Assembly (NCBI GenBank): GCA_041640055.1
Contig: JBEQAZ010000001.1
Span: 6,931 to 70,930 of the forward strand
Length of the DNA: 64,000 nucleotides
From: Candidatus Nanohaloarchaea archaeon
Lineage (GTDB): Archaea > Nanohalarchaeota > Nanosalinia > Nanosalinales > Nanosalinaceae
Reading direction: 5' to 3'
A model generated the notes under the pieces. That model did no database searches. It was not told the DNA's origin and saw nothing but the letters and a program-made list of their open reading frames with translations. Shown here piece by piece: positions 1 through 64,000 of this stretch (positions are counted from its first letter, which is position 1; the number at the start of each line of letters is the position of its first letter). Both the position numbers and the translations under genes were made by a program.

Positions 1-1
1 C

Positions 2-505
2 AAAGCAGTTGAGAAAGCTGAGGAAATCGAAGGAAGAGATGTAGGAAACTCTGAGGAAGTCGGCCTAGGAGCTATAAAATATGCTAACCTGTCTGTATCC
101 CGTCCTAAGGATATCGAGTTCAACTGGGACGAAGTACTGACATTTGAAGGGGACTCAGGTCCGTACCTACAGTACACGAATGTCCGTGCGAAGAGCATCT
201 TGCGAGAATCAGATCTTCAAGGAGAAATCTTTGGAGATTTCAACGATGAGGAGTACAGACTTGTCAAGAAGCTTTCAGAGTTCCCGGAGAAAATCGAAAC
301 AGCCGCAGACCAGCGTGAACCTGCCAAGATCGCTAACTATCTTTCAGATCTGTGCGAGGAGTTCAACAGCTTCTACCATAGCTGCCAGGTAACCGGTACA
401 GAGGAAAAAGTTGAGAGACGGAGACTGAAGATTGTAGAAAGCTTTGTAGAGGTTACAGACACTGGGCTTGATCTTCTGGGTATCGAGTCTCTGGAAGAAA
501 TGTAG
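2..505 (+). CDS. argS: Arginyl-tRNA synthetase, C-terminal part (5' end lies outside the window)
   Basis: Frame 2 is open from the window edge. The translation reads ...GLGAIKYANLSVSRPKDIEFNWDEVLTFEGDSGPYLQYTNVRAKSIL..., followed by a DALR-type anticodon-binding C-terminus (EPAKIANYLSDLCEEFNSFYHSC...) ending in ...LEEM, as in class I ArgRS. Confidence 0.9.
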   Translation, partial: KAVEKAEEIEGRDVGNSEEVGLGAIKYANLSVSRPKDIEFNWDEVLTFEGDSGPYLQYTNVRAKSILRESDLQGEIFGDFNDEEYRLVKKLSEFPEKIETAADQREPAKIANYLSDLCEEFNSFYHSCQVTGTEEKVERRRLKIVESFVEVTDTGLDLLGIESLEEM

Positions 506-506
506 T

Positions 507-959
507 TCAGTCGATCTTCTCCACAGGCACTCCGCCTACCTTTTCATTCTCTTCTACATCACGGTTGATGAATGACTGAGCTCCAACTGTGGCGTTATCA
601 CCTACTTTGATTCCGGGCCGGTTTGCTGTTCCGTGTCCGATAAGCACATCGTCTCCTATAGTTGCTTCACCTTTTATGCAGGAGTCGTTGTCAAATTCAT
701 GAGCCAGAACTTTGGCTCCCCAGCCGATTAACGCGTTCTCACCGATACTGATCTCTTCCGGGAAGAATGGATCAATCTGTACATGAGGCGCTATAACTGT
801 TCCTTTAACAATTTCTACTCCTATCATCCGGTACATCCAGTTTTTCAATTTGACAGGCATTATCTTGGCTATCTCACATATCAAGAGGTTGAATACCAAT
901 TTAAATGGATTTCTTAGTTTGTACCATTTCTGAGGTGGTACATCTACTTTTTCTGTCAT
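507..959 (-). CDS. Hexapeptide-repeat (left-handed beta-helix) acetyltransferase
   Basis: Hexapeptide repeats IGENALIGWGAKVL...IGDDVLIGHGTANRPGIKVGDNATVGAQSFI are typical of Maa/LacA/WbbJ-type acetyltransferases. I set the start at ATG 959 (MTEKVDV...), because the track start at 1037 would overlap the divergent ORF. The start remains uncertain. Confidence 0.7.
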   Translation of the reverse strand: MTEKVDVPPQKWYKLRNPFKLVFNLLICEIAKIMPVKLKNWMYRMIGVEIVKGTVIAPHVQIDPFFPEEISIGENALIGWGAKVLAHEFDNDSCIKGEATIGDDVLIGHGTANRPGIKVGDNATVGAQSFINRDVEENEKVGGVPVEKID

Positions 960-1020
960 ATCTACAGGAAGGGTTTTTTCAGCCGTATTGAATAAAAGTG
1001 TCGATGTTGAAAAATGGGGT

Positions 1021-1227
1021 ATGGGGGAGGAAAACAACTTCTGGATAATCGAACTCTACAACGATGAAACCGCTAATGTATCAATCATGAGCAAGGAAGA
1101 AGCCGAAGCGATGAAGAAAGTGAACGAAGACTTCGAGGAATGGCAGATAGAGCCTTGCAGCGACTTCTCCGAGGATGACATGATTGAGAGAGCGGAAGAC
1201 AAAGGATACGAACACGATCCCTGGTAA
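1021..1227 (+). CDS. Small acidic hypothetical protein
   Basis: The ORF is open and has the acidic composition of the rest of the proteome. ATG at 1021 (MGEENNFWIIELYNDE...); the track lists a TTG start at 988. No family recognised. Confidence 0.4.
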   Translation: MGEENNFWIIELYNDETANVSIMSKEEAEAMKKVNEDFEEWQIEPCSDFSEDDMIERAEDKGYEHDPW

Positions 1228-1231
1228 AGTA

Positions 1232-1573
1232 TCAGTTCTCCAGGTCCTGAAGAATCTTCATGTAGGCATCGTTGTCCGAATGTACTCTGTCAGTTAGTTG
1301 TTCTGCCAGTTCTTCAAGATCGGATTCTTTCATACCGAAGTACGACTCAGAACTTTTGTAGGAAGGCTTGATGCCGATAACATAATCAGATCTGTTTCTC
1401 AAAGGATGGACTACATCCTCAAAGTTAGGTGGATTCTCGTATATCTCAATCCTGCCAGAAGAACCTTCGTAGAATAGAAGCGGCTTACTATTTCTAGCCG
1501 TCCTGCTCAAGGTTTCCCTAGTTACTGACTGCAGATCTCTTTCGTCAACTGATTCGAGGAAATGTGATATCAA
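1232..1573 (-). CDS. Hypothetical protein (start uncertain)
   Basis: The track ORF 1232..1612 runs into tRNA-Phe (1583..1656) on the same strand. The first in-frame candidate start clear of the tRNA is TTG at 1573. No family recognised. Confidence 0.4.
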   Translation of the reverse strand: MISHFLESVDERDLQSVTRETLSRTARNSKPLLFYEGSSGRIEIYENPPNFEDVVHPLRNRSDYVIGIKPSYKSSESYFGMKESDLEELAEQLTDRVHSDNDAYMKILQDLEN

Positions 1574-1582
1574 GGTTGGAAA

Positions 1583-1656
1583 TGGCCGAACCCGGATTTG
1601 AACCGGGGACAACGTGATCTTCAGTCACGCGCTCTCCCAGGCTGAGCTATTCGGCC
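1583..1656 (-). tRNA. tRNA-Phe (anticodon GAA)
   Basis: The reverse complement GGCCGAATAGCTCAGCCTGGGAGAGCGCGTGACTGAAGATCACGTTGTCCCCGGTTCAAATCCGGGTTCGGCCA folds as a cloverleaf. It has a 7-bp acceptor stem GGCCGAA/TTCGGCC, anticodon loop CT-GAA-GA and T-loop GGTTCAAATCC. No intron and no encoded CCA. Confidence 0.92.
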
Positions 1657-1731
1657 AGACTGCTTGATAGAGTATACTTGAAAGGTGAGTTTTAAGAAAT
1701 AAAATGTTCAGTAGACTTAATCTTGGTTAAA

Positions 1732-2232
1732 ATGCCTTTCACTCCATTCCATTTTGGTCCTGCTATTCTCCTGGGTTTGCTGCTTTTGAAGTATATCGAT
1801 TTCCCTACCTTCGTGGCTGCTAATGTTATTGTTGATTGGCGTGCTACACTGGTTTTCTTCGATATTTTAGAAGGTCCTCTTCATAGCTGGCCTTCAACAT
1901 ACCCTGGCGCATTGGTTTCAGGAGTTTTACTGGGATCAACTATGCTCTATGTAAGACCTTACCTCGATAAGGATCTCCGTGAGATGAAAATAATTCAAGA
2001 AGTGAGTAGGAGAAAAATTTTCCTTGCTGCTATATCAGGCGTTATTCTGCATGTTGCTATCGATGCCCTCCATCATCCTAACATCCATCCTTTCCTGATA
2101 AACGGTTTTAAACCTCTTTTCGGGTTTTTCTCGACTTATGAAGTTCGTTTATTCTGTCTAGGATGCTTATTCCTGAGTTGGCCGGTCTACCTTCTGCATC
2201 TTATAACGGAGAAAGAGAGTGCAGAACCATAA
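1732..2232 (+). CDS. Polytopic membrane protein (DUF4184-like N-terminus, tentative)
   Basis: ATG at 1732. The N-terminus is MPFTPFHFGPAILLGLLLL..., followed by several hydrophobic helices and a His-rich patch HVAIDALHHPNIHP. The family assignment comes from motif memory only. Confidence 0.5.
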   Translation: MPFTPFHFGPAILLGLLLLKYIDFPTFVAANVIVDWRATLVFFDILEGPLHSWPSTYPGALVSGVLLGSTMLYVRPYLDKDLREMKIIQEVSRRKIFLAAISGVILHVAIDALHHPNIHPFLINGFKPLFGFFSTYEVRLFCLGCLFLSWPVYLLHLITEKESAEP

Positions 2233-2259
2233 AAAATTTGCTTCATCTCTATATTCATT

Positions 2260-3282
2260 ATGACAGAAAATAACGAAAATCAGGCTTCTGACACCCGTGA
2301 ACATGTGATACCAGGTACGAAGAAAAAGTATACTGGAGAAGATGTAGAGGGATACGATTTCCGGGGCGACTTCGATCTCTCTGAGATGATTGAAAAATAT
2401 TCCACAACCGGTTTCCAGGCCACTCATATGAAGGAAGCTGTTGAACTGGTAAAGGAGATGAGGGATGAGGATGCGAAGATCTTTCTGACATTCACCTCCA
2501 ATATAATCAGCTCAGGGCTTAGAGAAGTAGTTGCTTACCTAGCTCGTGAAGACTTCGTTGATGTGATGATCACCTCCGCTGGAAGCCATACGGAGGATGT
2601 TATCAAGACTAACGATGACTTCCAGATGGGAGAATGGGAGGCTGATGAAGCACAGCTCCGTGAGGAAGGTATCAACAGGCTGGGCAATATTTATGTTGAG
2701 TCTGATCATTATGTCTGGCTTGAGTCCTGGCTGAACGAGGACTTCTTCGACAGTTTCTTTGCGGATGAAAAAATCCGGACTCCAAGCGATCTGGCATACG
2801 AGCTGGGAGAAGCAGTAGGTGAAGATGACGACTTGGATGAGGCCGACTCATTTATCTACCACGCGTATGACAATGATATCCGTGTTTACTGTCCAGCTAT
2901 GATCGATGCAGAGATCGGAGATTTCATGTTTTATTATCGGCAGGAGCAGGATGAGGATATCGGTATCGAGATCCTTGACGACTGGGACAGTCTAATCAAC
3001 GAGGCAATCAGTGCTGAGAAGACTGGCATCATAGCGGTCGGCGACGGCGTGCCTAAGCACCAAGCAATCATGTCGAACCTGTTCAGAGGCGGCACCGATT
3101 ACGCTGTATACATTTCCACAGGTATGGAAGGTGATGGAAGTCTAAGTGGAGCGCCTCCAAAGGAGGCAGTTTCTTGGGGCAAGATCAAGGAAGAAACCAA
3201 AAACTACACACAGGTTGAAGCTGAGGCTACATTGGTATTCCCGCTTCTAGTGGCTGAGGCGTTCAAAAAATATGATCCCTAA
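2260..3282 (+). CDS. dys: Deoxyhypusine synthase
   Basis: Blocks characteristic of DHS: GFQATHMKEAVELV, IFLTFTSNIISSGLREVVAYL, MITSAGSHTED, GDGVPKHQAIMSNLFRGG and YISTGMEGDGSLSGAPPKEAVSWGKI. The 340-aa length fits. Confidence 0.9.
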   Translation: MTENNENQASDTREHVIPGTKKKYTGEDVEGYDFRGDFDLSEMIEKYSTTGFQATHMKEAVELVKEMRDEDAKIFLTFTSNIISSGLREVVAYLAREDFVDVMITSAGSHTEDVIKTNDDFQMGEWEADEAQLREEGINRLGNIYVESDHYVWLESWLNEDFFDSFFADEKIRTPSDLAYELGEAVGEDDDLDEADSFIYHAYDNDIRVYCPAMIDAEIGDFMFYYRQEQDEDIGIEILDDWDSLINEAISAEKTGIIAVGDGVPKHQAIMSNLFRGGTDYAVYISTGMEGDGSLSGAPPKEAVSWGKIKEETKNYTQVEAEATLVFPLLVAEAFKKYDP

Positions 3283-3291
3283 AGAAAAGGG

Positions 3292-3795
3292 TTACTTGCT
3301 GTAGTAACTGCTTACAGCGGCTGAAAGCTTCGGGTTATGTGATTCGTCTACAGGTACGCCGCGGTCTATCTTGTGCATTACTTCTATTGTTTCAGCGAAT
3401 ATGACTATAGGGTTCTTCAGAGCTTTCTTGGCGTTTTTATCGTAGTAATGTCTTAATCTTTCAGCTTTGAGCAGTTCTTCTCTGTTTTCTTCATCTCTCA
3501 GGAACTCGAGGTATTTGTCAAAGTTTTCTGGTTTGCTCCAGTTTTCATGGCTTGATAGAAATGTCTTGACTTCTGTTTTGAAGGCTTGAGACTTTAGATT
3601 TGCTTTAAACCCGTTTTCAGAACTTTTCATGATTCTTACCTGTACCAGGCGTTTTAGCTCTGCTTTGACTGTTGGACTGAGTACTTTTTCAGGTTCTTCC
3701 AGCTGCCAGTTGTCTGCTACTTCTTCCTGTGTCTTCGGGTATACGAATGAAGAAATGTATACCAGGTTTGCCCAGTTACCTTCTCTGAACTCCAC
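3292..3795 (-). CDS. Hypothetical protein
   Basis: 167-aa ORF with no overlapping competitor of better quality. No family recognised. It ends in ...SSYYSK. Confidence 0.5.
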   Translation of the reverse strand: MEFREGNWANLVYISSFVYPKTQEEVADNWQLEEPEKVLSPTVKAELKRLVQVRIMKSSENGFKANLKSQAFKTEVKTFLSSHENWSKPENFDKYLEFLRDEENREELLKAERLRHYYDKNAKKALKNPIVIFAETIEVMHKIDRGVPVDESHNPKLSAAVSSYYSK

Positions 3796-3880
3796 TTTTC
3801 TAATTCACTTCCTCTTGAAACAGTTAATGTAGCTGATAAGTTAAAAATCGTGAACCTGTCCAAAAATATGATTTTCCGAG

Positions 3881-4186
3881 TTATTCAGCTCCTTCCTGTG
3901 AATCAAGGAGCCTTGAGATGAATATTCTCAGGGAGTCGATTCCTCCTACAGCTTCTATGAAGTCCTCGGAGACCTGCTCTGATTCTAGGAAAAGCTCTAC
4001 CATGTCTTCGCTTACTTCTTCAGCTTCTCTTCCTTCACCATACTCTGGTTCGAATGAGGCCAGTTCCTGGTCGGAGTCAAATATCTTGATGCTTTCTTCG
4101 CGGTTTACCAGTTTGAACTTGCCTGTTTCCATTTCTTTGTCGAATTCGAAGCCGTTGTCGGTCTTGCTGTAGTAACTGTTGAGCAT
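3881..4186 (-). CDS. Small acidic hypothetical protein
   Basis: 101-aa D/E-rich ORF starting MLNSYYSK... No family recognised. Confidence 0.45.
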   Translation of the reverse strand: MLNSYYSKTDNGFEFDKEMETGKFKLVNREESIKIFDSDQELASFEPEYGEGREAEEVSEDMVELFLESEQVSEDFIEAVGGIDSLRIFISRLLDSQEGAE

Positions 4187-4218
4187 TTTCTTACAAAAAG
4201 AGAATGTAAAAATAAGTT

Positions 4219-4587
4219 TTAAAGTCTTTTAGCGACTTCCTCTGTCAGATCTGCCAGAGCCGGATGTAGTTCGATGGATGAAAGTCTGTGCATTTCTACC
4301 CATTCGCCCTGCTCCGGTTCTCCTTCGATATTAACCTTGTATGGCTGCATCGTTATTTCTTCGCTTTCATCTTCGAAACTGTTTTTCAGTTTCTTCTTGT
4401 ATCTCTCGACTTCAGATCCGCATCCTGTTACTTCAGAGGCTACTCTTTCAGCAGCATCTGCTGAGAGTTCTCCTTCCTCTCCGTAACCCATCGGGATCTT
4501 GTAGTTTTCGCTTCCCTCCTTTTTCAGAAGCAAGATTTTCTGATCGCGAACAATTAAACTTCCAGAAACCTCATGAACCATACACAA
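4219..4587 (-). CDS. Nudix-like hydrolase (degenerate Nudix box)
   Basis: GYGEEGELSADAAERVASEVTGC approximates the Nudix box GX5EX7REUXEEXGU, with RE replaced by RV. The 122-aa size fits a minimal Nudix fold. Confidence 0.5.
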   Translation of the reverse strand: MCMVHEVSGSLIVRDQKILLLKKEGSENYKIPMGYGEEGELSADAAERVASEVTGCGSEVERYKKKLKNSFEDESEEITMQPYKVNIEGEPEQGEWVEMHRLSSIELHPALADLTEEVAKRL

Positions 4588-4611
4588 TAATTCGTAAGCT
4601 TTGCTTATAAA

Positions 4612-4974
4612 CTAATAGCGGAAATCACCGGAATCCTCCGCATACATACCCGATTCATTATAGAACTCAGCCTCAATTTGAAGAGTTTCTCCCTGATAAC
4701 TCGATAGGCCTTCACATTGAACTATACCACCTGAATTTCTTACAGGAGACTTTCCAGTACAGACAGATTCATCAGCACTGTTGAAGACCTGGACTTCAGC
4801 CTCACACCCGCTTCCTAAAATCCATAGTGGAAGCTTAGACTGGCCAAATCCTATGATATCACCCGAACAATTTACAGCTACACCAGAGCTAGCTCCCAGA
4901 GCGTAAGAGAATCCAAAAACCAGTACCGCAGCACTCAAAACAGTAATAAGTAGAGCCAGAAATCTAATCACCAT
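4612..4974 (-). CDS. Small secreted or membrane-anchored Cys-containing protein
   Basis: N-terminal hydrophobic helix MVIRFLALLITVLSAAVLVFGF, followed by a 95-aa domain containing 4 Cys. Confidence 0.5.
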   Translation of the reverse strand: MVIRFLALLITVLSAAVLVFGFSYALGASSGVAVNCSGDIIGFGQSKLPLWILGSGCEAEVQVFNSADESVCTGKSPVRNSGGIVQCEGLSSYQGETLQIEAEFYNESGMYAEDSGDFRY

Positions 4975-5083
4975 AATATGCCCTCCTTAATTTTGTATTC
5001 TCTCAACTTTATCTTGTATAATTTCCTTCATCAATTGATTTTTAATCTGATTCAATTAAAGTGTTCACTCGTTAGAAAGGTAG

Positions 5084-5156
<73 letters not shown>

Positions 5157-5244
5157 ACTCCGTGGTAAACAGATTCCCTGTCAATTTTTTAAACATAAAG
5201 TATGACCTCTCCTGGAAAACCATGATGCGGGAAAAAGAAAAACC

Positions 5245-5263
5245 TATTTAAAATTGTTGTTAC
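5245..5263 (+). promoter_or_regulatory. TATA-like box plus conserved TGTTGTTAC motif upstream of 5270
   Basis: TATTTAAAATTGTTGTTAC lies 7-13 nt upstream of the GTG 5270 / ATG 5276 start. It is nearly identical to the element at 46475..46493. Confidence 0.5.
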
Positions 5264-5269
5264 TAATTA

Positions 5270-5836
5270 GTGAATATGAATTCCGGAGATTATCTTGAAA
5301 GAGTTGACGGCGGTGAAACAGTCAGAGTGAACGACCTGTATCTATCAGGAGATTACGAGGCTCTGGTAGATATATTTGAGCATTCCACAGTGACCGGAGG
5401 AACTCTTGAAGTAGACTCCAGTTACGCCAATGATGTAATGTATGATGACGAATTCGATCCCGTTGAGAAAGTGGAAGACGGAGTGGCCAATCTCCTGGAA
5501 AACCAGTATGAGGAAGGGTTCAACAAAGCAAACGACAAGATGAAAGAGCTCAACAACAGATTGAGCTGGAACGATGTAAGAGACAGAGCCCTAGACAAAG
5601 CCAATAAGAACGAGAAGAAGGTCAAAGCAGCAACCGCAGGAATGGGTCTAGGCGCCGTAGGAATAGCAGGCGGAATCGGCCTGGAAAATGTACACCTTCT
5701 GGGAGGAGGAGCAGCACTTGAAGTGATCTCAGCTAACAGAAGTGCAACATGGCAGGGAATGCGTGAAAGAGAACTGAGAGAAGCCGCAAAAGGCTTGAAC
5801 CAAGGTTACGCCAACCACGAAATCAACATAAGATAG
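5270..5836 (+). CDS. Hypothetical protein with a C-terminal Gly/Ala-rich hydrophobic segment (tandem paralog A)
   Basis: 188-aa acidic ORF. The segment KKVKAATAGMGLGAVGIAGGIGLENVHLLGGGAALEVI is followed by ...RERELREAAKGLNQGYANHEINI. It resembles the next gene in architecture. Confidence 0.5.
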   Translation: MNMNSGDYLERVDGGETVRVNDLYLSGDYEALVDIFEHSTVTGGTLEVDSSYANDVMYDDEFDPVEKVEDGVANLLENQYEEGFNKANDKMKELNNRLSWNDVRDRALDKANKNEKKVKAATAGMGLGAVGIAGGIGLENVHLLGGGAALEVISANRSATWQGMRERELREAAKGLNQGYANHEINIR

Positions 5837-5852
5837 CTACCTCAAAAGAAAG

Positions 5853-6497
5853 ATGATAACGGATAATCCGGATCAGGTTGATCTCCAGTACGGAGACTTA
5901 CTAAGCAATTCACCGACAGAAGCAGTTCTCATGCTAGATGATCCGGATGTAGAAGTTGATAACTACAGCAAGCAGATAGTCGTACCTGAAGGCTATGCTG
6001 ACTCAGGTATCGATTCCTTCATAAACCAGCCCTTAGGAACTGTAAAGAAAGGTGTAGAAAATAATTTTCAAGACGCTTACAGAAGGTTAAGAGATTCTGC
6101 TCCTGCAGAGAGTCCTTTCTACCGTTTCGGAAAAGAACAGAAAGAAAAAGCAGAAAATGTGGATAGCGAGGATTTCAGAACCCGGATCTGGGACGCTGAG
6201 GACGATCACAGAAAATCTGCATACGGTACCTCAACGGGTTTAGTCGGTTTCGGAGCTTCAGTTGCTTCACAGAAGGAAGAAGCTGCAGCAGCGTTTGGAG
6301 CTGCTACCGCAGGTGTGGCCGCATTCAACAGTTACTCAAGAGGTAGAAGAGACAGTATGCTTGAAGAAGCTGTATCAGGTCTTTCGGATGCTTACGGCGA
6401 ATACGATATAGAGTTTAAGGAAGATGATAGAAGAAGTGAGAGAATGAAGAGAAAAGCAGAGTGGGTTAAGGAAACCCTAACCGAATTGAAAACTTAG
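5853..6497 (+). CDS. Hypothetical protein with a Gly/Ala-rich segment (tandem paralog B)
   Basis: 214-aa ORF. The segment GTSTGLVGFGASVASQKEEAAAAFGAATAGVAAFNSY is followed by RRDSMLEEAVSGLSDAYGEYDIEF, which parallels the C-terminus of 5270..5836. Confidence 0.5.
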   Translation: MITDNPDQVDLQYGDLLSNSPTEAVLMLDDPDVEVDNYSKQIVVPEGYADSGIDSFINQPLGTVKKGVENNFQDAYRRLRDSAPAESPFYRFGKEQKEKAENVDSEDFRTRIWDAEDDHRKSAYGTSTGLVGFGASVASQKEEAAAAFGAATAGVAAFNSYSRGRRDSMLEEAVSGLSDAYGEYDIEFKEDDRRSERMKRKAEWVKETLTELKT

Positions 6498-7624
6498 TCC
6501 AAAAATTCCTTGTTCTCAATCTTCTCTGGCAGGTACTCATTCGCTACGAACTCTAGGCTGTTTGCTGCTAGTGCCTGCTGTTCTACTCTTACGCCTTTAT
6601 CAAGCATCTTCTGGAACTGTTTCTGCCAGTCATCGTTCTGCATCCATTCGTAATCCATGACATCGTGGATACGCTTGTAGTCCTTGGTTGGTCCGCCAGC
6701 GTCTTCTGGCTTTCCTTTCAGGTCTTCTGTTACATGTTCAAGTCCGTATTCCTCGATGTCTTCCATTGTCATACCGATAAGGCGAGCATCCGGGGTAGCC
6801 AGTCGGTCAGACTGGAAGGCTAGGCTCATGGATCCAGATTTGAGGACTGAGTAAATGTAGTATCCCCATGGGTCGCCGTCAGTGAAGACATATACTGGTA
6901 GTTCCAGTTCGTTATGCATCATGTTGATGAGTCTTCTTGCTCCACGAGCTGGCTGTCCTCCTGTTCCTATGATGATTGCGTTGTGTTCTTCATGGAAATC
7001 TTCCTCAACCAGTCGATTAACCATAGCGCTTGTCTCGACTACGAGTATAAAGTCTGCGGAATGTTCCTCGAACTCTAGATGGTCAACGATTGATGGGATT
7101 GCCATTCCGGCGCTTCCCATGCTCATACCGTCGATGATGTCGCCTGAGTCGTTAATCTTGATCGGTCCGAAAAGCCGTCCTTTCGGCTCTGCGAAGAGGT
7201 GTAGGTCTTCTCGGATTGCTCCTGTTGCTGTTTCTATATCGACTACTACATTGTTGGATTCGTCTTGGTCCTCGAATGTGTTCTCGTCGAGTCCTGGTAC
7301 GCTGTGCTTTAGCTGGTAGTATACTTCTCGGATGGAAGCTGTTCTACCGTTCTGAACCAGTTCTTTTGCCTTGTTTGCGACCAGCGTGGTCTGCATGAAC
7401 TTTCTTGCGTGGCTGATGTTCAGGAACTTTCTTGTGGAGTAGCTGTCGCCAAGTGATAGTCGGCCTTCTTCTTCATCGTACTCTACATTTGATTTGGACC
7501 GTACCTGTGTGTCGATTGTCAGGTTGTCCTGTTCCTCACCTTCAAGTTGATCTATCAGCTGTCTTCCAAGCCTTGTCAGTCTTTCCAGTGTTGTCTGATC
7601 GTTCTTTAGGTCTTTCTTTGGCAT
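6494..7624 (-). CDS. top6A: DNA topoisomerase VI subunit A (Spo11-like)
   Basis: Contains REVYYQLKH (catalytic Tyr region) and the Toprim block VFTDGDPWGYYIYSVLKSGS. It sits directly downstream of top6B in the usual operon order. Confidence 0.93.
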   Translation of the reverse strand: MPKKDLKNDQTTLERLTRLGRQLIDQLEGEEQDNLTIDTQVRSKSNVEYDEEEGRLSLGDSYSTRKFLNISHARKFMQTTLVANKAKELVQNGRTASIREVYYQLKHSVPGLDENTFEDQDESNNVVVDIETATGAIREDLHLFAEPKGRLFGPIKINDSGDIIDGMSMGSAGMAIPSIVDHLEFEEHSADFILVVETSAMVNRLVEEDFHEEHNAIIIGTGGQPARGARRLINMMHNELELPVYVFTDGDPWGYYIYSVLKSGSMSLAFQSDRLATPDARLIGMTMEDIEEYGLEHVTEDLKGKPEDAGGPTKDYKRIHDVMDYEWMQNDDWQKQFQKMLDKGVRVEQQALAANSLEFVANEYLPEKIENKEFLD

Positions 7625-7699
7625 TTATCTTTCACCTTGATTTTCAGTCATTTCTCTTTTTGTCGTAGTAACGGTTTCTCTCATTTTGGTTTCTCCTCG

Positions 7700-9295
7700 T
7701 TAAAGCTGTTCAGGGTTGTAGTCCCTCTGGACCATAGCCTGGATTTCGTCCTCGATTTCTTCTGGGTCGCCTTCTCCTGCTAGCTGGGCGATTGCCGGCC
7801 CCATCTCTTTGGCGTAGCTTGTAAGCTGTCTTTTCTTCTTCTCCTGAATCTCTTTTCTTTCTTTTCTTTTCAGGTATTTTCCGAGCTTTCTTCCTGCTTC
7901 CTGAAGCGCCAATTTCATCTCTTTCCTGATTGGATCGTAGTTTGCTACTGCTTCCTTTCCTTCTGATGTGAATGGCACCCAGACAGATACGATATGTACT
8001 GAGATGTACAGAGGTCCCTGTGGCCGTCCGCCTGACTGGCTTATGTTGTATCTGCTCCAGTCCACGGACTCTATTGCTTTCGTGGTTACACAACTGCTTT
8101 TCTTGTATAGAAGCGGTACTTTGTTCGCGTAACGAAGTTCGTTGAAGCTTCCTTCGTCTTCGATGTCTCCTCCCCATGCTAGTCCGACTTCTACCTGGAA
8201 CGGATTACCCTGGTAGACTTTCGGTTTCCGTGTGACGGATTCCGTGAATTCTGGGTTGAGCTCTTTCTTGAGTCCTTTGAGCATCAGGTCCTCTCCGACA
8301 GGTGATAGACAGTCGGTTGGAGGACTCTGAAGATCTACTCTCTGAGCTGCTTTCAGTACCTGTTCTACTTCATCTTTCTCAAGAGTGTTCGGTCTTCTTC
8401 CTTCATCTATGTCTGCTTCCTCACAGATAGCTTCTGCACTGGTTCTTCCTACACGAGTAAACTCGTTCTGCAGGAAGCTGGAGATTGTTCTTGCTGAGCT
8501 GTTGTCGATCATTCTCAGCATGACTCCGAGTTCCACTCCATGCGGATGCGGTTTGATCTCCTTTGGCTTCTCCGGTAACTGTTTGGATACACGCGGGTAT
8601 TCGATCTTGTTGCCGTCTGGTTCCCGTAGAACTACTCTTGCATACGGGTTCATGATCGCGGTATGTTTCAGGTAGTTCCTTACGCTGTGATGGCCGTGTG
8701 TGTACTTGGCCTCGATGTTCATTTCTATGGTTGTTCCGTGGTCAAAGTAGTAGTCTTTTTCTCCAGGGAACTCATCGCTGTCCGGGTCGACCTGTTCCTC
8801 TTCGATAATTTCTGGCTCGTTTGTCTCTGTGTCGATCCGTACTACGAACTTGTTGCAGGGTTCGCCTTCCTGTTTTGAGTATACTGTTACTGGTTCTCCC
8901 GTGGTTAGCTGTGCATACATCGCGGATGCGGAGATTCCGATTCCCTGCTGTCCACGGCTTTGCTGTAGTTTGTGGAATTTGGATCCATAAAGTAGTTTTC
9001 CGAATACTTTTGGTATTGTTTCTCGGTCTAGTCCGATTGCGTTGTCTCTTATTTCGACTCGGCATTTTTTGTCGTCGTATTCGTCGACTAGGACATGTAC
9101 TTCCGGCAGTATTTCGTCTTCTTCACATGCATCCAGTGAATTGTCGACTGCTTCTTTGACGACTGTTATTATTGATTTTTGGGCATTTTCGAATCCGAGT
9201 AGGTGTTTGTTTTTCTCGAAGAATTCTGCTACCGATATTTCACGGTGTTCAGATTCTTCTGGTATTTCTTCTTCAATTCCGTTTCCGTTTGGCAT
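7700..9295 (-). CDS. top6B: DNA topoisomerase VI subunit B (GHKL ATPase)
   Basis: Bergerat-fold motifs VKEAVDNSLDA, DNAIGL and GSKFHKLQQSRGQQGIGISA. The 531-aa length fits, and it is adjacent to top6A. Confidence 0.93.
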   Translation of the reverse strand: MPNGNGIEEEIPEESEHREISVAEFFEKNKHLLGFENAQKSIITVVKEAVDNSLDACEEDEILPEVHVLVDEYDDKKCRVEIRDNAIGLDRETIPKVFGKLLYGSKFHKLQQSRGQQGIGISASAMYAQLTTGEPVTVYSKQEGEPCNKFVVRIDTETNEPEIIEEEQVDPDSDEFPGEKDYYFDHGTTIEMNIEAKYTHGHHSVRNYLKHTAIMNPYARVVLREPDGNKIEYPRVSKQLPEKPKEIKPHPHGVELGVMLRMIDNSSARTISSFLQNEFTRVGRTSAEAICEEADIDEGRRPNTLEKDEVEQVLKAAQRVDLQSPPTDCLSPVGEDLMLKGLKKELNPEFTESVTRKPKVYQGNPFQVEVGLAWGGDIEDEGSFNELRYANKVPLLYKKSSCVTTKAIESVDWSRYNISQSGGRPQGPLYISVHIVSVWVPFTSEGKEAVANYDPIRKEMKLALQEAGRKLGKYLKRKERKEIQEKKKRQLTSYAKEMGPAIAQLAGEGDPEEIEDEIQAMVQRDYNPEQL

Positions 9296-9321
9296 GGTAT
9301 CTCCTCAGAAAGTTGTGGTAT

Positions 9322-9825
9322 CTACTTTTTGATTTTGTCTTGGTTTTTTTCAAGGTAGTTATAGGCTGTAGAGTGACTACTGCCCTTCAACAATATGTTG
9401 ATGGCTTCGACTGCTACCTCGATGTTCTGCGCGTGTCCTATGACACCTATGGTTTTTCCGTAGACAGAGATCTGTGTCTCACTCATCTTTTCGATATGTC
9501 TGCGTGCTTCGCCGTCTCTTCCGATTACTCTTCCTTTCAGTCGTTCCAGGTCGTTGTTGGTGTCTGCGAAACGGTTGAGGTCTATGAGGTGTAGGACATG
9601 TTGTTCCTGTATCAGGTTGAATGCTTTTTCCGGGTTGAATCCTCGGCCTATGGCTTTGACTATCTGCTGCGCTGTCATTTCGTCGAGCGGGTCTCCTTCT
9701 ATCTTGACTGTGTTGCCTTCCAGGCTGATATCACAGTCTGTTACATCCTGGAACTCTTCCTTGGTCTCTCCACCGCTTCCGATTACTACCCCGACTCGTT
9801 CCTCCGGGATTCTTACCTGTTTCAT
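9322..9825 (-). CDS. KH-domain RNA-binding protein (Dim2/Pno1-like)
   Basis: Two KH-like modules are present (IPEERVGVVIGSGGETKEE..., GRVIGRDGEARRHIE...). It lies immediately downstream of the RIO kinase, a neighbourhood conserved in archaea. Confidence 0.8.
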   Translation of the reverse strand: MKQVRIPEERVGVVIGSGGETKEEFQDVTDCDISLEGNTVKIEGDPLDEMTAQQIVKAIGRGFNPEKAFNLIQEQHVLHLIDLNRFADTNNDLERLKGRVIGRDGEARRHIEKMSETQISVYGKTIGVIGHAQNIEVAVEAINILLKGSSHSTAYNYLEKNQDKIKK

Positions 9826-9885
9826 GTGACTATATACATGGTTTCTCTGCCAATCTTTTTATACCTTGGACGGGTTAAAACCGTG

Positions 9886-10653
9886 TTATTCGGGCTGTAG
9901 AACGGTTTGAAGGGCTTCTTCGGTATCGATCTCTGCGCCCTGTCTCCTGAAGAAGTTGGCGACATTTTCGATATCTCTTTCCAGAAGTGTTTCAGCTTCA
10001 GGATGTGTTTTGTGAAGGCCTTGAGAGAAATCGATGAAAACCAGTTCGGCTTCATCAGTGATCAGGATGTTGTACTCCGAGAGATCTCCGTGAACCAGCT
10101 GTTCCTGTTTCCAGAGCTGTTTCATATCCTTTAGAACTACATTGAACGCTTCTTCCGGGTTCTCTATCTCTACATCCTTCATCTTGGGGAATGGTGAGAA
10201 ATCTCTCCCTATGAACTCCATCACCAAAATGTTTTTCTGGAATGCTATCGGTTCCGGGCAGCAGAGTACATTTGATGCTTTTTTCAGGTTCTTGAACTCT
10301 TTCTTGCACCATTCGTTGATTACTGATCTTCTGTCGTCCTTGAAGTTTCTGAACCGTTTGTCTCCTCTGAGATACTGCTTCATGTTCCGGAAGTCGCCGG
10401 CATCCGTCATGTAAATCTTTACAAGTACGCGTTCGTCGTCGTATGTATCCGCTAGGAAGACCAGGGATTCTTTTCCGGACTCTATTGTTCCGTACATCTT
10501 CTTGATGACTTCTCGATCCTTGAGCTCGAGCAAGGCATCCATCGTGCTGTCGTCCAGCACATTTTCGAAGGTCTTCTTTGCCTCCGAACTATCGAACATT
10601 CGCCGGGATTCTTCCTTCCAGCGTTCGTCAAAGTCTCTTGGATCTTCGTTCAA
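9886..10653 (-). CDS. rio1: RIO-type serine/threonine protein kinase (Rio1-like, no N-terminal wHTH)
   Basis: RIO signatures IESGKESLVFLA and LVHGDLSEYNILI, and a metal-binding IDFSQG. Confidence 0.88.
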   Translation of the reverse strand: MNEDPRDFDERWKEESRRMFDSSEAKKTFENVLDDSTMDALLELKDREVIKKMYGTIESGKESLVFLADTYDDERVLVKIYMTDAGDFRNMKQYLRGDKRFRNFKDDRRSVINEWCKKEFKNLKKASNVLCCPEPIAFQKNILVMEFIGRDFSPFPKMKDVEIENPEEAFNVVLKDMKQLWKQEQLVHGDLSEYNILITDEAELVFIDFSQGLHKTHPEAETLLERDIENVANFFRRQGAEIDTEEALQTVLQPE

Positions 10654-10662
10654 AGAAGTTTT

Positions 10663-11097
10663 TCACCTGTAGTTCCGGTAAATATAGACAGCGCCCGCTG
10701 AGATCGCTAGGGTTGGTATCCAGAAGCTTGCTGCCGCTACAGGGTTATATGTGATGTTATTCAAGAATATTTCAGGTATCGTGAGACATGCGTCAGTTGA
10801 GGACGGAAGAGCATTCCTTCCACCAGTCTCACCCATCGAGCCTGATAGGTCACAGAGTTTGCTGTATACGAATACCTTAGATATACCAGATATACCTAGA
10901 CCGGATAAAAGGAATGCTGTAAATGCTACTGCGGTTTCTTTTAATGTGAGAATGTTTCTGTATGTATCGTATGCGAGTATTACTATGAGTGATATCAGAA
11001 ATGCTGTTCCTGAGGATCTTGATATCAGGCTTGATACCGCCTGGAATAGAACTATGACTGCTATATGTGCTGCGAAGTCTTTTTGTTTGGTTTCCAT
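10663..11097 (-). CDS. Polytopic membrane protein, unknown function
   Basis: 144 aa with about 4 hydrophobic helices. No family recognised. Confidence 0.5.
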   Translation of the reverse strand: METKQKDFAAHIAVIVLFQAVSSLISRSSGTAFLISLIVILAYDTYRNILTLKETAVAFTAFLLSGLGISGISKVFVYSKLCDLSGSMGETGGRNALPSSTDACLTIPEIFLNNITYNPVAAASFWIPTLAISAGAVYIYRNYR

Positions 11098-11131
11098 GCG
11101 TTGAACCAGAGAAAAGGGTATTCGCTGTGGT

Positions 11132-11443
11132 TTACAGGAACTCTTTGATTTCGTCTAGATAATCTTTGTCTTCGAGCAGTTCTGTTTCTGCGTTACTGTA
11201 GCTCTCGACGATGTCTCCTTTTTCATCTCCCTGGATGTCCCATGGTTCGACTAGCACTACGCTGTCTCTTTTGACCCATAGACCTCTTTTCTTGCTTCCA
11301 GGTATTCTGCAGATTCTTTCTTCGCCGTCTGTGCAGTAGACACGGTATTTTCCTCCTCCTTCTTTTCTGAGGACGATTCCTAGTACTTCTCCGTCGCCTG
11401 GTCTGCGTACTCGGCGTGCTTCTTGTTCTTCATCTTCTGCCAT
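11132..11443 (-). CDS. eif1a: Translation initiation factor aIF-1A
   Basis: S1/OB-fold core GDGEVLGIVLRKEGGGKYRVYCTDGEERICRIPGSKKRGLWVKRDSVVLVEPWD matches the eIF1A family pattern. Confidence 0.9.
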   Translation of the reverse strand: MAEDEEQEARRVRRPGDGEVLGIVLRKEGGGKYRVYCTDGEERICRIPGSKKRGLWVKRDSVVLVEPWDIQGDEKGDIVESYSNAETELLEDKDYLDEIKEFL

Positions 11444-11501
11444 TATATAAAGTATTTATACCGAGAACTCTTTTAAAAACCGGAGCATTTTTTCCAGGTG
11501 T

Positions 11502-12182
11502 TTACTCCATTCTTACTGATACGACATTCCTGTAGACTTCTTCCCCGTTCTCCTCTCCTATCAGTTCGTAGCTACGCTTGATATCTGGATCGTAACGGTC
11601 TCTCAGCATGGTCAGTATCTGCTTGTTCATGTCTTCTGTTGATAGGAAGAAGTTGTATCCGTGGTCTGTTTCCTCGATGTTTGAGAGAAAGTTCTTCCTG
11701 TTCCGGTTCGTTAGTTCAGCTGCTTTATCCGCGATAGTATCAGCTACCGAGTCGAGATCTTCGTCTCCCCGAAGCTGGATTTTGACCTTGTAGAATCCGC
11801 CCTGGAAACGGGAACAGTCGCCGCACTGGTCCTTAGTGAAGTTGACGCGTGTATCGTATTCGTCCGTGATTTCTCCTTTCCGTGCGTGGACTTTGACATA
11901 CATCTGGCTTTCCTCTTCCCAGTACTGGAGTTCGAAATGTACATCTTCCTCTCCGAACTGCTGGAATTTCTCTAGAAGCTGTTCTTCGACTGAGTATGCC
12001 TCTATCCACTGTCCTTCGAACTTCATCCTGCCGCAGACACTGCATATCTCGATCTCTACTTCATCCGGGATATCCAGCAAATCGTTTTTGTCCGGGAAGC
12101 AGTCGGCGCACAGCTTTTTCTCTTCTCCGTACAGCTGGTCTGTTTCCTTTCCGCATCTTGGACAGAATTTTGAAAGCTCCAT
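11502..12182 (-). CDS. NMD3-family protein (ribosomal large-subunit associated, archaeal short form)
   Basis: N-terminal CxxC clusters CPRCG...CADC...CSVCG and a later CGDC match the NMD3 zinc-binding arrangement. Assignment rests on the motif pattern only. Confidence 0.65.
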   Translation of the reverse strand: MELSKFCPRCGKETDQLYGEEKKLCADCFPDKNDLLDIPDEVEIEICSVCGRMKFEGQWIEAYSVEEQLLEKFQQFGEEDVHFELQYWEEESQMYVKVHARKGEITDEYDTRVNFTKDQCGDCSRFQGGFYKVKIQLRGDEDLDSVADTIADKAAELTNRNRKNFLSNIEETDHGYNFFLSTEDMNKQILTMLRDRYDPDIKRSYELIGEENGEEVYRNVVSVRME

Positions 12183-12225
12183 ATTTTCAAGTTGTGGCTG
12201 TGAATCTTATATTCCTCAAAGAAGT

Positions 12226-12579
12226 TTAACCCTCCTGTATGTCGATGCTGTCACCTTCTTTCAGGTTCAGTTCTTCGAAGGATTCCAGAAGGTAGCTATA
12301 TTTTTTGTCCGGCTTGTAGAGTTTCCAGGTCCTTGGATCCCAAGTCCACGGTTCGGCTTTCTGCGCCTCGATAACTTCTTTTTCCTGGTTCAGGAAGTAC
12401 AGGTGGAGCGGCTTGGAGAGCAGCATCATGTCAACCCTGGTTCCTGTAGGTTTCGAGAATTTGAACAGCATCATGCCTTCCTTCCGAAGGCTTAGGCCCC
12501 AAGACTTCTGTAGAAAGTTTTCAGCTACCTCTAACCGATATTCTTTGTCCTTGAAAGTTATTTCCGCCTTTTTAGTCAT
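12226..12579 (-). CDS. DUF192-like protein
   Basis: 117 aa. The pattern ...SWGLSLRKEGMMLFKF...VDMMLLSKPLHLYFLNQEKEVIE resembles the DUF192 core (GLM-R...GMLF...PLD..F). Confidence 0.5.
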   Translation of the reverse strand: MTKKAEITFKDKEYRLEVAENFLQKSWGLSLRKEGMMLFKFSKPTGTRVDMMLLSKPLHLYFLNQEKEVIEAQKAEPWTWDPRTWKLYKPDKKYSYLLESFEELNLKEGDSIDIQEG

Positions 12580-12871
12580 AGTTAAAGGCTTCTTTGTTGT
12601 AGTGTGCGGTTACGGCTACGAATACTGATCCAAGGAAGAATATGGACGAGGTGATCATGTTGGAATCTAACCTTATATCCAAGATCAGTGTTGCGAGGAA
12701 GCCTGCGTAACCCAAGATGAATATTATGATGAATACTGATAATACATCCCATGCCTCTTTTACGCTCCCGGTCTGAAGTGTTTCTCTAAGTTCTTTGGCC
12801 TGATAAAGTCCGAACAGAAGTACTAGTAGGCCTAAAGTGGTGAGCGCTATGCTGAGGATTGTGGTTACCAT
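12572..12871 (-). CDS. Small membrane protein (3 helices)
   Basis: 99-aa hydrophobic ORF. It overlaps the downstream gene by 8 nt, which looks operon-like. Confidence 0.5.
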   Translation of the reverse strand: MVTTILSIALTTLGLLVLLFGLYQAKELRETLQTGSVKEAWDVLSVFIIIFILGYAGFLATLILDIRLDSNMITSSIFFLGSVFVAVTAHYNKEAFNYD

Positions 12872-12873
12872 AA

Positions 12874-13128
12874 TTATTCTTCTGTGATTTCAGGGTTTAT
12901 ATTTTCAAGGTTTTGCTTGGCCAGGTTTACTGCGACCTCTCCCATCACATTCCGGTATTCTTTGATTAATTCATTGATCTCCTGTTCTTCTCCGTCGAAC
13001 TCTTTGATCTCGCCGTCCTCAAATGTGATATTATCATCTTTCTCTATTATTCCCTCAGCAGCCTTCCCTATTATATCGTTGTAGGCGTCGAACAGTTTCT
13101 GTGCGGCTTCGGTGTATTCATCAGTCAT
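12874..13128 (-). CDS. Small acidic hypothetical protein
   Basis: 84-aa D/E-rich ORF, 2 nt upstream of 12871. Confidence 0.4.
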   Translation of the reverse strand: MTDEYTEAAQKLFDAYNDIIGKAAEGIIEKDDNITFEDGEIKEFDGEEQEINELIKEYRNVMGEVAVNLAKQNLENINPEITEE

Positions 13129-13186
13129 CCTTTTTCTGTTCCTCTTTACTGTAAGAATGGTTTCTGTGAAATAAAAACCTAATTTT

Positions 13187-14074
13187 CTAGAGTTTCGGTC
13201 CGAGCCATCCTTCCTCTCTCAGACAGTCCTTGATCTTGAGTTCCTCGTAAACCCCTCTGAGATCTTCTTCAAGGTCGTCCTCGGTACGGTATATCTCCGG
13301 TTCTTCAACCCATCCTTTTTCGATAAATCTCTTCTCGTAGAACCGTTCCTTGTTCAGGGCCTCCAGTCCCTGCTGAGCTGGTTCGAAGGACACGATTTCG
13401 GTTCCCCAGCGCAGATTATCCAGGTCGTCGAGCATCATCATAGTCAAGATGACTAACGGCGGCATGACAGAGGCTAGTGCGTTGAAGAACAGAGAGCCAT
13501 CTCTCAATAGTATTACACTAGAAGTAATTATTGTGGATAGTGATACAAGTACAACCCATTCAAGACGCATCAAGCTTTCTTTACCAAGTGAAGAGAGTTT
13601 CGCACGGGCATTACCTGCCTGACTTTCCGCATCCAGAACCTGTACATACACACTGCTGTTCTTATCGTTTACAGGCTGTATTTTATCCAGTGTGCTGCTT
13701 ACCGCGTTAAAGTATTTGTCCTCCTCTTCCACACTATCCCAGGAAATCATCGTGAAAGCGATTAAGAATCTCTCCATTCTGTCCTCGAACTGTTGTTTAA
13801 CATCTTCGTTTCCTTCCAGCCTTTTCACATTGGTAATAAGTCCCTGTATCGCCGCGTGAAGTACTGCGCTTTCTCTTCTGATAGATGAGAACTTGTTCCA
13901 CATCTGCGTGATGAAGAAACCAATCAATAAACCAAATAGAATACTGGTAACGCTTAAAGCCAGACTTAAAAGCTGTGTAGCTCCTTCATAGATAGGAAGG
14001 AAGTATGAAAGACCTGTAAATACCAAGACACTTATGATAAATATTCCCCAGGTTCTCTCGTTTTTCACAATCAA
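13187..14074 (-). CDS. Membrane protein (two N-terminal and two C-proximal helices), unknown function
   Basis: 295-aa ORF. Its hydrophobic segments flank a helical soluble region. No secure family assignment. Confidence 0.55.
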   Translation of the reverse strand: MIVKNERTWGIFIISVLVFTGLSYFLPIYEGATQLLSLALSVTSILFGLLIGFFITQMWNKFSSIRRESAVLHAAIQGLITNVKRLEGNEDVKQQFEDRMERFLIAFTMISWDSVEEEDKYFNAVSSTLDKIQPVNDKNSSVYVQVLDAESQAGNARAKLSSLGKESLMRLEWVVLVSLSTIITSSVILLRDGSLFFNALASVMPPLVILTMMMLDDLDNLRWGTEIVSFEPAQQGLEALNKERFYEKRFIEKGWVEEPEIYRTEDDLEEDLRGVYEELKIKDCLREEGWLGPKL

Positions 14075-14126
14075 TTTTTGAGAGAAGCCGCGTTAAATAA
14101 GTTCCAGCTGAAAAATCTGGTGGAAG

Positions 14127-14198
14127 CGCCCGCACAGGGATTTGAACCCTGGATCTGCACCTCCGCAAGGTGCCGTCTTTCCACTAGACCATGCGGGC
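14127..14198 (-). tRNA. tRNA-Arg (anticodon GCG)
   Basis: The reverse complement is GCCCGCATGGTCTAGTGGAAAGACGGCACCTTGCGGAGGTGCAGATCCAGGGTTCAAATCCCTGTGCGGGCG. It has acceptor stem GCCCGCA/TGCGGGC, anticodon stem GCACC/GGTGC with loop TT-GCG-GA, and T-loop GGTTCAAATCC. Confidence 0.9.
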
Positions 14199-14267
14199 AG
14201 GTAATTTGCTTATTTAGAAGTGGCCGGTCTGATTCTTAAATAATGATTCAGAGAATAGAGTACTTTT

Positions 14268-14744
14268 TCAGCGTTCGTCTTCCTTCCAGCCGAATACTGT
14301 TCTCCAGATTACTGATGCGATACAGTAGTGTCTGAATGTCATAAGGCCCGCTACAAACACCATCGCCACACCAAGAACTTGTCCGATCAAGATCTGGTCG
14401 ATGTAGAATGCGTACGCTGTCGCTGAAACCCAGATTGTTGCAACCAGACATGCGAACTTTCGAGGTGCCTTGTTGACAGGTAGTTCAGCTGTATCGGTGA
14501 ATCTCCTGATTACATAGTTGTAGAAGTAACCGAAAGGTGTGTGAGGCAGTACTACACCGAGTGCTGCAATAGGTACGAATGCGGCCAGTATCAGAGGTGA
14601 CTGCAGTAGTGTTCCGACGAGTACTCCTGTCAGGCATGCCGCCGGTGCTAATCTAAGCCAGTTAGCAGTTTCGTCCAGTCTCTGGTCTTCTATGTTGCAG
14701 TATCCTTCGACTTCCAGTTTCTGCTTGAGTTTCTCTGATACCAT
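14268..14744 (-). CDS. Polytopic membrane protein (DUF4395-like, tentative)
   Basis: 158 aa with 4 hydrophobic helices. The alternative-frame ORF 14248..14451 was judged spurious. Confidence 0.55.
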   Translation of the reverse strand: MVSEKLKQKLEVEGYCNIEDQRLDETANWLRLAPAACLTGVLVGTLLQSPLILAAFVPIAALGVVLPHTPFGYFYNYVIRRFTDTAELPVNKAPRKFACLVATIWVSATAYAFYIDQILIGQVLGVAMVFVAGLMTFRHYCIASVIWRTVFGWKEDER

Positions 14745-14969
14745 CTAAATGTTCCTTTTGGTTCTTTGGTTTAATTTGTTTTCCCAGTCCGGGAAGAATT
14801 TTTAAGATAAAAACCGTTTTATGTTCTAATAGAGGTGTAGTGCTGTATGGAGCTGATTGAAAAACTCAAAAACAAGTTGGATAGCCTGTTTTGAGAACCA
14901 GAAAGTACTTTCATCCCCGATTTCTCTACTACTTATTTTTAAATCTTCATTTCCAGTTTACAGATTATT

Positions 14970-15224
14970 ATGGGAAAGATTTCTTGTGTATACAAAGTTA
15001 TGCCAGAAGATGCTGAAACCGATTTAGAAGAGATAAAGGACCAGATCAGAGACCTTATTGATGTCCAGGATATGGGCGAGGAAGAGGTCGCTTTCGGACT
15101 GAAGGCAGTCAAGGTTTCCTGCATCACTACGGATGAAGAAGGAGGAACAGACGCAGTAGAAGAAGAACTCGGGAAACTGGATAACATTCAGAGCATCGAG
15201 CTAGAGCACTTTGACAAGATGTAG
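14970..15224 (+). CDS. ef1b: Elongation factor 1-beta (aEF-1beta)
   Basis: MGKISCVYKVMPEDAETDLEEIK...EEVAFGLKAVKVSCITTDEEGGTDAVEEELGKLDNIQSIE matches the archaeal aEF-1beta pattern and its roughly 85-aa size. Confidence 0.88.
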   Translation: MGKISCVYKVMPEDAETDLEEIKDQIRDLIDVQDMGEEEVAFGLKAVKVSCITTDEEGGTDAVEEELGKLDNIQSIELEHFDKM

Positions 15225-15273
15225 AAAAAACCTTCTCTTTTTCCCCTTCTACTTCCTAACTTTAGTTTTTTCC

Positions 15274-15405
15274 TTAAAACTTCTGCTCACCACCTTCACA
15301 TACATCACAGCCATAATCTCTGTCGTGTTCCTGACAGATCATAGATCCGCATACACCGCATTTGGTGACAGCTTCCCTTTCCCGGCAGTAGTCGCATAGA
15401 GCCAT
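15274..15405 (-). CDS. 43-aa zinc-finger micro-protein (AN1/B-box-like cross-brace), not in the ORF track
   Basis: I translated it by hand: MALCDYCREREAVTKCGVCGSMICQEHDRDYGCDVCEGGEQKF*. The eight ligands are spaced C-x2-C-x8-C-x2-C-x4-C-x2-H-x5-C-x2-C. It fills the otherwise empty gap between ef1b and fen. Confidence 0.55.
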   Translation of the reverse strand: MALCDYCREREAVTKCGVCGSMICQEHDRDYGCDVCEGGEQKF

Positions 15406-15444
15406 GGGTACTGTTTAAATCTTGAGACAGTTATCTTTTGTTAT

Positions 15445-16467
15445 ATGGGAGTAGACCTGGGCGAACTGGTTGAGAGAGAAGAGATAGATTTCGCAGACCT
15501 CAACGATAAAGAGATCGCAGTAGACGCAATGAACACTCTATACCAGTTCCTCTCAATAATCAGGCAGAGAGATGGAACACCTTTGAAGGACTCTTCAGGA
15601 AATATCACCTCACACCTTTCAGGTCTTTTCTACCGGAACATCAACCTACTGGAAAACAACATCCGGCCTGTATATGTATTTGACGGTAAAGCTCCAGATC
15701 TAAAGGAGAAAGAGACCACAAAGAGGAGAAAGAAACGAGAAGAAGCCAAGAAAGAGTGGAAAAAACTGAAGGACGAAGGAAAAATATCTGAAGCATATTC
15801 AAAAGCCACTCAATCTTCAAAAGTCACCGGAGACATGATCGAGGAATCAAAAGAACTTCTTGAAGCTATGGGTCTAGCTTATGTACAGGCTCCAAGCGAA
15901 GGAGAGGCTCAGGCAGCTCAAATGGTTAAAGATGGCGATGTGTACGCTGTTGGAAGCCAGGACTGGGACTGTCTGCTTTTCGGAGCTGACAGAATGGTGA
16001 AAAACCTGACAACCCGCAACAAGAGAAAGACCTCTTCCGGCGGCCAGAAAGAGATATCAACCGAGTTAATCACGCTTGAAGATGTACTTGAGCAACTGGA
16101 GATCAGTCATGAAGAACTGATCTGGATGGGCGTCCTGATGGGAACAGACTTCAACCCTGACGGAATTCACGGAATCGGCCCAAAAACAGCTTTGAAAATT
16201 GTAAAGCGGAATGAAACCTGGGAAGAGATTACTGAGGAGGATAAGTTTGAATGGGAGTCTGATAACAGTCCGGAAGCAATCATCGATTTCCTGAAGAATC
16301 CTCCTATAGTTGATACGGATTACAGCTTCTCCGATCCGGATACTGATAAGATAAGAGAAATACTGATTGAGAAACACGAGTTCTCTGAGGATCGTGTGAA
16401 CTCAGGTATAGAAAAACTTGAGAAAAGTTTGGAAAGCCGGCAATCCGGTTTAGACAGTTTCGTCTAG
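15445..16467 (+). CDS. fen: Flap endonuclease 1 (FEN1)
   Basis: MGVDLGELV...IAVDAMNTLYQFLS, VFDGKAPDLK, APSEGEAQAAQM, GSQDWDCLLFGA and a C-terminal PIP-like QSGLDSFV are all classic FEN1/XPG blocks. Confidence 0.93.
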   Translation: MGVDLGELVEREEIDFADLNDKEIAVDAMNTLYQFLSIIRQRDGTPLKDSSGNITSHLSGLFYRNINLLENNIRPVYVFDGKAPDLKEKETTKRRKKREEAKKEWKKLKDEGKISEAYSKATQSSKVTGDMIEESKELLEAMGLAYVQAPSEGEAQAAQMVKDGDVYAVGSQDWDCLLFGADRMVKNLTTRNKRKTSSGGQKEISTELITLEDVLEQLEISHEELIWMGVLMGTDFNPDGIHGIGPKTALKIVKRNETWEEITEEDKFEWESDNSPEAIIDFLKNPPIVDTDYSFSDPDTDKIREILIEKHEFSEDRVNSGIEKLEKSLESRQSGLDSFV

Positions 16468-17961
16468 CTGGCTTCCACGGGTCTCACGGAGCTCTTTCAG
16501 GATAAGCTGCATCATTTCGCTGTGTTCCTGGTATCCTTCACGAAGTTCATCAATCTGATCCTGCTGATTGTCTAACTCATCTAGAAGAGCCTTTACATCG
16601 TTCTCGTCTACTCCGGATTTCTCCTCTTCACTGTCAATCGCGTCAGCCAGGTTCTCATTCAGTACTTCAAGCTCTTGAGACATCTTGTTGACGAACTCGG
16701 CTACTTCTTCCTGATCTCTTTCTGCTTCATCGTCTTCCTTCTGTAATTCCTTGTATTCTTCCTGTGTAAGGAGTTTGAGCTGCGCCAGGTCATCGAAGTC
16801 GTTGAACAGCCATTTGAAGTCAGATACCATGTCTTTCAGGGCCTGAACTTCTTTCTCCAGCTTGGATACATCCCGCTCTTCATCCTGTTCCTGAAGCTTC
16901 TCTACATTGTTCTGCAGGTTCTCTACATCGATGAGTAGATCATCGAATTTTCGTTTTTCAACTTCTTCGAGGCGTTTCTCAAGTTCTTCCTGCTGGTCTT
17001 CAAGAGATTGAACTTCCTCGCTGAGGCTTTCTATACTATCAATTTTATCTTCAAGTTCATCAAGTCTTTCAGAATCTACATCAGACTCGATACTGTCAAG
17101 ATCCTGATCGATATCCTCTCTGAGATTCTCTATATCAGAGTTGAACTCTTCTTTCAGTTCCTCGATCTGTTCCTGAAGATCTTCTTCATGATCATTTAGC
17201 TCCTGCTGATCTACAGCTTCCTGCTGCTCAACATCTTCTATTTTCTCTTCAAGCTCATCTCGCTGCTCATCAGTCTTCTCCTTGAGGTCTTTCAGCAGGC
17301 TGCTCTTCTCGGCTAGTGTATCTTTGACTTTTTCAAGTTCGTTCTCCAGATTCTTGAGCTTTTCCTGCTCCTCTACATCGTTTAGACGGCTTCTGATATC
17401 TTCGAACCGGTCTGTGAAGTCTTCCTCGATTCTATCCAGTTCTTGCTCAAGGCCCTGGTCCTCTGTATCCATGTTTTCAATCTCTTCCTCAAGGTCCTCG
17501 ATTCTGTTGAGATCTTCTTTCAGAGCCTCTACTTCATCTTCAAGTTCGTCTACAGATTCAGGCTCTTGATCGATTTCCTCCTTGATTTCATCTATATCGT
17601 AGGATACCTCCTGTTCCGAGAACTCCTTTATCTCGTTTTCTAGGCTTTCGATCTTGGATTCAAGTTCTTCTATACGCTGGTCTTTTTCTTCATTCATTTC
17701 TTCGTCTTCTGTCTCTGTTTCAGTTTCTTCTGAATTTTCTTCAGATTCTTCTACTTCTTCTGTTTCTTCAGTATTGTTTTCTTGCGTTTCCTCCTCGGCT
17801 GCTGTTTCTTCATCTTCTTCTTGGTCGTCTCCGGAGAAAAGTGTCTGGTTCTCGGCTTCATTACTTTGTTCTTCCTGTTCCTGTTCTTCTTGCTGTTTTC
17901 CAGTGTTTTGTTCTTCGTCTTCTTCGTCCTCGTCGCTTCCGAATATTACATTTTCAGCCAT
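16450..17961 (-). CDS. Hyper-acidic coiled-coil protein
   Basis: 503 aa, dominated by E/D/Q/L heptad-like repeats (e.g. EELESKIESLENEIKEF). All overlapping plus-strand ORFs are Ser/Phe-rich shadows. Confidence 0.6.
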   Translation of the reverse strand: MAENVIFGSDEDEEDEEQNTGKQQEEQEQEEQSNEAENQTLFSGDDQEEDEETAAEEETQENNTEETEEVEESEENSEETETETEDEEMNEEKDQRIEELESKIESLENEIKEFSEQEVSYDIDEIKEEIDQEPESVDELEDEVEALKEDLNRIEDLEEEIENMDTEDQGLEQELDRIEEDFTDRFEDIRSRLNDVEEQEKLKNLENELEKVKDTLAEKSSLLKDLKEKTDEQRDELEEKIEDVEQQEAVDQQELNDHEEDLQEQIEELKEEFNSDIENLREDIDQDLDSIESDVDSERLDELEDKIDSIESLSEEVQSLEDQQEELEKRLEEVEKRKFDDLLIDVENLQNNVEKLQEQDEERDVSKLEKEVQALKDMVSDFKWLFNDFDDLAQLKLLTQEEYKELQKEDDEAERDQEEVAEFVNKMSQELEVLNENLADAIDSEEEKSGVDENDVKALLDELDNQQDQIDELREGYQEHSEMMQLILKELRETRGSQLDETV

Positions 17962-18039
17962 TTTTGGAGGTTCTCCTCGTACAAAAGAATTACCGGTTAA
18001 GAGTTAAAAGTGTTTATTTACTTGACCTCAACAACACGC

Positions 18040-18477
18040 TTAGCGTTGGCTTAACTGTGTCTTCAAGGCCTCTGAGAGAGTGGACATGTCAGAAGTAAGT
18101 TCGGCGACATTCTCTTCAAGATTCTCAAGCCTTTCATCTAAATCAGGCGCAGTGTTCTCATTCACCTTATCAGCTACCGACTCAACATCGTTCTCAAGTT
18201 CTTCCAGCCTCTGCTCGAAGTCCTCTACAGTATCTCTACGATCAATCTCGTCTTCAAGCTCTTCCAGCCTGTTACTCATTGCTTCCTGATGCAGAGTCTC
18301 GTTGTGGTAGTTGATCTCCAGTTCCTCGATTCTCTGCTCCATCTCGGCAATCTTCTCCTGAAGTCTCGATTCCTTATCTACTATCATCTCTTCCAGGTTC
18401 TCCAAGGTCTGCTTCTCCTCGGAGTCATGCTCGTCGATATGCTGTTTCACTTCCTGGATGTTGTCAGAGATAGCCAT
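18040..18477 (-). CDS. Acidic coiled-coil protein
   Basis: 145 aa with repeated ...LEELE... heptads. It lies downstream of, and on the same strand as, the 503-aa coiled-coil gene. Confidence 0.55.
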   Translation of the reverse strand: MAISDNIQEVKQHIDEHDSEEKQTLENLEEMIVDKESRLQEKIAEMEQRIEELEINYHNETLHQEAMSNRLEELEDEIDRRDTVEDFEQRLEELENDVESVADKVNENTAPDLDERLENLEENVAELTSDMSTLSEALKTQLSQR

Positions 18478-18537
18478 CTTCTATTGCAATACTGGTTAGG
18501 CGTTGTTAATAAATCCTCCAGAAACAAAAACAAGTGT

Positions 18538-19971
18538 ATGGAAAAGACTCTTCTGGTAGTCATAGACGGATTCGGAGTAAGAGAAGAAACACAGGGAAAC
18601 GCAGCAAAGCAAGCAGACACACCAAACCTAGACAGATTGAAGGAACAATACAACTACACTGAGCTAGAGGCATCCGGACCTGCCGTAGGACTACCCGAAG
18701 GATACACAGGCAACTCAGAGGTCGGCCATCTGCATCTAGGCGCTGGACGAACAATACCACAGCGACTCACACGGATCAATCAAGCCATAGAAAACAACAA
18801 ACTACAGGAAAAAGAAGCACTGAAAAACGCTTTTGAACGAGCCGAAGACAAAGATGTACCGATCCACCTAGCAGGAATCATAAGCGACGGCGGAATCCAC
18901 GGACACATCGACCACCTCAAAGCCCTGCTTCAAATATCTACTAATTATGAGGCAGAGGTCAAAATCCACTGCTTCACCGATGGCAGAGATGTAGCACCGA
19001 AAAGCGCAGAGAAGTTCCTGGATCAGATCGAAGACTGGACTGAAGAATACGGTGGCGAAATATCAACTATTATGGGTCGTTACTACAGTATGGACCGGGA
19101 CCACAACTGGGAGAGAACACACAAAGCTTACCAGGCGATGGCTCAAGCAGAAGGGTTCAGCTTTTCCGATCCCAGAGAAGCACTGGAAGAAACATACGAT
19201 GACGGCGACTACGACTACTTCATAATTCCTTCCGTCAGCGAAAACTATACTGGCATGGATGACGACCACGAGGTGGTTTTCTACAACTTTAGAGCCGATC
19301 GTGAAAGACAGATTGAAGAAGAACTAGTTGCACAAGTCGACCCTGATGATTTCAACGAGCCTATTCATCCGAATTTTACTTCGATGTTCCGTTACGAGCA
19401 TGAAATCGAAAACCCTGCGATCTTCGAGAAAAAGATAGTTGAAAACACATTGGGCGAGGAGCTTGAGGAAAAAGGTTATTCACAGCTGCGTGTAGCCGAG
19501 AGCCAGAAACGACCGCATGTTACTTTCTTCTTCAACGGTCAGAGAGAGCTCAAGTTCGAACATGAGGAACGCCATTTCGTGGAATCGGATAAAATTAAGG
19601 CTTATGATCAGAAACCGGAGATGCACGCAGATGATATTACCGATGTAGTTCTGGAAGCTATGGATGAAGGTGAGAAGGACTTCATACTACTGAACTTTGC
19701 TAACTGTGATTTAGTCGGTCATACAGGCGATATGGGGGCAGCGGTGACTGCTGCAGAAACAGTTGATCGAAATATAGGTCGATTAGTTGAAAAACTGAAG
19801 GAAACACATTATCGATTTATCATAACTGCTGATCACGGTAACTGCGAGGATATGGGGGCTAAAGACAGTCCTAACACCTCTCATACGACTAATCCTATTC
19901 CTCTGTTCACCGATATAGACATAGGAGATGATCTGGAAGGAATTACCGATATTAGATCGTTAATTACATAA
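18538..19971 (+). CDS. gpmI: 2,3-bisphosphoglycerate-independent phosphoglycerate mutase (iPGM)
   Basis: Homology begins at ATG 18538 with MEKTLLVVIDGFGVRE...ADTPNLDRL...GNSEVGHLHLGAGR, followed by SDGGIHGH and CDLVGHTGD...ADHGNCE. The 83 codons upstream in the track ORF are antisense to 18040..18477. Confidence 0.9.
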   Translation: MEKTLLVVIDGFGVREETQGNAAKQADTPNLDRLKEQYNYTELEASGPAVGLPEGYTGNSEVGHLHLGAGRTIPQRLTRINQAIENNKLQEKEALKNAFERAEDKDVPIHLAGIISDGGIHGHIDHLKALLQISTNYEAEVKIHCFTDGRDVAPKSAEKFLDQIEDWTEEYGGEISTIMGRYYSMDRDHNWERTHKAYQAMAQAEGFSFSDPREALEETYDDGDYDYFIIPSVSENYTGMDDDHEVVFYNFRADRERQIEEELVAQVDPDDFNEPIHPNFTSMFRYEHEIENPAIFEKKIVENTLGEELEEKGYSQLRVAESQKRPHVTFFFNGQRELKFEHEERHFVESDKIKAYDQKPEMHADDITDVVLEAMDEGEKDFILLNFANCDLVGHTGDMGAAVTAAETVDRNIGRLVEKLKETHYRFIITADHGNCEDMGAKDSPNTSHTTNPIPLFTDIDIGDDLEGITDIRSLIT

Positions 19972-21199
19972 TACGGGGGATATCTTCAGGCCAACATCTC
20001 TCTAGCAGAGGATTGTTTTGTACATAATCGTTCATTGGAGTCATTTCTTCTATCTGCCAGTCCACAGGTGATTGGTCCTCGTCAGCGTATTCTTCTTCTA
20101 TCTGAAGGAATAACTCAGAAATTCTCCAGTCTTCTCCCTCCTGACTGCACATAGGTATATTGACCTCTTCATCTAAGTTGACACTGGCATTTAGAGGACA
20201 GACATCTCTGCAGTCTTCTCCTACGGTCACATTATCCAGTAATAACTTCTCCATTTCACCTCGACTTTCTTCAGTTCCGTTGGGATACACCATAAGAAGG
20301 CTTACATTCTCCACATTTCTACGGTCATTAGATAAATCAACAGTAACATTTACTTGCTGTTGCTGTTCAATCATGAACTCTTGATTAACCTTCATTTCTC
20401 TCAGGAACATCTGACCGTCTTCAAAGGTTGGCAGGGCGTTTTCCGTCCAGCAATCGTTGAAACGAGTATCTCTCAAGTTCAAGGACTGATTCATTACTTC
20501 TATCCAGCCTTGTTTGGCCTCAAATGTTCCATCAGGCTCTCTTTCTTCGAATATCTGAATGAATACCCTCTGATAGAACTGGGATTGATCGCCTCTGTCG
20601 GTAACTTGACAGGGAGTTAGATTATCTGACATATTGCCTGGTTCCGAATAGGTGAAATTATTGCTTATTTGACATGTCTGCTGGTCGTGGCAAACATTTC
20701 CTACATTCCCTCCCCAATGCTGTGGGTGCTCACTGCTGTCACTTCCTGTTGGATAGAATACCTCGAATCCTACTGTATAGTATAAATCAGAGTCGTATTC
20801 AAATTCTCCATCATTCCATTCATCGGCACCATGCACATCACTTAGATATTCCTGTCCGTCCAGTTCTTCGAAGTCTATCTCATAATTATATGTTTCTCTG
20901 GAGTCATATACGGTGTACGAAGGCCAAGCGCCTATAACCACTCCATCCATCTTTGTAACACCGTTGTCCGCGTCTTCTATCTCGAAGGTCTGGATATTTC
21001 CATATATCTCACCGCATCCCATATCCTGATATTCCTCCTCTTGACCTGTTTCGCCTAGTCTTGTACACTCTGATTGATTCTGTACATCGGAGGAGTAACC
21101 TGATAGGAAGCTGGTTTGACCGAATACGAACGAGGCTGCGAAAGCAGCAGAAATAAATGTTACCATTAATACTACAATCGAAGATCCTACTTTATCCAC
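19964..21199 (-). CDS. Secreted Cys-rich acidic protein with an N-terminal pilin-like hydrophobic helix
   Basis: 411 aa. MDKVGSSIVVLMVTFISAAFAASFVFGQ is followed by an acidic domain with more than 12 Cys. It is the last gene of the filament supercluster. Confidence 0.6.
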   Translation of the reverse strand: MDKVGSSIVVLMVTFISAAFAASFVFGQTSFLSGYSSDVQNQSECTRLGETGQEEEYQDMGCGEIYGNIQTFEIEDADNGVTKMDGVVIGAWPSYTVYDSRETYNYEIDFEELDGQEYLSDVHGADEWNDGEFEYDSDLYYTVGFEVFYPTGSDSSEHPQHWGGNVGNVCHDQQTCQISNNFTYSEPGNMSDNLTPCQVTDRGDQSQFYQRVFIQIFEEREPDGTFEAKQGWIEVMNQSLNLRDTRFNDCWTENALPTFEDGQMFLREMKVNQEFMIEQQQQVNVTVDLSNDRRNVENVSLLMVYPNGTEESRGEMEKLLLDNVTVGEDCRDVCPLNASVNLDEEVNIPMCSQEGEDWRISELFLQIEEEYADEDQSPVDWQIEEMTPMNDYVQNNPLLERCWPEDIPRIM

Positions 21200-21204
21200 C
21201 TATC

Positions 21205-21465
21205 TCACCCACAGGATATGTCAACATTATCACAGTCTTGCAAATTGTTCCAGAGTTCTGTATCTCTTCCCTCAGTTATCTCCTCTCCATTCTCACAGAA
21301 CTTTCTTTCATAATTTGATTCCCAAAGACCACATCTAGCGTTGGAGGTAGTGTTATCAGAGAAACCTGTAAAACTATCTGTTTGACTGCTCATAAACGCG
21401 ATGACTATAACAGCTGCTATCATCAAGACCATGAGAACTACTACAATTTCCATGGTCTTATCCAT
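21205..21465 (-). CDS. Small pilin-like protein (tandem duplicate 1)
   Basis: MDKTMEIVVVLMVLMIAAVIVIAFMSSQ... has a short charged N-terminus plus a roughly 22-aa hydrophobic helix. The N-terminus is nearly identical to that of 21472..21723. Confidence 0.55.
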   Translation of the reverse strand: MDKTMEIVVVLMVLMIAAVIVIAFMSSQTDSFTGFSDNTTSNARCGLWESNYERKFCENGEEITEGRDTELWNNLQDCDNVDISCG

Positions 21466-21471
21466 TAAAAA

Positions 21472-21723
21472 TCACGCTGCTAAAGTGTCCTCTGATCGCG
21501 AGTTTGATCCAGGAATCTTATAGTTTTCCTCTCTTCCAAAGTTTGCGTTGTCGTTATCCGGTATTTCGTTCAGTTCCTCTGAAAGATTACCTTCGACATT
21601 CTCTCTTTGGCTATCAATAGAATCGCCAAAGCCTCCAATCTGGGAATTAGCCATCGCGATAATGATGACTGAGGCCACCATCAACACCATTGCTACGAGT
21701 ACTAGTTCCATCGTTTTATCCAT
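21472..21723 (-). CDS. Small pilin-like protein (tandem duplicate 2)
   Basis: The N-terminus is MDKTMELVLVAMVLMVASVIIIAMANSQ... The architecture matches 21205..21465. Confidence 0.55.
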   Translation of the reverse strand: MDKTMELVLVAMVLMVASVIIIAMANSQIGGFGDSIDSQRENVEGNLSEELNEIPDNDNANFGREENYKIPGSNSRSEDTLAA

Positions 21724-21735
21724 TATCTATCACTC

Positions 21736-22059
21736 CTATTCGCTGTCATCGCCTGTGTAGGTTGCTCCCTCGCAAACTACTGTACCAGTCTGCTCACGAT
21801 CTACACCGCTATAACCTCCTATGGTATCGCCTGAGACATCCGAACACTGGGAAGGTATCGGGAAGGTTCCTCCACTAATGCTACATCTTGATTCCACGGT
21901 CGCACGGCAGCCCTGTTCATTAGTACTGCTGAATAGGTCGTTTAGGCTTCCTTGTGCCATGAATACTACAATTAGTGCTGTCATCATCAGTACGGATGCT
22001 GCGACGATGAGGGTTAGTATTTGTGACATTCCTTTTTGAGAGGAAAGTTTATCCATCAT
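21736..22059 (-). CDS. Pilin-like protein with a class III signal peptide
   Basis: MMDKLSSQKG|MSQILTLIVAASVLMMTALIVVF carries a [KR]G cleavage motif followed by a hydrophobic helix, the hallmark of archaeal type IV pilins. Confidence 0.6.
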   Translation of the reverse strand: MMDKLSSQKGMSQILTLIVAASVLMMTALIVVFMAQGSLNDLFSSTNEQGCRATVESRCSISGGTFPIPSQCSDVSGDTIGGYSGVDREQTGTVVCEGATYTGDDSE

Positions 22060-22151
22060 ATAGGTTGGTTTGGGAGGGTTGAATAAAAATGCTTCCCAGT
22101 TAGTCGGTTTTTCTAGAAAAATAAGGGAGAAAAATATGTGGTTGACAGGCT

Positions 22152-22445
22152 TTATGCCTGGGATAGGTTCAGTTGGATACTTGAGACATTGAGTTCTTCT
22201 CCTTCATCGGTCTCAATCTGGTCGGTTCCTGTCTCGATGTCATCTACTTGTACATCTTCGAGGAAACGGTTCTTTACAATTTCTACTACATCTACTGCTC
22301 GGCTGATTGCTTTTCCACGAGCCTTTACATGAACCGTTTCATGTCCTTCTGTGAACTGGGTTACTACTGCCAGTACATAGCTGTAAGCTGGCTTAGAACC
22401 GACATATACTGTGTTGTCGTCTTCTTCTACTTGGTCGTCTGCCAC
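22152..22445 (-). CDS. albA: Alba DNA/RNA-binding protein
   Basis: [21 protein letters not shown]...[25 protein letters not shown] matches the Alba family core. The 97-aa size fits. Confidence 0.9.
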
Positions 22446-22502
22446 TACTAAATCACCTATACAGCTATAGAATCTAAAAGGATAAAAAACCTGCTAGTGA
22501 GG

Positions 22503-23738
22503 CTAGTCACCGATCGGATGAGTGTACTTGTAATCAAACGGAATATTGGTTGACATTCCTTTGTGGGTTGGAACAGAGTTATCTACATCCGTGATATTTA
22601 TCTCTGCATAGTAAGTCGCTAGGCTTACATTGTATTCATACTTTTTCTTGACTAATGTGTCTGGCGCCTGTTCATGTTCATGAGTATGTGATACACAGGT
22701 AGTTGCATCTGAGTAGAAAGGTTCATATGAACAGTCTGGCCCTGCTCCTCTGTAAGAACCTGAATGGGTGTGACCTCCCTCGCAGTTATCCTGCTCACAG
22801 GTGCTGTTGAGATGTTGATGTGTCAGATCACATTCGACATCATAAGTATTCGCTGGACTTCCAGGAACATAGTTTGACGCCCATTCGGTGCTAAGCACTT
22901 CTAGGTACCCTGGTTTATCTGAATTACTGGCTGCATCACTTACTTTTCCTTGAATCTTATCTCGAGCATCGTTTTTAGCAGTGTTGTATGCCTCATCCTT
23001 GGCTTCTTCTCTGTTTTCACTGTCAGGATCGCATTGTCCTGTAGTCTCATTTGCCGTATCATAAATGGGCGGGTTGAAGGAGTCTCTTAGCTCCTCAGTC
23101 ATCTCTACAGCGAACTTGTAGGTAGGAATATAATTGTGATCGATATTTTCCTGTCTATCATATGCAGGACGATCTGAGAAGAAGAAATTCTCCATTTTAT
23201 CTATTGCTTTACTCTCAAACCCGCCCTTACCACATTTAATTATATTGCTATCCATATTGTAACCAAATATATGTCCATCAGTGTAGCCATACATCTCATC
23301 TACACTAAAGTACCCAATATTAGGAACTGAGCATCCTGCATAATAATTCTGCGATCTTATACCATACTCGTTATGAGCCACTATAGACTCGTTAAAGTCG
23401 GATAGTAACTGTTCTTCCGCAGGTATATTTGATTTATTCCATTCTCTGTCTGAACCGTTCGTCCCGAGTTCGTAGGCAGCGTTATTGATAGCGTATTCTA
23501 CATTATTTGATAAGAAAATTGGATAATGACTGGTCTTCGCGTATGTCTCAGCCATCTGCCTGTGATCTCCCGTATAAATACTCCAAACATGTCCTAACTG
23601 TTGTTTAGCGAATAATGTGGTAAAAAGACCTCCTCCAGATATAAATAGCAGCGTTACCACTACGAGAATGCTCAGAAACTGACCTTTGCTTATTCTGGAT
23701 ATTTTATCCTCGTAGGAATTCTTTATTGATTCAATCAT
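22503..23738 (-). CDS. Secreted protein with a class III-type signal and a Cys/His-rich C-terminal region
   Basis: The N-terminus is ...ISRISKG|QFLSILVVVTLLFISGG. The C-terminal part reads CDLTHQHLNSTCEQDNCEGGHTHSGSY...CVSHTHEHEQ. It overlaps the upstream gene by 4 nt. Confidence 0.6.
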   Translation of the reverse strand: MIESIKNSYEDKISRISKGQFLSILVVVTLLFISGGGLFTTLFAKQQLGHVWSIYTGDHRQMAETYAKTSHYPIFLSNNVEYAINNAAYELGTNGSDREWNKSNIPAEEQLLSDFNESIVAHNEYGIRSQNYYAGCSVPNIGYFSVDEMYGYTDGHIFGYNMDSNIIKCGKGGFESKAIDKMENFFFSDRPAYDRQENIDHNYIPTYKFAVEMTEELRDSFNPPIYDTANETTGQCDPDSENREEAKDEAYNTAKNDARDKIQGKVSDAASNSDKPGYLEVLSTEWASNYVPGSPANTYDVECDLTHQHLNSTCEQDNCEGGHTHSGSYRGAGPDCSYEPFYSDATTCVSHTHEHEQAPDTLVKKKYEYNVSLATYYAEINITDVDNSVPTHKGMSTNIPFDYKYTHPIGD

Positions 23739-24337
23739 GGTGCTGCACCGTGTGTTGGAGGAGTTGACCCCGAAGCTTGACCGCCCGAGTAGGTCTGTGC
23801 TACATTTCCTCCTATATTAAATCTGAGAGCTATGTGATCTGATTTAGGAGAGGCTATATACCATCTACCTGCTTTTCCTAGCCATACTTCTTCGTTTCTG
23901 CTGTAGAAATTTTCGCTATCTGGATAGTATACATGTAAATCATATTTTTCCACAGAAGGAGTGTCATCGTATTGGCTTGCGTCCAGATTTACCACCGTTT
24001 CTACGCTTTGATTCAATGTCTCGTATTCATTGAAGAATTCTTCGTAATCGTCTTCTGAGGCATCATCAAAGTTATTCCAGGAGGGTTTATCTGTAAATGA
24101 CATTTCTCTCAAGCTTTCTCTTACATCTGAGAATCTTGCTATGTGATAAAGCCCTACGACTGACTGCAGGCCTTTCTGGTTTTTATTAATTGTTCCCTTA
24201 AGCGTTGCATCAAGTTCATTATCGGAAAGTTGCCACCCTGCCAGCAGCATCATTAGAATCATTGGCACCATGCCTATTGCCAAGGTTACTATTCCTATCT
24301 GTCCTGTCCTAAAAAAGTCATATTTACTTTTAGCCAC
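23735..24337 (-). CDS. Pilin-like protein (class III signal)
   Basis: The N-terminus is MAKSKYDFFRTG|QIGIVTLAIGMVPMILMMLLAGW. It overlaps the upstream gene by 8 nt. Confidence 0.6.
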   Translation of the reverse strand: MAKSKYDFFRTGQIGIVTLAIGMVPMILMMLLAGWQLSDNELDATLKGTINKNQKGLQSVVGLYHIARFSDVRESLREMSFTDKPSWNNFDDASEDDYEEFFNEYETLNQSVETVVNLDASQYDDTPSVEKYDLHVYYPDSENFYSRNEEVWLGKAGRWYIASPKSDHIALRFNIGGNVAQTYSGGQASGSTPPTHGAAP

Positions 24338-24776
24338 TTTTTTCTACACCTCCCCATACAACATTATCAGCGCCGACATATAAGGGAACAGACCTTACCC
24401 ATCCTCCAGAAATACAGTTGTCTAGCTTGTTTTTAGCATCTTGATTACCTAGTGTTTCTACATTCATGAAATCTAGTCTCAGTTCCCCACCCTGATTAAC
24501 AAATCTGTCATTACCTTCCAAAGAACATTCGTTAGCATCTAGATGCACTGCGTTGGCCAAGTGATCTGATTCATAATACACACCTAGTGCTACCGATGTA
24601 TGTTCATTTCTTAGTAAGTGGAGAGCTCCTGCACTTTCCCATGTAGCTTCCTTATAATCTACACTTACACCGCCTGCTGCTTCTCTCACCATAGCAGTCT
24701 GCATCTGAATAACTGCATTAATGATGAATAGTAGGAATACTGTTCCAGCGATGAGGGCGAAGGCATTTCTATCCAT
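24330..24776 (-). CDS. Pilin-like protein
   Basis: MDRNAFALIAGTVFLLFIINAVIQMQ has a short charged N-terminus plus a hydrophobic helix. It lies 3 nt downstream of the previous gene. Confidence 0.55.
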   Translation of the reverse strand: MDRNAFALIAGTVFLLFIINAVIQMQTAMVREAAGGVSVDYKEATWESAGALHLLRNEHTSVALGVYYESDHLANAVHLDANECSLEGNDRFVNQGGELRLDFMNVETLGNQDAKNKLDNCISGGWVRSVPLYVGADNVVWGGVEKSG

Positions 24777-24779
24777 CTG

Positions 24780-25199
24780 TTAGCATCTACCCCTATATAT
24801 CAGAACATCTTCGGATCCTGCAGTTTTGTTGAAGCAGTAGAATCTTCTATATTCAGCTCCTTCTGCATTACTTATTCTGTATTTGATAGTGTCATCTAGA
24901 GGGTGTATAAACTCCTCTCCGTTGAACTTGAAGGATACATAGTCTCCTCTGTTTTCTTCGAATATTTTGTATCTTCTTCCGAAATCCATCTGGTATTTCA
25001 TATCATCAAAGGCTCTCAAACCGTATGCCGATCTTTCTATACGAGTTGCTGTCAGTTCAACGCTTTCACTTCTTATTACTCCGTTAACATCTACTAGCAT
25101 CGAGTTTGCCAATGTTGCAATAATACCTACGAGCATGAATGTGACTATAGCCAGTGCCACAGTTTCAAAATTTCCCTTTCTTCTATTTTTTAGGTGCAT
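24780..25199 (-). CDS. Pilin-like protein (class III signal)
   Basis: The N-terminus is MHLKNRRKG|NFETVALAIVTFMLVGIIATLANS. Confidence 0.6.
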   Translation of the reverse strand: MHLKNRRKGNFETVALAIVTFMLVGIIATLANSMLVDVNGVIRSESVELTATRIERSAYGLRAFDDMKYQMDFGRRYKIFEENRGDYVSFKFNGEEFIHPLDDTIKYRISNAEGAEYRRFYCFNKTAGSEDVLIYRGRC

Positions 25200-25205
25200 G
25201 TGAAA

Positions 25206-25598
25206 TCACTGGTCTACACTGTACTGTGTATCTCCATCATCTGCTTCTCTCTTATTCACAGTATAATCTCCTGCCGTGACAGTAGTTTGAGTGTTTACAT
25301 TACAGGCTACCTGCCGGCTTTCGATAGTCTCACCATCGGGATTCTTTAGTTTAAAATCTTGATAATCAAGTACAATTTCATAGCCTGACTGTAAGTCTAT
25401 AGACCCTGATTCTTCATCATCTCCAGAACAGACATTGTTGATGTCTTCAACCAAGCTGTTCGAGGCTGTTCTTGCAACTCCTTTCTGTTGGGCGCCTACA
25501 GTACCCATTATTATCTGAGGCATTATCAGTAGAGCTATACCAACGCCTATTGTTCCTGCTACAAAGTTGCTTGTAGTTATTGGGCTTGTATTTGTCAT
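25206..25598 (-). CDS. Pilin-like or secreted small protein
   Basis: MTNTSPITTSNFVAGTIGVGIALLIMPQIIMG is followed by a 95-aa acidic beta-rich domain with 2 Cys. Confidence 0.5.
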   Translation of the reverse strand: MTNTSPITTSNFVAGTIGVGIALLIMPQIIMGTVGAQQKGVARTASNSLVEDINNVCSGDDEESGSIDLQSGYEIVLDYQDFKLKNPDGETIESRQVACNVNTQTTVTAGDYTVNKREADDGDTQYSVDQ

Positions 25599-25807
25599 AT
25601 TTGTGTATCTGCTGTTGTTTCTCCGGCTACTTGGATATATGGTTTTGAGATATTATCCTCGTAGGATGTGAAGCCTAGGTTCTCTCCTAGAGAGTCGTCA
25701 TTTGCTCTGTCGGTGATATTGCCTACACCCTGTTCTCCTATGCCTATCCCTCCAGAGATTAGAGAGTACAGAATTGTGATTATCAAGACGGCGAGTACTA
25801 CTGCCAT
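25595..25807 (-). CDS. Small hydrophobic-N-terminus protein
   Basis: 70 aa, starting MAVVLAVLIITILYSLISGG... The in-frame upstream codons read ..LNHETAVA. It overlaps the next gene by 4 nt. Confidence 0.45.
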   Translation of the reverse strand: MAVVLAVLIITILYSLISGGIGIGEQGVGNITDRANDDSLGENLGFTSYEDNISKPYIQVAGETTADTQI

Positions 25808-25842
25808 GGCTACTGCGGTTTCGTGGTTCAGTTCCGATCACC

Positions 25843-25974
25843 TCATTCCAGTGTCATGAATTCTCCCATAAATGATTCCAGCCCTCCAGCGTTCTGCTGG
25901 ACTACCATCACTATTGCTAGAAGTATTAGTGCTCCTAATAGTAGGGATACTACAAATCTCAGGGAGAACTCCAT
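25843..25974 (-). CDS. 43-aa single-helix micro-protein, not in the ORF track
   Basis: I translated it by hand: MEFSLRFVVSLLLGALILLAIVMVVQQNAGGLESFMGEFMTLE*. It fills the gap between 26006 and 25807 on the operon strand. Confidence 0.35.
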   Translation of the reverse strand: MEFSLRFVVSLLLGALILLAIVMVVQQNAGGLESFMGEFMTLE

Positions 25975-26005
25975 GGTAACTGTTTGGGTTCAGCTGGTTT
26001 TTATT

Positions 26006-26212
26006 CTATTGGGGCTGAACTCTAGTGCTTTCCTCGCTGAACTGGGTTAATGCGCCGTCCAACCATCCTGAAACCGAAGCGAAGTAGACTGACACAAAAA
26101 TTATTGCCAGAGTTATCGCTGCCACGATAAATACAGGTTTATCCAATCCCTTCCTGTTCCGAGTTTTCGCCAGGCTGCACATGTTTTTCGTCAAGTAGTA
26201 GAGCTCGTTCAT
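26006..26212 (-). CDS. Small pilin-like protein (class III signal)
   Basis: The N-terminus is ...AKTRNRKG|LDKPVFIVAAITLAIIFVSVYFA. Confidence 0.5.
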   Translation of the reverse strand: MNELYYLTKNMCSLAKTRNRKGLDKPVFIVAAITLAIIFVSVYFASVSGWLDGALTQFSEESTRVQPQ

Positions 26213-26221
26213 AGTAAATTT

Positions 26222-27682
26222 TCAACCTCCATAATCGATACCCTCCCAATATCTAATTCTTACATCATCCGTTATCTTGACATAACTCTCTCCATCAGAT
26301 CCCTCTGTCACGCACGAATCTGGGTCTCCCCCTGTAACACGGATGTAAGTAGTCATTTTAGAGGAGCTCACACTTGGATCATCTCCGACTACATGCTCTC
26401 CTCCACCTCTACCATTATCCTCTCTGTTGGTCTGAATATAACCTGTTGTTCCAGGACATAATACATATTTAGCTCTCTCTTGGAACCGAAGTCCTCTCTC
26501 CTCCCGGTCATCCTCATTACCTACATTTCCATATTCTATGTAGCCTTCATCAGATTCAGACAATACTGCTGGCGCATCAACAACCACCTGACCCATCTTC
26601 AAACCTACTCCCGGCCAGTTAGCATCTCCTTCAATTACCTCTAAATCATAAGGAGTATATCTGGCGAAATCCGCGCCGGCAAGGGTTGGAATAACTTTCA
26701 CATTGAAATCCGCCCAGGAATTAGATGTCATTACCGTAGCCCCTGCGGCTGCTCCCATTAAGGCTCCGGTTGCTGGGCCTCCAGCAAAGGTCCCAAATGC
26801 TCCAGCACCAACCGCAGCACCTCCTGCAGCCACAGCTCCTATGCCTAGTCCAGTCCAGCATGTCCCCTCATCTGATTCTTCATTAACAAAGTTAGATGTC
26901 CAGACATAGTCGCGTCTTAAGGGATCTGCTTTACTTGTTGCAAGTATAATAGGATCTTCTACATTACTATCTATTTTGAAAGGTACTCTGCCGTATCTTC
27001 CTTCCATGTCATTCCCTGATCTTTTGACCCATCCAGGAACCTTACTGCAGGTAATAGCTCCCCAAAAATCACCTGGAGCAGAAACTATTGCATCATAGGT
27101 TCCTCCAGCAACATAACCTACAGGATTAGTAAGTATTTTATCTGAAGGCAGAGAAGATTCTACTCTCTGAACACCAACGCATCTAGGTGTATATCCTGTA
27201 AACTGAATTGCATAGTTAGGCGCTCTTTCCAGCATCAAATCCTGCGTATTTCGACCAGGTATCGCATAAAAAGGATTTTTCTTAAAATCGCCGTCAATTT
27301 CGTTTTTAAGGCTATCCGGTATTGTAAATCCAAACCGATCTCCTCCATCTTCTTCTCTGACGACATTGGTTAATATCATCCTTCCGGATATCAAGTCTGA
27401 AGCTCTATCGCAGCTTATAGCTGATAACTGACTTACTGCTATCACATCTCTGAACATTTCTGTCCCCGGATGATCTGCGTGATAGTACTCGCTATCGGTA
27501 GCATTTTCGATGGCGGTTTGGTCGATGTATAGCCGGTTATTTTCTCTTTCCAGAATCGCGTCCATCATTCCGTATTGTTCATCTACAGAGGCTGTTTTCA
27601 TGGTCTGTAGCGATCCTAGAACAGCGCTACCTATCATAAGCGGGATAATTACTAGACCTATTATTTTGGTCAGAGACCACAT
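26222..27682 (-). CDS. Large secreted or anchored filament-associated protein (paralog 1)
   Basis: 486 aa with N-terminus MWSLTKIIGLVIIPLMIGSAVLGSLQ. It shares the blocks GNDMEGRYGR and C..TTGYIQTN with 27722..29143. It carries a unique internal Gly/Ala-rich hydrophobic stretch. Confidence 0.65.
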   Translation of the reverse strand: MWSLTKIIGLVIIPLMIGSAVLGSLQTMKTASVDEQYGMMDAILERENNRLYIDQTAIENATDSEYYHADHPGTEMFRDVIAVSQLSAISCDRASDLISGRMILTNVVREEDGGDRFGFTIPDSLKNEIDGDFKKNPFYAIPGRNTQDLMLERAPNYAIQFTGYTPRCVGVQRVESSLPSDKILTNPVGYVAGGTYDAIVSAPGDFWGAITCSKVPGWVKRSGNDMEGRYGRVPFKIDSNVEDPIILATSKADPLRRDYVWTSNFVNEESDEGTCWTGLGIGAVAAGGAAVGAGAFGTFAGGPATGALMGAAAGATVMTSNSWADFNVKVIPTLAGADFARYTPYDLEVIEGDANWPGVGLKMGQVVVDAPAVLSESDEGYIEYGNVGNEDDREERGLRFQERAKYVLCPGTTGYIQTNREDNGRGGGEHVVGDDPSVSSSKMTTYIRVTGGDPDSCVTEGSDGESYVKITDDVRIRYWEGIDYGG

Positions 27683-27721
27683 GAATTACTCTTAGAGTTT
27701 CTTTATTGTAAAAGGTATCGT

Positions 27722-29143
27722 CTAATCAACAGAAATCCATCCTATTTCCCAGATATGTGCAACTGTGCGGCCATCACTTTTCCAGTCATACTTACGGGTC
27801 ACACACTCGTATTCACCAGTATAGTAGTCTACTACTTTTTCTTCATTTGCGTCCTGTAAATTATTACAGGAGTGGCTTGTACCATAGAGGTTACCATGTT
27901 CAAGAATATCCGGCCCTCCTTCGTGCTGATTTTTGAGACAAGCAGTTTTGTTGCCCTGAACCTTGACTTTAGTAAATGTCCGAGTTTCAAAACCTCTGTA
28001 CTCTCCAACTACCTTGTTATTCTTGCCCCAAACCGCTTCTCCGTTGTTCCATATTGTGTTTGCATTAGTTTGGACATATCCCGTTGAGTTTTCACAAACT
28101 GCATAAAATACCTCTTTTCTTGGGAAGTCACCTTCTCCTGCATCATTTCCCTCCGCACTTCCCGCAGGATAATCATCTGCAGGGACGATATTATCGAGAT
28201 TTGCAGTACTTAACGCAGGAGCATCTATTATTGCGTCGCTTTCAGCACTGCTATGCTCTACAAATGCAGGATCGTTACCGTTCACACCATAGTTTCTGCC
28301 TTCAGGAGTCCCGCTGTCCGGCCATGGAAGCCAGTCCATATATTCTCCTCCTTCAAAAAAGTGAGGTCCTACATATTCCTCATTATCTGCAGGACAGTTA
28401 CCTACATAGTTGAGGAACTGTGGACCCCAAACTCGGCCGTCATATTTTCCAGGAAAGATGGTTACTTCCGAATCAAATGTTATTCTCCCATATCTCCCCT
28501 CCATATCATTTCCTCTGTTAGATAACCAGCTAGGTTCAAGTTTACATGTAGCTATATTCCATAGATCTTCTAAACCTCCTACAAATGTATTAATAGCGAA
28601 TTCATATCCTGCTCGGAGCAGATTACCTTTTCTCAAGTGCTTAATTCTTTTATCAACCAGATGATGGCTTATAGCGTTCCCCGTACCCACACATGTCGGC
28701 ACATAGTTTGACCTTTCCAGATAGTTGAATAAGCTGTACTCTTCGCCATTAGGTCTTCCGGGTATTACATATTCGATTTTAGTAGGGCTGTTTTGACCAA
28801 TCTTTCCTGGTATCCCCGACCCCGACTTGTAGTTTGACAGTTTGTTTCCTTCCTGACCTTGAGCGTGTATCCAGTAAAGGAGTCGACAGTTAACGGCCGA
28901 GATTTGACTATATATTACAACTCCTCGAAACTGTTCTCTGGCGATATCACGATCCACTGTACCTTCACCGCCAGGAGCCTGACCTATTACAATATTTCTA
29001 GCCTCCTTGTTTATGTCTTGACGTGCGTTTTCATGCCAGAGATCGAGTTCATTTGTTCGAAGCTGTTCTAGACCTGTAAGTATTATGGCTCCGAACATCA
29101 GCGGTAGAAGTACTATAACTACTAGTTTCTTTATTGATAGCAT
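27722..29143 (-). CDS. Large secreted or anchored filament-associated protein (paralog 2)
   Basis: 473 aa with N-terminus MLSIKKLVVIVLLPLMFGAIILTGLE. The shared blocks are RGNDMEGRYGRITF and CENSTGYVQTN. Confidence 0.65.
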   Translation of the reverse strand: MLSIKKLVVIVLLPLMFGAIILTGLEQLRTNELDLWHENARQDINKEARNIVIGQAPGGEGTVDRDIAREQFRGVVIYSQISAVNCRLLYWIHAQGQEGNKLSNYKSGSGIPGKIGQNSPTKIEYVIPGRPNGEEYSLFNYLERSNYVPTCVGTGNAISHHLVDKRIKHLRKGNLLRAGYEFAINTFVGGLEDLWNIATCKLEPSWLSNRGNDMEGRYGRITFDSEVTIFPGKYDGRVWGPQFLNYVGNCPADNEEYVGPHFFEGGEYMDWLPWPDSGTPEGRNYGVNGNDPAFVEHSSAESDAIIDAPALSTANLDNIVPADDYPAGSAEGNDAGEGDFPRKEVFYAVCENSTGYVQTNANTIWNNGEAVWGKNNKVVGEYRGFETRTFTKVKVQGNKTACLKNQHEGGPDILEHGNLYGTSHSCNNLQDANEEKVVDYYTGEYECVTRKYDWKSDGRTVAHIWEIGWISVD

Positions 29144-29144
29144 G

Positions 29145-29360
29145 TTAACAGAGTTCTAAGCGGCCTCCCGTCATATCTGCAATAACTGATGCCAGATTGG
29201 TACATCCTGAGGCGGCTTCTCCTGATTTTTGGATCGCTGAAACAGTCATAGTTCCCAGAATTAGAAGTAGTAGTAGAGCTATGATTACTCCTATGATGAA
29301 AGGTATTGCCTGTACCCCTTTCCTGTGTGCTTTAACTTTCAGGGAAGGGTCGATTTCCAT
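29145..29360 (-). CDS. Pilin-like protein (class III signal), first gene after the platform protein
   Basis: The N-terminus is MEIDPSLKVKAHRKG|VQAIPFIIGVIIALLLLLILG. At 71 aa it is minimal, which makes it a candidate major subunit. Confidence 0.6.
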   Translation of the reverse strand: MEIDPSLKVKAHRKGVQAIPFIIGVIIALLLLLILGTMTVSAIQKSGEAASGCTNLASVIADMTGGRLELC

Positions 29361-29435
29361 ACTGTCATAAACGCGGCGATTAGTATTAAAGCTAATGCCA
29401 GCCCTATCATCGCATTTATTCCAAGTTCTGCTTTT

Positions 29436-31616
29436 CTAGACTGCACCCATCTCACCTACCATTCCGCCGAACATCAGTGCCACTATCAGTACAGTCATAG
29501 TGTAGAACATGAGTCCGGCGATCATGACTTTTCCGATAAACATGTTTCTGTAGGTCTCGTTCTCTCCCTTTGTGATCTTCATGTAGAAGGTTCCAAGCAA
29601 GTAGAGAAGCTGGATCAGGTAGATTCCAACAACAAGTTGCAGAAGTTCCGGCGGGATAGCTTCATCCAGATTTCCGAGGATCCCTCCGAAGCTAGATACA
29701 CCTCCGCCTCCTGGAGCTCCAGCAGGGCCTCCAGATCCTATGCCAGCATTTGCTTCCTGGAAAGATGTTGATAGTCCAAACATAGAGGTGATGATTGTCT
29801 GGCTCATTCCTACTGCCACTCCTGATACAACAGGAGCTAGCATGTATGCAAGCATCTGGATAGTGGTTGTAGTATCTTCCATCAGGTCATTCAGTTTTTC
29901 CTGTGTTTCATGGATATTCTCCAGATATCTTGATATTGTAAGCATCGCCTGAGAGGCCATCTTGTTTCCTTTCTCCGATGAACGGATTATAGCCCGCATT
30001 ACTGTCGATATTAGTTGGCTTGGGAATTCATGTACCGCCCCATACTGATCATCAAACAGAGATTCCTCGAAAGTCATACCCATTCTATGAATATTTGTTG
30101 AGGCCGAGTTGAACAACTGAGAGATTTCCATATCTGATGTTGCCTCGGCTGCATCCTCCAGTGCGACTTCTATAGGCGTTCCCCCCGATATCTTGTTTCC
30201 TAGCTGGAAGAGTGCTGTCGGGAACTGCTTTTCGATGCTGTGAATCTCTTCTTCAGCTGCCTTACGCTCCATATTCCCGAGTACTTTAGAAACTCCTATT
30301 CCTAGGCCCAGACCCAGTGTTATTGAAACACTTCTGAGCAACATCGGTAAAGGTGCCAGAGAACCGCCTGATGTGAAAATTCCTGGCACTGCCGCAGGAT
30401 CAATATCTGAAACCGGGTAGAATGCCGGGAACGCCAGATATCCTAGGAATCCGTAGGCTGATACAACCAAGAATATTGCTGCTCCGATCATCCATGTAGG
30501 TATCTCCAGTTCCGAATCGATGAGTTCTATTCTGTAGATACCACGGTCTGGAAGCCTATCTTCATCAGTTGAAGAGCTGGATGAAACGGTTGGCGGACGG
30601 GAGCTAAGCACTCTCTGCATGAATACATAGAGAGTGGAAGGAAGCATGATGTTGAACAGTATAATCAAGTGTAGAGGAGTAATTGCGTCTCCCATGAAGA
30701 CTGAGATGAGCGGAAGCATGATCATCGCAAGTACCGGAAGCATAGCTCCTAAAGCGTTCAGTATCATTACCGGCGTCTTCAGCCCCTGAGCATAGTGCTT
30801 CATCTCTTCTCTGGTCCCATCAAGAATTGTATCGATAGCGTCCTGAAGCATATCGTTTCTTCTCTCGGCGTTAGGCTCGTTCATCGAACCTTTGATCAGG
30901 TTCAGAGACTGGAGGAAGTCGTCATTGTAGTCCTTCCACTTCTTGGTGTAATTCTCTAGCGATGTCTCAACATTCGCGTATTCTCCGACCTCTACATTCC
31001 AGAGAACCTCCTTCAAGTCATCGGAAATCGGCCCATCTAGATTGAGAGCCGCGAAACGTAGAGCCCCCTCTAGATTCGGACTTGAACGCATGTATACCAC
31101 CATGTAGAGTATTGCAAGAATCATCTCTCCGCTGCTCCGGATCACCTTGTTCTGCGCCTCAAACTTCGGTTTATAGAAAATGAAAACTGCCACGCCAAAG
31201 GGTACGATAGCAGAGATAGCCATCAGCGAAACCGGGATAATCGCTCCTAGAAGCATGTTTACCGCGAAAAGGAACATCCATGTAAGGAATCCTATTATAG
31301 CTGCTCCTACAGTTCCTGAGAGAACCTGGCCAGGCGTTATCTGCCATCCAAGAAGCTTTATAGCGGGATTCAGTTTGTTAATTGTGCTTTCGTCGGCTTC
31401 AAGATTAAGGTAGCCTGCCATCCGATGGCAGAACTTTTCATACTTGGAAATTTGGCGTGCATGCTCTTCCTCTTCTTTGAATTCTTTGTATCTTTTCGAG
31501 TACAGGCTGTGACGGTTGTTGTCATAAGGCGGGAGCTGGAGATCCTTGTCGATGTCATTAAGAATATTCTTTATGTCTTCTTTTTCATCTTCTCCAAGTC
31601 CACCTTCATCTCTCAA
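29436..31616 (-). CDS. FlaJ/TadC/PilC-like polytopic membrane platform protein (type II secretion system F-like)
   Basis: 726 aa. Soluble helical domains alternate with clusters of transmembrane helices. It lies immediately downstream (6 nt) of the secretion ATPase, which is the canonical pairing. Confidence 0.75.
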   Translation of the reverse strand: MRDEGGLGEDEKEDIKNILNDIDKDLQLPPYDNNRHSLYSKRYKEFKEEEEHARQISKYEKFCHRMAGYLNLEADESTINKLNPAIKLLGWQITPGQVLSGTVGAAIIGFLTWMFLFAVNMLLGAIIPVSLMAISAIVPFGVAVFIFYKPKFEAQNKVIRSSGEMILAILYMVVYMRSSPNLEGALRFAALNLDGPISDDLKEVLWNVEVGEYANVETSLENYTKKWKDYNDDFLQSLNLIKGSMNEPNAERRNDMLQDAIDTILDGTREEMKHYAQGLKTPVMILNALGAMLPVLAMIMLPLISVFMGDAITPLHLIILFNIMLPSTLYVFMQRVLSSRPPTVSSSSSTDEDRLPDRGIYRIELIDSELEIPTWMIGAAIFLVVSAYGFLGYLAFPAFYPVSDIDPAAVPGIFTSGGSLAPLPMLLRSVSITLGLGLGIGVSKVLGNMERKAAEEEIHSIEKQFPTALFQLGNKISGGTPIEVALEDAAEATSDMEISQLFNSASTNIHRMGMTFEESLFDDQYGAVHEFPSQLISTVMRAIIRSSEKGNKMASQAMLTISRYLENIHETQEKLNDLMEDTTTTIQMLAYMLAPVVSGVAVGMSQTIITSMFGLSTSFQEANAGIGSGGPAGAPGGGGVSSFGGILGNLDEAIPPELLQLVVGIYLIQLLYLLGTFYMKITKGENETYRNMFIGKVMIAGLMFYTMTVLIVALMFGGMVGEMGAV

Positions 31617-31622
31617 TCCTTA

Positions 31623-33887
31623 TTACACCTGTCTTTCCAGCCATTCTTCCCATCTCGCCATTATTCTCTCAGTTTCCTGGCCGCCATACTCTTTTCTTAC
31701 TTCTTCAGCGATTGTATGGTACTTCTGATTTGCCTTTACAACGAACTCTGCCTCCAGAAGTTCGTCGTTACCTGTTTCATCTGCTTTGTCAGCTATCTTC
31801 TGTTTCATATCCTTTCGTAGCTGAATATTATCCCATACTGCTTCCCAGTTGTTCTTCCATTCACGGATATTGGAGGCGATACGGTTCAGAATAAGCGATT
31901 CGCCGTTAAGAAGTGTATCTGTCGGTACAAGTTCATCTTTATTGCTGTCGTAACGCATGAGCTCGACGAAAGCGTTCTCCTCCTGGGGATCATCAGTCCA
32001 CGATTTTCTGACCTCGGTGATGCCTGTTACTCTTCGGTATGTCTCCAGGCCGTCCGGACTTCGGATCTTGTTGACCGATACGATGATATCTGTAGCCTTG
32101 AATGAAGTTTTCGGCACATTCAGGTCGTTGACTACTCGGTCGAATACGGAGTATGCGTCTTCTCCGTGGATCGTTCCTCCAACGAAGTTTGCTACTGCCC
32201 CTACACGCATAGCTTCGTAGAGTGCCTGTGCTTCATCAGATCGTACTTCTCCGATGACAAGCGCTGAGTCTCCTAGTCGTAGTGATGTTCTGATGGCCTC
32301 ATCTGCTCCTAATTCGCTTTCGTTCTGTGTGATGACGGATTGTGATTTCATCCGTTCGATGTTGTATCCGAGGTCTTTCATCTGCGGAATCGGAAGCTCT
32401 AGCGTGTCCTCTACAGTGACTATGCGGTGGTTCTTCATGATTTCGAGCATGGATGCGGATAGTATGGATGTTTTTCCGGCTCCTCGTGTTCCTGCGAATA
32501 GTACGGAGCGGTTTCCGTCGACGATGAATGATAGTAGTGCGGCTCCGAGTGCGTTGATCATACCGTTGTTGACGAATAATGGTAGGGTCCATGCTCGTGA
32601 TCGGTGGCGTCGGAAAGCGAACGCTAATCCTTCGGGCGACAGGCTTTCCTGAATGACTGCTACTCGGGCTCGGCCTCCTTCGACCTCTGTCTCGGTATCC
32701 AGTACTGGGTTGGCTTCGTCTAGCGGGCGGCCTGACTGTATTCTGAACCGGGTTGCCCATGACTCTGCTTCGTCTCTTGTCGGTATCAGGTTGGTTTTAC
32801 ATTCCTCGTAGTCCTGATGGCTGATGTACATCGGTGAGTCTCCAATCGGGGAGTTGATGTAGACATCCTGTACTTTCGGATCTGAAAGCAGGAGTTCCAG
32901 TACTCCGAGTCCGGAGGTGTACCTGTTTAGTATGCTGGTTAGTTCTTCCAATTCTTCCATATCCAGGTTCATGTCCATTTGTGCGGCGATATCTCTTAGC
33001 ATGTCTTTTCCGATGTTCTCGAATACATCCCTCATTCTTTCCGGCTCCGCGAACTCTCCTGACTCTGGTTTATGTGATGCCATGTAGCGTCGTGCTGCGT
33101 CAAGTAGCTTGTATTTCTCTTCTGAAAGGTTGAATTCCGGCGGGTCGATGTGGTATACTGGTCGGGTTTTTCCTGGTACGCGGTAGATGGTTACTTCTAC
33201 ATCGTTACGGGCTTCGTACCGGTCGATCTCCTCTCCTTTTTCGGGAGGGAGGCTCATGAACTTCGTAAGCATGAAGTTCGGCCGAACCAATGGGTGGAAG
33301 AACTCTCTGTATACATCCCTGTCCCCTACATGGAAGCCTGTAATGTACTCTTGTGCCTGATCGATTATCTGGCATTCTTCTATTCTTTCTCTTATCGGTT
33401 TGAGGACATCCTGTACGAAGTATTTGTTGCATCTCTTCTGCTGTGGGTAACCTTCCTTCATTTTCTGTTTCATGTGGCGCTCTTTTCTCTTTATCTTAAC
33501 ATATGCGCCGACCGGGTCTCTTCTAAGCCGGTCTAGAACTATTTTCTGTACTTCCGGTAGTTCTTCTGAGTAGAGTTCCTGGCATTTATTTCTGTCGATG
33601 TCCTGTGAGAGGTATCCTTGGTTTGCGATGTCTTCAATCGCTGTCGATATTTCTTTAAGTAGTTCTATCTGTTCTTCGGTGTATTCGTAGTCTCTGGATT
33701 CTGATAGTACTACAGAGCTTGCTCCAGGTACTTCTTCCAGTATATCTACTACTCTACCCATTACTTCGGGGTAGTCCTCTATTGAGGCTCCGTAGACTGA
33801 TCCCAGAGTGTTTACTTCTATTGTGCCGGATTCCTCGTCGTATTCGTAGTCGAAAATGTCTTTGTCTGAAGGGGGCATACCAAGCAT
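31623..33887 (-). CDS. Type II/IV secretion-family ATPase (FlaI/PilB/VirB11-like) with a long N-terminal extension
   Basis: It has Walker A FAGTRGAGKTS, the Asp-box region IVTVEDTLELPIP, Walker B-like ALVIGEVR and the His-box region GGTIHGE. At 754 aa it is far longer than the roughly 550 aa typical of FlaI. Confidence 0.9.
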   Translation of the reverse strand: MLGMPPSDKDIFDYEYDEESGTIEVNTLGSVYGASIEDYPEVMGRVVDILEEVPGASSVVLSESRDYEYTEEQIELLKEISTAIEDIANQGYLSQDIDRNKCQELYSEELPEVQKIVLDRLRRDPVGAYVKIKRKERHMKQKMKEGYPQQKRCNKYFVQDVLKPIRERIEECQIIDQAQEYITGFHVGDRDVYREFFHPLVRPNFMLTKFMSLPPEKGEEIDRYEARNDVEVTIYRVPGKTRPVYHIDPPEFNLSEEKYKLLDAARRYMASHKPESGEFAEPERMRDVFENIGKDMLRDIAAQMDMNLDMEELEELTSILNRYTSGLGVLELLLSDPKVQDVYINSPIGDSPMYISHQDYEECKTNLIPTRDEAESWATRFRIQSGRPLDEANPVLDTETEVEGGRARVAVIQESLSPEGLAFAFRRHRSRAWTLPLFVNNGMINALGAALLSFIVDGNRSVLFAGTRGAGKTSILSASMLEIMKNHRIVTVEDTLELPIPQMKDLGYNIERMKSQSVITQNESELGADEAIRTSLRLGDSALVIGEVRSDEAQALYEAMRVGAVANFVGGTIHGEDAYSVFDRVVNDLNVPKTSFKATDIIVSVNKIRSPDGLETYRRVTGITEVRKSWTDDPQEENAFVELMRYDSNKDELVPTDTLLNGESLILNRIASNIREWKNNWEAVWDNIQLRKDMKQKIADKADETGNDELLEAEFVVKANQKYHTIAEEVRKEYGGQETERIMARWEEWLERQV

Positions 33888-33920
33888 TATTATTCGGGGT
33901 TTCCTAAATTAAAAGATACG

Positions 33921-34331
33921 ATGCCAGATCAAGACCTGATCAACCAGATTATTAACCGGGTGAACGATTTCAACCGGCGGATGAGAGATTTAGAGGAGAA
34001 AATCCGGAACTTGACTGCCCGAGTTAATACTCTTGACGATACGATTATGAACAAGACCAAGACCCTGAATAATGACTTACAGGAACTTGATGACGAAATA
34101 GGAGATCTCAGGGACCGTATCGCAAATCTAGAGGTCGATGTAAAAGAAATCAACCGTGAAAAGCGTAAGTATGTAAGCCAGCAGGAACTTGAGGAGATGG
34201 AAAACTACATGGACTTGATGAATCCTGTGAATTCTAATTTCACGACTGAGAAGCAGGTTGATCAGAAGATCGATAACAATTCTCTAAGTGAAGAGGAAGT
34301 TGAGAAACTGATCGAGCAGAAGATGAATTAA
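33921..34331 (+). CDS. Coiled-coil protein
   Basis: 136 aa with heptad repeats (RMRDLEEKIRNLTARVNTLDD...). It is divergent from the ATPase across a 33-nt spacer. Confidence 0.55.
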   Translation: MPDQDLINQIINRVNDFNRRMRDLEEKIRNLTARVNTLDDTIMNKTKTLNNDLQELDDEIGDLRDRIANLEVDVKEINREKRKYVSQQELEEMENYMDLMNPVNSNFTTEKQVDQKIDNNSLSEEEVEKLIEQKMN

Positions 34332-34390
34332 AGTGTGTATGATTTAATAACGGGCGAAACCAAAATGTTTTCCAGAGGTAATCCTGATAA

Positions 34391-35314
34391 ATGAAATTTG
34401 AACTTTTTGGACGCCTCGGCGACGACAACGAGACCGAAGATCAGCAAGCAGAGGATTCAGGAGGATTCAATGCCGGATACGATGACCAAGGAGGCGACTT
34501 CCAGACAGGTGGAGACCTAGATAGAACAGTTCAGAACCTATTTGATCAGGGTTACTCAGAAGACGAAATCAAGAATGAACTGCAGGGTCAGTACTCTGCG
34601 ACAGAAGTTTCTCAGGCAATTAATCGCGTCGTAACTTCTAACGCCACAGGAAATGGTAATAGTGGCGGCGGAGGCGGAAACAGTGACGGACCCGAACCTA
34701 TGACACCTTACCAAGGAGATGAAGACGCAGTCAGTCCTATGGACGAAGGTTATGACGGAGATGACCAGAATAGTGGTGGAGGCGGAAACGGTATGGAAAA
34801 CAATATGAACCAGAACAACAATCAGAATACTATGATGCAAGGGCAGCAAAACCAGCAGTCTCAACAGCAGCAACAGCAACCTCTGCAGTCAGGGGGTCAG
34901 AGCCAGAAAGGAAGTGCTAACTCTGGTAATGTAGATCCTGCTGTCGAGGAACTTATCGAAACTATAATCGCAGAGAACTTCGAGAAGGTTGAAGCAGAGT
35001 TCCATAATGTATATGAAGAACTTGATACCTTCGCAGATGAAATCGAGGATCTGAAACAGAGAGTGCACGATCTTGAGGTCAGAGATGATGAAGATCAGCA
35101 GCAGTTCGTTCAGAAGATCGACGAGGTAGAAGAACATATCGATGAGTACGAGTCCCGTATCGGAGGACTTGAGAAAGCCTTCCAGCAGGTACTTCCATCA
35201 CTCGTTGACAATGTAAGAGAGCTTACAGACCTAGTCCAAGACTTAAAGGATGAAGGAGATGTAAGTGAGGGAGACTTCGAGGACATGGATATGGAAGGTC
35301 TTAAGAAAGAGTAA
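34391..35314 (+). CDS. Low-complexity (G/N/Q-rich) plus acidic coiled-coil protein
   Basis: 307 aa. The central stretch NGMENNMNQNNNQNTMMQGQQNQQSQQQQQQPLQSGGQSQ is followed by a coiled-coil C-terminus. Confidence 0.55.
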   Translation: MKFELFGRLGDDNETEDQQAEDSGGFNAGYDDQGGDFQTGGDLDRTVQNLFDQGYSEDEIKNELQGQYSATEVSQAINRVVTSNATGNGNSGGGGGNSDGPEPMTPYQGDEDAVSPMDEGYDGDDQNSGGGGNGMENNMNQNNNQNTMMQGQQNQQSQQQQQQPLQSGGQSQKGSANSGNVDPAVEELIETIIAENFEKVEAEFHNVYEELDTFADEIEDLKQRVHDLEVRDDEDQQQFVQKIDEVEEHIDEYESRIGGLEKAFQQVLPSLVDNVRELTDLVQDLKDEGDVSEGDFEDMDMEGLKKE

Positions 35315-35390
35315 ACTCCTATCCACTAAACTCTTTTTTCTTCTAATAGCTTAGTTTGGATTGAACAAGGAAAGAATTTATCCGAGTTAC

Positions 35391-35903
35391 TTATTCCGAA
35401 CTTCCTGCTGTCAGAGCCACGAGTGCTACTATCATCAGCAGGATGAGTATCGGCATGACTATTTCCTCGAATACCTTGTTCCAGTTCTCTATATCCGGGA
35501 TTATGTTAGGTATTCCGAAGAAGTTTGCAATTATAGCAAGTAGTGCTACTACAAATATCCCTGCACCAAGGAGGAGTGGTAGGGATCTATCATTATCCTG
35601 AAGGTTCTCTAGGTCATATCCTGCTACTCCGAGCACAATCATCAAGCCGATAACCGCAAATATGCCGAAGGTGGCCGCTGCAACTACATTAGTTAGAAGG
35701 CCTGCCGGGATGAACATGTAGGCTCCTCCTCCAGCCATGAAAGCTATAGCAAGAGATATCGAGCCATTGACAAACTCATCTTCGCTTATGAACTGGTACT
35801 TCTCTAGTACGCCGTAGCTTACTGCTAGCACGAGCAGCCATGGGAAGAAGAACCTGAATATCTGCATTTCTGCCATGGTCTGGATTATCTGTTCAAAAAC
35901 CAT
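35391..35903 (-). CDS. Polytopic membrane protein (paralog of 35910..36521)
   Basis: 170 aa. IQTMAEMQIFRFFFPWLLVLAVSYGVLEKY parallels LEIMAENGFFSGLLPFVVAYVLFFLTLKRI of the upstream gene. Confidence 0.55.
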   Translation of the reverse strand: MVFEQIIQTMAEMQIFRFFFPWLLVLAVSYGVLEKYQFISEDEFVNGSISLAIAFMAGGGAYMFIPAGLLTNVVAAATFGIFAVIGLMIVLGVAGYDLENLQDNDRSLPLLLGAGIFVVALLAIIANFFGIPNIIPDIENWNKVFEEIVMPILILLMIVALVALTAGSSE

Positions 35904-35909
35904 GGTCTT

Positions 35910-36521
35910 CTATCCTCCTCCAGAACCGCCGGCTAGTTCATCGAACAGTTTTCCAGGGGAGAAGCTGCTGCTCGAGCTGCTGTCTGAGAGTGTCCAGTAA
36001 ATCAGTCCTGCTACTACCAGTATCCATATCAGCCCCGAGTCAACTGTGAAGTTGATGAACTGTTCCAAGCCCTCACTGTTGATATTATCAGGTATGAAAA
36101 TCTTTCCTCCTCCTGTTACAAAGAAGGCCAGTACTACGATACCAGTCAGTATCAATCCGTAGATACCTTTTGCATCATCGTTACTCGTGCCTATATCCAG
36201 TCCGATGAATGCTAGTACTACTAGTAATCCGAGTAGTCCTATTACTGATACCGCTATTGCTCCGAGGTAGTCTACGAAGAATGTCTGGTAGGCCGGGTTC
36301 CTTACTAGGAACTGTGCTACGAAGAATGCGAATACTACTGAAAGTGTCGCTGCGAACTTGTTGTCTCCGTCCTCTTCCTCAAATAAAGGTATTCGTTTGA
36401 GTGTGAGGAAGAAGAGTACATAGGCCACTACGAAGGGCAGGAGCCCTGAGAAGAATCCGTTCTCCGCCATTATTTCTAGGAGGTTGTTGAACCCTCCTGC
36501 ACCTGCGTCGTGGCTGCTCAC
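35910..36521 (-). CDS. Polytopic membrane protein with a Ser/Gly-rich C-terminal tail
   Basis: 203 aa, ending ...SDSSSSSSFSPGKLFDELAGGSGGG. There is a 6-nt gap on either side. Confidence 0.55.
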   Translation of the reverse strand: MSSHDAGAGGFNNLLEIMAENGFFSGLLPFVVAYVLFFLTLKRIPLFEEEDGDNKFAATLSVVFAFFVAQFLVRNPAYQTFFVDYLGAIAVSVIGLLGLLVVLAFIGLDIGTSNDDAKGIYGLILTGIVVLAFFVTGGGKIFIPDNINSEGLEQFINFTVDSGLIWILVVAGLIYWTLSDSSSSSSFSPGKLFDELAGGSGGG

Positions 36522-36527
36522 TTTCTA

Positions 36528-36785
36528 TTATTCACCTTGTTGATCTAGGTAGTGGCTTACTTTTCTGTTTAGTAGCCATAGTTCTCTACCTATGATCATT
36601 AGCCCAAGCATTACGATCCATGGCTGGATGTCTCTTCCGAATGAGACCATGGTTGCTTCTTGTGATGAGTAGAATGCTGTCCATAGAGCTACTGCAATCG
36701 CTCCGAATGACAGGATTACGATTACGAGTTCGTCTAGGATATTTTCTACATTGTATAGATAGTTTCGGAATCTTTTGGAGTCCAT
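36528..36785 (-). CDS. Small 2-helix membrane protein
   Basis: 85-aa hydrophobic ORF within the tightly spaced operon. Confidence 0.5.
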   Translation of the reverse strand: MDSKRFRNYLYNVENILDELVIVILSFGAIAVALWTAFYSSQEATMVSFGRDIQPWIVMLGLMIIGRELWLLNRKVSHYLDQQGE

Positions 36786-36788
36786 AGT

Positions 36789-36929
36789 TTAGAAACCTCC
36801 TCCCATGCCGCCCATTCCTCCTGAGCGCATTCCTAAGAGTTTTGCGATTACGAATCCTGCTACTAGGCCTACGACGGCGGCTTCTGGTTCAGCCATCAGG
36901 CCGTTCATTATTTGGTCAGGTAATGCCAT
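36789..36929 (-). CDS. 46-aa membrane micro-protein with a Gly/Met-rich tail, not in the ORF track
   Basis: I translated it by hand: MALPDQIMNGLMAEPEAAVVGLVAGFVIAKLLGMRSGGMGGMGGGF*. Its core AAVVGLVAGFVI matches AAAIVGLVVGFVI of 41745..42014. It ends 3 nt before the next gene. Confidence 0.45.
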   Translation of the reverse strand: MALPDQIMNGLMAEPEAAVVGLVAGFVIAKLLGMRSGGMGGMGGGF

Positions 36930-36980
36930 TGTTGTTTTGAGCCTCTGATAAGGATGATTACGAACTACTTGTTTAAATAA

Positions 36981-38027
36981 TTAAACCGATGCTGCCTTCT
37001 GCGTTGTATCTGGTGTAGCCGGAGTTTCAGGAGTTTGAGGTGTTTCTCTGGTTTCCTGTACTTCCAGATGCTCCATATATCTGTCTTCCGCTAATTCATA
37101 GTCTTCATTCTCTGTTCTGGCTGCGATGTAATTTGAAATCTCTTGGTTCACATCTACTTCTTCAGAGTACATTTCATTGATAGCAGTACCTGGGTCGGAG
37201 TTAACTTCTAAGCCGACTATCTCTCCGTCAGGAGTCTTCATATAGTCAAATGCGGCTACCTCCAGCCCTTCAGTTGCCTGTATGGCTGCGTCGATTTCAT
37301 AGTCAAATATTTCTCCCGGATCTGTGTATTCTCCGCCGTTAGCTATATTGTTAGCTATTCCGTCTCCATCTTCACGGGCAGCTATCTCCAGCACTGTGGC
37401 ATCTTCTCCATCACCTAGCACTAGTGCACGACAATCTTTGAAGCCCTCTTCATGCGGTACTGATTCTTCTAACCTATATTCTTCTCTCTCAAACTCTTCA
37501 AGATAATTTTCCAGGGTTTCTGAGTCTTCTATTCTACTTATTCCGTTTCCAAAAGAGCTTCTTGTTGGTTTTGCGATAACCTGATCGTCTTCAAGTACCT
37601 CAAAGGCTTCTTCTTCAGAATAGCTTTCGGCCATTCGGACATTTTGGAGATTACTAAATGATTCTTCCAGCATTTCAGAGGTACGATTCTTATCGTTGTG
37701 GAACCAAGACATCAAAGGATCTTGTATAAAATCTATATCCTGGTCTTCTACGGCAGCTGAAACCTGCTCAGCCATTTTCTTGCTTTCTTCATCATTCATT
37801 CCTGAAGTGAATTTTTTGTGGCGATAGAAAACTGTTTGATCATCTAATTTCTCTAATTCGTCTACAGATGATACATTGGTTACATCGTACCCCTGTTCAT
37901 CCAGTTCTTCTACAGTCTTTTTCCTGGTCGGGGTGTCTACATCGCCTGCGTAGAGTATATCTGCCTCTTCGATATCTGTTTCTCTTATTATATCATGTAC
38001 GGTTCTGTCGAAGAGCCATCCAAACAT
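36981..38027 (-). CDS. ATP-grasp ligase (RimK-like)
   Basis: ATP-grasp blocks are VIAKPTRSSFGNGISRIED, DCRALVLGDG, NNIANGGEY and AAFDYMKTPDGEIVGLEVNSDPG (the E-x-N metal site). The C-terminal tail is Pro/Thr-rich (TPQTPETPATPDTT). Confidence 0.7.
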   Translation of the reverse strand: MFGWLFDRTVHDIIRETDIEEADILYAGDVDTPTRKKTVEELDEQGYDVTNVSSVDELEKLDDQTVFYRHKKFTSGMNDEESKKMAEQVSAAVEDQDIDFIQDPLMSWFHNDKNRTSEMLEESFSNLQNVRMAESYSEEEAFEVLEDDQVIAKPTRSSFGNGISRIEDSETLENYLEEFEREEYRLEESVPHEEGFKDCRALVLGDGEDATVLEIAAREDGDGIANNIANGGEYTDPGEIFDYEIDAAIQATEGLEVAAFDYMKTPDGEIVGLEVNSDPGTAINEMYSEEVDVNQEISNYIAARTENEDYELAEDRYMEHLEVQETRETPQTPETPATPDTTQKAASV

Positions 38028-38061
38028 GTAAATGTATTTGTTACATGAAAGTTATAAAATT

Positions 38062-39687
38062 TTAGAATGAGTCCTCCCAGTTATCTAGCCCCTGGATAGA
38101 CTCATCGATAGCGGCTATAAGGTCCTGATCATTATCAATCTCGTGATTGTTAGAGTTATGTAGGGCTCTTAAATCATTTCTCAACTGTTCAAGCTTAGTC
38201 TCGATTGGACCATCAGGTCTAATCAGGTTATCAACATCAGGGTCAGGAAAGTTAGAGTTATTACAACCGTTAGCGTTATTCTCTAGGTCGTTGTTTATTA
38301 TAGTTCTGATTTCTGCTAGATAGGTGTGTATATCCCCGGATCCCGAAGTGCTTTGTATGTCACCAATTCTTGATTCTATTTCTGTCTTTTCGGAGTTGCT
38401 TATCTGAAGCTCATCCTTGAGAACCGATTTGAGATCTCTTAGTTGATCCTTTATATTATCTTTTCTGCTCTTCAGAGTCTGAAGACGGTTTTCTAAGGCC
38501 TGCTCATGTTCCTCCATCCTCCTAGCTCTGTTGAAAAGGCCTTCATCGTCTAACTCCTGAGCATAATCTTCAATTCTTTCCTCATAGTTCTCTACTTGAT
38601 CTACATCCTGCATCAAGAGATTGACTCCTTTTAATGATTTCGTGACCTGTTCAGCTTCTTTTATCAAAGTATTCAATTCGTCATCAAGATTAGAAGTTAC
38701 ATGCTCTTCCTTTTTCTCTATTCTTTCCACAGCATCTATTATAGTATCTAGTTCCTGTACCGCATCGGCTAGACCAAAGTTCTTGTATCTACTAGGAAGA
38801 TCCATAGAGCTTACATTGTCGTTCTGAAGATTTCCAATTCCCTGAATAATCATCTGCTTATCTAGATGCGGAGTGTTTAAGTTCGGTGTTGATGCAGGAG
38901 TATTACTCTTCAGAGTTGTAAGTTTGCCCCTAATATGATTTATCCCTGCAGTTAGGTACTTTATTCTGTTATTTACATTTTCATAGTCTCTGCTGGCGTT
39001 TTGAACACCGTTAATAGCATCGTTGATGTGGTCTATTTCATCGCTTAGATCCTGGGCGGCGTTACCCATCGCTCCTTCAATATGGTCATCAGAGTCATCT
39101 ATCTCTTGGACTATTGATTCAATCTCAGCTTCAGTCTGTCCGGGCTGATTCTGCACATTTCCATCGCCTATATTCCTTAGTCGTTCACCTGCTTCTCTTG
39201 CTTCCTGTATGCCTGTTTCAAGGGCTTTTCCTGTTTTTCCTGCTGTCCAAGCTGCACTTGCTGCTCCACCTCCTACTACTGCAATCAGGAGAGCGATTAC
39301 TCCGAAGAAGAGCGCTCCTACAAGCATCATCTGGATGTCCCAGACGAATCCCATCGCATGACCGGTGCCTAAGATAGATAATACTGTAAGAAGTGCGAGG
39401 ACAGCCAGAAGATTCTTTTTATCGTCATCCTGTACCCCGGAAGATTGGAGATTGAAGAGCTCCTCTATCTCGAGCTTTACTACGACCTTCTTCATAATCA
39501 TGTAGACAGAAAGCCAGATCAATCCGAAGGTAGCTGCAAGCCCTAGATTATGAACCATATCTTCGCTTCTTAATCCCAGAGCATTTATTATCCCGGCTAT
39601 ATCTGTTAAAGAAGTGCTACCGCCGTGATTAGCTGTTGCAATCGGTGTTACTAGTATAGTTAGAGTTGAAAGTAGTTTTTTCTTCAT
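38062..39687 (-). CDS. Signal-peptide/HGG-motif membrane protein with a long acidic coiled-coil domain (paralog 1)
   Basis: 541 aa. It starts MKKKLLSTLTILVTPIATANHGGS and has three hydrophobic helices (AATFGLIWLSVYMIM, LLAVLALLTVLSILG, LVGALFFGVIALLIAVVGGG). These are followed by about 380 aa of coiled coil. Confidence 0.6.
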   Translation of the reverse strand: MKKKLLSTLTILVTPIATANHGGSTSLTDIAGIINALGLRSEDMVHNLGLAATFGLIWLSVYMIMKKVVVKLEIEELFNLQSSGVQDDDKKNLLAVLALLTVLSILGTGHAMGFVWDIQMMLVGALFFGVIALLIAVVGGGAASAAWTAGKTGKALETGIQEAREAGERLRNIGDGNVQNQPGQTEAEIESIVQEIDDSDDHIEGAMGNAAQDLSDEIDHINDAINGVQNASRDYENVNNRIKYLTAGINHIRGKLTTLKSNTPASTPNLNTPHLDKQMIIQGIGNLQNDNVSSMDLPSRYKNFGLADAVQELDTIIDAVERIEKKEEHVTSNLDDELNTLIKEAEQVTKSLKGVNLLMQDVDQVENYEERIEDYAQELDDEGLFNRARRMEEHEQALENRLQTLKSRKDNIKDQLRDLKSVLKDELQISNSEKTEIESRIGDIQSTSGSGDIHTYLAEIRTIINNDLENNANGCNNSNFPDPDVDNLIRPDGPIETKLEQLRNDLRALHNSNNHEIDNDQDLIAAIDESIQGLDNWEDSF

Positions 39688-41279
39688 TATAGATCAGCGA
39701 ATTTGTTCAGTAGTCGTTCTTCGGCTGCTTCTTCCTGTTCGTTCTGCTGTTCGATTTTCTCTAGGTGCTCTCCAATCTTGTTAACATTATCCTGCATATT
39801 TTCCATTCTTCTCCAGGCTGTTGATGCATAATCGCTGTCACCGATGTTTTCCAAGACATTCTCCTCGAGAGCTTCTATCTGATTGAGTATTCTGCCGTCT
39901 TCTTTTACGAGTGTTTGAAGCTGCTGGATTTCTTCCTCTTCAAGTTTAATCTCGTTCTTGATTAGGTCTTGGGCTCTCTCGATGAGTTCTTCCAGTCTTT
40001 GTTCTTCACTCATTAGTTCCTGGTAGTAGCTCTTCATCTGCTCAATTTGTTTTTCTTCCTTTTCGGCTTCCTTGTATACTTTCTCACTGCCTATTTCCTG
40101 AGAAATACTTTCAAGGTACTCATCCAGTTCCTCAGCTTCTCCCATCTCCTGTTTGATCCTGCTGAGAAGGTTCTGTAGTACGATAAATTCCTCAAGCTTG
40201 TTGACTAGGATATGGACCTCATCCTCCATTTCTTCCTCTTCCTTGGTCTCCAGAGATTCGATAAGTTTGAGATCTTTCTGTACAGCCTGTAGATCCTCAT
40301 CTATTGTCTTGAGACCTTTGAAGCTGTCTACAAACCCTCCCGGAGCCGCCCGGTTTTCTGTTGCTCCTTTTCCTAAACCTGAAGCGGAGAGATTGTTCGG
40401 ATGCGCATTCTCCAACGAGCTATTAGCTTTGTTTAGTTCATTGTTAACTTCGTCTAATCGGCCCTTTAAATCCTTTATAGTTTTTTCTTCTTTCTGATCT
40501 TGGCCTATAACATGCTCTGCATCTTTTATAGCTCGCTCAAACTCATCCAGATCCTTCTTCATCATTCCGGAAAGAGTTTCTTCTGATGACTCCACAAGTT
40601 CGATTACCTTCTCTACATCATGGGCGGCCTGATCTGATTCCTGTTCAGGATCTTCACTTTGACCCGAAGTCACATCCTCTTCTTCATTTTCTGCTCTTGT
40701 TGCTACATCTTGAGCCTGACTGGTCCGTTCTCTAACCGCTTCGATATCTTGGTCATCGTACTCATCGCTGCCTGCGTTAGCTCCTTCATCGAGTTCATTT
40801 AATCCCCATGAACCTGATTTGGCAGCTTTCCCAGTTGAGAACATGAAGAGGCCTGCTCCTCCACCTAAAACCAGGATTATCAGCGAAGCAACTAGGAAGC
40901 CTACCCCCAGCAGCAATGTATCTTGTATAGTATTTATAGTGAATCCGAGGTAGGTATGTGATGCACCTGCTGCAGAAACAACTATCAGGAGAGATAGTAC
41001 TGCTCCTAGGTTTCTTCCGCCATCTCCTCCGTATGTGCCACCTCCCATGTTGAAGAGGTCTTCGAGTTCGAACCGTATGATCAGTTTCTTGATGATCATG
41101 TAGACTGTGAACCAGATTAGTGCGAATGTTGCTGCGGAGATTGCGATTTCTCTCCAGTTATCTACAGGAAAGGGGAAGTTGGAGATTAGACCGATTAGTC
41201 CTCCGGACCCTCCGTGGTTCGCGGTTGCGATTGATGTGAAAGCCAGTAAAAGTGAGGAGAAGATGGCTTTTTTGTTCAT
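39687..41279 (-). CDS. Signal-peptide/HGG-motif membrane protein with a long acidic coiled-coil domain (paralog 2)
   Basis: 530 aa. It starts MNKKAIFSSLLLAFTSIATANHGGS, then has AATFALIWFTVYMIIKKLIIRFELEDLFN. It is colinear with 38062..39687. Confidence 0.6.
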   Translation of the reverse strand: MNKKAIFSSLLLAFTSIATANHGGSGGLIGLISNFPFPVDNWREIAISAATFALIWFTVYMIIKKLIIRFELEDLFNMGGGTYGGDGGRNLGAVLSLLIVVSAAGASHTYLGFTINTIQDTLLLGVGFLVASLIILVLGGGAGLFMFSTGKAAKSGSWGLNELDEGANAGSDEYDDQDIEAVRERTSQAQDVATRAENEEEDVTSGQSEDPEQESDQAAHDVEKVIELVESSEETLSGMMKKDLDEFERAIKDAEHVIGQDQKEEKTIKDLKGRLDEVNNELNKANSSLENAHPNNLSASGLGKGATENRAAPGGFVDSFKGLKTIDEDLQAVQKDLKLIESLETKEEEEMEDEVHILVNKLEEFIVLQNLLSRIKQEMGEAEELDEYLESISQEIGSEKVYKEAEKEEKQIEQMKSYYQELMSEEQRLEELIERAQDLIKNEIKLEEEEIQQLQTLVKEDGRILNQIEALEENVLENIGDSDYASTAWRRMENMQDNVNKIGEHLEKIEQQNEQEEAAEERLLNKFADL

Positions 41280-41317
41280 GCAGTAGTTAATCCTCTCCTT
41301 CTTTAAATTAATTCACC

Positions 41318-41764
41318 TTAGAAGATGGCTTTGAATCCCCAGTAGAGAACTAGGAGTCCTACCCCTATGAATATTATGTAGGTGAGTCCTCCGAAGATTA
41401 CGAATATCAGTTCGTTGATATCTTGGAATAACTGGGTTGGAACCAGCATGAGTGAAACCGCCAGGGCGATCAGTGTAGCGTATTTGTTTCTCTGTTTTCT
41501 GGCCTGTTCTCTTTCACTGTGCCATTCGTCTTCAGCGCTTAATGCGAACTTGAGGGCTTGTTTCAGTCCGATCTGGAAGATGAAGAATATCAAGAGGAAT
41601 GGTGCTACAAGTTCGGTTAGTATTTCTGCCTGAGAATCGTAATGCGGTATCTGAAGGTTTTCGTATGGGTTTCCTCCGCCTCCGTGGAATGAAGCGGCAG
41701 CTGTTGAAACGGTTATCATTAGTAGTAGAATTATTGAGAGGTATTTAGTCAAAGTCGAAGTCAT
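41318..41764 (-). CDS. Short HGG-motif membrane protein (paralog 3, no coiled coil)
   Basis: I set the start at ATG 41764: MTSTLTKYLSIILLLMITVSTAAASFHGGGGNPYENL..., followed by 3 helices. The track start at 41857 would overlap 41745..42014 extensively. Confidence 0.5.
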   Translation of the reverse strand: MTSTLTKYLSIILLLMITVSTAAASFHGGGGNPYENLQIPHYDSQAEILTELVAPFLLIFFIFQIGLKQALKFALSAEDEWHSEREQARKQRNKYATLIALAVSLMLVPTQLFQDINELIFVIFGGLTYIIFIGVGLLVLYWGFKAIF

Positions 41765-42014
41765 CGCCGCCACCTCCCATGTCGCCGCCTCCGCCGATGT
41801 CTCCTCCACCGCTTCCGCCGCTACGAGCGTGTTTGATATAGGCTGGCAGCATATCATCGATTACAAAGCCGACTACAAGCCCGACTATCGCGGCTGCTGC
41901 GTATTCTCCTGGCAGTGGAAGTAATTTATCAAAGCTTCCTCCTAACATATCTGCTGCTCCGACTGCTGCGATAGAGGCTGTGGGATAGGCAACAAATTCC
42001 CAGGGGTCCTTCAT
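41745..42014 (-). CDS. Small membrane protein with a Gly/Asp-rich tail
   Basis: 89 aa, reading ...AAAIVGLVVGFVIDDMLPAYIKHARSGGSGGGDIGGGGDMGGGGDDFDFD. It is paralogous to the 46-aa ORF at 36789..36929. Confidence 0.5.
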   Translation of the reverse strand: MKDPWEFVAYPTASIAAVGAADMLGGSFDKLLPLPGEYAAAAIVGLVVGFVIDDMLPAYIKHARSGGSGGGDIGGGGDMGGGGDDFDFD

Positions 42015-42091
42015 ATTAAAATCATCTTATTACACAAATTTAAATTAACCAGCAAAAAGGTGAAAAGATATTAAATGAAAATAGGACAGAT

Positions 42092-42634
42092 TTATCGCGG
42101 CGATTCTGTGCCTTTCAATAACTTCTCTATCGATTTCAGAGTTTGGTCTGCTTGGCTTTGATGATTATCTACTTGCTGGATGATTTTTGCAGTTTCTCTC
42201 ATATCGCTTTCAGCAACCTTTTCATGCTCAATTTCATTTTTAATCTTCTGCTCGATATCGCTTATCTCTTTTTCTAGGCTTTCAGCTTCTGATAAAGCAG
42301 AATCCAAGTCACTTCTTAAAGCTTCAATCTCTTGCTGAATATCACCGTCATCACTGCCTCTCAAGTCCTCCCACAGATTCTTAGACTGCTGTTTAGCTTT
42401 TTTCTTCTTCAGATCAGAAACTATCTGTCCAATTTCTTGCTCTTTTTGCTCTAAATCATCAAGCTTTTTCTCCGCATCTTTTGCTTCTTCGATGACAGCC
42501 TGGTCCATCTTTATGGTGCTTTTCATCTCCTCAATTTCTTCTTTGGAGTCCTCAATGATTTGCTCTAACTCCTTCTGTTCTTCTTTTTCTCTTCCAAGTG
42601 TGTCGTTGATTGTATCCATTATACCATCTGACAT
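42092..42634 (-). CDS. Acidic coiled-coil protein
   Basis: 180-aa E/K/D/Q-rich heptad sequence. No family recognised. Confidence 0.5.
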   Translation of the reverse strand: MSDGIMDTINDTLGREKEEQKELEQIIEDSKEEIEEMKSTIKMDQAVIEEAKDAEKKLDDLEQKEQEIGQIVSDLKKKKAKQQSKNLWEDLRGSDDGDIQQEIEALRSDLDSALSEAESLEKEISDIEQKIKNEIEHEKVAESDMRETAKIIQQVDNHQSQADQTLKSIEKLLKGTESPR

Positions 42635-42692
42635 AATTGTAACCTCTTGGTAAATATTATCGAGCAGCGGCTTATAAAGATTATCTTAACTA

Positions 42693-42923
42693 TCATGAAA
42701 ACTTGCCCAGCCTTTCCAAAGTCTCCAGTATTCCCCAAGCATAGATTACCGATTCCCAGGCGCGTATATAGTCTTCTTCCGCTAGAAAATGGTAGGTGTC
42801 ATCTCTGTATGCTTCGACATTCTCCATCTGCTCAACATGGCTATCTCTGTCATCAATCCGGTTTTCAAGTTTCTCAAGCCATTTCCGGGTTTCTTCCTCC
42901 AGTTTCTCTTGCGTCTTGTTCAT
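42693..42923 (-). CDS. Small helical protein (DUF357-like, tentative)
   Basis: 76 aa. ...YRDDTYHFLAEEDYIRAWESVIYAWGILETLERLG resembles the archaeal DUF357 pattern. It overlaps the diphthine synthase stop by 4 nt. Confidence 0.45.
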   Translation of the reverse strand: MNKTQEKLEEETRKWLEKLENRIDDRDSHVEQMENVEAYRDDTYHFLAEEDYIRAWESVIYAWGILETLERLGKFS

Positions 42924-43618
42924 CGGAAATCCTCTAGGTTCTCATCTTCGACATGGGAGGTTTCTCCTATTATAATAATGGAGTGAGGTGTTTCGCCAGT
43001 TGTAGTGAGATCATCTAGTTTGCCGTAGCTTATCTTCTGATTGTCTAGGCTGGCTCTTTCCAGGAAAATCGCTTCTTTTTCCGCTAGTTCTTTATCCATC
43101 TCAACCAGTTTATCTCTTGCTTCATCGGCATCATAATCGATATCAAGAAGCACCAAAGTATGAAGACCGACAGATAAATTTTCATTAATGTACTCTGCGA
43201 TTGATTCCGGTTTCATATCCTTGGGGAGAGTTACCGTTCTTCCGAATTTGTAAATACTTAAACCGGTTTCAGCGATCGATGTAAAAATCGAGGGAGCATG
43301 AACAACATTTGTTTCTATTCCTTGTTTCTCTGCTCTTCTCTTTATATCGTAATGAGTCGTAGCAGTCAATGCATCACCCGAAACAAGAAATGCAGTCTCC
43401 TGACTCTTGGCTGACTCAACTATAGCATCCTGTTGTTCCACTTCATCACGGGAAAGTTTCTGGATCTCCTGACCTGTTTTTTCCTCTATCTTCTTTAAAT
43501 CAACTGTTTCAGTATTCGTGTAGAACTCTGCAAATACTTTTTCAGAGTTTTCTATCGCTTTCAATCCTTTTACAGTTATTTCGTCGTCATCAAGACCCAT
43601 TCCAATAAGGTGAAGCAT
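42920..43618 (-). CDS. dphB: Diphthine synthase (Dph5/DphB)
   Basis: MLHLIGMGLDDDEITVKGLKAIENSEKVFAEFYTN..., ...AFLVSGDALTATTH and ...GLHTLVLLDI are typical tetrapyrrole-methylase-fold Dph5 blocks. Confidence 0.9.
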   Translation of the reverse strand: MLHLIGMGLDDDEITVKGLKAIENSEKVFAEFYTNTETVDLKKIEEKTGQEIQKLSRDEVEQQDAIVESAKSQETAFLVSGDALTATTHYDIKRRAEKQGIETNVVHAPSIFTSIAETGLSIYKFGRTVTLPKDMKPESIAEYINENLSVGLHTLVLLDIDYDADEARDKLVEMDKELAEKEAIFLERASLDNQKISYGKLDDLTTTGETPHSIIIIGETSHVEDENLEDFR

Positions 43619-43675
43619 CGTGAATAAACAGGTTGATGTAACTGTTTTTAATTAGTTGGAAGACATTTCGATTTC

Positions 43676-44707
43676 ATGAAACAGGAAAAACTAGAGAAAA
43701 AAGCTGAGGACCTGTTTGAAAGACAGGGATTCAGGATTAAGAGAGAAGACGATGTCTTCAGGGCCTGTAATGAAGGAGAAGAACTAAACTTCCAGGCATT
43801 CAGCTCAGAGAAATACAGTGTAGAAGAAGTCAGAGAAAAAATTGAAGACAATATAGACACAATTTTTGTGGATGAAGCTCTTAGAGAAATCAAAGAAATG
43901 ATCGAAACTGATGTATCCGTCTTGAAAGAGGAAGAAGACAGCAAAAGCTATGATTTACCCAGTTTTGAGCTTATCGGAGATATCGCAGTCATTAATGATC
44001 TGGATGGAAAAGATGAAACCGAAGTAGTCGAGGGAATAACAGAAAACCACCCTCATATAGAAACCATACTATTGAAATCAGAGCAACTGTCAGGCGAGTT
44101 CAGAGTCGGCGGATACCAAGGACTGTACGGGGAAGAAACAGAAACAATACATAAGGAGTTTGGAGTAGATATCAAAGTCGATCCAACAAAGGCTTACTAC
44201 TCGGAACGGTTTTCTACGGAGAGAAAAAGAGTAGCAGACCAGATCAAACCCGGAGAAAAATTATTAGTGATGTTCGCCGGCGTAGGACCGTTCGCACTGA
44301 TCGCAGCCAGACACTCAGGGGCAGAGAAGATAGTAGCAGTTGAGAAAAACCCTGAAGCGTGCGAATACCTGAAGGAAAATATCGAACTGAACAGTTTTGA
44401 GGGCCGCATCGAAGCCAGATGCGGGGATGTTGAGGAGATACTTCCAGAGCTGAAAAACAGTTTTGACCGGATAATAATGCCTCTACCCGGAAAAGCCGAT
44501 GAATTCCTCGACCTGGCAGAATCTGTCGCATCTGAAAACGCGGTGATTCATTACTACCGTTTCATGGAGGAAGGAAACGGAGAAATTTTGAAATCAGAGA
44601 TAAAGAGCATAATGACCGGAAGCTACCGGATAAAAGAGATAGTAAAATGCGGAGAGAAGAGCCCCTCCACGGACAGAGTATGTGTCGATATTGTCACTCG
44701 AAAGTAG
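43676..44707 (+). CDS. trm5: tRNA (guanine37-N1)-methyltransferase Trm5 / TYW2 (Met-10+ like) family
   Basis: It contains SFELIGDIAVIN, YYSERFSTERKRV, the SAM-binding block LVMFAGVGPFALIAA and the catalytic-loop region FDRIIMPLPG. Confidence 0.85.
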   Translation: MKQEKLEKKAEDLFERQGFRIKREDDVFRACNEGEELNFQAFSSEKYSVEEVREKIEDNIDTIFVDEALREIKEMIETDVSVLKEEEDSKSYDLPSFELIGDIAVINDLDGKDETEVVEGITENHPHIETILLKSEQLSGEFRVGGYQGLYGEETETIHKEFGVDIKVDPTKAYYSERFSTERKRVADQIKPGEKLLVMFAGVGPFALIAARHSGAEKIVAVEKNPEACEYLKENIELNSFEGRIEARCGDVEEILPELKNSFDRIIMPLPGKADEFLDLAESVASENAVIHYYRFMEEGNGEILKSEIKSIMTGSYRIKEIVKCGEKSPSTDRVCVDIVTRK

Positions 44708-44710
44708 CAC

Positions 44711-44727
44711 ATATTTAAATGTTGTTC
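44711..44727 (+). promoter_or_regulatory. TATA-like box plus a degenerate TGTTGTT(C) motif upstream of 44749
   Basis: ATATTTAAATGTTGTTC lies 22 nt upstream of ATG 44749. It is related to the elements at 5245 and 46475. Confidence 0.4.
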
Positions 44728-44748
44728 TTGATATAGAAAGTTGTTCAC

Positions 44749-45924
44749 ATGAGTTCGAGAAAACCTAGATTCCTGGAAGCACCTACTGCATTTACTGCAG
44801 GAGCAAACAGTTCGACAGCTAAGCTGAATAACAGAACTACTAGGCTCCAGGACCACGACCTTGTGAATACGGTCGGAAAGATCCAGGACAACCTCACTTA
44901 TGCAGATAACCATTTCTTCATCAATAATGAAGAAGTAAAGGACATTAACAGAGAACTCGAGAAAGAAGGATTAGGCGAACTTACTATAAGACCTACAGCT
45001 GCTCTTCTCAGGAACTTTCACGGCCTTGATGAGGATATCGAAGGCCTTCATGTGATCAACAGTCCTGAAATACAGCACTTCGCTAGCGATAAAGCGTACC
45101 AGAGAAAAACGATGTGGGATGATCCTGGCGTATCGATTCCGTATCAACCTACAGATGAATTCTTTGGACCAAGCGGTGAGCCACGCCTAGATGAGCTAGC
45201 TGAAGAGTTCGAAGGTTTAGAACATCTAGGTGTTGTGGAACAGCCACGAGCAGACAGTCAGGGAGATGGAATCGCATTCTACGATACTTTCGAAGACGCG
45301 ATTGAAGAATACAGAGAGTCCGGTCTACCGGAGAAGTCGATGCTGAGCTTACAGCTTCCGCTACAGTATGATCAGCGGGTTGTAGCTGCAGGATCTGAAC
45401 CGGTAACTTCTATGAAGAGGTTTCCAAACGGTGATGGCGTCTGTAGTTTGAGCAAGATCGACGGTGATAACTACAAGGAAAAAGCGGCTAAAGGAAAAGA
45501 GAAAGGTTATGTGGAACCGGTTGATATAGATAATCTGGACCCAGCAGTTGAAAAAATCCTAGAAGATCATGTTGAAGCCGTTAAAAGAGAGACAGGAGAG
45601 GAAGACTTCTGGATAGGCTGGGACTTCTTCGCAATAGACCCTTACGAAATGGATGAGTTCCCAGAGTACATTAAAGACCATCTGATGGATGAGGACTACC
45701 GCACAGAAGATGGAAACTATCTAGTTCTGGGAGAACCTAACGCATCACCAGGATCAGGAGTAGACATAGTAAACCAGGAGTACGAAGATCAGGATTCGGC
45801 TGCCAACCTGGTAAGATACGGAGACGCCGTAAGCAGAGGTCAAAGCTTTGACAGAGGGCTTGAAAGCGCTGGACAAGTAAGTGCTTCGGACCTATACGAT
45901 ATGGTCAAGGAGCACCAGATCTAA
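44749..45924 (+). CDS. ATP-grasp-like ligase (divergent RimK-like)
   Basis: The ATP-grasp blocks appear in order: FASDKAYQRKTM, GVVEQPRADSQGDGIAFYDT, YDQRVVAAGSEPVTSMKRF and WIGWDFFAIDP...GNYLVLGEPNASPGSG (the E-x-N site). Confidence 0.55.
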   Translation: MSSRKPRFLEAPTAFTAGANSSTAKLNNRTTRLQDHDLVNTVGKIQDNLTYADNHFFINNEEVKDINRELEKEGLGELTIRPTAALLRNFHGLDEDIEGLHVINSPEIQHFASDKAYQRKTMWDDPGVSIPYQPTDEFFGPSGEPRLDELAEEFEGLEHLGVVEQPRADSQGDGIAFYDTFEDAIEEYRESGLPEKSMLSLQLPLQYDQRVVAAGSEPVTSMKRFPNGDGVCSLSKIDGDNYKEKAAKGKEKGYVEPVDIDNLDPAVEKILEDHVEAVKRETGEEDFWIGWDFFAIDPYEMDEFPEYIKDHLMDEDYRTEDGNYLVLGEPNASPGSGVDIVNQEYEDQDSAANLVRYGDAVSRGQSFDRGLESAGQVSASDLYDMVKEHQI

Positions 45925-45963
45925 CTAAAACATATTTAACTCTTACCATCTTGTTATTATCGT

Positions 45964-46410
45964 GTGGTAACAATGTCAGACGAAGAATTCGAACCACGAG
46001 ACACAGAAAGATTAGAGGAACTAGTGGGCGAAGCTCCAGAAGAAGCAGACGAAGAACTTGTAAGGAGCCTAACTCAGCTTGCCGGCGCAATGGCCGGAGA
46101 CAAGGAACTTAAGGAAGATGTTAAGGAAGGAATTGAAGAACTAGCAAACGATTACGAACAGACTCTAGACGAACTTGACGCAATGGAAGATCAGAGAGAC
46201 GAGTACAGACAGTTCGCTCTAGAGATCACCGGTCTAGGAACCGACTTCCTGAACGGAAACCAGTACGCGCTCGAACAGATGGGCACTACACTGGACGAAG
46301 CAGGATACGATGTAGACGCCGATTTCTACGATACATCTGGCGTATACGACGCTCTGGACAACCTAGAAGAAACAGTAAACGACGCTGTTGACACATTCAG
46401 AGACTTCTAA
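45964..46410 (+). CDS. Acidic helical hypothetical protein
   Basis: 148-aa D/E-rich ORF. The start is GTG 45964 or ATG 45973 (MSDEEFEPRD...). A TATA-like ATATTTAAC lies at 45932. Confidence 0.5.
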   Translation: MVTMSDEEFEPRDTERLEELVGEAPEEADEELVRSLTQLAGAMAGDKELKEDVKEGIEELANDYEQTLDELDAMEDQRDEYRQFALEITGLGTDFLNGNQYALEQMGTTLDEAGYDVDADFYDTSGVYDALDNLEETVNDAVDTFRDF

Positions 46411-46438
46411 AGAGCTTCAACCACTAGCCTCAACTCTC

Positions 46439-46445
46439 TTTTTTT
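46439..46445 (+). terminator. Oligo-T tract (archaeal terminator-like) after 45964..46410
   Basis: A run of seven T lies 29 nt after the stop codon. Archaeal RNA polymerase terminates at oligo-T. Confidence 0.4.
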
Positions 46446-46474
46446 ATTTAATTCACCATTACCGAAGGCACAAG

Positions 46475-46493
46475 ACATTTAAAATGTTGTTAC
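46475..46493 (+). promoter_or_regulatory. TATA-like box plus conserved TGTTGTTAC motif upstream of 46519
   Basis: ACATTTAAAATGTTGTTAC lies 26 nt upstream of the TTG 46519 start. It matches 5245..5263 at 16 of 19 positions. Confidence 0.5.
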
Positions 46494-46518
46494 CATTAGG
46501 TAAACATAGGTGTAGATC

Positions 46519-47259
46519 TTGCCTGAACGAGACGACGAAATAATCTCAGCGATAAATTCGCTGAACGAAGCACTGGAAGATGAAACCGCCAGAAAGGAAG
46601 AACTCAGGGATAGAATCGACGAAGTAGCTTCAGAACTAGATGGCGCAGAAAGAGCCGTAGAGAGAATCGCCAGCGAAAGAGATGACTACAGAGCTGTACT
46701 AATCGGACTAGATGAAACACTGGAAACATACTTCGAAGCAGACACCGATGCACTCGGAGGCATGGAAGGAGACCTCAGGGACATCCAAGCCAGGATAAAC
46801 GATCTAGACATTGAGGAAGGAGACTACACAGGCGGAGACACCAATATCGATATTGATGTAACTATAAACGAATCTCGTAGAGGTTTCTTAGGAAAATTAG
46901 CCGCAGGAGGCGCATTACTCGCAGGAGGCGGCCTGGCATACGGAACATGGCAGAACAGCGGCGACGATGTCTACATTGCAGAAGAAAATATTGGCAAAAC
47001 ACCAGGAGACTACACACAGGATGTAGCGAGCAACGAAATCATCGAACAGTATGTATCGAACATGATGGACGAAGAAGAGTTCTCAAATACCTTTACACAA
47101 GTTGGGAGCGAAATCGATGGAAAAGATCTAAGCATGGGGTATATGGATAGCGAGAACCGTATCGACTTCTATGACGACGAAGTTGTCAGTTCCGTTGAGA
47201 TGGACGACCAGCTCTACAACGAGGCAAAAGACGAACTCAACGAAGTACTACAAAACTGA
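46519..47259 (+). CDS. Protein with an N-terminal acidic coiled coil, an internal RR plus Gly/Ala-rich helix, and a C-terminal acidic domain
   Basis: 246 aa with a TTG start. The twin-arginine-like ESRRGFLGKLAAGGALLAGGGLAYG sits at about residue 118, not at the N-terminus. Confidence 0.5.
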   Translation: MPERDDEIISAINSLNEALEDETARKEELRDRIDEVASELDGAERAVERIASERDDYRAVLIGLDETLETYFEADTDALGGMEGDLRDIQARINDLDIEEGDYTGGDTNIDIDVTINESRRGFLGKLAAGGALLAGGGLAYGTWQNSGDDVYIAEENIGKTPGDYTQDVASNEIIEQYVSNMMDEEEFSNTFTQVGSEIDGKDLSMGYMDSENRIDFYDDEVVSSVEMDDQLYNEAKDELNEVLQN

Positions 47260-47270
47260 ATTGTTGTTAC
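47260..47270 (+). promoter_or_regulatory. Conserved TTGTTGTTAC motif upstream of 47320
   Basis: ATTGTTGTTAC begins directly after the stop of 46519..47259 and is followed by CTATAAAAAA (47281..47290). It is the third exact copy of TGTTGTTAC that I saw. Confidence 0.45.
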
Positions 47271-47319
47271 TAACCAATAACTATAAAAAACATGAGTGTT
47301 AATGCTATAGTGTGATAAC

Positions 47320-48471
47320 ATGGTAAACATTGGAAACATTCTATCGGGCGGCGCAAATGCCGCAAGCACAGCAAAAGACGAGATGACCAAAACCACAAGA
47401 AGAAAATTCATGACGGCAGTAGGATCTGCAGCAGTCGGAGCAGGAGTTGCAGAAAAAGCAACAGACGGAGCAGTCTCAGAGACAGCAGGAAACTGGTGGG
47501 AAGAGATAGTCGAAGAACCTATGGGTCTGAATATCGATACAGTTAACGAATACAATGAAGCAGTAACCGACTTCGAGAACAACTTCGAGGACATGTATCG
47601 ATCTGAACTCCATTCAGCCAGAGGAACAAATGATGTAGGAAGAGTTCCGGGCAACCTGGAAGCAGGAGATTCCCTAGATGACGGACAGTACAAGGCACTA
47701 GGATTCAACGACGACGACATCAACAACTCCGACGGAAGAAATGTAGTAGAAAGAGTAGTCGGAGACGAAGAGTTCACAGTTCTCACACCAGACGCAGTCA
47801 GCATGGAAGACAGCAGCTTCGGAGACGAATTTGGAGCACTAGCAATCAACCAAGATCAGAACGAGTTCGATGCTTCTGACCTAAGACAGATGAGGGATGC
47901 ATACCAAGAAGCAGCTCAGGTAACTCAGGACTGGATGGTCCGAGTGAACGAACTGCAGACAGAAGGAGAAAGCTTCGACAGACTATCAACAGAGTACGAA
48001 GACGAGGAAGAAATTCCAGCAGTTCAACAGGCAAGAGAGAACCAACAGTACCTCGGAGATGTACAGAACACGCTTACAACCGACCACCTCAAGTTCCGTG
48101 CACAGGCCAACTTGTTCGACCACGCACTTCAGAACAGCCCTTACAGCGACGGCGAAGAAGTAGGAGTAGACTACGAAGAAGAAACTCAAACACCTGAAGA
48201 CACTCCGACTGATACACCTGACGACGACACTCCGACTGATACACCTGACGGTTCCTATGGAGAACATGACACTTACGGAGACCTTTCAGGTTACTGTGAA
48301 TGGGAAGACGACACCATCAACGAGATCCACGACTACATGGACGAGAACGACATCGACAGCTACGATGAATTCGATGTTGACATCAGCTCAACTAACGGAG
48401 ACTTCACAGTTGAGCTTACCTACGACGGAGAGACAATCAGCGCAGACAATGTAGAAGGCTGCGGGGCATAA
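47320..48471 (+). CDS. Acidic secreted protein with a Tat-like signal
   Basis: 383 aa. The N-terminus ...KTTRRKFMTAVGSAAVGAGVAEKA resembles a twin-arginine signal. There is a Thr/Pro/Asp linker repeat near the C-terminus and two C-terminal Cys. Confidence 0.55.
   Translation: MVNIGNILSGGANAASTAKDEMTKTTRRKFMTAVGSAAVGAGVAEKATDGAVSETAGNWWEEIVEEPMGLNIDTVNEYNEAVTDFENNFEDMYRSELHSARGTNDVGRVPGNLEAGDSLDDGQYKALGFNDDDINNSDGRNVVERVVGDEEFTVLTPDAVSMEDSSFGDEFGALAINQDQNEFDASDLRQMRDAYQEAAQVTQDWMVRVNELQTEGESFDRLSTEYEDEEEIPAVQQARENQQYLGDVQNTLTTDHLKFRAQANLFDHALQNSPYSDGEEVGVDYEEETQTPEDTPTDTPDDDTPTDTPDGSYGEHDTYGDLSGYCEWEDDTINEIHDYMDENDIDSYDEFDVDISSTNGDFTVELTYDGETISADNVEGCGA
48199..48250 (+). repeat. Tandem 27-nt repeat (two identical 25-nt copies) encoding a DTPTDTPD linker
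   Basis: GACACTCCGACTGATACACCTGACG occurs at 48199..48223 and again at 48226..48250. Confidence 0.9.
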
Positions 48472-48523
48472 ATACCCCCTTTCCCCTTTATTGTATTATT
48501 GTAGAGGTGTTTACCCTTAATCT

Positions 48524-51500
48524 ATGAAACTTAACAAGAGCTTGATAATCGCATTCTTCATAATTTTCGCAGCATCAGCTGCAGCTAACCCAGATGTTTC
48601 AGTAAACAATCTTCCTGACAGCGCAACACTTCAGGACGGCATAGATATAGAGGGAAGCGCCGGTGGAGAGAATCTCGATGAAATAAGCATCAGAATGAGA
48701 GATCCTGGAGACAATCTTTGGACATCAATCGAAACCAAGAATTGCGAAGGGCTTAATGACTGCAGCATCGATCTTTTTGATTACAGCCCAAATAACGCAG
48801 TCGAAAAAGAATTCTCAGTTTTCGTTGATAACGGAAACGGTGAGGGAAACCACACAGAACCACAGACTGTTCAGTTTACAGATGGAACAAGCGAGGCACA
48901 GCTAGAAGTTTCCATGGACAACCTAGACAGCCAGGCACCAGCAGATGAAGACTTCAACTTCGATGTAACCGCAAGCGGAGAAAACCTAGATACATTAACT
49001 GTAGAGTATAGAGAGGAAGGTGGCGACTGGGAAACTCTGGACTCGAAGAACTGCGAAGGATTACCGGACTGCCACTTCAATCCGGTAACCTACACACCTA
49101 CAGAAGCACAGGAAGTAGACTTCAGAGCAAACATAGAGGAAGAGAGCGGAGATAAAGATGAAACAAATCCACAGACGGTACAATTTATTGAAGGAGAGGA
49201 TATTGAGATAAGAGATGTAAGAAGCACAAACCAGCAGATAGAAAGAGGGGAAAATACGAGATTTAGGGCTGAGATTCACGCCAATAGAGATTTCAATGAC
49301 CCGGTTTCTGTGAGATTCCGTGTAAACGGAGAAGAATATTTGACAGATTGGTACAGCGACACGATTGAATATGGAGAAACCGTAACAGTATCAACTAGGG
49401 AAGAGCTATCGTGGTACGAACTTGAGGAGGATCTCCAGACCGGACAAGAGTACGACCTTGAATTAAGAGTGAGTGAGGCTGTAGGTAATGATTTAGAATT
49501 CTCAGAGATTGAAGAGAATGCCTTCAGATTAGATGAAGGGAATTTTGATGAATGTCATAGATTCACTGACTCTGGTGTAGACGCCAGTATATCAGGTATA
49601 AGTGGTGGTACAATCAGTGAGGATGAGGAAATTAACCCTGAAGCGGAGATAAGAAACAACGCAGATACAGTTATAGGAGGTTCAAATTCCGGAGACCTGC
49701 TTATTTACTTCAAAACCACTGAAGAACAGTTTGATTGTGAATTTTACAGAAACGAATTTTCCAGTAATGCAGAAGAATATACCATAGGCTGGGATGGCGT
49801 GGATGTACCCGAACTTAATCCGGGAGAGAGCCATTCTGAGAGCATATTTGCCTACAATGACAAACCAGATGAACTAGAATACGATGAAATATACAATCCT
49901 GTTGGAGTATTCCATAACGGATCCAAAGTCTATGTAGGTCTAGTAGGCACAATCATGTGGACCCAAGAAAATCAAGACGAACCAAGTATTACATTAGACG
50001 CCAACCAACCTCTAAACGCGGTAAATGTGCAGACACCAGTAGAAATTGACTGGAGCGTAGACAATCCGAATAATGTCGATCTAACTTACTCCCTAAATGT
50101 AGAAGATGAGGACGGAGATCAAGTATTCTCGGAAGATAATATCGATCAGACAAGCTACAGCCTCGAAGAAGATCTAGGTGAAGGAACATACACTTGGACT
50201 GTCGAAGCAGTGGATAACGACGGAGATGTAAGAGCGGATGCAGACGGCTCATTCGAACTGAACAACGCATACATAGATGGAGTAACGATGAATGACCTGC
50301 CGAACCAGCAGGAAACCGGTGAAGACATGGAGATAGAGGCAAGCGCAAGCGGCAGAGACCTCCAAGAGCTAATGATAAAACAGAGAGTGCACAATGATTG
50401 GAATACTTATCATGAAAAGGACTGTGGGGGGATGCCTGACTGCAGCATCGACCTTCCAGATTACAGCAGAAGTTCTGAAGGCGAGGTAGACTACAAAGCT
50501 GTAGCAATCGCAGGAACAGGAAATAACGAGGAGGAACAGGAATCAGATGTACAGACAGTAGAGTTCGTTGACGAAATATATCTTGAAGCAGACTTCGACT
50601 ACCATCCGGAAAACCCTGAAGTCGGAGAAACAGTAGAGTTCGAATCCGAAAGCTCTGGTGACATCGAGGAATGGACCTGGGACTTCGGAGACGGAGAAAC
50701 AGCTAGCGGTCAGAATGTAGAACATGAATTTGACGAAGCAGATAACTACCCTGTCGAACTGACCGTCAGCGACGGAGAAAACGAAGATGACGAAACCAAA
50801 ATCGTAGAAGTCGGTTCGGAAGCCGATGATTGTGATATAGATGTGGGAGATATCGAATTCGATCCGGAATATGTCCAGCAAGGAGAGGACAGCACTATCA
50901 GCATCACAGTTGAAAATAACGGCGACCGACAGGACATAGAAGTTGAGTTCCAGGTAAACGACTACAGAGAAAGCATTGAGGATGACACACTTGAGAGCGG
51001 AGAAGAAGAGGAATACAGCATAACGATAAGCCGCGATAACGACGCAGAGATAATCGCAACAGTTACCACTCTGGCAAGTCAAAATAACCCGTGTCAGACT
51101 ACCGAAACCAGTCGATTTGGCACCTTACAGGTAGTTCAAGATGGAGAGAACGATGCAACATTCAACTTCGATGTAGAGGATGAAGTCGGAGAACCTCTCG
51201 AAGATGTAACAATCCAAGGTGAGAACGGAGACGACTTCACAAGATACACGGATGACGACGGAGAAGCAACCGCAAACATCGAAAGCGGAACATACGAGAT
51301 AACCGCCTCCAAACCAGGATACGATTCAGAAACAAAGACAAGAACTGTTGACAGCGGAGAAACAATAAATGTAGATTTCGAACTAGAAAGAGATGAATCA
51401 GCAGAAAACGAAGGTCAGCTTTCCGTACTTACTGAAGACCTGGATGGAGAAAGACTTGAAGATGTAGAGATAACAGCTGAGAATGGGGATGACGAAACAG

Positions 51501-52852
51501 AGTACACAGATGACGACGGAAGAGCATTCATCTACCTTGAAGAAGGAGACTACACCGTCACAGCAGAGAAAGACGGATACCTCGATCAGGCAAGAGATGT
51601 AGAGATCGAAGCAGGAGATAGAACACCAGTACTGTTCGATATGGTCTCTGAAGACGAGGACAGCATAAGGATAACAGATCTAGAATACGAAGACACAGTT
51701 TGTAGAGGAGACACACTATCCGTTGTAGTATCTATCAGGAACAGCCGTGACTCTGATGAGATAGTCACCATGAGAACCGAAGGACTTGGAACAGATACAG
51801 ACAGAGAAGTTGTCACAGACCGTGGAGATACAATCACGCGAGAAGTGCTACTGACAAATGTAGAGGGAAGCGGAACAGAACAGTTCACAGTATCAATTGA
51901 GAACTCAGTATACGATGAGGAGACCGGAGAAGTAGAGGTCGAGGACTGCGGAACAACCGATCAGCCTGACGCAGAGGCAACAGGCCTGACTGCAGAAGTC
52001 AACCCAAGAACGATCCAGGCAGGAGAAACAGTCAATATCAGAGGATTCGTTGACGGGATCCGTGGAGCAACAGAAGTAGAGTTCGAATCCAATGGAGATC
52101 AGATCGCAAGCACCAGCACCGACAGATCAGGCTACTACTCCACATATGTCAGGTTCAACACGCCAAGAACCAAGAGCATCGACATCAGCGCAGGAGGACT
52201 TACAAGAACAAGAAATGTAGAAGTCCTAGCAACTGCAACAGTAGGCGGAATCACAGCACCAAGACAAGTATTCGAGTCAGAAAGCTTCGAGATATGTGCG
52301 GATGTAAGCTCACAGGTCGACGCAGATGTAGTGCTGCTTCGGAACGGAGATGTAGTCGAATCCAAGACCGGAGTTGGAGAGGTGTGCTTCGAGACAGAAG
52401 CAGGTGCACCAGGTACAGCAATATACGAAGTAAGAGCCTTGACAAGCGGAAGCGGAGGAAGTTCAACCCGTGCTGTTCAGGTACTTGAACAGGGTAACGA
52501 GGTAGAGAGCTTCCCAGGACAGTTAGCTTCAGTTGAGTCCGGGGGCAGCATCACAAGAGTAGAATTGTATAACACCAACGATGACCTGAAGAGCTACGAT
52601 ATCGAGCTGACAGGTATTGATGATAGATGGTACACTCAGAGCGATGAGACAGTTCAGCTGAGAAGCGGTGAAAGAGAGACAGTCTACATCTACCTGACAC
52701 CAAGAGCGGAAGGCGAGTACCGTCCACTGCTCAGCGTAAGTTCAGAGGGAAGTACGATTTACAGTCAGGAGATAATCCTGGAGACAGAGGGAACAACTGA
52801 TTCGAATCCTCCAGGATTCTTCCAGAGGCTTTTCAGATTCCTTGGAATTTAG
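48524..52852 (+). CDS. Giant acidic surface protein (adhesin or S-layer-like) with PKD, CarboxypepD_reg-like and novel repeat modules
   Basis: 1442 aa with signal peptide MKLNKSLIIAFFIIFAASAAANP. The PKD signature is WTWDFGDGETASGQNVEHEF...YPVELTVSDG. Two modules have the pattern DVTIQGENGDDFTRYTDDDGEA...GTYEITASKPGY. Three copies of a roughly 95-aa K[ND]C[EG]G[LM]xDC...QTV[QE]F module are present. Confidence 0.75.
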   Translation: MKLNKSLIIAFFIIFAASAAANPDVSVNNLPDSATLQDGIDIEGSAGGENLDEISIRMRDPGDNLWTSIETKNCEGLNDCSIDLFDYSPNNAVEKEFSVFVDNGNGEGNHTEPQTVQFTDGTSEAQLEVSMDNLDSQAPADEDFNFDVTASGENLDTLTVEYREEGGDWETLDSKNCEGLPDCHFNPVTYTPTEAQEVDFRANIEEESGDKDETNPQTVQFIEGEDIEIRDVRSTNQQIERGENTRFRAEIHANRDFNDPVSVRFRVNGEEYLTDWYSDTIEYGETVTVSTREELSWYELEEDLQTGQEYDLELRVSEAVGNDLEFSEIEENAFRLDEGNFDECHRFTDSGVDASISGISGGTISEDEEINPEAEIRNNADTVIGGSNSGDLLIYFKTTEEQFDCEFYRNEFSSNAEEYTIGWDGVDVPELNPGESHSESIFAYNDKPDELEYDEIYNPVGVFHNGSKVYVGLVGTIMWTQENQDEPSITLDANQPLNAVNVQTPVEIDWSVDNPNNVDLTYSLNVEDEDGDQVFSEDNIDQTSYSLEEDLGEGTYTWTVEAVDNDGDVRADADGSFELNNAYIDGVTMNDLPNQQETGEDMEIEASASGRDLQELMIKQRVHNDWNTYHEKDCGGMPDCSIDLPDYSRSSEGEVDYKAVAIAGTGNNEEEQESDVQTVEFVDEIYLEADFDYHPENPEVGETVEFESESSGDIEEWTWDFGDGETASGQNVEHEFDEADNYPVELTVSDGENEDDETKIVEVGSEADDCDIDVGDIEFDPEYVQQGEDSTISITVENNGDRQDIEVEFQVNDYRESIEDDTLESGEEEEYSITISRDNDAEIIATVTTLASQNNPCQTTETSRFGTLQVVQDGENDATFNFDVEDEVGEPLEDVTIQGENGDDFTRYTDDDGEATANIESGTYEITASKPGYDSETKTRTVDSGETINVDFELERDESAENEGQLSVLTEDLDGERLEDVEITAENGDDETEYTDDDGRAFIYLEEGDYTVTAEKDGYLDQARDVEIEAGDRTPVLFDMVSEDEDSIRITDLEYEDTVCRGDTLSVVVSIRNSRDSDEIVTMRTEGLGTDTDREVVTDRGDTITREVLLTNVEGSGTEQFTVSIENSVYDEETGEVEVEDCGTTDQPDAEATGLTAEVNPRTIQAGETVNIRGFVDGIRGATEVEFESNGDQIASTSTDRSGYYSTYVRFNTPRTKSIDISAGGLTRTRNVEVLATATVGGITAPRQVFESESFEICADVSSQVDADVVLLRNGDVVESKTGVGEVCFETEAGAPGTAIYEVRALTSGSGGSSTRAVQVLEQGNEVESFPGQLASVESGGSITRVELYNTNDDLKSYDIELTGIDDRWYTQSDETVQLRSGERETVYIYLTPRAEGEYRPLLSVSSEGSTIYSQEIILETEGTTDSNPPGFFQRLFRFLGI

Positions 52853-52869
52853 AGCAAAATCACGGCTGA

Positions 52870-52906
52870 CTCGGGTCATATTTATGCCCGAGTAGCCAAT
52901 TTTTTT
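52870..52906 (+). terminator. Hairpin plus oligo-T after the giant surface-protein gene
   Basis: The stem is CTCGGG (52870..52875) / CCCGAG (52887..52892) with an 11-nt loop. A run of seven T follows at 52900..52906. Confidence 0.5.
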
Positions 52907-52963
52907 CACTACTACAAATTAATATAAAAGATTTAGTTGAGGTGTTATTATTAGGTGACAATT

Positions 52964-54715
52964 ATGAACTATAAAGGTTCCAAACTTGGATTACTACTTG
53001 CACTTTTAACTCTTACAACAGCCGTGGCTGCGGCAAGCCCAGCCGAAATGTACATGTTCCCACAGTCCTCTGATGTGAGGATTGACTCATTCACAGAGTA
53101 CCAGGTAGAGATCGAGAATACTGGTACGACAGAAGATGTCTATACTATCTCATCTCCTAACGACGCAGTTACCGTAGAACCATCAAGGATACCGCAGAAC
53201 ACCGGTCAAACACTTGCACCGGGAGAAAGCGCGGAGATCTATGTTTTCTACAATCCAGATACAGATACTGAAGCAGGAACTTACTCATTTACTATCAACG
53301 CAGAATCAAGAGCTTCTGGCGAAACTTATTCCGTACAGGGAGAAGCGGATGTAATCCGTGGCCACGATATCGAAATCACAGCAGACAGCACTCAAACTGT
53401 TTGTAGAGGAGAACAGGCACAGTACCAGCTAGTACTTGAAAACAGAGGTATGCAGCCTGAAGAATTCCAGCTAACAACAGATAGAGGAGATCTCTCCCAG
53501 AGCCGTGTAAACCTGGCAGAGGGAGAAACCAAGACAGTTACAGTAACAACCTCCTCAGAAACAGCACTTGAGGAAAGCTTCAATGTGGTCGCAGCATCAA
53601 CAACAAGCTACGCTCAGGACATCCAGACACTCAACCTAGATGTTGAAACATGTTACACCTCTGAAATATCTGTAACACCTGAAAACCAGAGAACAGCTGC
53701 ATACACAGAAGCAGAGTACGATGTAACAGTTAGAAACCTTGGAACCAAAGCAGACACATTCACACTTTCCGCAAGCAACGGACAGTTCACAAGCAACCAG
53801 GTAGAAGTCGGTGCAGAAAGCACAGAAACAGTCACTCTACGCTACACTCCTGAAACACTTGGAACCACAAGCATCGATATCTCAGCTGAAGGACAGTCCT
53901 CAGCCTCAAGCACCGTACAGGTCGAATCCTACAACGGCATGGATGTAGAAACATCATTCAGCCAGGACGGCTACACAGTATGTGAGAACGAAGAAAGAAA
54001 TGTAGGCCTACGAGTAGAGAACACAGGAGAGGCAACAGACACATTCGAACTCTCAACAAGTGAAGGAGAACTCAGAAGCGACGAATTAACACTTGAAGCA
54101 GGAGAATCACAGAGAGTTCCAATCCGATTCACAGGATCGAACTACGAAGAAGGTAGCGAGATCGGTGTAGATGTAGAGGCAGTTTCACAGACCTTCGACG
54201 AGACAAGCGACACAGTTTCAACAACAGTAACCGTTGACAACTGCTGGGACCTAGAGATGAATGTAGTTCCAACGGTTCTCAGCGCAGGAGAGAACAGAAG
54301 TGCAGTTTACGAGGTCAAGCTAGAGAACACAGGTTCAAGAGAGAACACCTACAGACTAGACAGTCAAGGACCTGAATGGATCTCACTCAGACCAGACCAG
54401 GTCACAGTCCAAGCAGGAGAAACAGGACACGCCTACATCTACGCAGGAATCCCTTACGAGAAGAAGGGAGAAGTACAGATCACAGCAGAAGCAGTAGGAA
54501 CTAATGTAACTGAAAGCGAAGAAGTTACACTAGTAGTAGGTCAGGAAGTAGAGGACTCAATCAGAAACGACGAGAACAGAGTAACAGGTGCATTCACAAG
54601 ACTAGGAGAATCATTCACAGGTCTAGCCAACTCAAGCACACTGATCAAGCTCCTAGGAGCAATCCTAGCAGGTGCAGTCCTCACAGGACTCATCCTTTAC
54701 AGAGAAACCAGATAA
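52964..54715 (+). CDS. Repeat-built surface protein (CARDB/NEW3-like beta-sandwich repeats) with a C-terminal transmembrane anchor
   Basis: ATG at 52964 (the track lists GTG 52955). The signal peptide is MNYKGSKLGLLLALLTLTTAVAAA. About five repeats follow the pattern C...Y.v.veN.G...d.f.L....G....... The C-terminus is LIKLLGAILAGAVLTGLILYRETR. Confidence 0.7.
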   Translation: MNYKGSKLGLLLALLTLTTAVAAASPAEMYMFPQSSDVRIDSFTEYQVEIENTGTTEDVYTISSPNDAVTVEPSRIPQNTGQTLAPGESAEIYVFYNPDTDTEAGTYSFTINAESRASGETYSVQGEADVIRGHDIEITADSTQTVCRGEQAQYQLVLENRGMQPEEFQLTTDRGDLSQSRVNLAEGETKTVTVTTSSETALEESFNVVAASTTSYAQDIQTLNLDVETCYTSEISVTPENQRTAAYTEAEYDVTVRNLGTKADTFTLSASNGQFTSNQVEVGAESTETVTLRYTPETLGTTSIDISAEGQSSASSTVQVESYNGMDVETSFSQDGYTVCENEERNVGLRVENTGEATDTFELSTSEGELRSDELTLEAGESQRVPIRFTGSNYEEGSEIGVDVEAVSQTFDETSDTVSTTVTVDNCWDLEMNVVPTVLSAGENRSAVYEVKLENTGSRENTYRLDSQGPEWISLRPDQVTVQAGETGHAYIYAGIPYEKKGEVQITAEAVGTNVTESEEVTLVVGQEVEDSIRNDENRVTGAFTRLGESFTGLANSSTLIKLLGAILAGAVLTGLILYRETR

Positions 54716-55029
54716 CTGGTTACCTCTATTCTCCATCTTCTCTTTTCATCTTAACTCAATTTTTCTCAACTATTTTATCATGTCAATCCTAGCGAATACA
54801 ACTACCGAGCAAACCGTACAATACTACAAATTATAGAGATAATCCAAAAATTTTACAGACTCTCTATGAATTATCTGATTTCTCCCTGAAAAGCATAAAA
54901 CTCATGGAACTAGATAAGTAGAAACTGGTGCTGAAAGACGGAGAAGTGTTGCCTAGCGACGCATCATCAGCAGAAGGTTATCAGTTTCTCAGAATAAAAT
55001 AGAAAGAGAAGAAAATGGTACCGGATTGG

Positions 55030-55986
55030 TTACCGGGAAGGTTCTACAGTGACTGTTGTGCTTGAGTCCGTGTAGTAGCCGTACTCGGCCGTCACTGTGA
55101 TTGGAACCGTCTGTGTGATAGAGAATGCTGAAGGCTCTGGCAGTGATGGATCGAAGCAATGATTCCCTCTGGACCCTACCAAGCTTACTTGATGTGAGAC
55201 ACTGTTGTCGTCTCCTCCGAAGTCAACACCTGCGGAATCCCGAACAGATATCTTCACTTTGTCACGGCCAGAGTCGACATTGATATCTTCAATAGCTGAA
55301 CCCTCATTATCATTCACCCTCTCAATGTAGTCACTTATTGAAGGTGCTAAAGGAGTCCCTTGACCTTCGTTCCTCACTGTTACACAGAGATCGGAATCAA
55401 TCCCGTCATCTGAATAATATCTTACGGGAGTTCTAGTATTGACTTCGATCTGAATTGGGCCATCTGTGTTTGATGTAGTTGGTCTTGAAGGAGAATAATC
55501 TCCCTGAATATACTCATCATTCTGGACCAACTCAATCTGAGTAGTCGCCTGAGTTTCGTAGTCATAGAACAATCTTGTCTGGAAATTGTAGTCGATAGAC
55601 TGAGCTCCAAGATTTGGAGCATTCAATGCCCAGTTCTGTCTTTTGGTCTGTGGCGGAACATTGTTTTCAGGATCTCCGGCTCTGACGGTTCCTACATCTA
55701 CAATTGCGGAACCATCATCGCTCTCAAAAGACCACTGTCCTTCAGTATCTCCTATAGGTGCCTGATAGAGCTTTGCATAGGAGTTATCCGCATTCACACC
55801 ACCTTGGTTACTAACAGCCATGGAAAGCTGGGTAGACTGACCGCCAAATGTCTGTGATGGAGTTGCAGAGAAATTGGTTATTTGAACACCAGTTGTTGAA
55901 GCTGATTCGTCGCCGCCACCATCAGTACATCCTGCGACGATGACGGTAATTGCGATAATTGCTAAAGCTGTTTTGTTAGTTTTCAT
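55030..55986 (-). CDS. Putative lipoprotein (tandem paralog 3)
   Basis: MKTNKTALAIIAITVIVAGC carries a lipobox-like VAGC. The mature part begins with the CARDB-like VQITNFSATPSQTFGGQSTQLSMAVSNQGG. Confidence 0.6.
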   Translation of the reverse strand: MKTNKTALAIIAITVIVAGCTDGGGDESASTTGVQITNFSATPSQTFGGQSTQLSMAVSNQGGVNADNSYAKLYQAPIGDTEGQWSFESDDGSAIVDVGTVRAGDPENNVPPQTKRQNWALNAPNLGAQSIDYNFQTRLFYDYETQATTQIELVQNDEYIQGDYSPSRPTTSNTDGPIQIEVNTRTPVRYYSDDGIDSDLCVTVRNEGQGTPLAPSISDYIERVNDNEGSAIEDINVDSGRDKVKISVRDSAGVDFGGDDNSVSHQVSLVGSRGNHCFDPSLPEPSAFSITQTVPITVTAEYGYYTDSSTTVTVEPSR

Positions 55987-55988
55987 GG

Positions 55989-56846
55989 TTATCGTACTAT
56001 TGTTATAGGCAGAGTTTGTTGTTTCTGATATTTATAAGATGCGGAGACGAAAACATTGCGCTGAGACTCTGAATCCACATTAAAGGCACATTCATCACTG
56101 AACTCATCAGCCTCGGTATTCCTTTTTCTACCGTCTGCAGGACAAATTAAATCGCCATTGTCATCCTCGAATATCGATTTAGGAGTATAATCAAAGTCAT
56201 ATTCATCCGATTCAACAGAGCCAGGTCCGCTATTCCGGACATCTAGCTCAAACTGATTGTATCTTCTGTCCAGGGCAGCAGGGTTATCTGCTTTAATAGT
56301 CAATGTAACCTCGTTGTTCGAGAACTTTCTGGTAACCTGAGTGGATGACTCTATATCATTTCTATCCATGAAACTGAATGTGAGAGGTTCTCTGTTGGTT
56401 ACCTGTGAATCATAGGAAACGATTACTGATACAAATTCATCTTTCTGATCAAACTGCCCTAATCTTGATTGTGTAGGTGCATAGATACCCCAGGTACATC
56501 TGATTTGATCAACAGTTTCCTCTCTTACAGCATCTAGGCTTTCCTTATTGCATGCTTCATCTGTTGAATCTTCTTCAACTTCTAGGTAACCTGTATTAGC
56601 AAGTTCAATCTCAGGATCAATATCTATTTCATGGTGATTGGAGAGGACAAGCTGGATTTCAGTTCTTTGGCCTTGGGTCCCGTCGCCGGCACGAAGTTGA
56701 TTATCTGCTACAGAGAGCTGTGTCATCTCTAGGCCTTTCCCTGGATCTGGTTCTATCCCTTCTGGGGAATCATTGGTTTCAATTAGACTTGTACATCCTG
56801 ATACTATAACTGCCGCCGCTATCAATGCTAGAGCTCTTTTATCCAC
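55989..56846 (-). CDS. Putative lipoprotein (tandem paralog 2)
   Basis: MDKRALALIAAAVIVSGC carries a lipobox-like motif. There is a 2-nt gap to the next gene. Confidence 0.6.
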   Translation of the reverse strand: MDKRALALIAAAVIVSGCTSLIETNDSPEGIEPDPGKGLEMTQLSVADNQLRAGDGTQGQRTEIQLVLSNHHEIDIDPEIELANTGYLEVEEDSTDEACNKESLDAVREETVDQIRCTWGIYAPTQSRLGQFDQKDEFVSVIVSYDSQVTNREPLTFSFMDRNDIESSTQVTRKFSNNEVTLTIKADNPAALDRRYNQFELDVRNSGPGSVESDEYDFDYTPKSIFEDDNGDLICPADGRKRNTEADEFSDECAFNVDSESQRNVFVSASYKYQKQQTLPITIVR

Positions 56847-57741
56847 GGTACTGCACCGTTATGTGGTCCTTTGAAACGGTTTTCGTGAAGTTGTAATCTG
56901 CTGTAACTCTTACTTCCTCTCTGATACTTGAAGTAACTTCTTCGTTGATATCTATGCTACAGGTAATTGTCGTTGAGGACGAGCCTCTCACCTGAATGTT
57001 GCTTGGAGTGTTGCAGTTGTTGACCTCTACATCATCTCCAGGAACTTCAATAGTCGGTGCTTCGATATCCAGAAGACCTACTCCATCTCCTTCCTCAGTA
57101 TCCTGGTTAGCGAACTCTACTCTGACCTGGATGTCGTCTCCTTCCATAAAGACTGGTGAACCGCCTTCAGAACTACTTCCAATAAGACTGATAGTTACAT
57201 CCATCGGACCATTGGAGGAAGCTGCTCCAAGGCCTTCAAGGCTCTCTACATCGCTGTTATCTTTCACCTGGAACTGATGGTAGGCCTGTACGGTGTACTG
57301 GAAAGGTATCCTAAATGACATATCGATTGTCTGGTCTGCATAGAACCTTATCCGGCTCTCATCGAACTGATGTAGATCCCAGTTCATGGATAATGTGCCG
57401 TCAGGTCTCAAAGTATATTCTTCTTTTGTGTCAGTTGTCTGCGTACTTTCAGCATTAAAATTAGATATAAGCAGCAAATCTGGCGTATAGCTGGTTAGAA
57501 CATTTTTACCTTGATCTCCAACCGTGATATTAGCTTCCGTATTACCTACATTCCTTACATTCAGTGTTGCAGTCACATTTGAGCCAGAATATATAGTCTG
57601 TGGAACTAGTTCGAATCTCTCCACCGAGATTGCGTCCCCTTCATGTGATTCCCTTCCTGATCCACCGTTTGTACATCCGGATATAATTACTGTAGCTGCA
57701 ATAACCAGCATAATTACTTTACTATTATCCATACAATACAC
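56839..57741 (-). CDS. Putative lipoprotein (tandem paralog 1)
   Basis: M(YC)MDNSKVIMLVIAATVIISGC carries a lipobox-like motif. An alternative ATG lies at 57732. ISVERFELVPQTIYSGSNVTATLNVRNVGN is CARDB-like. It overlaps the next gene by 8 nt. Confidence 0.6.
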   Translation of the reverse strand: MYCMDNSKVIMLVIAATVIISGCTNGGSGRESHEGDAISVERFELVPQTIYSGSNVTATLNVRNVGNTEANITVGDQGKNVLTSYTPDLLLISNFNAESTQTTDTKEEYTLRPDGTLSMNWDLHQFDESRIRFYADQTIDMSFRIPFQYTVQAYHQFQVKDNSDVESLEGLGAASSNGPMDVTISLIGSSSEGGSPVFMEGDDIQVRVEFANQDTEEGDGVGLLDIEAPTIEVPGDDVEVNNCNTPSNIQVRGSSSTTITCSIDINEEVTSSIREEVRVTADYNFTKTVSKDHITVQYRG

Positions 57742-57745
57742 TGTT

Positions 57746-58546
57746 ATGTTGGCTGGGATTAAAAGGTTTTTATACGAATACTACTGGCTGCCTATAATAG
57801 ACGAGTCAGTATACTATAACCCGGTCAACACCATAACCTATGCACTGCTTTTCGCAGCACTTACGATCTACTTCATACCCTGGTTCTTCGAAAAACTTGA
57901 TCTGGAGTTCGATAGAGATCTGGTTACAGCACTCACTCCTTATATCTTTCTAGGAGGAGTGACGCGCAGCCTGAAAGACGGAGGCTATGTAGACACAATA
58001 CTACTGGAAACTCCTATCATCTATATCTTGTTGATCGGCTTCGCACTGTCAATGTTGACAGTAGGGAAAAAAATAGAGGAAAACTTCGAGGATCTGCGAT
58101 ACAGCTATATTACAGGAGCAGCAGCAGTAATGGTCATCTTCCTTGAACTATTCCTAATGAACTACAGCACCCTTTCAGGACTGTCATGGTTCACCATCAT
58201 CACTACACTAAGCCTTGGGATAGTTTACGCAATTCTGAAAGCAATCAAATCAGAGATGAACCGAACCACAGACTTAATCCCAATATATGCACACTTCTGG
58301 GACGCATCCAGCACCTTCGTAGTACTGAACTACGGCGGAGCCGAGAAACATGTGCTGGCCGATTACTTCATCCAGTTGATGGGTCCAAAAGGCATGTTCA
58401 TCATGAAAGGACTTGTCATCTTCCCAGCAGTACTTTACATAAACAAAGAGTTCGAAGGGGAAGAAAGAAACTACTATCTGTTCTTGATAGCTTTGCTCGG
58501 GTTCGCGCTCGGAACAAGAAATATTCTATCACTGATAACTACTTAA
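57746..58546 (+). CDS. DUF63-family polytopic membrane protein
   Basis: I set the start at ATG 57746: MLAGIKRFLYEYYWLPIIDESVYYNPVNTITYALLF... This matches the archaeal DUF63 N-terminal pattern (YN.VNT). The upstream part of the track ORF is antisense to the lipoprotein gene. Confidence 0.6.
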   Translation: MLAGIKRFLYEYYWLPIIDESVYYNPVNTITYALLFAALTIYFIPWFFEKLDLEFDRDLVTALTPYIFLGGVTRSLKDGGYVDTILLETPIIYILLIGFALSMLTVGKKIEENFEDLRYSYITGAAAVMVIFLELFLMNYSTLSGLSWFTIITTLSLGIVYAILKAIKSEMNRTTDLIPIYAHFWDASSTFVVLNYGGAEKHVLADYFIQLMGPKGMFIMKGLVIFPAVLYINKEFEGEERNYYLFLIALLGFALGTRNILSLITT

Positions 58547-61438
58547 TCAGTTGTAGCACATGTAGGCGCCGCCTTCAGTAACAGTCAGGACCCCATTACA
58601 CTCGTTCTTGGTTTCCTCATACTTGTCCTGCTTATCTTCTCCACTAATAAAGTTGTCAATGACTTCATTCAACCAACCTTGATTTGGAGCGCATGAATTC
58701 TTGACAGTCCACGGCTTGAGGTAGAGTAACTTTTCTGCTCCTCTGTTATCCGCCCATATCTCAGCATATCTTTCTACGGCATTCTTCGTACTGCTAAAGC
58801 CTTCTTTACACACTACTCTATTAGCCATGTTGTCCTCGAATTCTGTATCTAACTGTCCGTAATCAGTGATATAAAGTGCTCTTCCAGGAGCATCTCTATC
58901 CCTAACCACACCATTCCAATCTTCTTCATCCATACCTATTACTGGTTTACCTCCTGTTTCTGCCCAGTATGCGTACTGATAGTCGCTTTCAGAAACTTCT
59001 TCCTCAATGAAGTAATTCCAGTCATAGGCAGTCTCTCCTTCGTTTATTAGTTCATAGTTTAGTGTTTCGAAACCATCTGGACCTCCTCCTAGTTTTCCGT
59101 TTTGCCAGTAATCTTGATTCAAGCTGTCTTCATCCTCTATATTTTCATCGTAATCTAAGCCAAGACTTCTAACATCGCATCCTCCTACTGCTGTGGCTCT
59201 GATACCAGGATTACAGGTCGTTAGGAAGTTGTCTTTAACCTCATCCGACTGACCCTGAAGCTGTTGATGAGGCAATAGCAATGGGCAGTCTTTGCCGGAG
59301 CAAAGAGTGTTCCAAATCTGGAAATCATCTGTTATATCATCTTTAATTACCGTATAGTTTGCTGAAACATCCATTATTAGTGTCTCTCCAGAAGAGCTGA
59401 CCTCATCCGAATTTGCTAATTTCATTGTACATTCTAGTACACTTGGCGATCTTGCAGTTGTGTACCACCTGTTTGCATCAAAGGTCTCGCTGTTAATCTG
59501 CTTTCTACCACTATCGTCTAGCTCGTAGGTCTGTACATCCGCTCTTCCTGTGCTTTGTAGCTCGAAATCGCCACATGAACCATCTATTATCTCTGTGGAA
59601 CGGGACGGAGTAAATGTTACTGAGTCTGGTTGCACTCTATATTTTACATCAGGATCGTCTGTTTCGAAACCTATCTGCACCTCAAACGGTCTGGCATTTC
59701 TTTCCCCGTCTTCCAGTTCATCGTAAATCACTGGAGAGTATACATTGATGAAGCTCTTAACCGGTGTATCCGCTGTCTCTGATTTCTTGTAACTTCTCTC
59801 AAGATCTCTATCCGCATAATTCTCATAGGACATAGCTCTAATTCTCAGATTGGACTGAGAGAAGTAATCGTACATATAACTTAGTTCAGCATTTCTGGTT
59901 ACTCTCGCCTGCCCTGGCTGTAGAAGCGCACAATCGAACAGGTTCAAGTTATCCGTCAGAGTCTCTTCCGTATCTGTGCGGACTCCTACAACATAACTAT
60001 CTCCAGGAGGTATCGTGGTTTCGCCTATGCTGTCTGACTGCTCATAGAACTGGATAGGTATGAAATCAGTTCCACAAACCTGCTCATCTCTGTTATTTCT
60101 TACCACTACCTTATACTGCACATCTTTAGCTGGTATCCCCTTCAAACCATTCATAGGATTCTGCATAGCGAAACTGACGCTCAGAGGTCTGGCAGGGCGC
60201 TGGTAGGCCACATCAATAGTTTGTCCTCTCTCTATCTCAAATCCTTCAACCTCTAAGTCATATTTCTCTCCTTCTTCCTCCGATCCTGGACGTTGGGTAT
60301 TATTCATCTGCCATTCACTAAAGCATTCAGGTCCCTCTCGAAAGCACTGAAGCTTTGCCGCTTGACTCTGTACAGCAAGGGCAACAGGTTCCAGGTTGAT
60401 GCTTGGAATATATGGCGCGATTGCCTGTCCTCCGTAGTTTGCGTAGTCCGCGGAGAACCCTAATGCACCCATAATCGGTCCTCCTATGAGAGGCATGTAT
60501 ACCTTAAGCATGAATCCGAACAGCGCGAAAATGATTCCGATCTGGAAAACAAATAGTATAATTGCAAATATCATCAGAGGCCAGAGTGCTACTCCTTCTC
60601 CTGCCTCAACAGCCTCATAACCCATTTCTGCTCCTTCACTTGCGACTCCAGCTCTTCCTGCTTTCTTGGCTCCCGCCTCTGCTGCTTCAGAAGCCATCGG
60701 ATTGAGTTCAGCTAGTTCTCCTCCAATACTGGAAACATTGCTTGGTACGCATCCTTTGAACCATTCAACTACGCCGCTTCCTTCTGCTTCTGCGGCCTCA
60801 GAGACTCCTTTCTCAACTGCTGACTTTGCCTCATGAAGTTGTTCTCTTGACTCCATGGCATCTCTGTATTCATCAGCTGCCGAAGAGGCTCCCGGGTTCG
60901 TGTACATTGAGTCTAGTTTGGATCCGGAGTCATCACTTCCGCCGATACCTCCTTTGAGGACACTTACTATTGTTGCAAGTATTATTACCGGAAGGAATGC
61001 TCCTACAAGAAGTAGTACCACTGTTATTAGTGCGCCCTGTATGCTTGAGAATGATAAGACTGATGCTGCGGATGTAAGTGTTCCCAGTGATGGCTGGAAG
61101 ATGGAAAATGCGAAGACTAGAAAGATTACTGCTCCGAACACAGATTTCTTGATATTGTGCTCTACATACTCCACACCCTTTGTCAGGTTCTCAAGTTTGT
61201 CTTCTATCCATTTGAGCACGCCGTAGCTTTCCTTGAAAGGAAGTGCTATCAATCTAATTATGAAGAATAGTATTATCTGCGGTATTCCTAGGAACAAGAG
61301 GTAGGTCAGGTATATGTCGGCCTTGACCTTTATCTTGATGTACTTCCATCCGAAGTAGAGGATTGAGAACAGCGGTATACCTGGCGGTGGCAGGAACAGG
61401 TCTCCTATAATCAGTATCGCCATCGTCAGTAGTCCCAT
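58547..61438 (-). CDS. Large polytopic membrane protein with an extracellular C-terminal domain of about 600 aa
   Basis: 963 aa. The N-terminal third has at least 6 hydrophobic helices separated by an Ala/Glu/Gly-rich loop. The Cys-containing C-terminal domain begins with the CARDB-like LEVEGFEIERGQTIDV... Confidence 0.65.
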   Translation of the reverse strand: MGLLTMAILIIGDLFLPPPGIPLFSILYFGWKYIKIKVKADIYLTYLLFLGIPQIILFFIIRLIALPFKESYGVLKWIEDKLENLTKGVEYVEHNIKKSVFGAVIFLVFAFSIFQPSLGTLTSAASVLSFSSIQGALITVVLLLVGAFLPVIILATIVSVLKGGIGGSDDSGSKLDSMYTNPGASSAADEYRDAMESREQLHEAKSAVEKGVSEAAEAEGSGVVEWFKGCVPSNVSSIGGELAELNPMASEAAEAGAKKAGRAGVASEGAEMGYEAVEAGEGVALWPLMIFAIILFVFQIGIIFALFGFMLKVYMPLIGGPIMGALGFSADYANYGGQAIAPYIPSINLEPVALAVQSQAAKLQCFREGPECFSEWQMNNTQRPGSEEEGEKYDLEVEGFEIERGQTIDVAYQRPARPLSVSFAMQNPMNGLKGIPAKDVQYKVVVRNNRDEQVCGTDFIPIQFYEQSDSIGETTIPPGDSYVVGVRTDTEETLTDNLNLFDCALLQPGQARVTRNAELSYMYDYFSQSNLRIRAMSYENYADRDLERSYKKSETADTPVKSFINVYSPVIYDELEDGERNARPFEVQIGFETDDPDVKYRVQPDSVTFTPSRSTEIIDGSCGDFELQSTGRADVQTYELDDSGRKQINSETFDANRWYTTARSPSVLECTMKLANSDEVSSSGETLIMDVSANYTVIKDDITDDFQIWNTLCSGKDCPLLLPHQQLQGQSDEVKDNFLTTCNPGIRATAVGGCDVRSLGLDYDENIEDEDSLNQDYWQNGKLGGGPDGFETLNYELINEGETAYDWNYFIEEEVSESDYQYAYWAETGGKPVIGMDEEDWNGVVRDRDAPGRALYITDYGQLDTEFEDNMANRVVCKEGFSSTKNAVERYAEIWADNRGAEKLLYLKPWTVKNSCAPNQGWLNEVIDNFISGEDKQDKYEETKNECNGVLTVTEGGAYMCYN

Positions 61439-61441
61439 CTG

Positions 61442-62572
61442 CTATTCCTCCGTCTTCACCGATCTGATCTCGAAGTCGTTAAGTTCGTAGACATTTCTGC
61501 TTATTATTTCTAGCTGGTTTTGAGAACTTAAATCTTCTGAATCGATGTTAATCGTGTTTTGACCTGTTTCCGGATCAAGCTCGAATTTGTTCCCGTTCAG
61601 AGTTACATTCATCGGTTCTGTTGTCAGAAGATTCTGATAATCGAATGTTATTGTCTCGTTAGTATTCCCTCTCTGAGCATAGTTTAGCTCTGTCTGGTTG
61701 AGTGTGAAGCTGTCTTCAACTTCTTCTAGCTGGACTGCTCCACGGTACCGAACTGATAGTACTGCGTTCTCTAGTACATATTCCGAGTCCGACTCTGTCT
61801 CAAATCTGATAGTGTTGTATCCAGGCTCTAATCCGCTGTTTGCAGGAGTCAGTTCTACTGTCTGAGTTCCCCTGACTGTTCTCTGGCTGAAGACCTGGTT
61901 ATCGTTTACATATACTTCAAGAGGGCTGTTCTTGGTTGTTTCTCCAGGAGGCAAGGTCATTTCCAGAGTAGCTGTATCGAAGTCCTGTATCTCGTATTCG
62001 AACATACGGAAGCTGGTCTCGTAATCGTGGTACTTCCTGTCGTTAACTCTTACCTCAAAGTCCTCCAGTGCGTACTCAACATTTCCTAGGATGCCATCAC
62101 GGTTCGCTGAAATCTTGATATTGTTCATGCCATTTGTTAGTATTCCTTCAGGGATTTCTACTGTTCTTTCAGCGGTTGCAACCATGTATTCGTTGAAAAC
62201 GGTTTCTCCGTTGACTGAGACCTTTACTTTTCCGTTTCCTTGCTTTCCAAGTACTTCGAAGGTTACATTTCCTTCTCTTGGCTGCGTTCCGTTGTACTGT
62301 ACTGTTGTTGAGCTACCGCCAAGAAGTTTGTCAGAAATAGTGATTTCTTCTCTGTTGTAGACCGGTATATTTCCACGGGTCTCTCCAACAGTAATTCTAC
62401 CGAAGTCTACATTCCTGAAGTCCTCGTTGGAGGAACCTACCTGTCCGAAATCATTTTCGTACAGTGTGATGGCTTCTGCTGGCTGTCCTCCACCGAACTC
62501 GCCGCTTGCTATGAAGAACAATCCGAATACTGCGAGTCCGACTCCTAGTATCGCTGCGAACTGTTGAGCCAT
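61442..62572 (-). CDS. N-terminally anchored secreted protein
   Basis: 376 aa. MAQQFAAILGVGLAVFGLFFIASG is followed by beta-rich acidic sequence. It lies 3 nt upstream of the 963-aa gene. Confidence 0.6.
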   Translation of the reverse strand: MAQQFAAILGVGLAVFGLFFIASGEFGGGQPAEAITLYENDFGQVGSSNEDFRNVDFGRITVGETRGNIPVYNREEITISDKLLGGSSTTVQYNGTQPREGNVTFEVLGKQGNGKVKVSVNGETVFNEYMVATAERTVEIPEGILTNGMNNIKISANRDGILGNVEYALEDFEVRVNDRKYHDYETSFRMFEYEIQDFDTATLEMTLPPGETTKNSPLEVYVNDNQVFSQRTVRGTQTVELTPANSGLEPGYNTIRFETESDSEYVLENAVLSVRYRGAVQLEEVEDSFTLNQTELNYAQRGNTNETITFDYQNLLTTEPMNVTLNGNKFELDPETGQNTINIDSEDLSSQNQLEIISRNVYELNDFEIRSVKTEE

Positions 62573-62627
62573 ATAACAGGTTTTTGCTTATGGAGGTTTT
62601 TATTTGTAGGCCGGGCAACCTGTAATT

Positions 62628-63605
62628 ATGAAACTGTTAAACCAGAACCGGCAGGAAGGATACGCGAAGATAGAGGTCGAGAACGAGGACGATCTCTGGC
62701 GTATCAAAGACTTCTTCAGAGAAGGCGATAAGGTCAGAAAGTTCACACAGAGGACAATGCTGGAGGGAAGAGAAAAGAAAAGCATGAAGATCACAATCCA
62801 GCTGGAGAAGAAAAGCTTTGAAAACGGAAGGCTCAGACTTACCGGAGAGATAACAGAAGCCGGAGACGATGTCGAACTTGGATACCACAGCTTCAATGTA
62901 GAGGATGGCTCCGAACTCGAGCTCTGGCGTGACTTCTCCGAAGGTGACTGGGATAAACTGGGGGAATGGAGTGAGAAAGATCCTTACAGCGTCCTATTTT
63001 GTCTGGTTGAGAAGGGGGAAGCCGACTTCTACATAGTCAGAGAATCCGGGATTCAAAGCCTTTCAGGAGTGGAGGAAAACCTTCCTGGAAAGATGTATGG
63101 ATCCGAGAAATCAGAAGACGAGTTCCTGAAACAGGTAGCTGCAACCATAAGAAGAGTGAAAGGTGATGTCGACTTCGTGGTTCTGGCCGGACCAGGTTTC
63201 ACAAAGAACAGCCTGAAAAACCACTTAGAAGTCGAGAACCTTTTCATGCAGGATACATCAGTAACAGGAGAAACAGGTTTACATGAAGCTATCAAGCGTG
63301 GCGCACTAGACAAAGTAGTCCGATCCTCCAGAGTAGCTGATGAAACCCAGATAATGGAGGAATTCATGGAGAAACTGAGGAAAGACGAACCTGTGAGCTA
63401 CGGAGAAGAAGTTGAAGAGCTGGCAGAAATGGGTGCTGTTGAAAAACTGTTGATCACTCCGAAGAAAGCGCGTGAAAGAAAGGATATTGTTGAGACAGTG
63501 GAGCAGCAGGGCGGTGAAGTCCAGGTTGTTCATACGGATCATGAGGCCGGCGAACGACTTGAAGGATTTACAGGACTTGCTGCGATTCTGCGCTACCAGG
63601 TCTAG
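62628..63605 (+). CDS. pelA: Pelota (Dom34) ribosome-rescue factor
   Basis: The N-terminus is MKLLNQNRQEGYAKIEVENEDDLWRIKDFFREGDKV. The central block is LAGPGFTKN, and there is an eRF1-like C-terminal domain. The 325-aa length fits. Confidence 0.9.
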   Translation: MKLLNQNRQEGYAKIEVENEDDLWRIKDFFREGDKVRKFTQRTMLEGREKKSMKITIQLEKKSFENGRLRLTGEITEAGDDVELGYHSFNVEDGSELELWRDFSEGDWDKLGEWSEKDPYSVLFCLVEKGEADFYIVRESGIQSLSGVEENLPGKMYGSEKSEDEFLKQVAATIRRVKGDVDFVVLAGPGFTKNSLKNHLEVENLFMQDTSVTGETGLHEAIKRGALDKVVRSSRVADETQIMEEFMEKLRKDEPVSYGEEVEELAEMGAVEKLLITPKKARERKDIVETVEQQGGEVQVVHTDHEAGERLEGFTGLAAILRYQV

Positions 63606-64000
63606 GCATCCGGACGGTCTTGAAGAGTCATTTCTACAGTCTGTCGTTCTCCATCCCGGATGATATGTACATCTACCGTATCTCCGACCTCTGTCTTTCT
63701 AAGAAGGTAGTCAAGTATATCGTTGATGTCTTCAACCTTTCTATCATCGATACCTACTATTACATCGCCGCCCAGAACAACATTTCTTCCCTCCATATCT
63801 CTATCTCCAGCTCTCAGACCGGCTTCAGCTGCTGGACCATCCTCAATAACGCTCTGAACCAGAAAGCCTGAGGAGTTCTCCAAATCCATTTCACGGGCGA
63901 TCTCTGCGTCTACATTTACTCCAGTGATCCCTATCCAGGAGTGTTCGTAATCATTCTCCTCTATCAGCTGTGGAACAACTTCGCCGACTGTTTTGGAGGA
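63602..64000 (-). CDS. HtrA/DegP-type serine protease, C-terminal PDZ part (5' end lies outside the window)
   Basis: The frame is open to the window edge. ...SWIGITGVNVDAEIAREMDLENSSGFLVQSVIEDGPAAEAGLRAGD...GGDVIVGIDDRKVEDINDILDYL is a typical HtrA PDZ domain. Confidence 0.75.
   Translation of the reverse strand, partial: SSKTVGEVVPQLIEENDYEHSWIGITGVNVDAEIAREMDLENSSGFLVQSVIEDGPAAEAGLRAGDRDMEGRNVVLGGDVIVGIDDRKVEDINDILDYLLRKTEVGDTVDVHIIRDGERQTVEMTLQDRPDA

Follow-up and report, generated by a model that had tools for sequence, protein, structure and literature searches.

Which surface structure is encoded by the minus-strand gene cluster at 19964..33887 of the analysed window, a 64,000-nucleotide stretch of DNA? 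The first-pass annotation had proposed a pilus-like machine of a reduced, probably host-dependent halophile. The source organism is a host-dependent, salt-loving nanohaloarchaeon, and the locus is in all likelihood a conserved nanohaloarchaeal type IV filament (pilus-like) system. It combines an ATPase of the FlaI/GspE fold with one T2SSF platform, and about 15 of its proteins carry a hydrophobic helix at the N-terminus. The ORF listing of the window contains all ORFs of that annotation at the same coordinates and on the minus strand. One of the 17 cluster genes, at 22152-22445, codes for the chromatin protein Alba and is no pilus gene.

Neighbouring ORFs share 4, 8 and 4 nt at 23735-23738, 24330-24337 and 25595-25598, and others are separated, as annotated, by short gaps at 24776/24780, 25199/25206, 29143/29145 and 31616/31623. 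A general spacing of 1-10 nt applies to these gaps but not to others of 39, 57, 75, 92 and 198 nt. Furthermore, T-runs are located 3' of the 411-aa gene (p411) and of the Alba gene. The additional gaps and the T-runs indicate that the cluster probably consists of three or more transcription units. The Alba gene is flanked by T-runs on both sides and probably forms its own unit; it occupies the equivalent position in 12 of 15 loci (74-100% identity), and its product is not a pilus component. The first-pass annotation had overlooked the Alba gene within the cluster, a conserved ORF of 43 aa and the conserved coiled-coil and membrane-protein neighbours.

The two motor genes are:

31623..33887, minus strand: secretion/assembly ATPase, 754 aa, FlaI/GspE fold, Pfam T2SSE 3.9e-16
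29436..31616, minus strand: platform, polytopic membrane protein (FlaJ/TadC/PilC-like), 726 aa, Pfam T2SSF

The 754-aa ATPase contains Walker motifs, with FAGTRGAGKTS and VTVEDTLELP as annotated. At its N-terminus it has about 200 additional aa, and its C-terminus is extended by a helical part. Foldseek aligned its AF2 model (pLDDT 86) with FlaI and GspE (E about 1e-27, about 540 of 754 columns). The PDB sequence matches were AfGspE (2OAP, 89 bits), CpaF (69 bits) and FlaI (68 bits). The NCBIfam scores were 141 bits for FlaI (cutoff 550) and 122 bits for TadA (cutoff 373); the bindosome model yielded 65 bits (cutoff 1000). The pair had been singled out as oversized. However, ATPase orthologs comprise 750-765 aa in all nanohaloarchaea (76-99% identity), full-length homologs of 700-840 aa also occur in other DPANN and in Methanolobus, and an extended N-terminal domain is already known as a trait of subsystems (PMC4858521; bioRxiv 10.64898/2026.04.22.720090). 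The large size of the ATPase is a clade trait. The platform has the annotated length of 726 aa, a TTG start codon and about 8-10 hydrophobic segments. Its T2SSF match (27.2 bits, cutoff 25.2) covers residues 470-597, and the N. constans ortholog shares 62% identity with the platform over the full length. A solved relative was not found by sequence search. A gene for a retraction ATPase is absent from the locus.

Downstream of the motor genes, the cluster is composed as follows (↓, predicted cleavage site):

29145..29360, minus strand: p71, mini-pilin with class III-type leader motif HRKG↓VQAIPF... and a C-terminal Cys...Cys loop
27722..29143, minus strand: big473, large Cys-containing surface protein with N-terminal helix, candidate adhesin/tip component
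26222..27682, minus strand: big486, divergent paralog of big473 (BLASTP E 2e-19, 23% identity)
26006..26212, minus strand: p68, small pilin-like protein, ...NRKG↓LDKPVFIVAAI; orthologs retain RKG↓[LM][DS]KP[VI]F
25843..25974, minus strand: p43, hydrophobic mini-protein of 43 aa, MEFSLRFVVSLLLGAL..., conserved, unlisted ORF in the 198-nt gap
25595..25807, minus strand: p70, small protein, hydrophobic helix from the N-terminus, without [KR]G; orthologs begin MN(x)ETA...
25206..25598, minus strand: p130, pilin-like protein with N-terminal helix; [KR]G absent here, present in orthologs of other lineages
24780..25199, minus strand: p139, minor-pilin candidate, MHLKNRRKG↓NFETVALAIV
24330..24776, minus strand: p148, N-terminal hydrophobic helix MDRNAFALIAGTVFLL, without [KR]G
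23735..24337, minus strand: p200, minor-pilin candidate, FRTG↓QIGIVTLAIG; ortholog leaders MKG↓, MRAVKG↓, MARKG↓
22503..23738, minus strand: p411, large pilin-like protein, ISKG↓QFLSILVVV, 8 Cys, 7 N-glycosylation sequons
22152..22445, minus strand: Alba chromatin protein (Pfam Alba 5e-21)
21736..22059, minus strand: p107, best-conserved pilin, SQKG↓MSQILTLIVAASVLMMTAL, 3-4 conserved Cys
21472..21723, minus strand: p83, small protein, hydrophobic helix immediately after the invariant N-terminal MDKTMEL
21205..21465, minus strand: p86, p83 paralog, MDKTMEI..., 4 Cys
19964..21199, minus strand: p411b, lineage-specific large acidic protein, N-terminus MDKVGSSIVVLMV, 10 Cys, 10 sequons

All six class III leaders quoted in the first-pass annotation are present. 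Five follow the strict rule of [KR][GA] and a hydrophobic stretch, and the sixth, FRTG↓Q at 23735-24337, has a Thr at position -2. This p200 motif, RTG↓QIGIV, resembles the archaellin motif RG↓QVGIG. The leader motif is much more frequent than expected by chance: over 19 loci it occurs in 111 of 297 cluster ORFs and in 13 of 1081 ORFs outside the clusters (odds ratio 49, p about 9e-67). Orthologs of other genera possess minimal leaders such as MKRKG↓, MNRKGQ↓ and MKGQ↓. About nine of the proteins that start with the helix have no canonical [KR]G site and may therefore be unprocessed anchors or Sec substrates. A second class of N-termini is characterized by an invariant MDK-T-x-E without canonical cleavage motif; M1, D2 and K3 are fully or almost invariant in 12 sequences. 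Cluster proteins are enriched in Cys (1.7 versus 0.66 per 100 aa) and in N-glycosylation sequons (0.94 versus 0.47 per 100 aa), as is expected for exposed proteins.

Among the small proteins, p107 is the leading major-pilin candidate. Its homologs in 12 of 15 loci (34-70% identity) share the invariant pattern KG.SQ.L..I.AA.V.MM and the cysteines. p71 is a candidate major or core pilin; its positional family in 14 loci retains [KR]KG, the hydrophobic helix and GC...AS.I.D.TGG...C, and its DUF7299 match is sub-threshold. Homologs of p139 were found in 9 of 15 loci, each with a short M..[KR]KG leader. Orthologs of p43 are located at 15739-15870 of locus L002 and at 18026-18157 of locus L017, where the copy is annotated as a gene. 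For p70, the ATG used by L002 eight codons upstream is missing in the window copy.

The large proteins had been described as Cys-rich cargo without known family. The latter is correct, as Pfam, NCBIfam, PHROGs, PADLOC and Foldseek were all negative, including the family searches with big473 and p411. In contrast, the cargo label does not suit big473 and big486, which each begin with a long N-terminal helix and are therefore rather pilin-like or anchored. Only 19 homologs of big473 exist among 5.8 billion proteins, and its orthologs of other lineages have [KR]G leaders. The AF2 model (pLDDT 66, pTM 0.71) consists of a long N-terminal helix at residues 4-46 and a globular, beta-rich head; Foldseek found no match to it in the PDB and the viral library. 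The motif GNDMEGRYGR is common to big473 and big486, and the cysteines of the latter are conserved in the alignment. p411, a candidate tip or adhesin subunit, has orthologs in 8 of 15 loci with the N-termini MNRKGQ/MKGQ. The only ortholog of p411b among the loci compared is that of L002; p411b matches TIGR02537 (archaellin/pilin N-terminal) weakly, with 14.6 bits (cutoff 20).

Two groups of conserved genes adjoin the cluster:

33921..35314, plus strand: pair of cytoplasmic coiled-coil proteins (136 and 307 aa), divergently transcribed, coiled-coil matches only
35391..36785, minus strand: upstream membrane-protein trio of 170, 203 and 85 aa, conserved in 12-14 of 15 loci

The coiled-coil pair adjoins the ATPase gene in relatives (51-97% identity) and represents probable accessory or regulatory partners. 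The trio may contribute components of the machine; family searches yielded no match. Its 203-aa and 170-aa members are distant paralogs, and neither a GxGD motif nor an invariant transmembrane Asp was found in them. As reported before, the window lacks a prepilin peptidase: no multi-TM ORF is Peptidase_A24-like, and no membrane protein contains GxGD. Likewise, no class III signal peptidase was found in the window or in the Pfam-annotated flanks of three related loci.

Conservation in related genomes is evident: all 18 related loci retrieved, from Nanohalobium, Nanosalinarum and further genera, are syntenic to the cluster and have the same gene order. Direct synteny links the window to N. constans CP040089, with an identity of 77% for the ATPase and 62% for the platform. 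The approximately 15 pilin-like genes change far faster than the assembly motor, and synonymous divergence of the pilin block is saturated between genomes with near-identical flanking genes. In one relative (L018), platform and pilin block diverged together, which suggests that both are functionally coupled. Bacterial type IVa pili possess allelic pilin and minor-pilin cassettes, for example the pilin groups of Pseudomonas aeruginosa. The situation here may be comparable, with subunit genes that vary as a block between strains and a conserved motor.

The system had been proposed as a candidate for an undescribed one. However, its ortholog in Ca. Nanohalobium constans has been published as an archaellum-like operon (PMC7443923). 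DPANN islands with FlaI/TadC and dark-matter pilins have been described as a class (PMC6393860), and the general kind of locus is known (Makarova 2016/2019; Sivabalasarma & Albers 2026). The locus appears to be the counterpart of "Locus 2", the DPANN type IV pilus locus with coiled-coil proteins of Hamm et al. 2024 (PMC11291902). Both combine a CpaF/FlaI-like ATPase and a TadC/FlaJ-like platform with adjacent coiled-coil genes, and our coiled-coil pair likely represents the published "CCPs". The N. antarcticus FlaI adjoining CCP NAR1_01690 comprises 1249 aa and bears an intein; several orthologs here bear inteins as well. In contrast, the published figure legend places filament proteins (FlaF, PilA) only in Locus 1, whereas the locus in the window has its own set of about 15 pilin-like genes, and six of these have class III leaders. 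The euryarchaeal adhesion pili (clade 2/subclade 4F, Makarova et al. 2016; "system 2", Sivabalasarma & Albers 2026) share an ATPase with extended N-terminus and a platform encoded by a single gene. Further common features are several SPIII pilins, additional pilin-like proteins that lack SPIII, large proteins resembling adhesins and an intracellular coiled-coil protein. A full-length homolog of the window ATPase exists in Methanolobus, and the 4F ATPase was noted in "nanoarchaea" with cognate pilins unidentified (Makarova et al. 2016). Differences are that no subunit reached a pilin profile in Pfam and NCBIfam searches of the cluster ORFs, and that the trio and the MDK-type N-termini lie outside the accessible parts of the published descriptions. 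Bacterial Tad/Flp pili likewise have pilins that are very small (mature p71, about 57 aa), a locus without a gene for a retraction ATPase, and a matching ATPase (TadA/CpaF). They differ by TadB plus TadC instead of one platform protein, by the G↓xxxxEY Flp motif, secretin and outer-membrane parts, and by a TadA cutoff far above the score of the window ATPase.

ATPase, platform and class III leaders would also fit a type IV filament machine that builds no long adhesive pilus. In its place, such a machine would form a short pseudopilus or bindosome-like platform, serving to display or secrete the large proteins or to import DNA or nutrients of the host. The many large non-canonical subunits, the very small mini-proteins, the pilus-mediated uptake proposed for DPANN, which lack nucleotide synthesis (PMC9563170), and the proposed archaeal TFF machines displaying binding proteins are in line with this function. 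It is nevertheless unlikely, because substrate-binding-protein, ComEA/ComEC-like and nuclease domains were not found in the cluster, the ATPase is far below the bindosome cutoff, and cultured nanohaloarchaea show long filaments. It is very improbable that the small ORFs form an unrelated island of membrane-anchored surface proteins with unprocessed [KR]G motifs. The interleaved or adjacent Alba and iPGM genes, the gaps with T-runs, the canonical site missing in more than half of the proteins and a block evolution almost independent of the ATPase are opposed by gene order and ATPase/platform linkage kept in 18 of 18 loci over deep divergence, by the motif enrichment and by the joint divergence in L018. 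Least credible is an archaellum operon for swimming of free nanohaloarchaeal cells, as annotated in N. constans (FlaG, FlaI, FlaJ): La Cono 2020 likened that locus to euryarchaeal archaellum operons and saw archaella-like stalks (PMC7443923), ATPase and platform are homologous, subunits have class III leaders, the ATPase is named FlaI in databases and its structure matches FlaI as well as GspE, and the 307-aa protein has a sub-threshold FlaC_arch match, but the ATPase falls well short of the FlaI equivalog cutoff and has large extra domains typically absent from archaellum ATPases (bioRxiv 10.64898/2026.04.22.720090), no cluster ORF matches an archaellin, FlaH, FlaF, FlaG, FlaD/E or FlaCDE profile, in agreement with the first-pass annotation, or a FlaX profile, and Hamm 2019 and 2024 likewise concluded against it.

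For the preferred pilus-like system, filaments and gene products have been observed in relatives. N. constans shows pilus-like stalks (PMC7443923), the proteome of N. antarcticus contained FlaI, FlaJ and one pilin (PMC6642349), and N. occultus shows pilus-like connections and up-regulated pilus genes (PMC11803251). Against this system speak the peptidase gene not found in the window or the annotated flanks, the proteins without a canonical [KR]G site, and the fact that no subunit scores above threshold with a pilin profile. Filaments seen by EM and the cluster genes, known here from sequence, are connected by inference. Incremental to the literature are the locus's own pilin set, the MDK-type N-termini and the saturated divergence of the pilin block (with a co-diverged platform in one relative); pilin-block hypervariability and the embedded Alba gene are unmentioned in the accessible parts of the published text on Locus 2 and the N. 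constans locus.

A hexameric FlaI/GspE-type ATPase with clade-specific N- and C-terminal extensions would dock on the single polytopic platform, and both would pull pilin-like proteins out of the membrane for polymerisation into a filament on the cell surface. At least six subunits with class III leaders ([KR/T]G, then a hydrophobic helix) should be cleaved by a prepilin peptidase encoded elsewhere in the genome. The bulk subunit would likely be the small, well-conserved p107 or the mini-pilin p71, with the divergent coiled-coil pair and the upstream trio probably acting as accessories. The priming or tip complex and the adhesins that would contact the haloarchaeal host most likely come from the rapidly evolving middle block (473/486 aa, p68-p200, 411 aa), so that the filament may serve host attachment.

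The 17 minus-strand ORFs that the first-pass annotation had placed at 19964-33887 were all reproduced at these coordinates in the ORF listing. The genes and neighbours considered here are the following.

19964-21199, minus strand: p411b, the second 411-aa protein
21205-21723, minus strand: p83 and p86, a pair with a second type of pilin-like N-terminus (ortholog alignment)
21736-22059, minus strand: p107, a pilin-like protein of 107 aa
22152-22445, minus strand: Alba, a chromatin gene embedded in the pilin cluster (Pfam, 5e-21) and counted among the 17 ORFs
25843-25974, minus strand: p43, a hydrophobic 43-aa ORF (MEFSLRFVVSLLLGAL...) inside an apparent 198-nt gap, overlooked earlier
26222-27682, minus strand: big486, a large protein of 486 aa
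27722-29143, minus strand: big473, a large protein of 473 aa
29145-29360, minus strand: p71, a pilin-like protein of 71 aa
29436-31616, minus strand: platform protein, 726 aa, FlaJ/TadC/PilC-like
31623-33887, minus strand: ATPase, 754 aa
33921-34331 and 34391-35314, plus strand: two coiled-coil proteins of 136 and 307 aa, divergent from the ATPase gene; 51-97% identity
35391-36785, minus strand: membrane trio of 170, 203 and 85 aa upstream of the locus; conserved in 12-14 of 15 genomes, no family match

The overlaps of 4, 8 and 4 nt and most of the short gaps reported for the cluster were recovered; several gaps are bigger than described (39, 57, 75, 92 and 198 nt). Strand and close spacing are operon-like, as proposed, but probably do not amount to a single operon. 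T-runs, inspected by eye as an indicator of archaeal transcript ends, follow the 411-aa gene and the Alba gene, and the region therefore probably comprises at least three transcription units. The pilin cluster encloses an Alba gene in 12 of 15 related loci. The window copy has T-runs on both sides and probably yields a highly expressed transcript of its own. The small ORF p43 is conserved, with orthologs at 15739-15870 in L002 and 18026-18157 in L017, two related nanohaloarchaeal loci. At the other end of the cluster, the 3' end of the convergent iPGM gene (18289-19971, plus strand) overlaps p411b by 8 nt (19964-19971); about 80 codons of N-terminal extension in the listed 560-aa iPGM protein are spurious. 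Just past iPGM, two extremely acidic coiled-coil proteins are encoded on the minus strand (16450-17961, 503 aa; 18040-18477, 145 aa); in the loci L007, L009 and L011, the corresponding place is taken by ORFs that resemble them at the N-terminus.

The cluster is kept in related genomes, as the first-pass reading required. Gene order is the same in all 18 loci compared, which were taken from N. constans, from a survey that took one genome for each species (15 loci) and from close relatives (two loci). On the N. constans chromosome, the order is ATPase, platform, 71-aa protein, large protein, five to six small proteins, a protein of ~330 aa, Alba, two small proteins and convergent iPGM, identical to that of the window. 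The upstream neighbourhood with its three membrane proteins and two divergently transcribed coiled-coil proteins is conserved too.

The ATPase belongs to the FlaI/GspE/TadA superfamily with Walker A/B motifs (Pfam T2SSE, 3.9e-16) and contains the reported FAGTRGAGKTS and VTVEDTLELP stretches. Its best NCBIfam matches are FlaI (NF058587, 141.4 bits, cutoff 550) and TadA (TIGR03819, 121.6 bits, cutoff 373). Both scores are below the cutoff, and the enzyme is therefore an equivalog of neither. In a search of the PDB, whose alignments take in only residues ~294 to 700, the closest solved protein by sequence was Archaeoglobus GspE with 89 bits, followed by CpaF (69) and FlaI (68). An AF2 model (pLDDT 86) superposes equally on FlaI and GspE, with target-based TM-scores of 0.77-0.80 and ~540 of the 754 columns aligned. 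As to which of the two is the nearer relative, the structure comparison gives no separation and the sequence scores separate only weakly. Additional parts in the model are ~200 N-terminal residues, which form an alpha/beta domain plus helical bundle, and a helical extension at the C-terminus. These extensions fit the subsystem-specific extra domains that non-archaellum archaeal TFF ATPases bear (PMC4858521; bioRxiv 10.64898/2026.04.22.720090).

The ATPase had been singled out as oversized; its length is in fact usual for the clade. Hundreds of orthologs with 76-100% identity were found, the named ones all from Nanohaloarchaea (Nanohalobium constans, Nanohalovita, Nanosalina, Haloredivivus). 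Almost all have 750-765 aa, and a minority reaches ~1250 aa owing to inteins. Full-length homologs of 700-840 aa with 34-49% identity occur in Micrarchaeota/Anstonellales, in another DPANN MAG and in Methanolobus zinderi. Many orthologs carry one or two inteins (1250-1943 aa); the copy in the window has none. The match is interrupted around residue 496, where the conserved VEDT/LELP box lies.

Intein-bearing ATPases in related loci
L003: 6223-9969
L006: 4564-8316
L011: 6245-9997
L015: 6008-9997
L016: 4114-9945
Proteins: P0081, P0099, P0111, P0133

The platform gene begins 6 nt downstream of the ATPase gene and is the only one of its kind in the locus. Its product has ~8-10 hydrophobic segments and one T2SSF domain just past the gathering cutoff (Pfam, 27.2 versus 25.2 bits); the orthologs have 708-732 aa in all loci.

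The six class III leaders quoted in the first-pass annotation were found in the window, five with a strict motif and one with a relaxed one. Leaders of the canonical class III type (class A: a short charged stretch, [KR/T]G, then a hydrophobic helix) are present in p71, p68, p139, p411 and p107, and with TG in p200. In the 19 loci taken together, 111 of 297 cluster ORFs bear the motif, compared with 13 of 1081 other ORFs (odds ratio 49). Orthologs in other genera conserve minimal leaders (MKRKG/, MNRKGQ/, MKGQ/, MRRKG/; slash, cleavage predicted from sequence) followed immediately by the hydrophobic helix, which at the sequence level is the archaeal prepilin pattern. The most conserved subunit is p107, which is found in 12 of 15 loci with an invariant KG.SQ.L..I.AA.V.MM motif and conserved cysteines. 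With ~57 residues predicted in its mature form, p71 is a mini-pilin whose C-terminus holds a conserved Cys...Cys loop; a comparison with DUF7299 gave sub-threshold matches in 4 of 14 orthologs and was uninformative. In a second group (class B: big473, big486, p43, p70, p130, p148, p83, p86 and p411b), the helix lies at or near residue 1 and [KR]G is lacking. In other lineages, the counterparts of p130 and of the large class B proteins bear class A leaders. An invariant M-D-K opens the proteins of the p83/p86 family; [TIL]-x-[EQ] follows and leads straight into the hydrophobic helix, with no Gly at position -1. Proteins of the cluster are richer in cysteine and N-glycosylation sequons than those of the rest of the window.

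The large proteins match no known family, as had been noted: Pfam, NCBIfam, PADLOC and PHROGs all returned nothing. big473 and big486 are paralogs, and their family is restricted to the genus, with 19 members even after a profile search across 5.8 billion proteins, which added only seven relatives. A moderate AF2 model of big473 (pLDDT 66, pTM 0.71) has an N-terminal helix of 43 residues and a head rich in beta structure. At this model quality, Foldseek found nothing at E < 0.3 in the PDB or a viral library.

A prepilin peptidase is absent from the multi-TM ORFs of the 64 kb, in agreement with the first reading, and no class III signal peptidase (PibD/FlaK/EppA, Peptidase_A24) was found in the Pfam-annotated flanks of the N. 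constans locus, L017 and L018. The 203-aa and 170-aa membrane proteins of the trio are distant paralogs. They were considered as a split, divergent prepilin peptidase and rejected: both GxGD and an invariant transmembrane Asp are lacking, and Pfam gave no match. The coiled-coil gene pair is conserved in L001 (N. constans), L002, L003, L017 and L018. The 307-aa member, a generic coiled coil, has a sub-threshold FlaC_arch match (18.6 bits, cutoff 27.8). The pair probably corresponds to the CCPs of Hamm et al. 2024, which that paper compares to the viral attachment protein sigma-1 (PMC11291902). Further upstream, two paralogs of ~535 aa (38062-41279, minus strand) share a signal-like N-terminus ending in ATANHGGS, stretches of coiled coil and hydrophobic segments at the C-terminus; among close relatives they are highly variable (38-91% identity). 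Outside the pilus cluster, two more surface proteins are candidates for interaction with the host: a 1442-aa secreted protein with PKD, CARDB and carboxypeptidase-regulatory-like domains (48524-52852, plus strand) and a 586-aa protein with Ig-like domains (52955-54715, plus strand).

The homology, motifs and synteny observed here, together with the divergence described below, characterize a locus that most likely encodes a pilus-like type IV filament machine, whose pilins would be polymerised, probably for host attachment. In the proposed mechanism, a hexamer of the ATPase would act on the platform to polymerise leader-processed pilins, with p107 or p71 as the bulk subunit. The variable block would provide a priming or tip complex and adhesins; the coiled-coil proteins and the membrane trio would be accessories. 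The likely role would be attachment to the haloarchaeal host, and host contact is plausibly the use of the locus. Filaments and pilus proteins seen in cultured relatives lend indirect support to the predicted processing, composition and function (PMC7443923; PMC6642349; PMC11803251). It is unlikely that the products form a pseudopilus, a bindosome-like structure or an uptake device instead, and very improbable that the region is an unrelated surface-protein island. An archaellum, against which the first reading had argued, can practically be dismissed: the ATPase is far below the FlaI cutoff, no cluster ORF matches Arch_flagellin, FlaH, FlaF, FlaG, FlaC/D/E and FlaX are absent save for the FlaC_arch match in the generic coiled coil, and the sole archaellin-related match is a sub-threshold TIGR02537 N-terminal domain in p411b (14.6 bits, cutoff 20).

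The genes of the locus have diverged to very different extents.

Amino-acid identity to the window genes in the relatives L002, L017 and L018
ATPase: L002 99%; L017 97%; L018 95%
Alba: L002 99%; L017 99%; L018 91%
Coiled-coil genes: L002 96-97%; L017 86-93%; L018 77-82%
Platform: L002 96%; L017 89%; L018 68%
Pilin block (big473 to p411): L002 38-67%; L017 55-79%; L018 mostly no match at E 1e-3

Compared to L002, dS is 0.03 for Alba, 0.2-0.5 for flanking genes, 0.47 for the ATPase and 0.92 for the platform. In the pilin block, synonymous sites are saturated (pS 0.68-0.85), as are both neighbours of Alba. The block has reached this saturation in genomes that still share 92-100% identity in the ATPase, Alba and the coiled-coil genes. 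Given the low dS of the flanks, its history must be much deeper than theirs, and relaxed constraint alone does not explain the pattern. The L018 platform (12273-14438) is about 68-69% identical to that of the window, with divergence even along its length, next to an ATPase identity of 95%. Its 69% in a global alignment is near the inter-genus values of 61-66%, and the L018 pilins are unrecognisable. None of the 18 loci contains a platform closer to it than 69%; with no plausible donor sampled, module replacement and episodic co-divergence both fit. A tentative idea is that platform and pilins co-evolve as an exchangeable specificity module, combined with a nearly invariant ATPase, and set the host range.

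The suggestion that the system is undescribed did not hold. Its kind is catalogued in archaea, and the locus itself appears to be in print (PMC7443923; PMC11291902). It differs from the bacterial Tad/Flp pilus, which has paired TadB and TadC and a G/xxxxEY pilin motif: here the ATPase stays below the TadA/CpaF cutoff, the platform gene is single and no leader contains the motif. Published descriptions of the subclade 4F or "system 2" euryarchaeal pili agree with the window locus in the extra N-terminal domain of the ATPase, the presence of one platform, pilin-like proteins with and without SPIII, large proteins resembling adhesins and a coiled-coil partner (PMC4858521; 2026 preprint). The full-length ATPase homolog of Methanolobus zinderi is an indirect clue to this kinship. 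Makarova 2016 recorded an ATPase of the 4F type in "nanoarchaea" but had identified no pilins to go with it (PMC4858521), and Makarova 2019 stated that DPANN islands with FlaI/TadC and signal-peptide dark-matter proteins encode diverse pilins (PMC6393860). In La Cono 2020, an N. constans operon with FlaG, FlaI, FlaJ, FlaJ2 and seven hypothetical proteins is described (PMC7443923); synteny with the N. constans chromosome suggests that this is the ortholog of the window locus. Such genes were reinterpreted as type IV pilus genes by Hamm 2019. According to Hamm 2024, two conserved pilus-like loci with coiled-coil proteins exist across cluster 2 DPANN, filament proteins being annotated only in Locus 1 (PMC11291902). 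The window locus appears to be Locus 2, with which it shares coiled-coil genes beside a CpaF-like ATPase and TadC in Nanohaloarchaeota. N. antarcticus was matched by gene context: its CCP NAR1_01690 adjoins NAR1_01710, an intein-bearing FlaI of 1249 aa. The available portions of the published accounts of the locus contain no explicit class III pilin inventory, no mention of the 43-aa ORF or the embedded Alba gene and no description of MDK-type N-termini. As far as the nanohaloarchaeal literature was accessible, nothing relevant to a hypervariable block with saturated dS and platform co-divergence was found.

Nanohaloarchaea need a haloarchaeal host to grow. For recognising and attaching to it, two pilus-like loci have been put forward, and the present locus is one of them. 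Since systems of this kind have already been catalogued in archaea, the gain is incremental and not conceptual. The complete pilin set that the locus has of its own, including the well-conserved candidate major pilin p107, and its hypervariable block of large Cys-rich proteins make the question of host attachment testable and provide targets for N-terminal proteomics, filament cryo-EM and host-range correlation. If the idea of an exchangeable module were true, by recombination or by diversifying selection exerted by hosts or viruses, the pilin block would be the host-range determinant of nanohaloarchaea, and the MDK-T-x-E proteins would constitute a new class of pilin-like subunits with non-canonical processing.

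What the first reader, a model, noticed from the sequence alone, without database searches (positions are those of the whole stretch)
35391..42014. Ten-gene membrane-protein cluster built around an ATP-grasp ligase, with no recognisable system
These are co-directional minus-strand genes with gaps of 1-51 nt or overlaps. In transcription order they are as follows. An 89-aa membrane protein with a Gly/Asp tail (41745..42014). Three HGG-motif membrane proteins (41318..41764, 39687..41279, 38062..39687). A RimK-like ATP-grasp ligase (36981..38027). A 46-aa membrane protein with a Gly/Met tail (36789..36929). An 85-aa two-helix protein. Two paralogous polytopic proteins (35910..36521 and 35391..35903). 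Three products end in glycine-rich tails: GGSGGGDIGGGGDMGGGGDDFDFD, GGMGGMGGGF and ELAGGSGGG. ATP-grasp enzymes of the RimK/LysX type ligate amino acids onto protein C-termini. A ligase nested among membrane proteins with unusual flexible C-termini therefore suggests a tail-modification or envelope-assembly module. This is inference, and no gene other than the ligase matches a family I recognise.
Basis: partly seen in the sequence, partly recalled or inferred. Interest (0 to 1): 0.7.

Follow-up and report, generated by a model that had tools for sequence, protein, structure and literature searches.

The report
Pilus-linked membrane cluster with optional ligase
The ten genes are a real, conserved set of membrane and coiled-coil proteins that always sits beside type IV pilus-like assembly genes in nano-sized salt-loving archaea, and the amino-acid ligase in the middle is an optional extra, not the core.

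Summary
All ten minus-strand ORFs exist at the stated coordinates. They are tightly packed and under purifying selection (dN/dS 0.00-0.12). The window comes from a Nanohaloarchaeon.

In every related locus that is long enough, the order is p1-p2-[coiled-coil protein(s) ± ligase]-p6-p7-p8-p9. Two opposite-strand coiled-coil genes follow, then a FlaI/CpaF-like ATPase, a FlaJ/TadC-like platform and pilin-like genes. These loci include Ca. Nanohaloarchaeum antarcticus. This matches the type IV pilus-like "CCP locus" noted by Hamm et al. 2024, so a recognisable system is present.

The ligase is a divergent RimK/LysX/ArgX-type ATP-grasp enzyme with intact catalytic residues. It is present in only 9 of 28 distinct loci that could be judged, absent in 18 and decayed in one. 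The Gly-rich tails of p1 and p6, and the -GE end of p7, are the same with or without it.

Predicted topology puts the coiled coils and all tails in the cytoplasm.

My best reading is a membrane base with a cytoplasmic scaffold for the neighbouring pilus-like machine, with the ligase as a dispensable accessory modifier. Tail modification stays possible in ligase-bearing lineages but has no comparative support. The p8/p9 family extends to other DPANN-like contigs and has no known fold or family.

The parts
42092..42634 (-). p0: soluble 180-aa coiled-coil protein, a variable upstream member of the cluster
   Evidence: It lies 69-85 nt upstream of p1 in the window, L002, L006, L009 and L024. It is related to the C-terminal part of the coiled-coil proteins.
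41745..42014 (-). p1: 89-aa membrane protein. Its cytoplasmic Gly-rich linker ends in an acidic/aromatic tip (...DDFDFD).
   Evidence: The tail type (..DFDF[DE] or ..DMDFG[E]) is conserved in all loci that hold p1, with or without the ligase. Basic residues follow the transmembrane helix. dN/dS is 0.08.
41318..41764 (-). p2: 148-aa protein with a signal peptide and 3 transmembrane helices. It has the same predicted topology as the membrane part of p3/p4.
   Evidence: Hydropathy and charge analysis. Found in all loci that reach this far.
39687..41279 (-). p3: signal peptide, 3 transmembrane helices and a long acidic coiled coil predicted to be cytoplasmic (a membrane-anchored CCP)
   Evidence: Paralog of p4. 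Topology. In L002 the gene is split into a membrane part and a soluble coiled coil that has no signal peptide.
38062..39687 (-). p4: second membrane-anchored coiled-coil protein, in the variable middle region
   Evidence: In L009, L041, L043 and L052 this position holds soluble coiled-coil proteins of 739-853 aa with no transmembrane helix or signal peptide.
36981..38027 (-). Divergent RimK/LysX/ArgX-type ATP-grasp ligase. It is optional in the cluster and has a disordered C-terminal tail ending in ..ASV.
   Evidence: Family and fold: Pfam RimK; TIGR00768 scores 56 bits, below its cut-off; best PDB profile match is RimK 7qyr at E=3e-5; AF2 model pLDDT 73.7, with Foldseek matches to ArgX, LysX and RimK. 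Catalytic residues: K153, E187, E188, R200, N227, G231, G232, D261, E274 and N276 are invariant in 8 divergent copies. Distribution: present in 9 loci, absent in 18, fragment in 1.
36789..36929 (-). p6: 46-aa single-pass membrane protein with a basic juxtamembrane stretch and a cytoplasmic Gly/Met-rich tail ending in an aromatic residue
   Evidence: Conserved in more than 40 loci, including an uncalled ORF at L006 11144..11293. dN is 0 against L007.
36528..36785 (-). p7: 85-aa two-helix membrane protein. It is the best conserved member and nearly always ends in ...GE-COOH, predicted to be cytoplasmic.
   Evidence: Alignment A2 has 27 invariant columns. C-terminal ends are tabulated. Topology.
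35910..36521 (-). p8: 203-aa protein with 5 transmembrane helices, belonging to the p8/p9 family
35391..35903 (-). p9: 170-aa protein with 5 transmembrane helices. The family extends beyond Nanohaloarchaeota.
   Evidence: An exhaustive HMMER search gives 273 representatives at E<=1e-3. Tandem copies sit next to ccA, ccB, T2SSE and T2SSF in the low-GC contigs L054 and L056. The AF2 model has pLDDT 68 and no PDB fold match.
34391..35314 (+). ccA: 307-aa cytoplasmic coiled-coil protein on the opposite strand, a conserved partner
   Evidence: Present in every locus that reaches it, and in L054 and L056. It has weak FlaC_arch and DUF7310 hits. The Nha. antarcticus ortholog NAR1_11171 was detected by proteomics.
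33921..34331 (+). ccB: 136-aa coiled-coil protein, a conserved partner
   Evidence: The ortholog NAR1_11172 was detected by proteomics.
31623..33887 (-). FlaI/CpaF-like secretion ATPase (T2SSE), 754 aa
   Evidence: Pfam T2SSE at E=4e-16. The NCBIfam FlaI model scores 141 bits, below its cut-off. It is adjacent in all loci.
29436..31616 (-). FlaJ/TadC-like membrane platform (T2SSF), 726 aa
   Evidence: Pfam T2SSF scores 27.2 bits against a cut-off of 25.2. It is adjacent in all loci.
21205..29360 (-). Run of small and large secreted proteins, several with class III (prepilin-like) N-termini
   Evidence: Read directly from the sequences. Examples are ...HRKG-VQAIPFIIGVIIALLLL...RRKG-NFETVALAIVTFML and ...NRKG-LDKPVFIVAAITLAII. 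No family match was found.

Best explanation
The ten genes form one arm of a conserved Nanohaloarchaeal locus of about 20 kb. The other arm encodes a type IV pilus-like machine: a FlaI/CpaF-like ATPase, a FlaJ/TadC-like platform and pilin-like proteins.

The conserved core is p1, p2, at least one membrane-anchored coiled-coil protein (p3/p4), p6, p7, p8 and p9, plus the opposite-strand coiled-coil pair ccA and ccB. Predicted topology puts the long acidic coiled coils, the Gly-rich tails of p1 and p6, and the -GE end of p7 on the cytoplasmic side.

I infer three things:
- These proteins build a membrane-embedded base with a cytoplasmic coiled-coil scaffold around or beside the pilus ATPase and platform. 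The role would be comparable to the FlaX or ArlC/D/E scaffolds of archaella.
- The short tethered tails, each a flexible Gly-rich linker with an acidic/aromatic tip, act as docking peptides for soluble partners.
- The machine serves host contact.

The ATP-grasp ligase is an active RimK/LysX/ArgX-like enzyme that lies in the variable middle of the cluster. It is a dispensable, lineage-specific accessory. Where present, it most likely adds an amino acid to a carboxylate of a cytoplasmically exposed cluster protein. p7 (...GE-COOH) is the best candidate and p1 the second. This would be a tuning modification, not the organising function.

Shown: gene reality, conserved order, linkage to the pilus-like genes, patchy ligase distribution, ligase fold and catalytic residues. 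Inferred: topology, scaffold role, docking role of the tails, ligase substrate.
For: Conserved order and pilus linkage:
- The order p1-p2-[CCP +/- ligase]-p6-p7-p8-p9-(ccA, ccB)-T2SSE-T2SSF holds in all loci long enough to show it. These are L001-L053, including NAR1_11 of Ca. Nha. antarcticus.
- The link to T2SSE/T2SSF survives rearrangement in two distant low-GC contigs. These carry 3-4 tandem p8/p9-like genes, SP-TM-coiled-coil genes, ccA and ccB.

Cytoplasmic placement of coiled coils and tails:
- Topology follows from hydropathy and flanking basic residues.
- Natural variants in which the coiled coil is a separate protein lack any signal peptide or transmembrane helix: L002 7397..8389, and the 739-853 aa proteins of L009, L041, L043 and L052.

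Ligase as an optional accessory:
- It is present in 9 distinct loci, absent in 18 and a fragment in 1.
- Losses are scattered inside the ligase-bearing clade of a p7+p8+p9 tree.
- The L015 remnant is truncated and has the Mg-binding Asp replaced.
- The tails are identical in type with and without the ligase.

Ligase as an active enzyme:
- Fold and catalytic residues are intact, and dN/dS is 0.10-0.12.

Published support:
- CCP, ccA, ccB and the ATPase orthologs were detected in the Nha. antarcticus proteome (PMC6642349 Table S4).
- The locus type is described in PMC11291902.
Against: - No physical or functional link between the cluster and the pilus genes has been shown. The two are separate, convergently arranged transcription units.
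- The housekeeping genes Dph5, DUF357 and Trm5 are just as stably adjacent, even in L054 and L056. Adjacency alone is therefore weak evidence of function.
- Topology rests on simple hydropathy and the positive-inside rule. It disagrees with the published suggestion that the CCPs resemble viral attachment proteins (PMC11291902).
- p8/p9 have no fold or family match, so no molecular role can be assigned to them.
- Absence of the ligase from a locus is not absence from the genome. Nha. antarcticus has RimK-type genes elsewhere.
Confidence: 0.5

Rival explanations
1. The cluster is a tail-modification module organised around the ligase, which adds amino acids to the Gly-rich or acidic C-termini of p1, p6 or p8.
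For: - The ligase's closest structures, ArgX/LysX and RimK, all act on C-terminal carboxylates of small proteins.
- When present, the ligase is always inside the variable middle of the cluster, between p2 and p6, on the cluster's strand. In most loci it lies directly upstream of p6. This holds across copies only 26-34% identical.
- The p1, p6 and p7 tails are predicted to be cytoplasmic.
- p7 ends in an acidic residue in 9 of 9 ligase-bearing loci. L013, with an intact ligase, ends ..SQE, while its relative L015, with a decayed ligase, ends ..ENN.
Against: - 18 of 28 distinct loci lack the ligase and keep the same tails.
- Close relatives differ in ligase presence with identical p1 tails (L024 versus L025).
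- The last residue of p1 varies (D, E, F, N) even among ligase-bearing loci.
- p6 ends in F, M or A, and the p8 tail is not conserved.
- No coiled-coil protein C-terminus co-varies with the ligase.
- The acidic end of p7 is also kept in 16 of 18 ligase-minus loci.
Confidence: 0.2
2. The ligase is a functionally unrelated passenger. It would be a small-molecule or other-protein ligase lodged in the variable middle of the cluster.
For: - Its distribution is patchy and it has been lost repeatedly.
- The region between p2 and p6 is the variable part of the locus, holding 1-3 coiled-coil genes and other inserts.
- Nha. antarcticus keeps RimK-type genes elsewhere in the genome.
Against: - The same region and orientation are kept across very divergent copies, under purifying selection.
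- Gaps to the neighbouring genes are short, 34 and 51 nt.
- No relatives were found outside this context among 5.8 billion proteins or in viral contigs.
Confidence: 0.2
3. The membrane and coiled-coil cluster is an independent envelope system, for example for membrane remodelling or a cell-cell bridge with the host. It would sit next to the pilus genes only through frozen gene order.
For: - It is a separate transcription unit, convergent with ccA.
- Unrelated housekeeping genes (Dph5, DUF357, Trm5) are equally syntenic across the same loci.
Against: - Adjacency of p8/p9-like genes, ccA/ccB and T2SSE/T2SSF persists after rearrangements and insertions in L054 and L056.
- Only one of the four secretion-ATPase loci of Nha. 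antarcticus carries the cluster.
Confidence: 0.2
4. This is a graspetide-type RiPP cluster, with p6 or p1 as precursor peptides cross-linked by the ATP-grasp enzyme and exported by the membrane proteins.
For: Graspetide ligases (PsnB, MdnC) appear among the weaker structural and sequence matches. Small ORFs flank the ligase.
Against: - p1 and p6 are transmembrane proteins.
- The p6 tail has no Thr, Ser, Lys, Asp or Glu core for ester or amide cross-links.
- Both genes persist in all ligase-minus loci.
- The best matches are ArgX, LysX and RimK, not graspetide ligases.
Confidence: 0.02

Closest known systems
Type IV pilus-like 'CCP' loci of cluster-2 DPANN archaea (Hamm et al. 2024, Nat Commun, PMC11291902; proteome in Hamm et al. 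2019, PMC6642349)
   Same: - Same organism group and the same locus. The Nha. antarcticus copy (L050, NAR1_11:165651-185902) runs from DphB (NAR1_11162) to the intein-bearing ATPase (NAR1_11173).
- It combines CpaF-like and TadC-like genes with coiled-coil proteins.
- The CCP, ccA, ccB and the ATPase were detected by proteomics.
   Different: - In the text and supplements I could read, the paper describes only the ATPase, the platform and the coiled-coil proteins. It mentions neither the small membrane proteins p1, p2 and p6-p9 nor any ATP-grasp gene.
- It suggests the coiled-coil proteins resemble viral attachment proteins. My topology analysis places the coiled coils in the cytoplasm.
- I could not confirm whether this is their 'Locus 1' or 'Locus 2'. 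The absence of GroEL, GatE and Mpg nearby suggests Locus 2.
RimK (ribosomal protein S6 poly-glutamate ligase) and LysX/ArgX (LysW amino-group-carrier ligases)
   Same: - ATP-grasp fold, with best structural matches 3vpb, 5k2m, 3vpd, 7qys and 5zct.
- Pfam RimK domain.
- Conserved Lys, Arg, the N..GG motif and the Asp and Glu-x-Asn Mg ligands.
- From established knowledge, all these enzymes ligate an amino acid to a carboxylate at the C-terminus of a small protein.
   Different: - It scores far below the NCBIfam cut-offs for rimK_fam (56 against 143 bits) and LysX (40 against 276 bits).
- No LysW-like gene or lysine/arginine biosynthesis genes were found among the neighbours scanned.
- It has an extra N-terminal region and a disordered C-terminal tail with a conserved (S/A)(A/P)(V/I/L) end.
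- It is embedded among membrane proteins.
Cytoplasmic scaffolds of the archaellum motor (FlaX/ArlX ring in Crenarchaeota; ArlC/D/E in Euryarchaeota)
   Same: This is a functional analogy only. Both involve membrane-anchored or soluble coiled-coil proteins encoded beside a FlaI-type ATPase and a FlaJ-type platform. ccA has a weak FlaC_arch hit at E=0.0025.
   Different: - No significant sequence match was found.
- No FlaH/KaiC-like gene or FlaF/FlaG genes were detected among the flanking genes scanned.
- The ATPase scores well below the FlaI equivalog cut-off, 141 against 550 bits.
- p1, p2 and p6-p9 have no counterpart in archaellum operons.

Membership tests
ATP-grasp superfamily, RimK/LysX/ArgX branch | ATP-grasp fold | tested here: met
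   The AF2 model has pLDDT 73.7 and pTM 0.75. Foldseek matches ArgX 3vpb at E=2.5e-13 (TM 0.62/0.75), and LysX and RimK at about 1e-10. The Pfam RimK domain scores 37.7 bits against a cut-off of 21.
ATP-grasp superfamily, RimK/LysX/ArgX branch | ATP- and Mg-binding residues: Lys, Glu-Glu hinge, Arg, the N..GG motif, Asp and Glu-x-Asn | tested here: met
   K153, E187, E188, R200, N227, G231, G232, D261, E274 and N276 are invariant in 8 copies only 26-58% identical. They align to the corresponding motifs of RimK 7qyr.
RimK proper (S6 glutamate ligase, TIGR00768) | Score above the curated family cut-off | tested here: not met
   56.4 bits against a cut-off of 143.4.
RimK proper (S6 glutamate ligase, TIGR00768) | Substrate is a bacterial-type ribosomal protein S6 ending in Glu-Glu | not testable with these tools
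   From established knowledge, archaea lack a bacterial bS6 homolog. No whole genome was available to search.
LysX/ArgX (TIGR02144) | Score above the cut-off, and a neighbouring LysW carrier with lysY/Z/J/K genes | tested here: not met
   40 bits against a cut-off of 275.6. The neighbours scanned within about 10 kb on either side are membrane, coiled-coil, pilus and tRNA/EF-2 modification genes.
Type IV pilus-like (Tad/archaeal T4P) locus | Secretion ATPase of the VirB11/FlaI/CpaF family adjacent to a TadC/FlaJ platform | tested here: met
   Pfam T2SSE at E=4e-16 and T2SSF at 27.2 bits against a cut-off of 25.2. The pair is adjacent in all related loci.
Type IV pilus-like (Tad/archaeal T4P) locus | Pilins with class III signal peptides | tested here: inconclusive
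   Several downstream ORFs have a [KR]G motif followed by a hydrophobic stretch, read by eye. No family hit was found and no dedicated predictor was run.
Type IV pilus-like (Tad/archaeal T4P) locus | Prepilin peptidase (PibD/FlaK) in the genome | not tested
   Not searched. Only a 64-kb window was available.
DPANN CCP/T4P-like locus (Hamm et al. 2024) | Coiled-coil protein genes next to CpaF-like and TadC-like genes, conserved in Nanohaloarchaeota including Nha. antarcticus | tested here: met
   L050 (NAR1_11) has the same gene order. Locus tags NAR1_11162-11173 match the published tables.
Archaellum operon | FlaH, FlaF, FlaG and archaellins present, and the ATPase reaching the FlaI equivalog score | tested here: not met
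   The FlaI model scores 141 bits against a cut-off of 550. None of the flanking genes scanned matches any other archaellum family.
Graspetide (omega-ester/amide RiPP) cluster | Precursor peptide with a Thr/Ser/Lys and Asp/Glu core, strictly coupled to the ATP-grasp ligase | tested here: not met
   The p6 tail is Gly/Met-rich and lacks such a core. p1 and p6 persist in 18 ligase-minus loci.

The most novel reading that the evidence does not exclude
p1-p9, ccA/ccB and the FlaI/FlaJ-like pair together would form a previously uncharacterised, DPANN-specific host-contact machine. Its cytoplasmic face would consist of membrane-anchored coiled coils and short tethered Gly-rich tails with acidic/Phe tips. 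In some Nanohaloarchaeal lineages a LysX/RimK-like ligase would modify the C-terminal carboxylate of one of its membrane subunits, most plausibly the invariant -GE end of p7. That would be the first membrane-anchored substrate of this enzyme class and a post-translational switch on a symbiont's attachment apparatus.
Probability: 0.15. Interest if true: 0.75.

Novelty: new variant of a known kind. Interest (0 to 1): 0.45.

Why it matters
Nanohaloarchaea and other DPANN archaea live attached to host cells, and the molecular basis of that contact is largely unknown. This locus is conserved across the phylum and is expressed in the one well-studied culture. So far it has been discussed only in terms of its ATPase, platform and coiled-coil proteins.

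This analysis adds three points:
- Seven further conserved membrane proteins belong to the locus.
- The coiled coils are probably cytoplasmic, not surface adhesins.
- One protein family, p8/p9, reaches into other DPANN-like contigs.

These give concrete targets for cryo-ET, proteomics and genetics. The ligase offers a natural presence/absence comparison between close relatives, which could test whether C-terminal amino-acid ligation tunes the machine. If the ligase proves to be a passenger, the result is still useful, because it removes a misleading 'organising enzyme' from the annotation.

Tried and rejected
- **Family searches.** Pfam and NCBIfam scans of all ten proteins found only the ligase and coiled-coil noise.
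- **p9 fold.** The AF2 model of p9 (pLDDT 68) had no PDB match in Foldseek; the best E was 1.6.
- **p8/p9 Pfam scan.** A member-by-member scan of 43 diverse p8/p9 relatives gave only weak DUF2070 hits in 7 members. I do not treat these as homology.
- **Ligase relatives.** Two searches of the 5.8-billion-protein collection returned only 13 clusters, all Nanohaloarchaeal. The genome-contig scan returned 2 loci because its patterns were too specific. The viral-contig scan returned none.
- **Exact look-up.** The look-up of encoding contigs did not hold the window's own ligase.
- **A second ATP-grasp gene at 44749..45924.** This was not supported: BLASTP E=0.6, hhalign probability 6%, and no PDB hit. 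The equal-length 391-aa gene next to p1 in L001 is an unrelated coiled-coil protein.
- **Co-variation with the ligase.** I looked for a tail or a coiled-coil C-terminus that tracks ligase presence and found none.
- **Graspetide reading.** Rejected on tail composition and distribution.
- **Literature.** Searches found no mention of an ATP-grasp gene in this locus.

Full report
**Observation**

Their spacing in transcription order is -20, 38, -1, 34, 51, 3, 6 and 6 nt.

The window is Nanohaloarchaeal. It has about 44% GC and very acidic proteins, and its nearest named relatives are 'Candidatus Nanohaloarchaea archaeon'.

Of the ten proteins only one has a family assignment. The ORF at 36981..38027 matches Pfam RimK (E=2e-9, above the gathering score) and, below cut-off, NCBIfam rimK_fam and LysX.

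p3 and p4 are clear paralogs (E=7e-33). p8 and p9 are weak ones (E=1e-4). p1 and p6 share a transmembrane motif.

All ten genes, including the 46-aa and 85-aa ORFs, have dN/dS of 0.00-0.12 against two relatives. They are real genes.

The 'HGG motif' sits directly behind an A-x-A signal-peptide site and is lost in more distant orthologs. I read it as part of a Gly-rich mature N-terminus, not a functional signature.

**Surroundings**

Downstream on the same strand lies a type IV pilus-like set. Two opposite-strand coiled-coil genes, ccB at 33921..34331 and ccA at 34391..35314, separate it from the cluster. The set contains:
- a 754-aa FlaI/CpaF-like ATPase;
- a 726-aa FlaJ/TadC-like platform;
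- a run of proteins, several with prepilin-like N-termini.

Upstream are a soluble coiled-coil gene (p0), DUF357, diphthine synthase and Trm5.

**Comparative evidence**

I collected related loci in three ways:
- contigs encoding ligase homologs;
- contigs encoding p9 homologs;
- a metagenome scan seeded with the highly conserved p7, which gave 41 loci including contig NAR1_11 of Ca. Nanohaloarchaeum antarcticus.

I built profiles from the first loci and searched all six-frame ORFs with them. Every locus long enough to show it has the order p1-p2-[coiled-coil protein(s) ± ligase]-p6-p7-p8-p9-(ccA, ccB opposite)-ATPase-platform.

Counting distinct loci by p7 sequence, the ligase is:
- present in 9;
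- absent in 18;
- a truncated remnant in 1, with the Mg-binding Asp replaced (L015);
- undecidable in 15 short contigs.

On a p7+p8+p9 tree the ligase-bearing loci fall in one large clade, plus L006 separately. Ligase-minus loci are nested inside that clade: L016, L025, L029 and the decayed L015. L024 and L025 are close relatives with identical p1 tails, and only L024 has the ligase.

The region between p2 and p6 is the variable part of the locus. It holds one to three coiled-coil genes, sometimes soluble ones of 739-853 aa, with or without the ligase.

**Tails**

- The p1 tail is a Gly-rich linker ending in ..DFDF[DE] or ..DMDFG[E].
- The p6 tail is basic, then Gly/Met-rich, ending in an aromatic residue or Met.
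- p7 ends in ...GE.

All three are conserved whether or not the ligase is present. The last residue of p1 varies (D, E, F, N) even among ligase-bearing loci. The p8 tail is not conserved. No coiled-coil C-terminus co-varies with the ligase.

The only hint in favour of a substrate is p7. It ends in an acidic residue in 9 of 9 ligase-bearing loci, but also in 16 of 18 ligase-minus loci. L013, with an intact ligase, ends ..SQE, while its relative L015, with a decayed ligase, ends ..ENN. This is a lead, not evidence.

**The ligase**

Eight copies only 26-58% identical to the window protein keep K153, E187/E188, R200, N227..G231 G232, D261 and E274-x-N276. These residues align with the ATP- and Mg-binding motifs of RimK 7qyr.

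An AF2 model (pLDDT 73.7, pTM 0.75) matches these structures best:
- the ArgX-LysW complex 3vpb (E=2.5e-13);
- LysX/ArgX 5k2m;
- LysX 3vpd;
- RimK 7qys and 5zct.

Graspetide ligases and Ddl score lower. Residues 315-348 are predicted to be disordered but end in a conserved (S/A)(A/P)(V/I/L).

The family is very narrow. There are 13 clusters among 5.8 billion proteins, and none in viral contigs.

It is therefore an active enzyme of the class that ligates amino acids to protein C-terminal carboxylates. It fails the curated cut-offs for RimK and LysX proper and lacks their genomic partners.

**Topology**

Hydropathy and flanking charges predict the following:
- p2, p3 and p4 have a cleaved signal peptide, a short outside segment and three transmembrane helices, with the C-terminus inside. 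The long acidic coiled coils of p3 and p4 are therefore cytoplasmic.
- The basic residues after the transmembrane helices of p1 and p6 put their tails inside.
- Both ends of p7 are inside.

Natural variants support this. In several lineages the coiled coil is a separate protein with no signal peptide and no transmembrane helix.

This is at odds with the published suggestion that the coiled-coil proteins resemble viral attachment proteins.

**Beyond Nanohaloarchaeota**

An exhaustive HMMER search with the p9 family found 273 representatives at E<=1e-3. Two distant members lie on low-GC contigs (30% and 39% GC). There, 3-4 tandem p8/p9-like genes and SP-TM-coiled-coil genes sit beside ccA (both contigs), ccB (found in L056 only) and the pilus genes: both ATPase and platform in L056, the platform alone in the stretch of L054 that was fetched. 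This holds despite rearrangements and inserted genes. These contigs have no ligase and no detectable p1, p6 or p7.

A shared transmembrane signature, hhLP[FW]hLhhhhhYGhLxK, recurs in p2/p3/p4-like and p8/p9-like proteins (read directly).

p9 has no fold match and no Pfam family.

**Literature**

Hamm et al. 2024 (PMC11291902) report two type IV pilus-like loci with coiled-coil proteins conserved across cluster-2 DPANN. They note that several of the encoded proteins are made.

The Nha. antarcticus copy of the present cluster runs from DphB (NAR1_11162) to the intein-bearing ATPase (NAR1_11173). NAR1_11166, 11171, 11172 and 11173 appear in the 2019 proteome table (PMC6642349).

That genome has no ligase in the cluster. 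It does carry two RimK-type genes about 120 genes away (NAR1_11292 and NAR1_11293).

I found no mention of the small membrane proteins, or of an ATP-grasp gene in this locus.

**Interpretation**

The cluster is not built around the ligase. The best-supported reading is that p1-p9 with ccA and ccB form a membrane base and cytoplasmic scaffold for the adjacent pilus-like machine. The tethered Gly-rich tails would act as docking peptides. The ligase would be a dispensable accessory that, where present, probably modifies a cytoplasmic carboxylate of a cluster protein.

The linkage to the pilus genes is shown only by conserved adjacency. Unrelated housekeeping genes are equally syntenic, so I put this explanation at about 0.5.

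A passenger ligase and a pilus-independent envelope system are comparable rivals.

**Verdict**

This is a real, conserved and only partly described locus. It is a new variant of a known kind: the DPANN type IV pilus-like/CCP locus, with a new divergent RimK/LysX-like subfamily as an optional member. Interest is moderate.

Noticed in passing
L050 12783..16532 (NAR1_11) and L026 12758..16510: In these two lineages the FlaI-like ATPase gene is 3.7 kb instead of 2.26 kb. The L050 insert starts after ..VTVED and ends ..AHN|T. It carries LAGLIDADG-like motifs (LGLWLADGC, LRGLYSGDGY), so it is an intein with a homing endonuclease. [quoted passage not shown]
   Followed up: partly
window 36981..37076 (ligase residues about 317-348) and orthologs: After the ATP-grasp fold, the ligase has a conserved Y..HLEV motif and a disordered Pro/Thr-rich linker. 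Its C-terminus ends in (S/A)(A/P)(V/I/L) in very divergent copies (..ASV, ..APV, ..AEV, ..SAV, ..TSI, ..LAL). This looks like a short docking motif of unknown partner.
   Followed up: no
L015 9400..9756: This is a truncated remnant of the ligase, holding only the C-terminal 118 aa, with the Mg-binding Asp of the 'DY' motif replaced by Tyr. The related L013 from the same brine metagenome has an intact gene, so the loss appears to be caught in progress.
   Followed up: partly
window 44749..45924 (+): This 391-aa acidic protein next to Trm5 has stretches that resemble ATP-grasp motifs by eye (..VVEQPRADSQGDGI.., ..LGEPNASPG..). No test supports homology: BLASTP E=0.6, hhalign probability 6%, and no Pfam, NCBIfam or PDB hit. 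It is conserved in L001.
   Followed up: partly
window 42693..43618 and 43676..44707; L054 10500..12944; L056 1..226: DUF357, diphthine synthase (Dph5) and Trm5 stay adjacent to the membrane cluster in Nanohaloarchaeota. DUF357, Dph5 and Trm5 also lie beside the p8/p9-like genes in the distant low-GC contig L054, and a DUF357 gene lies about 8.6 kb from them in L056. In the window, Dph5 and DUF357 are on the same strand directly upstream of p0 and p1. The reason for this linkage is unknown.
   Followed up: no
window 41745..41850 (p1 tail) and 36789..36840 (p6 tail): The p1 tail (Gly-rich linker plus ..DMGGGGDDFDFD or ..GGDMDFGE) resembles in composition the flexible acidic/aromatic C-terminal tails of ribosomal stalk P proteins and bacterial SSB. 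That comparison is from memory. In the whole 64-kb window, only p1 and p6 have 8 or more Gly in their last 25 residues.
   Followed up: partly
L008 (JBLGBK010000001.1): A 129.6-kb contig carrying the complete Nanohaloarchaeal cluster is deposited as a MAG labelled 'Colwellia polaris'. This is probably a binning or labelling error.
   Followed up: no
window 48524..54715 (+): Two large secreted proteins, 1442 aa and 586 aa, carry PKD, CarboxypepD_reg, CARDB and other Ig-like domains. They are candidate surface or adhesion proteins near the pilus locus.
   Followed up: no
L002 6651..7388: In this lineage p3 is split. The membrane part ends in a Cys-rich, zinc-ribbon-like tail (..CSNCYKLNPQSAKTCNGSGCSNSL), and a separate 330-aa soluble coiled-coil gene follows it.
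   Followed up: no
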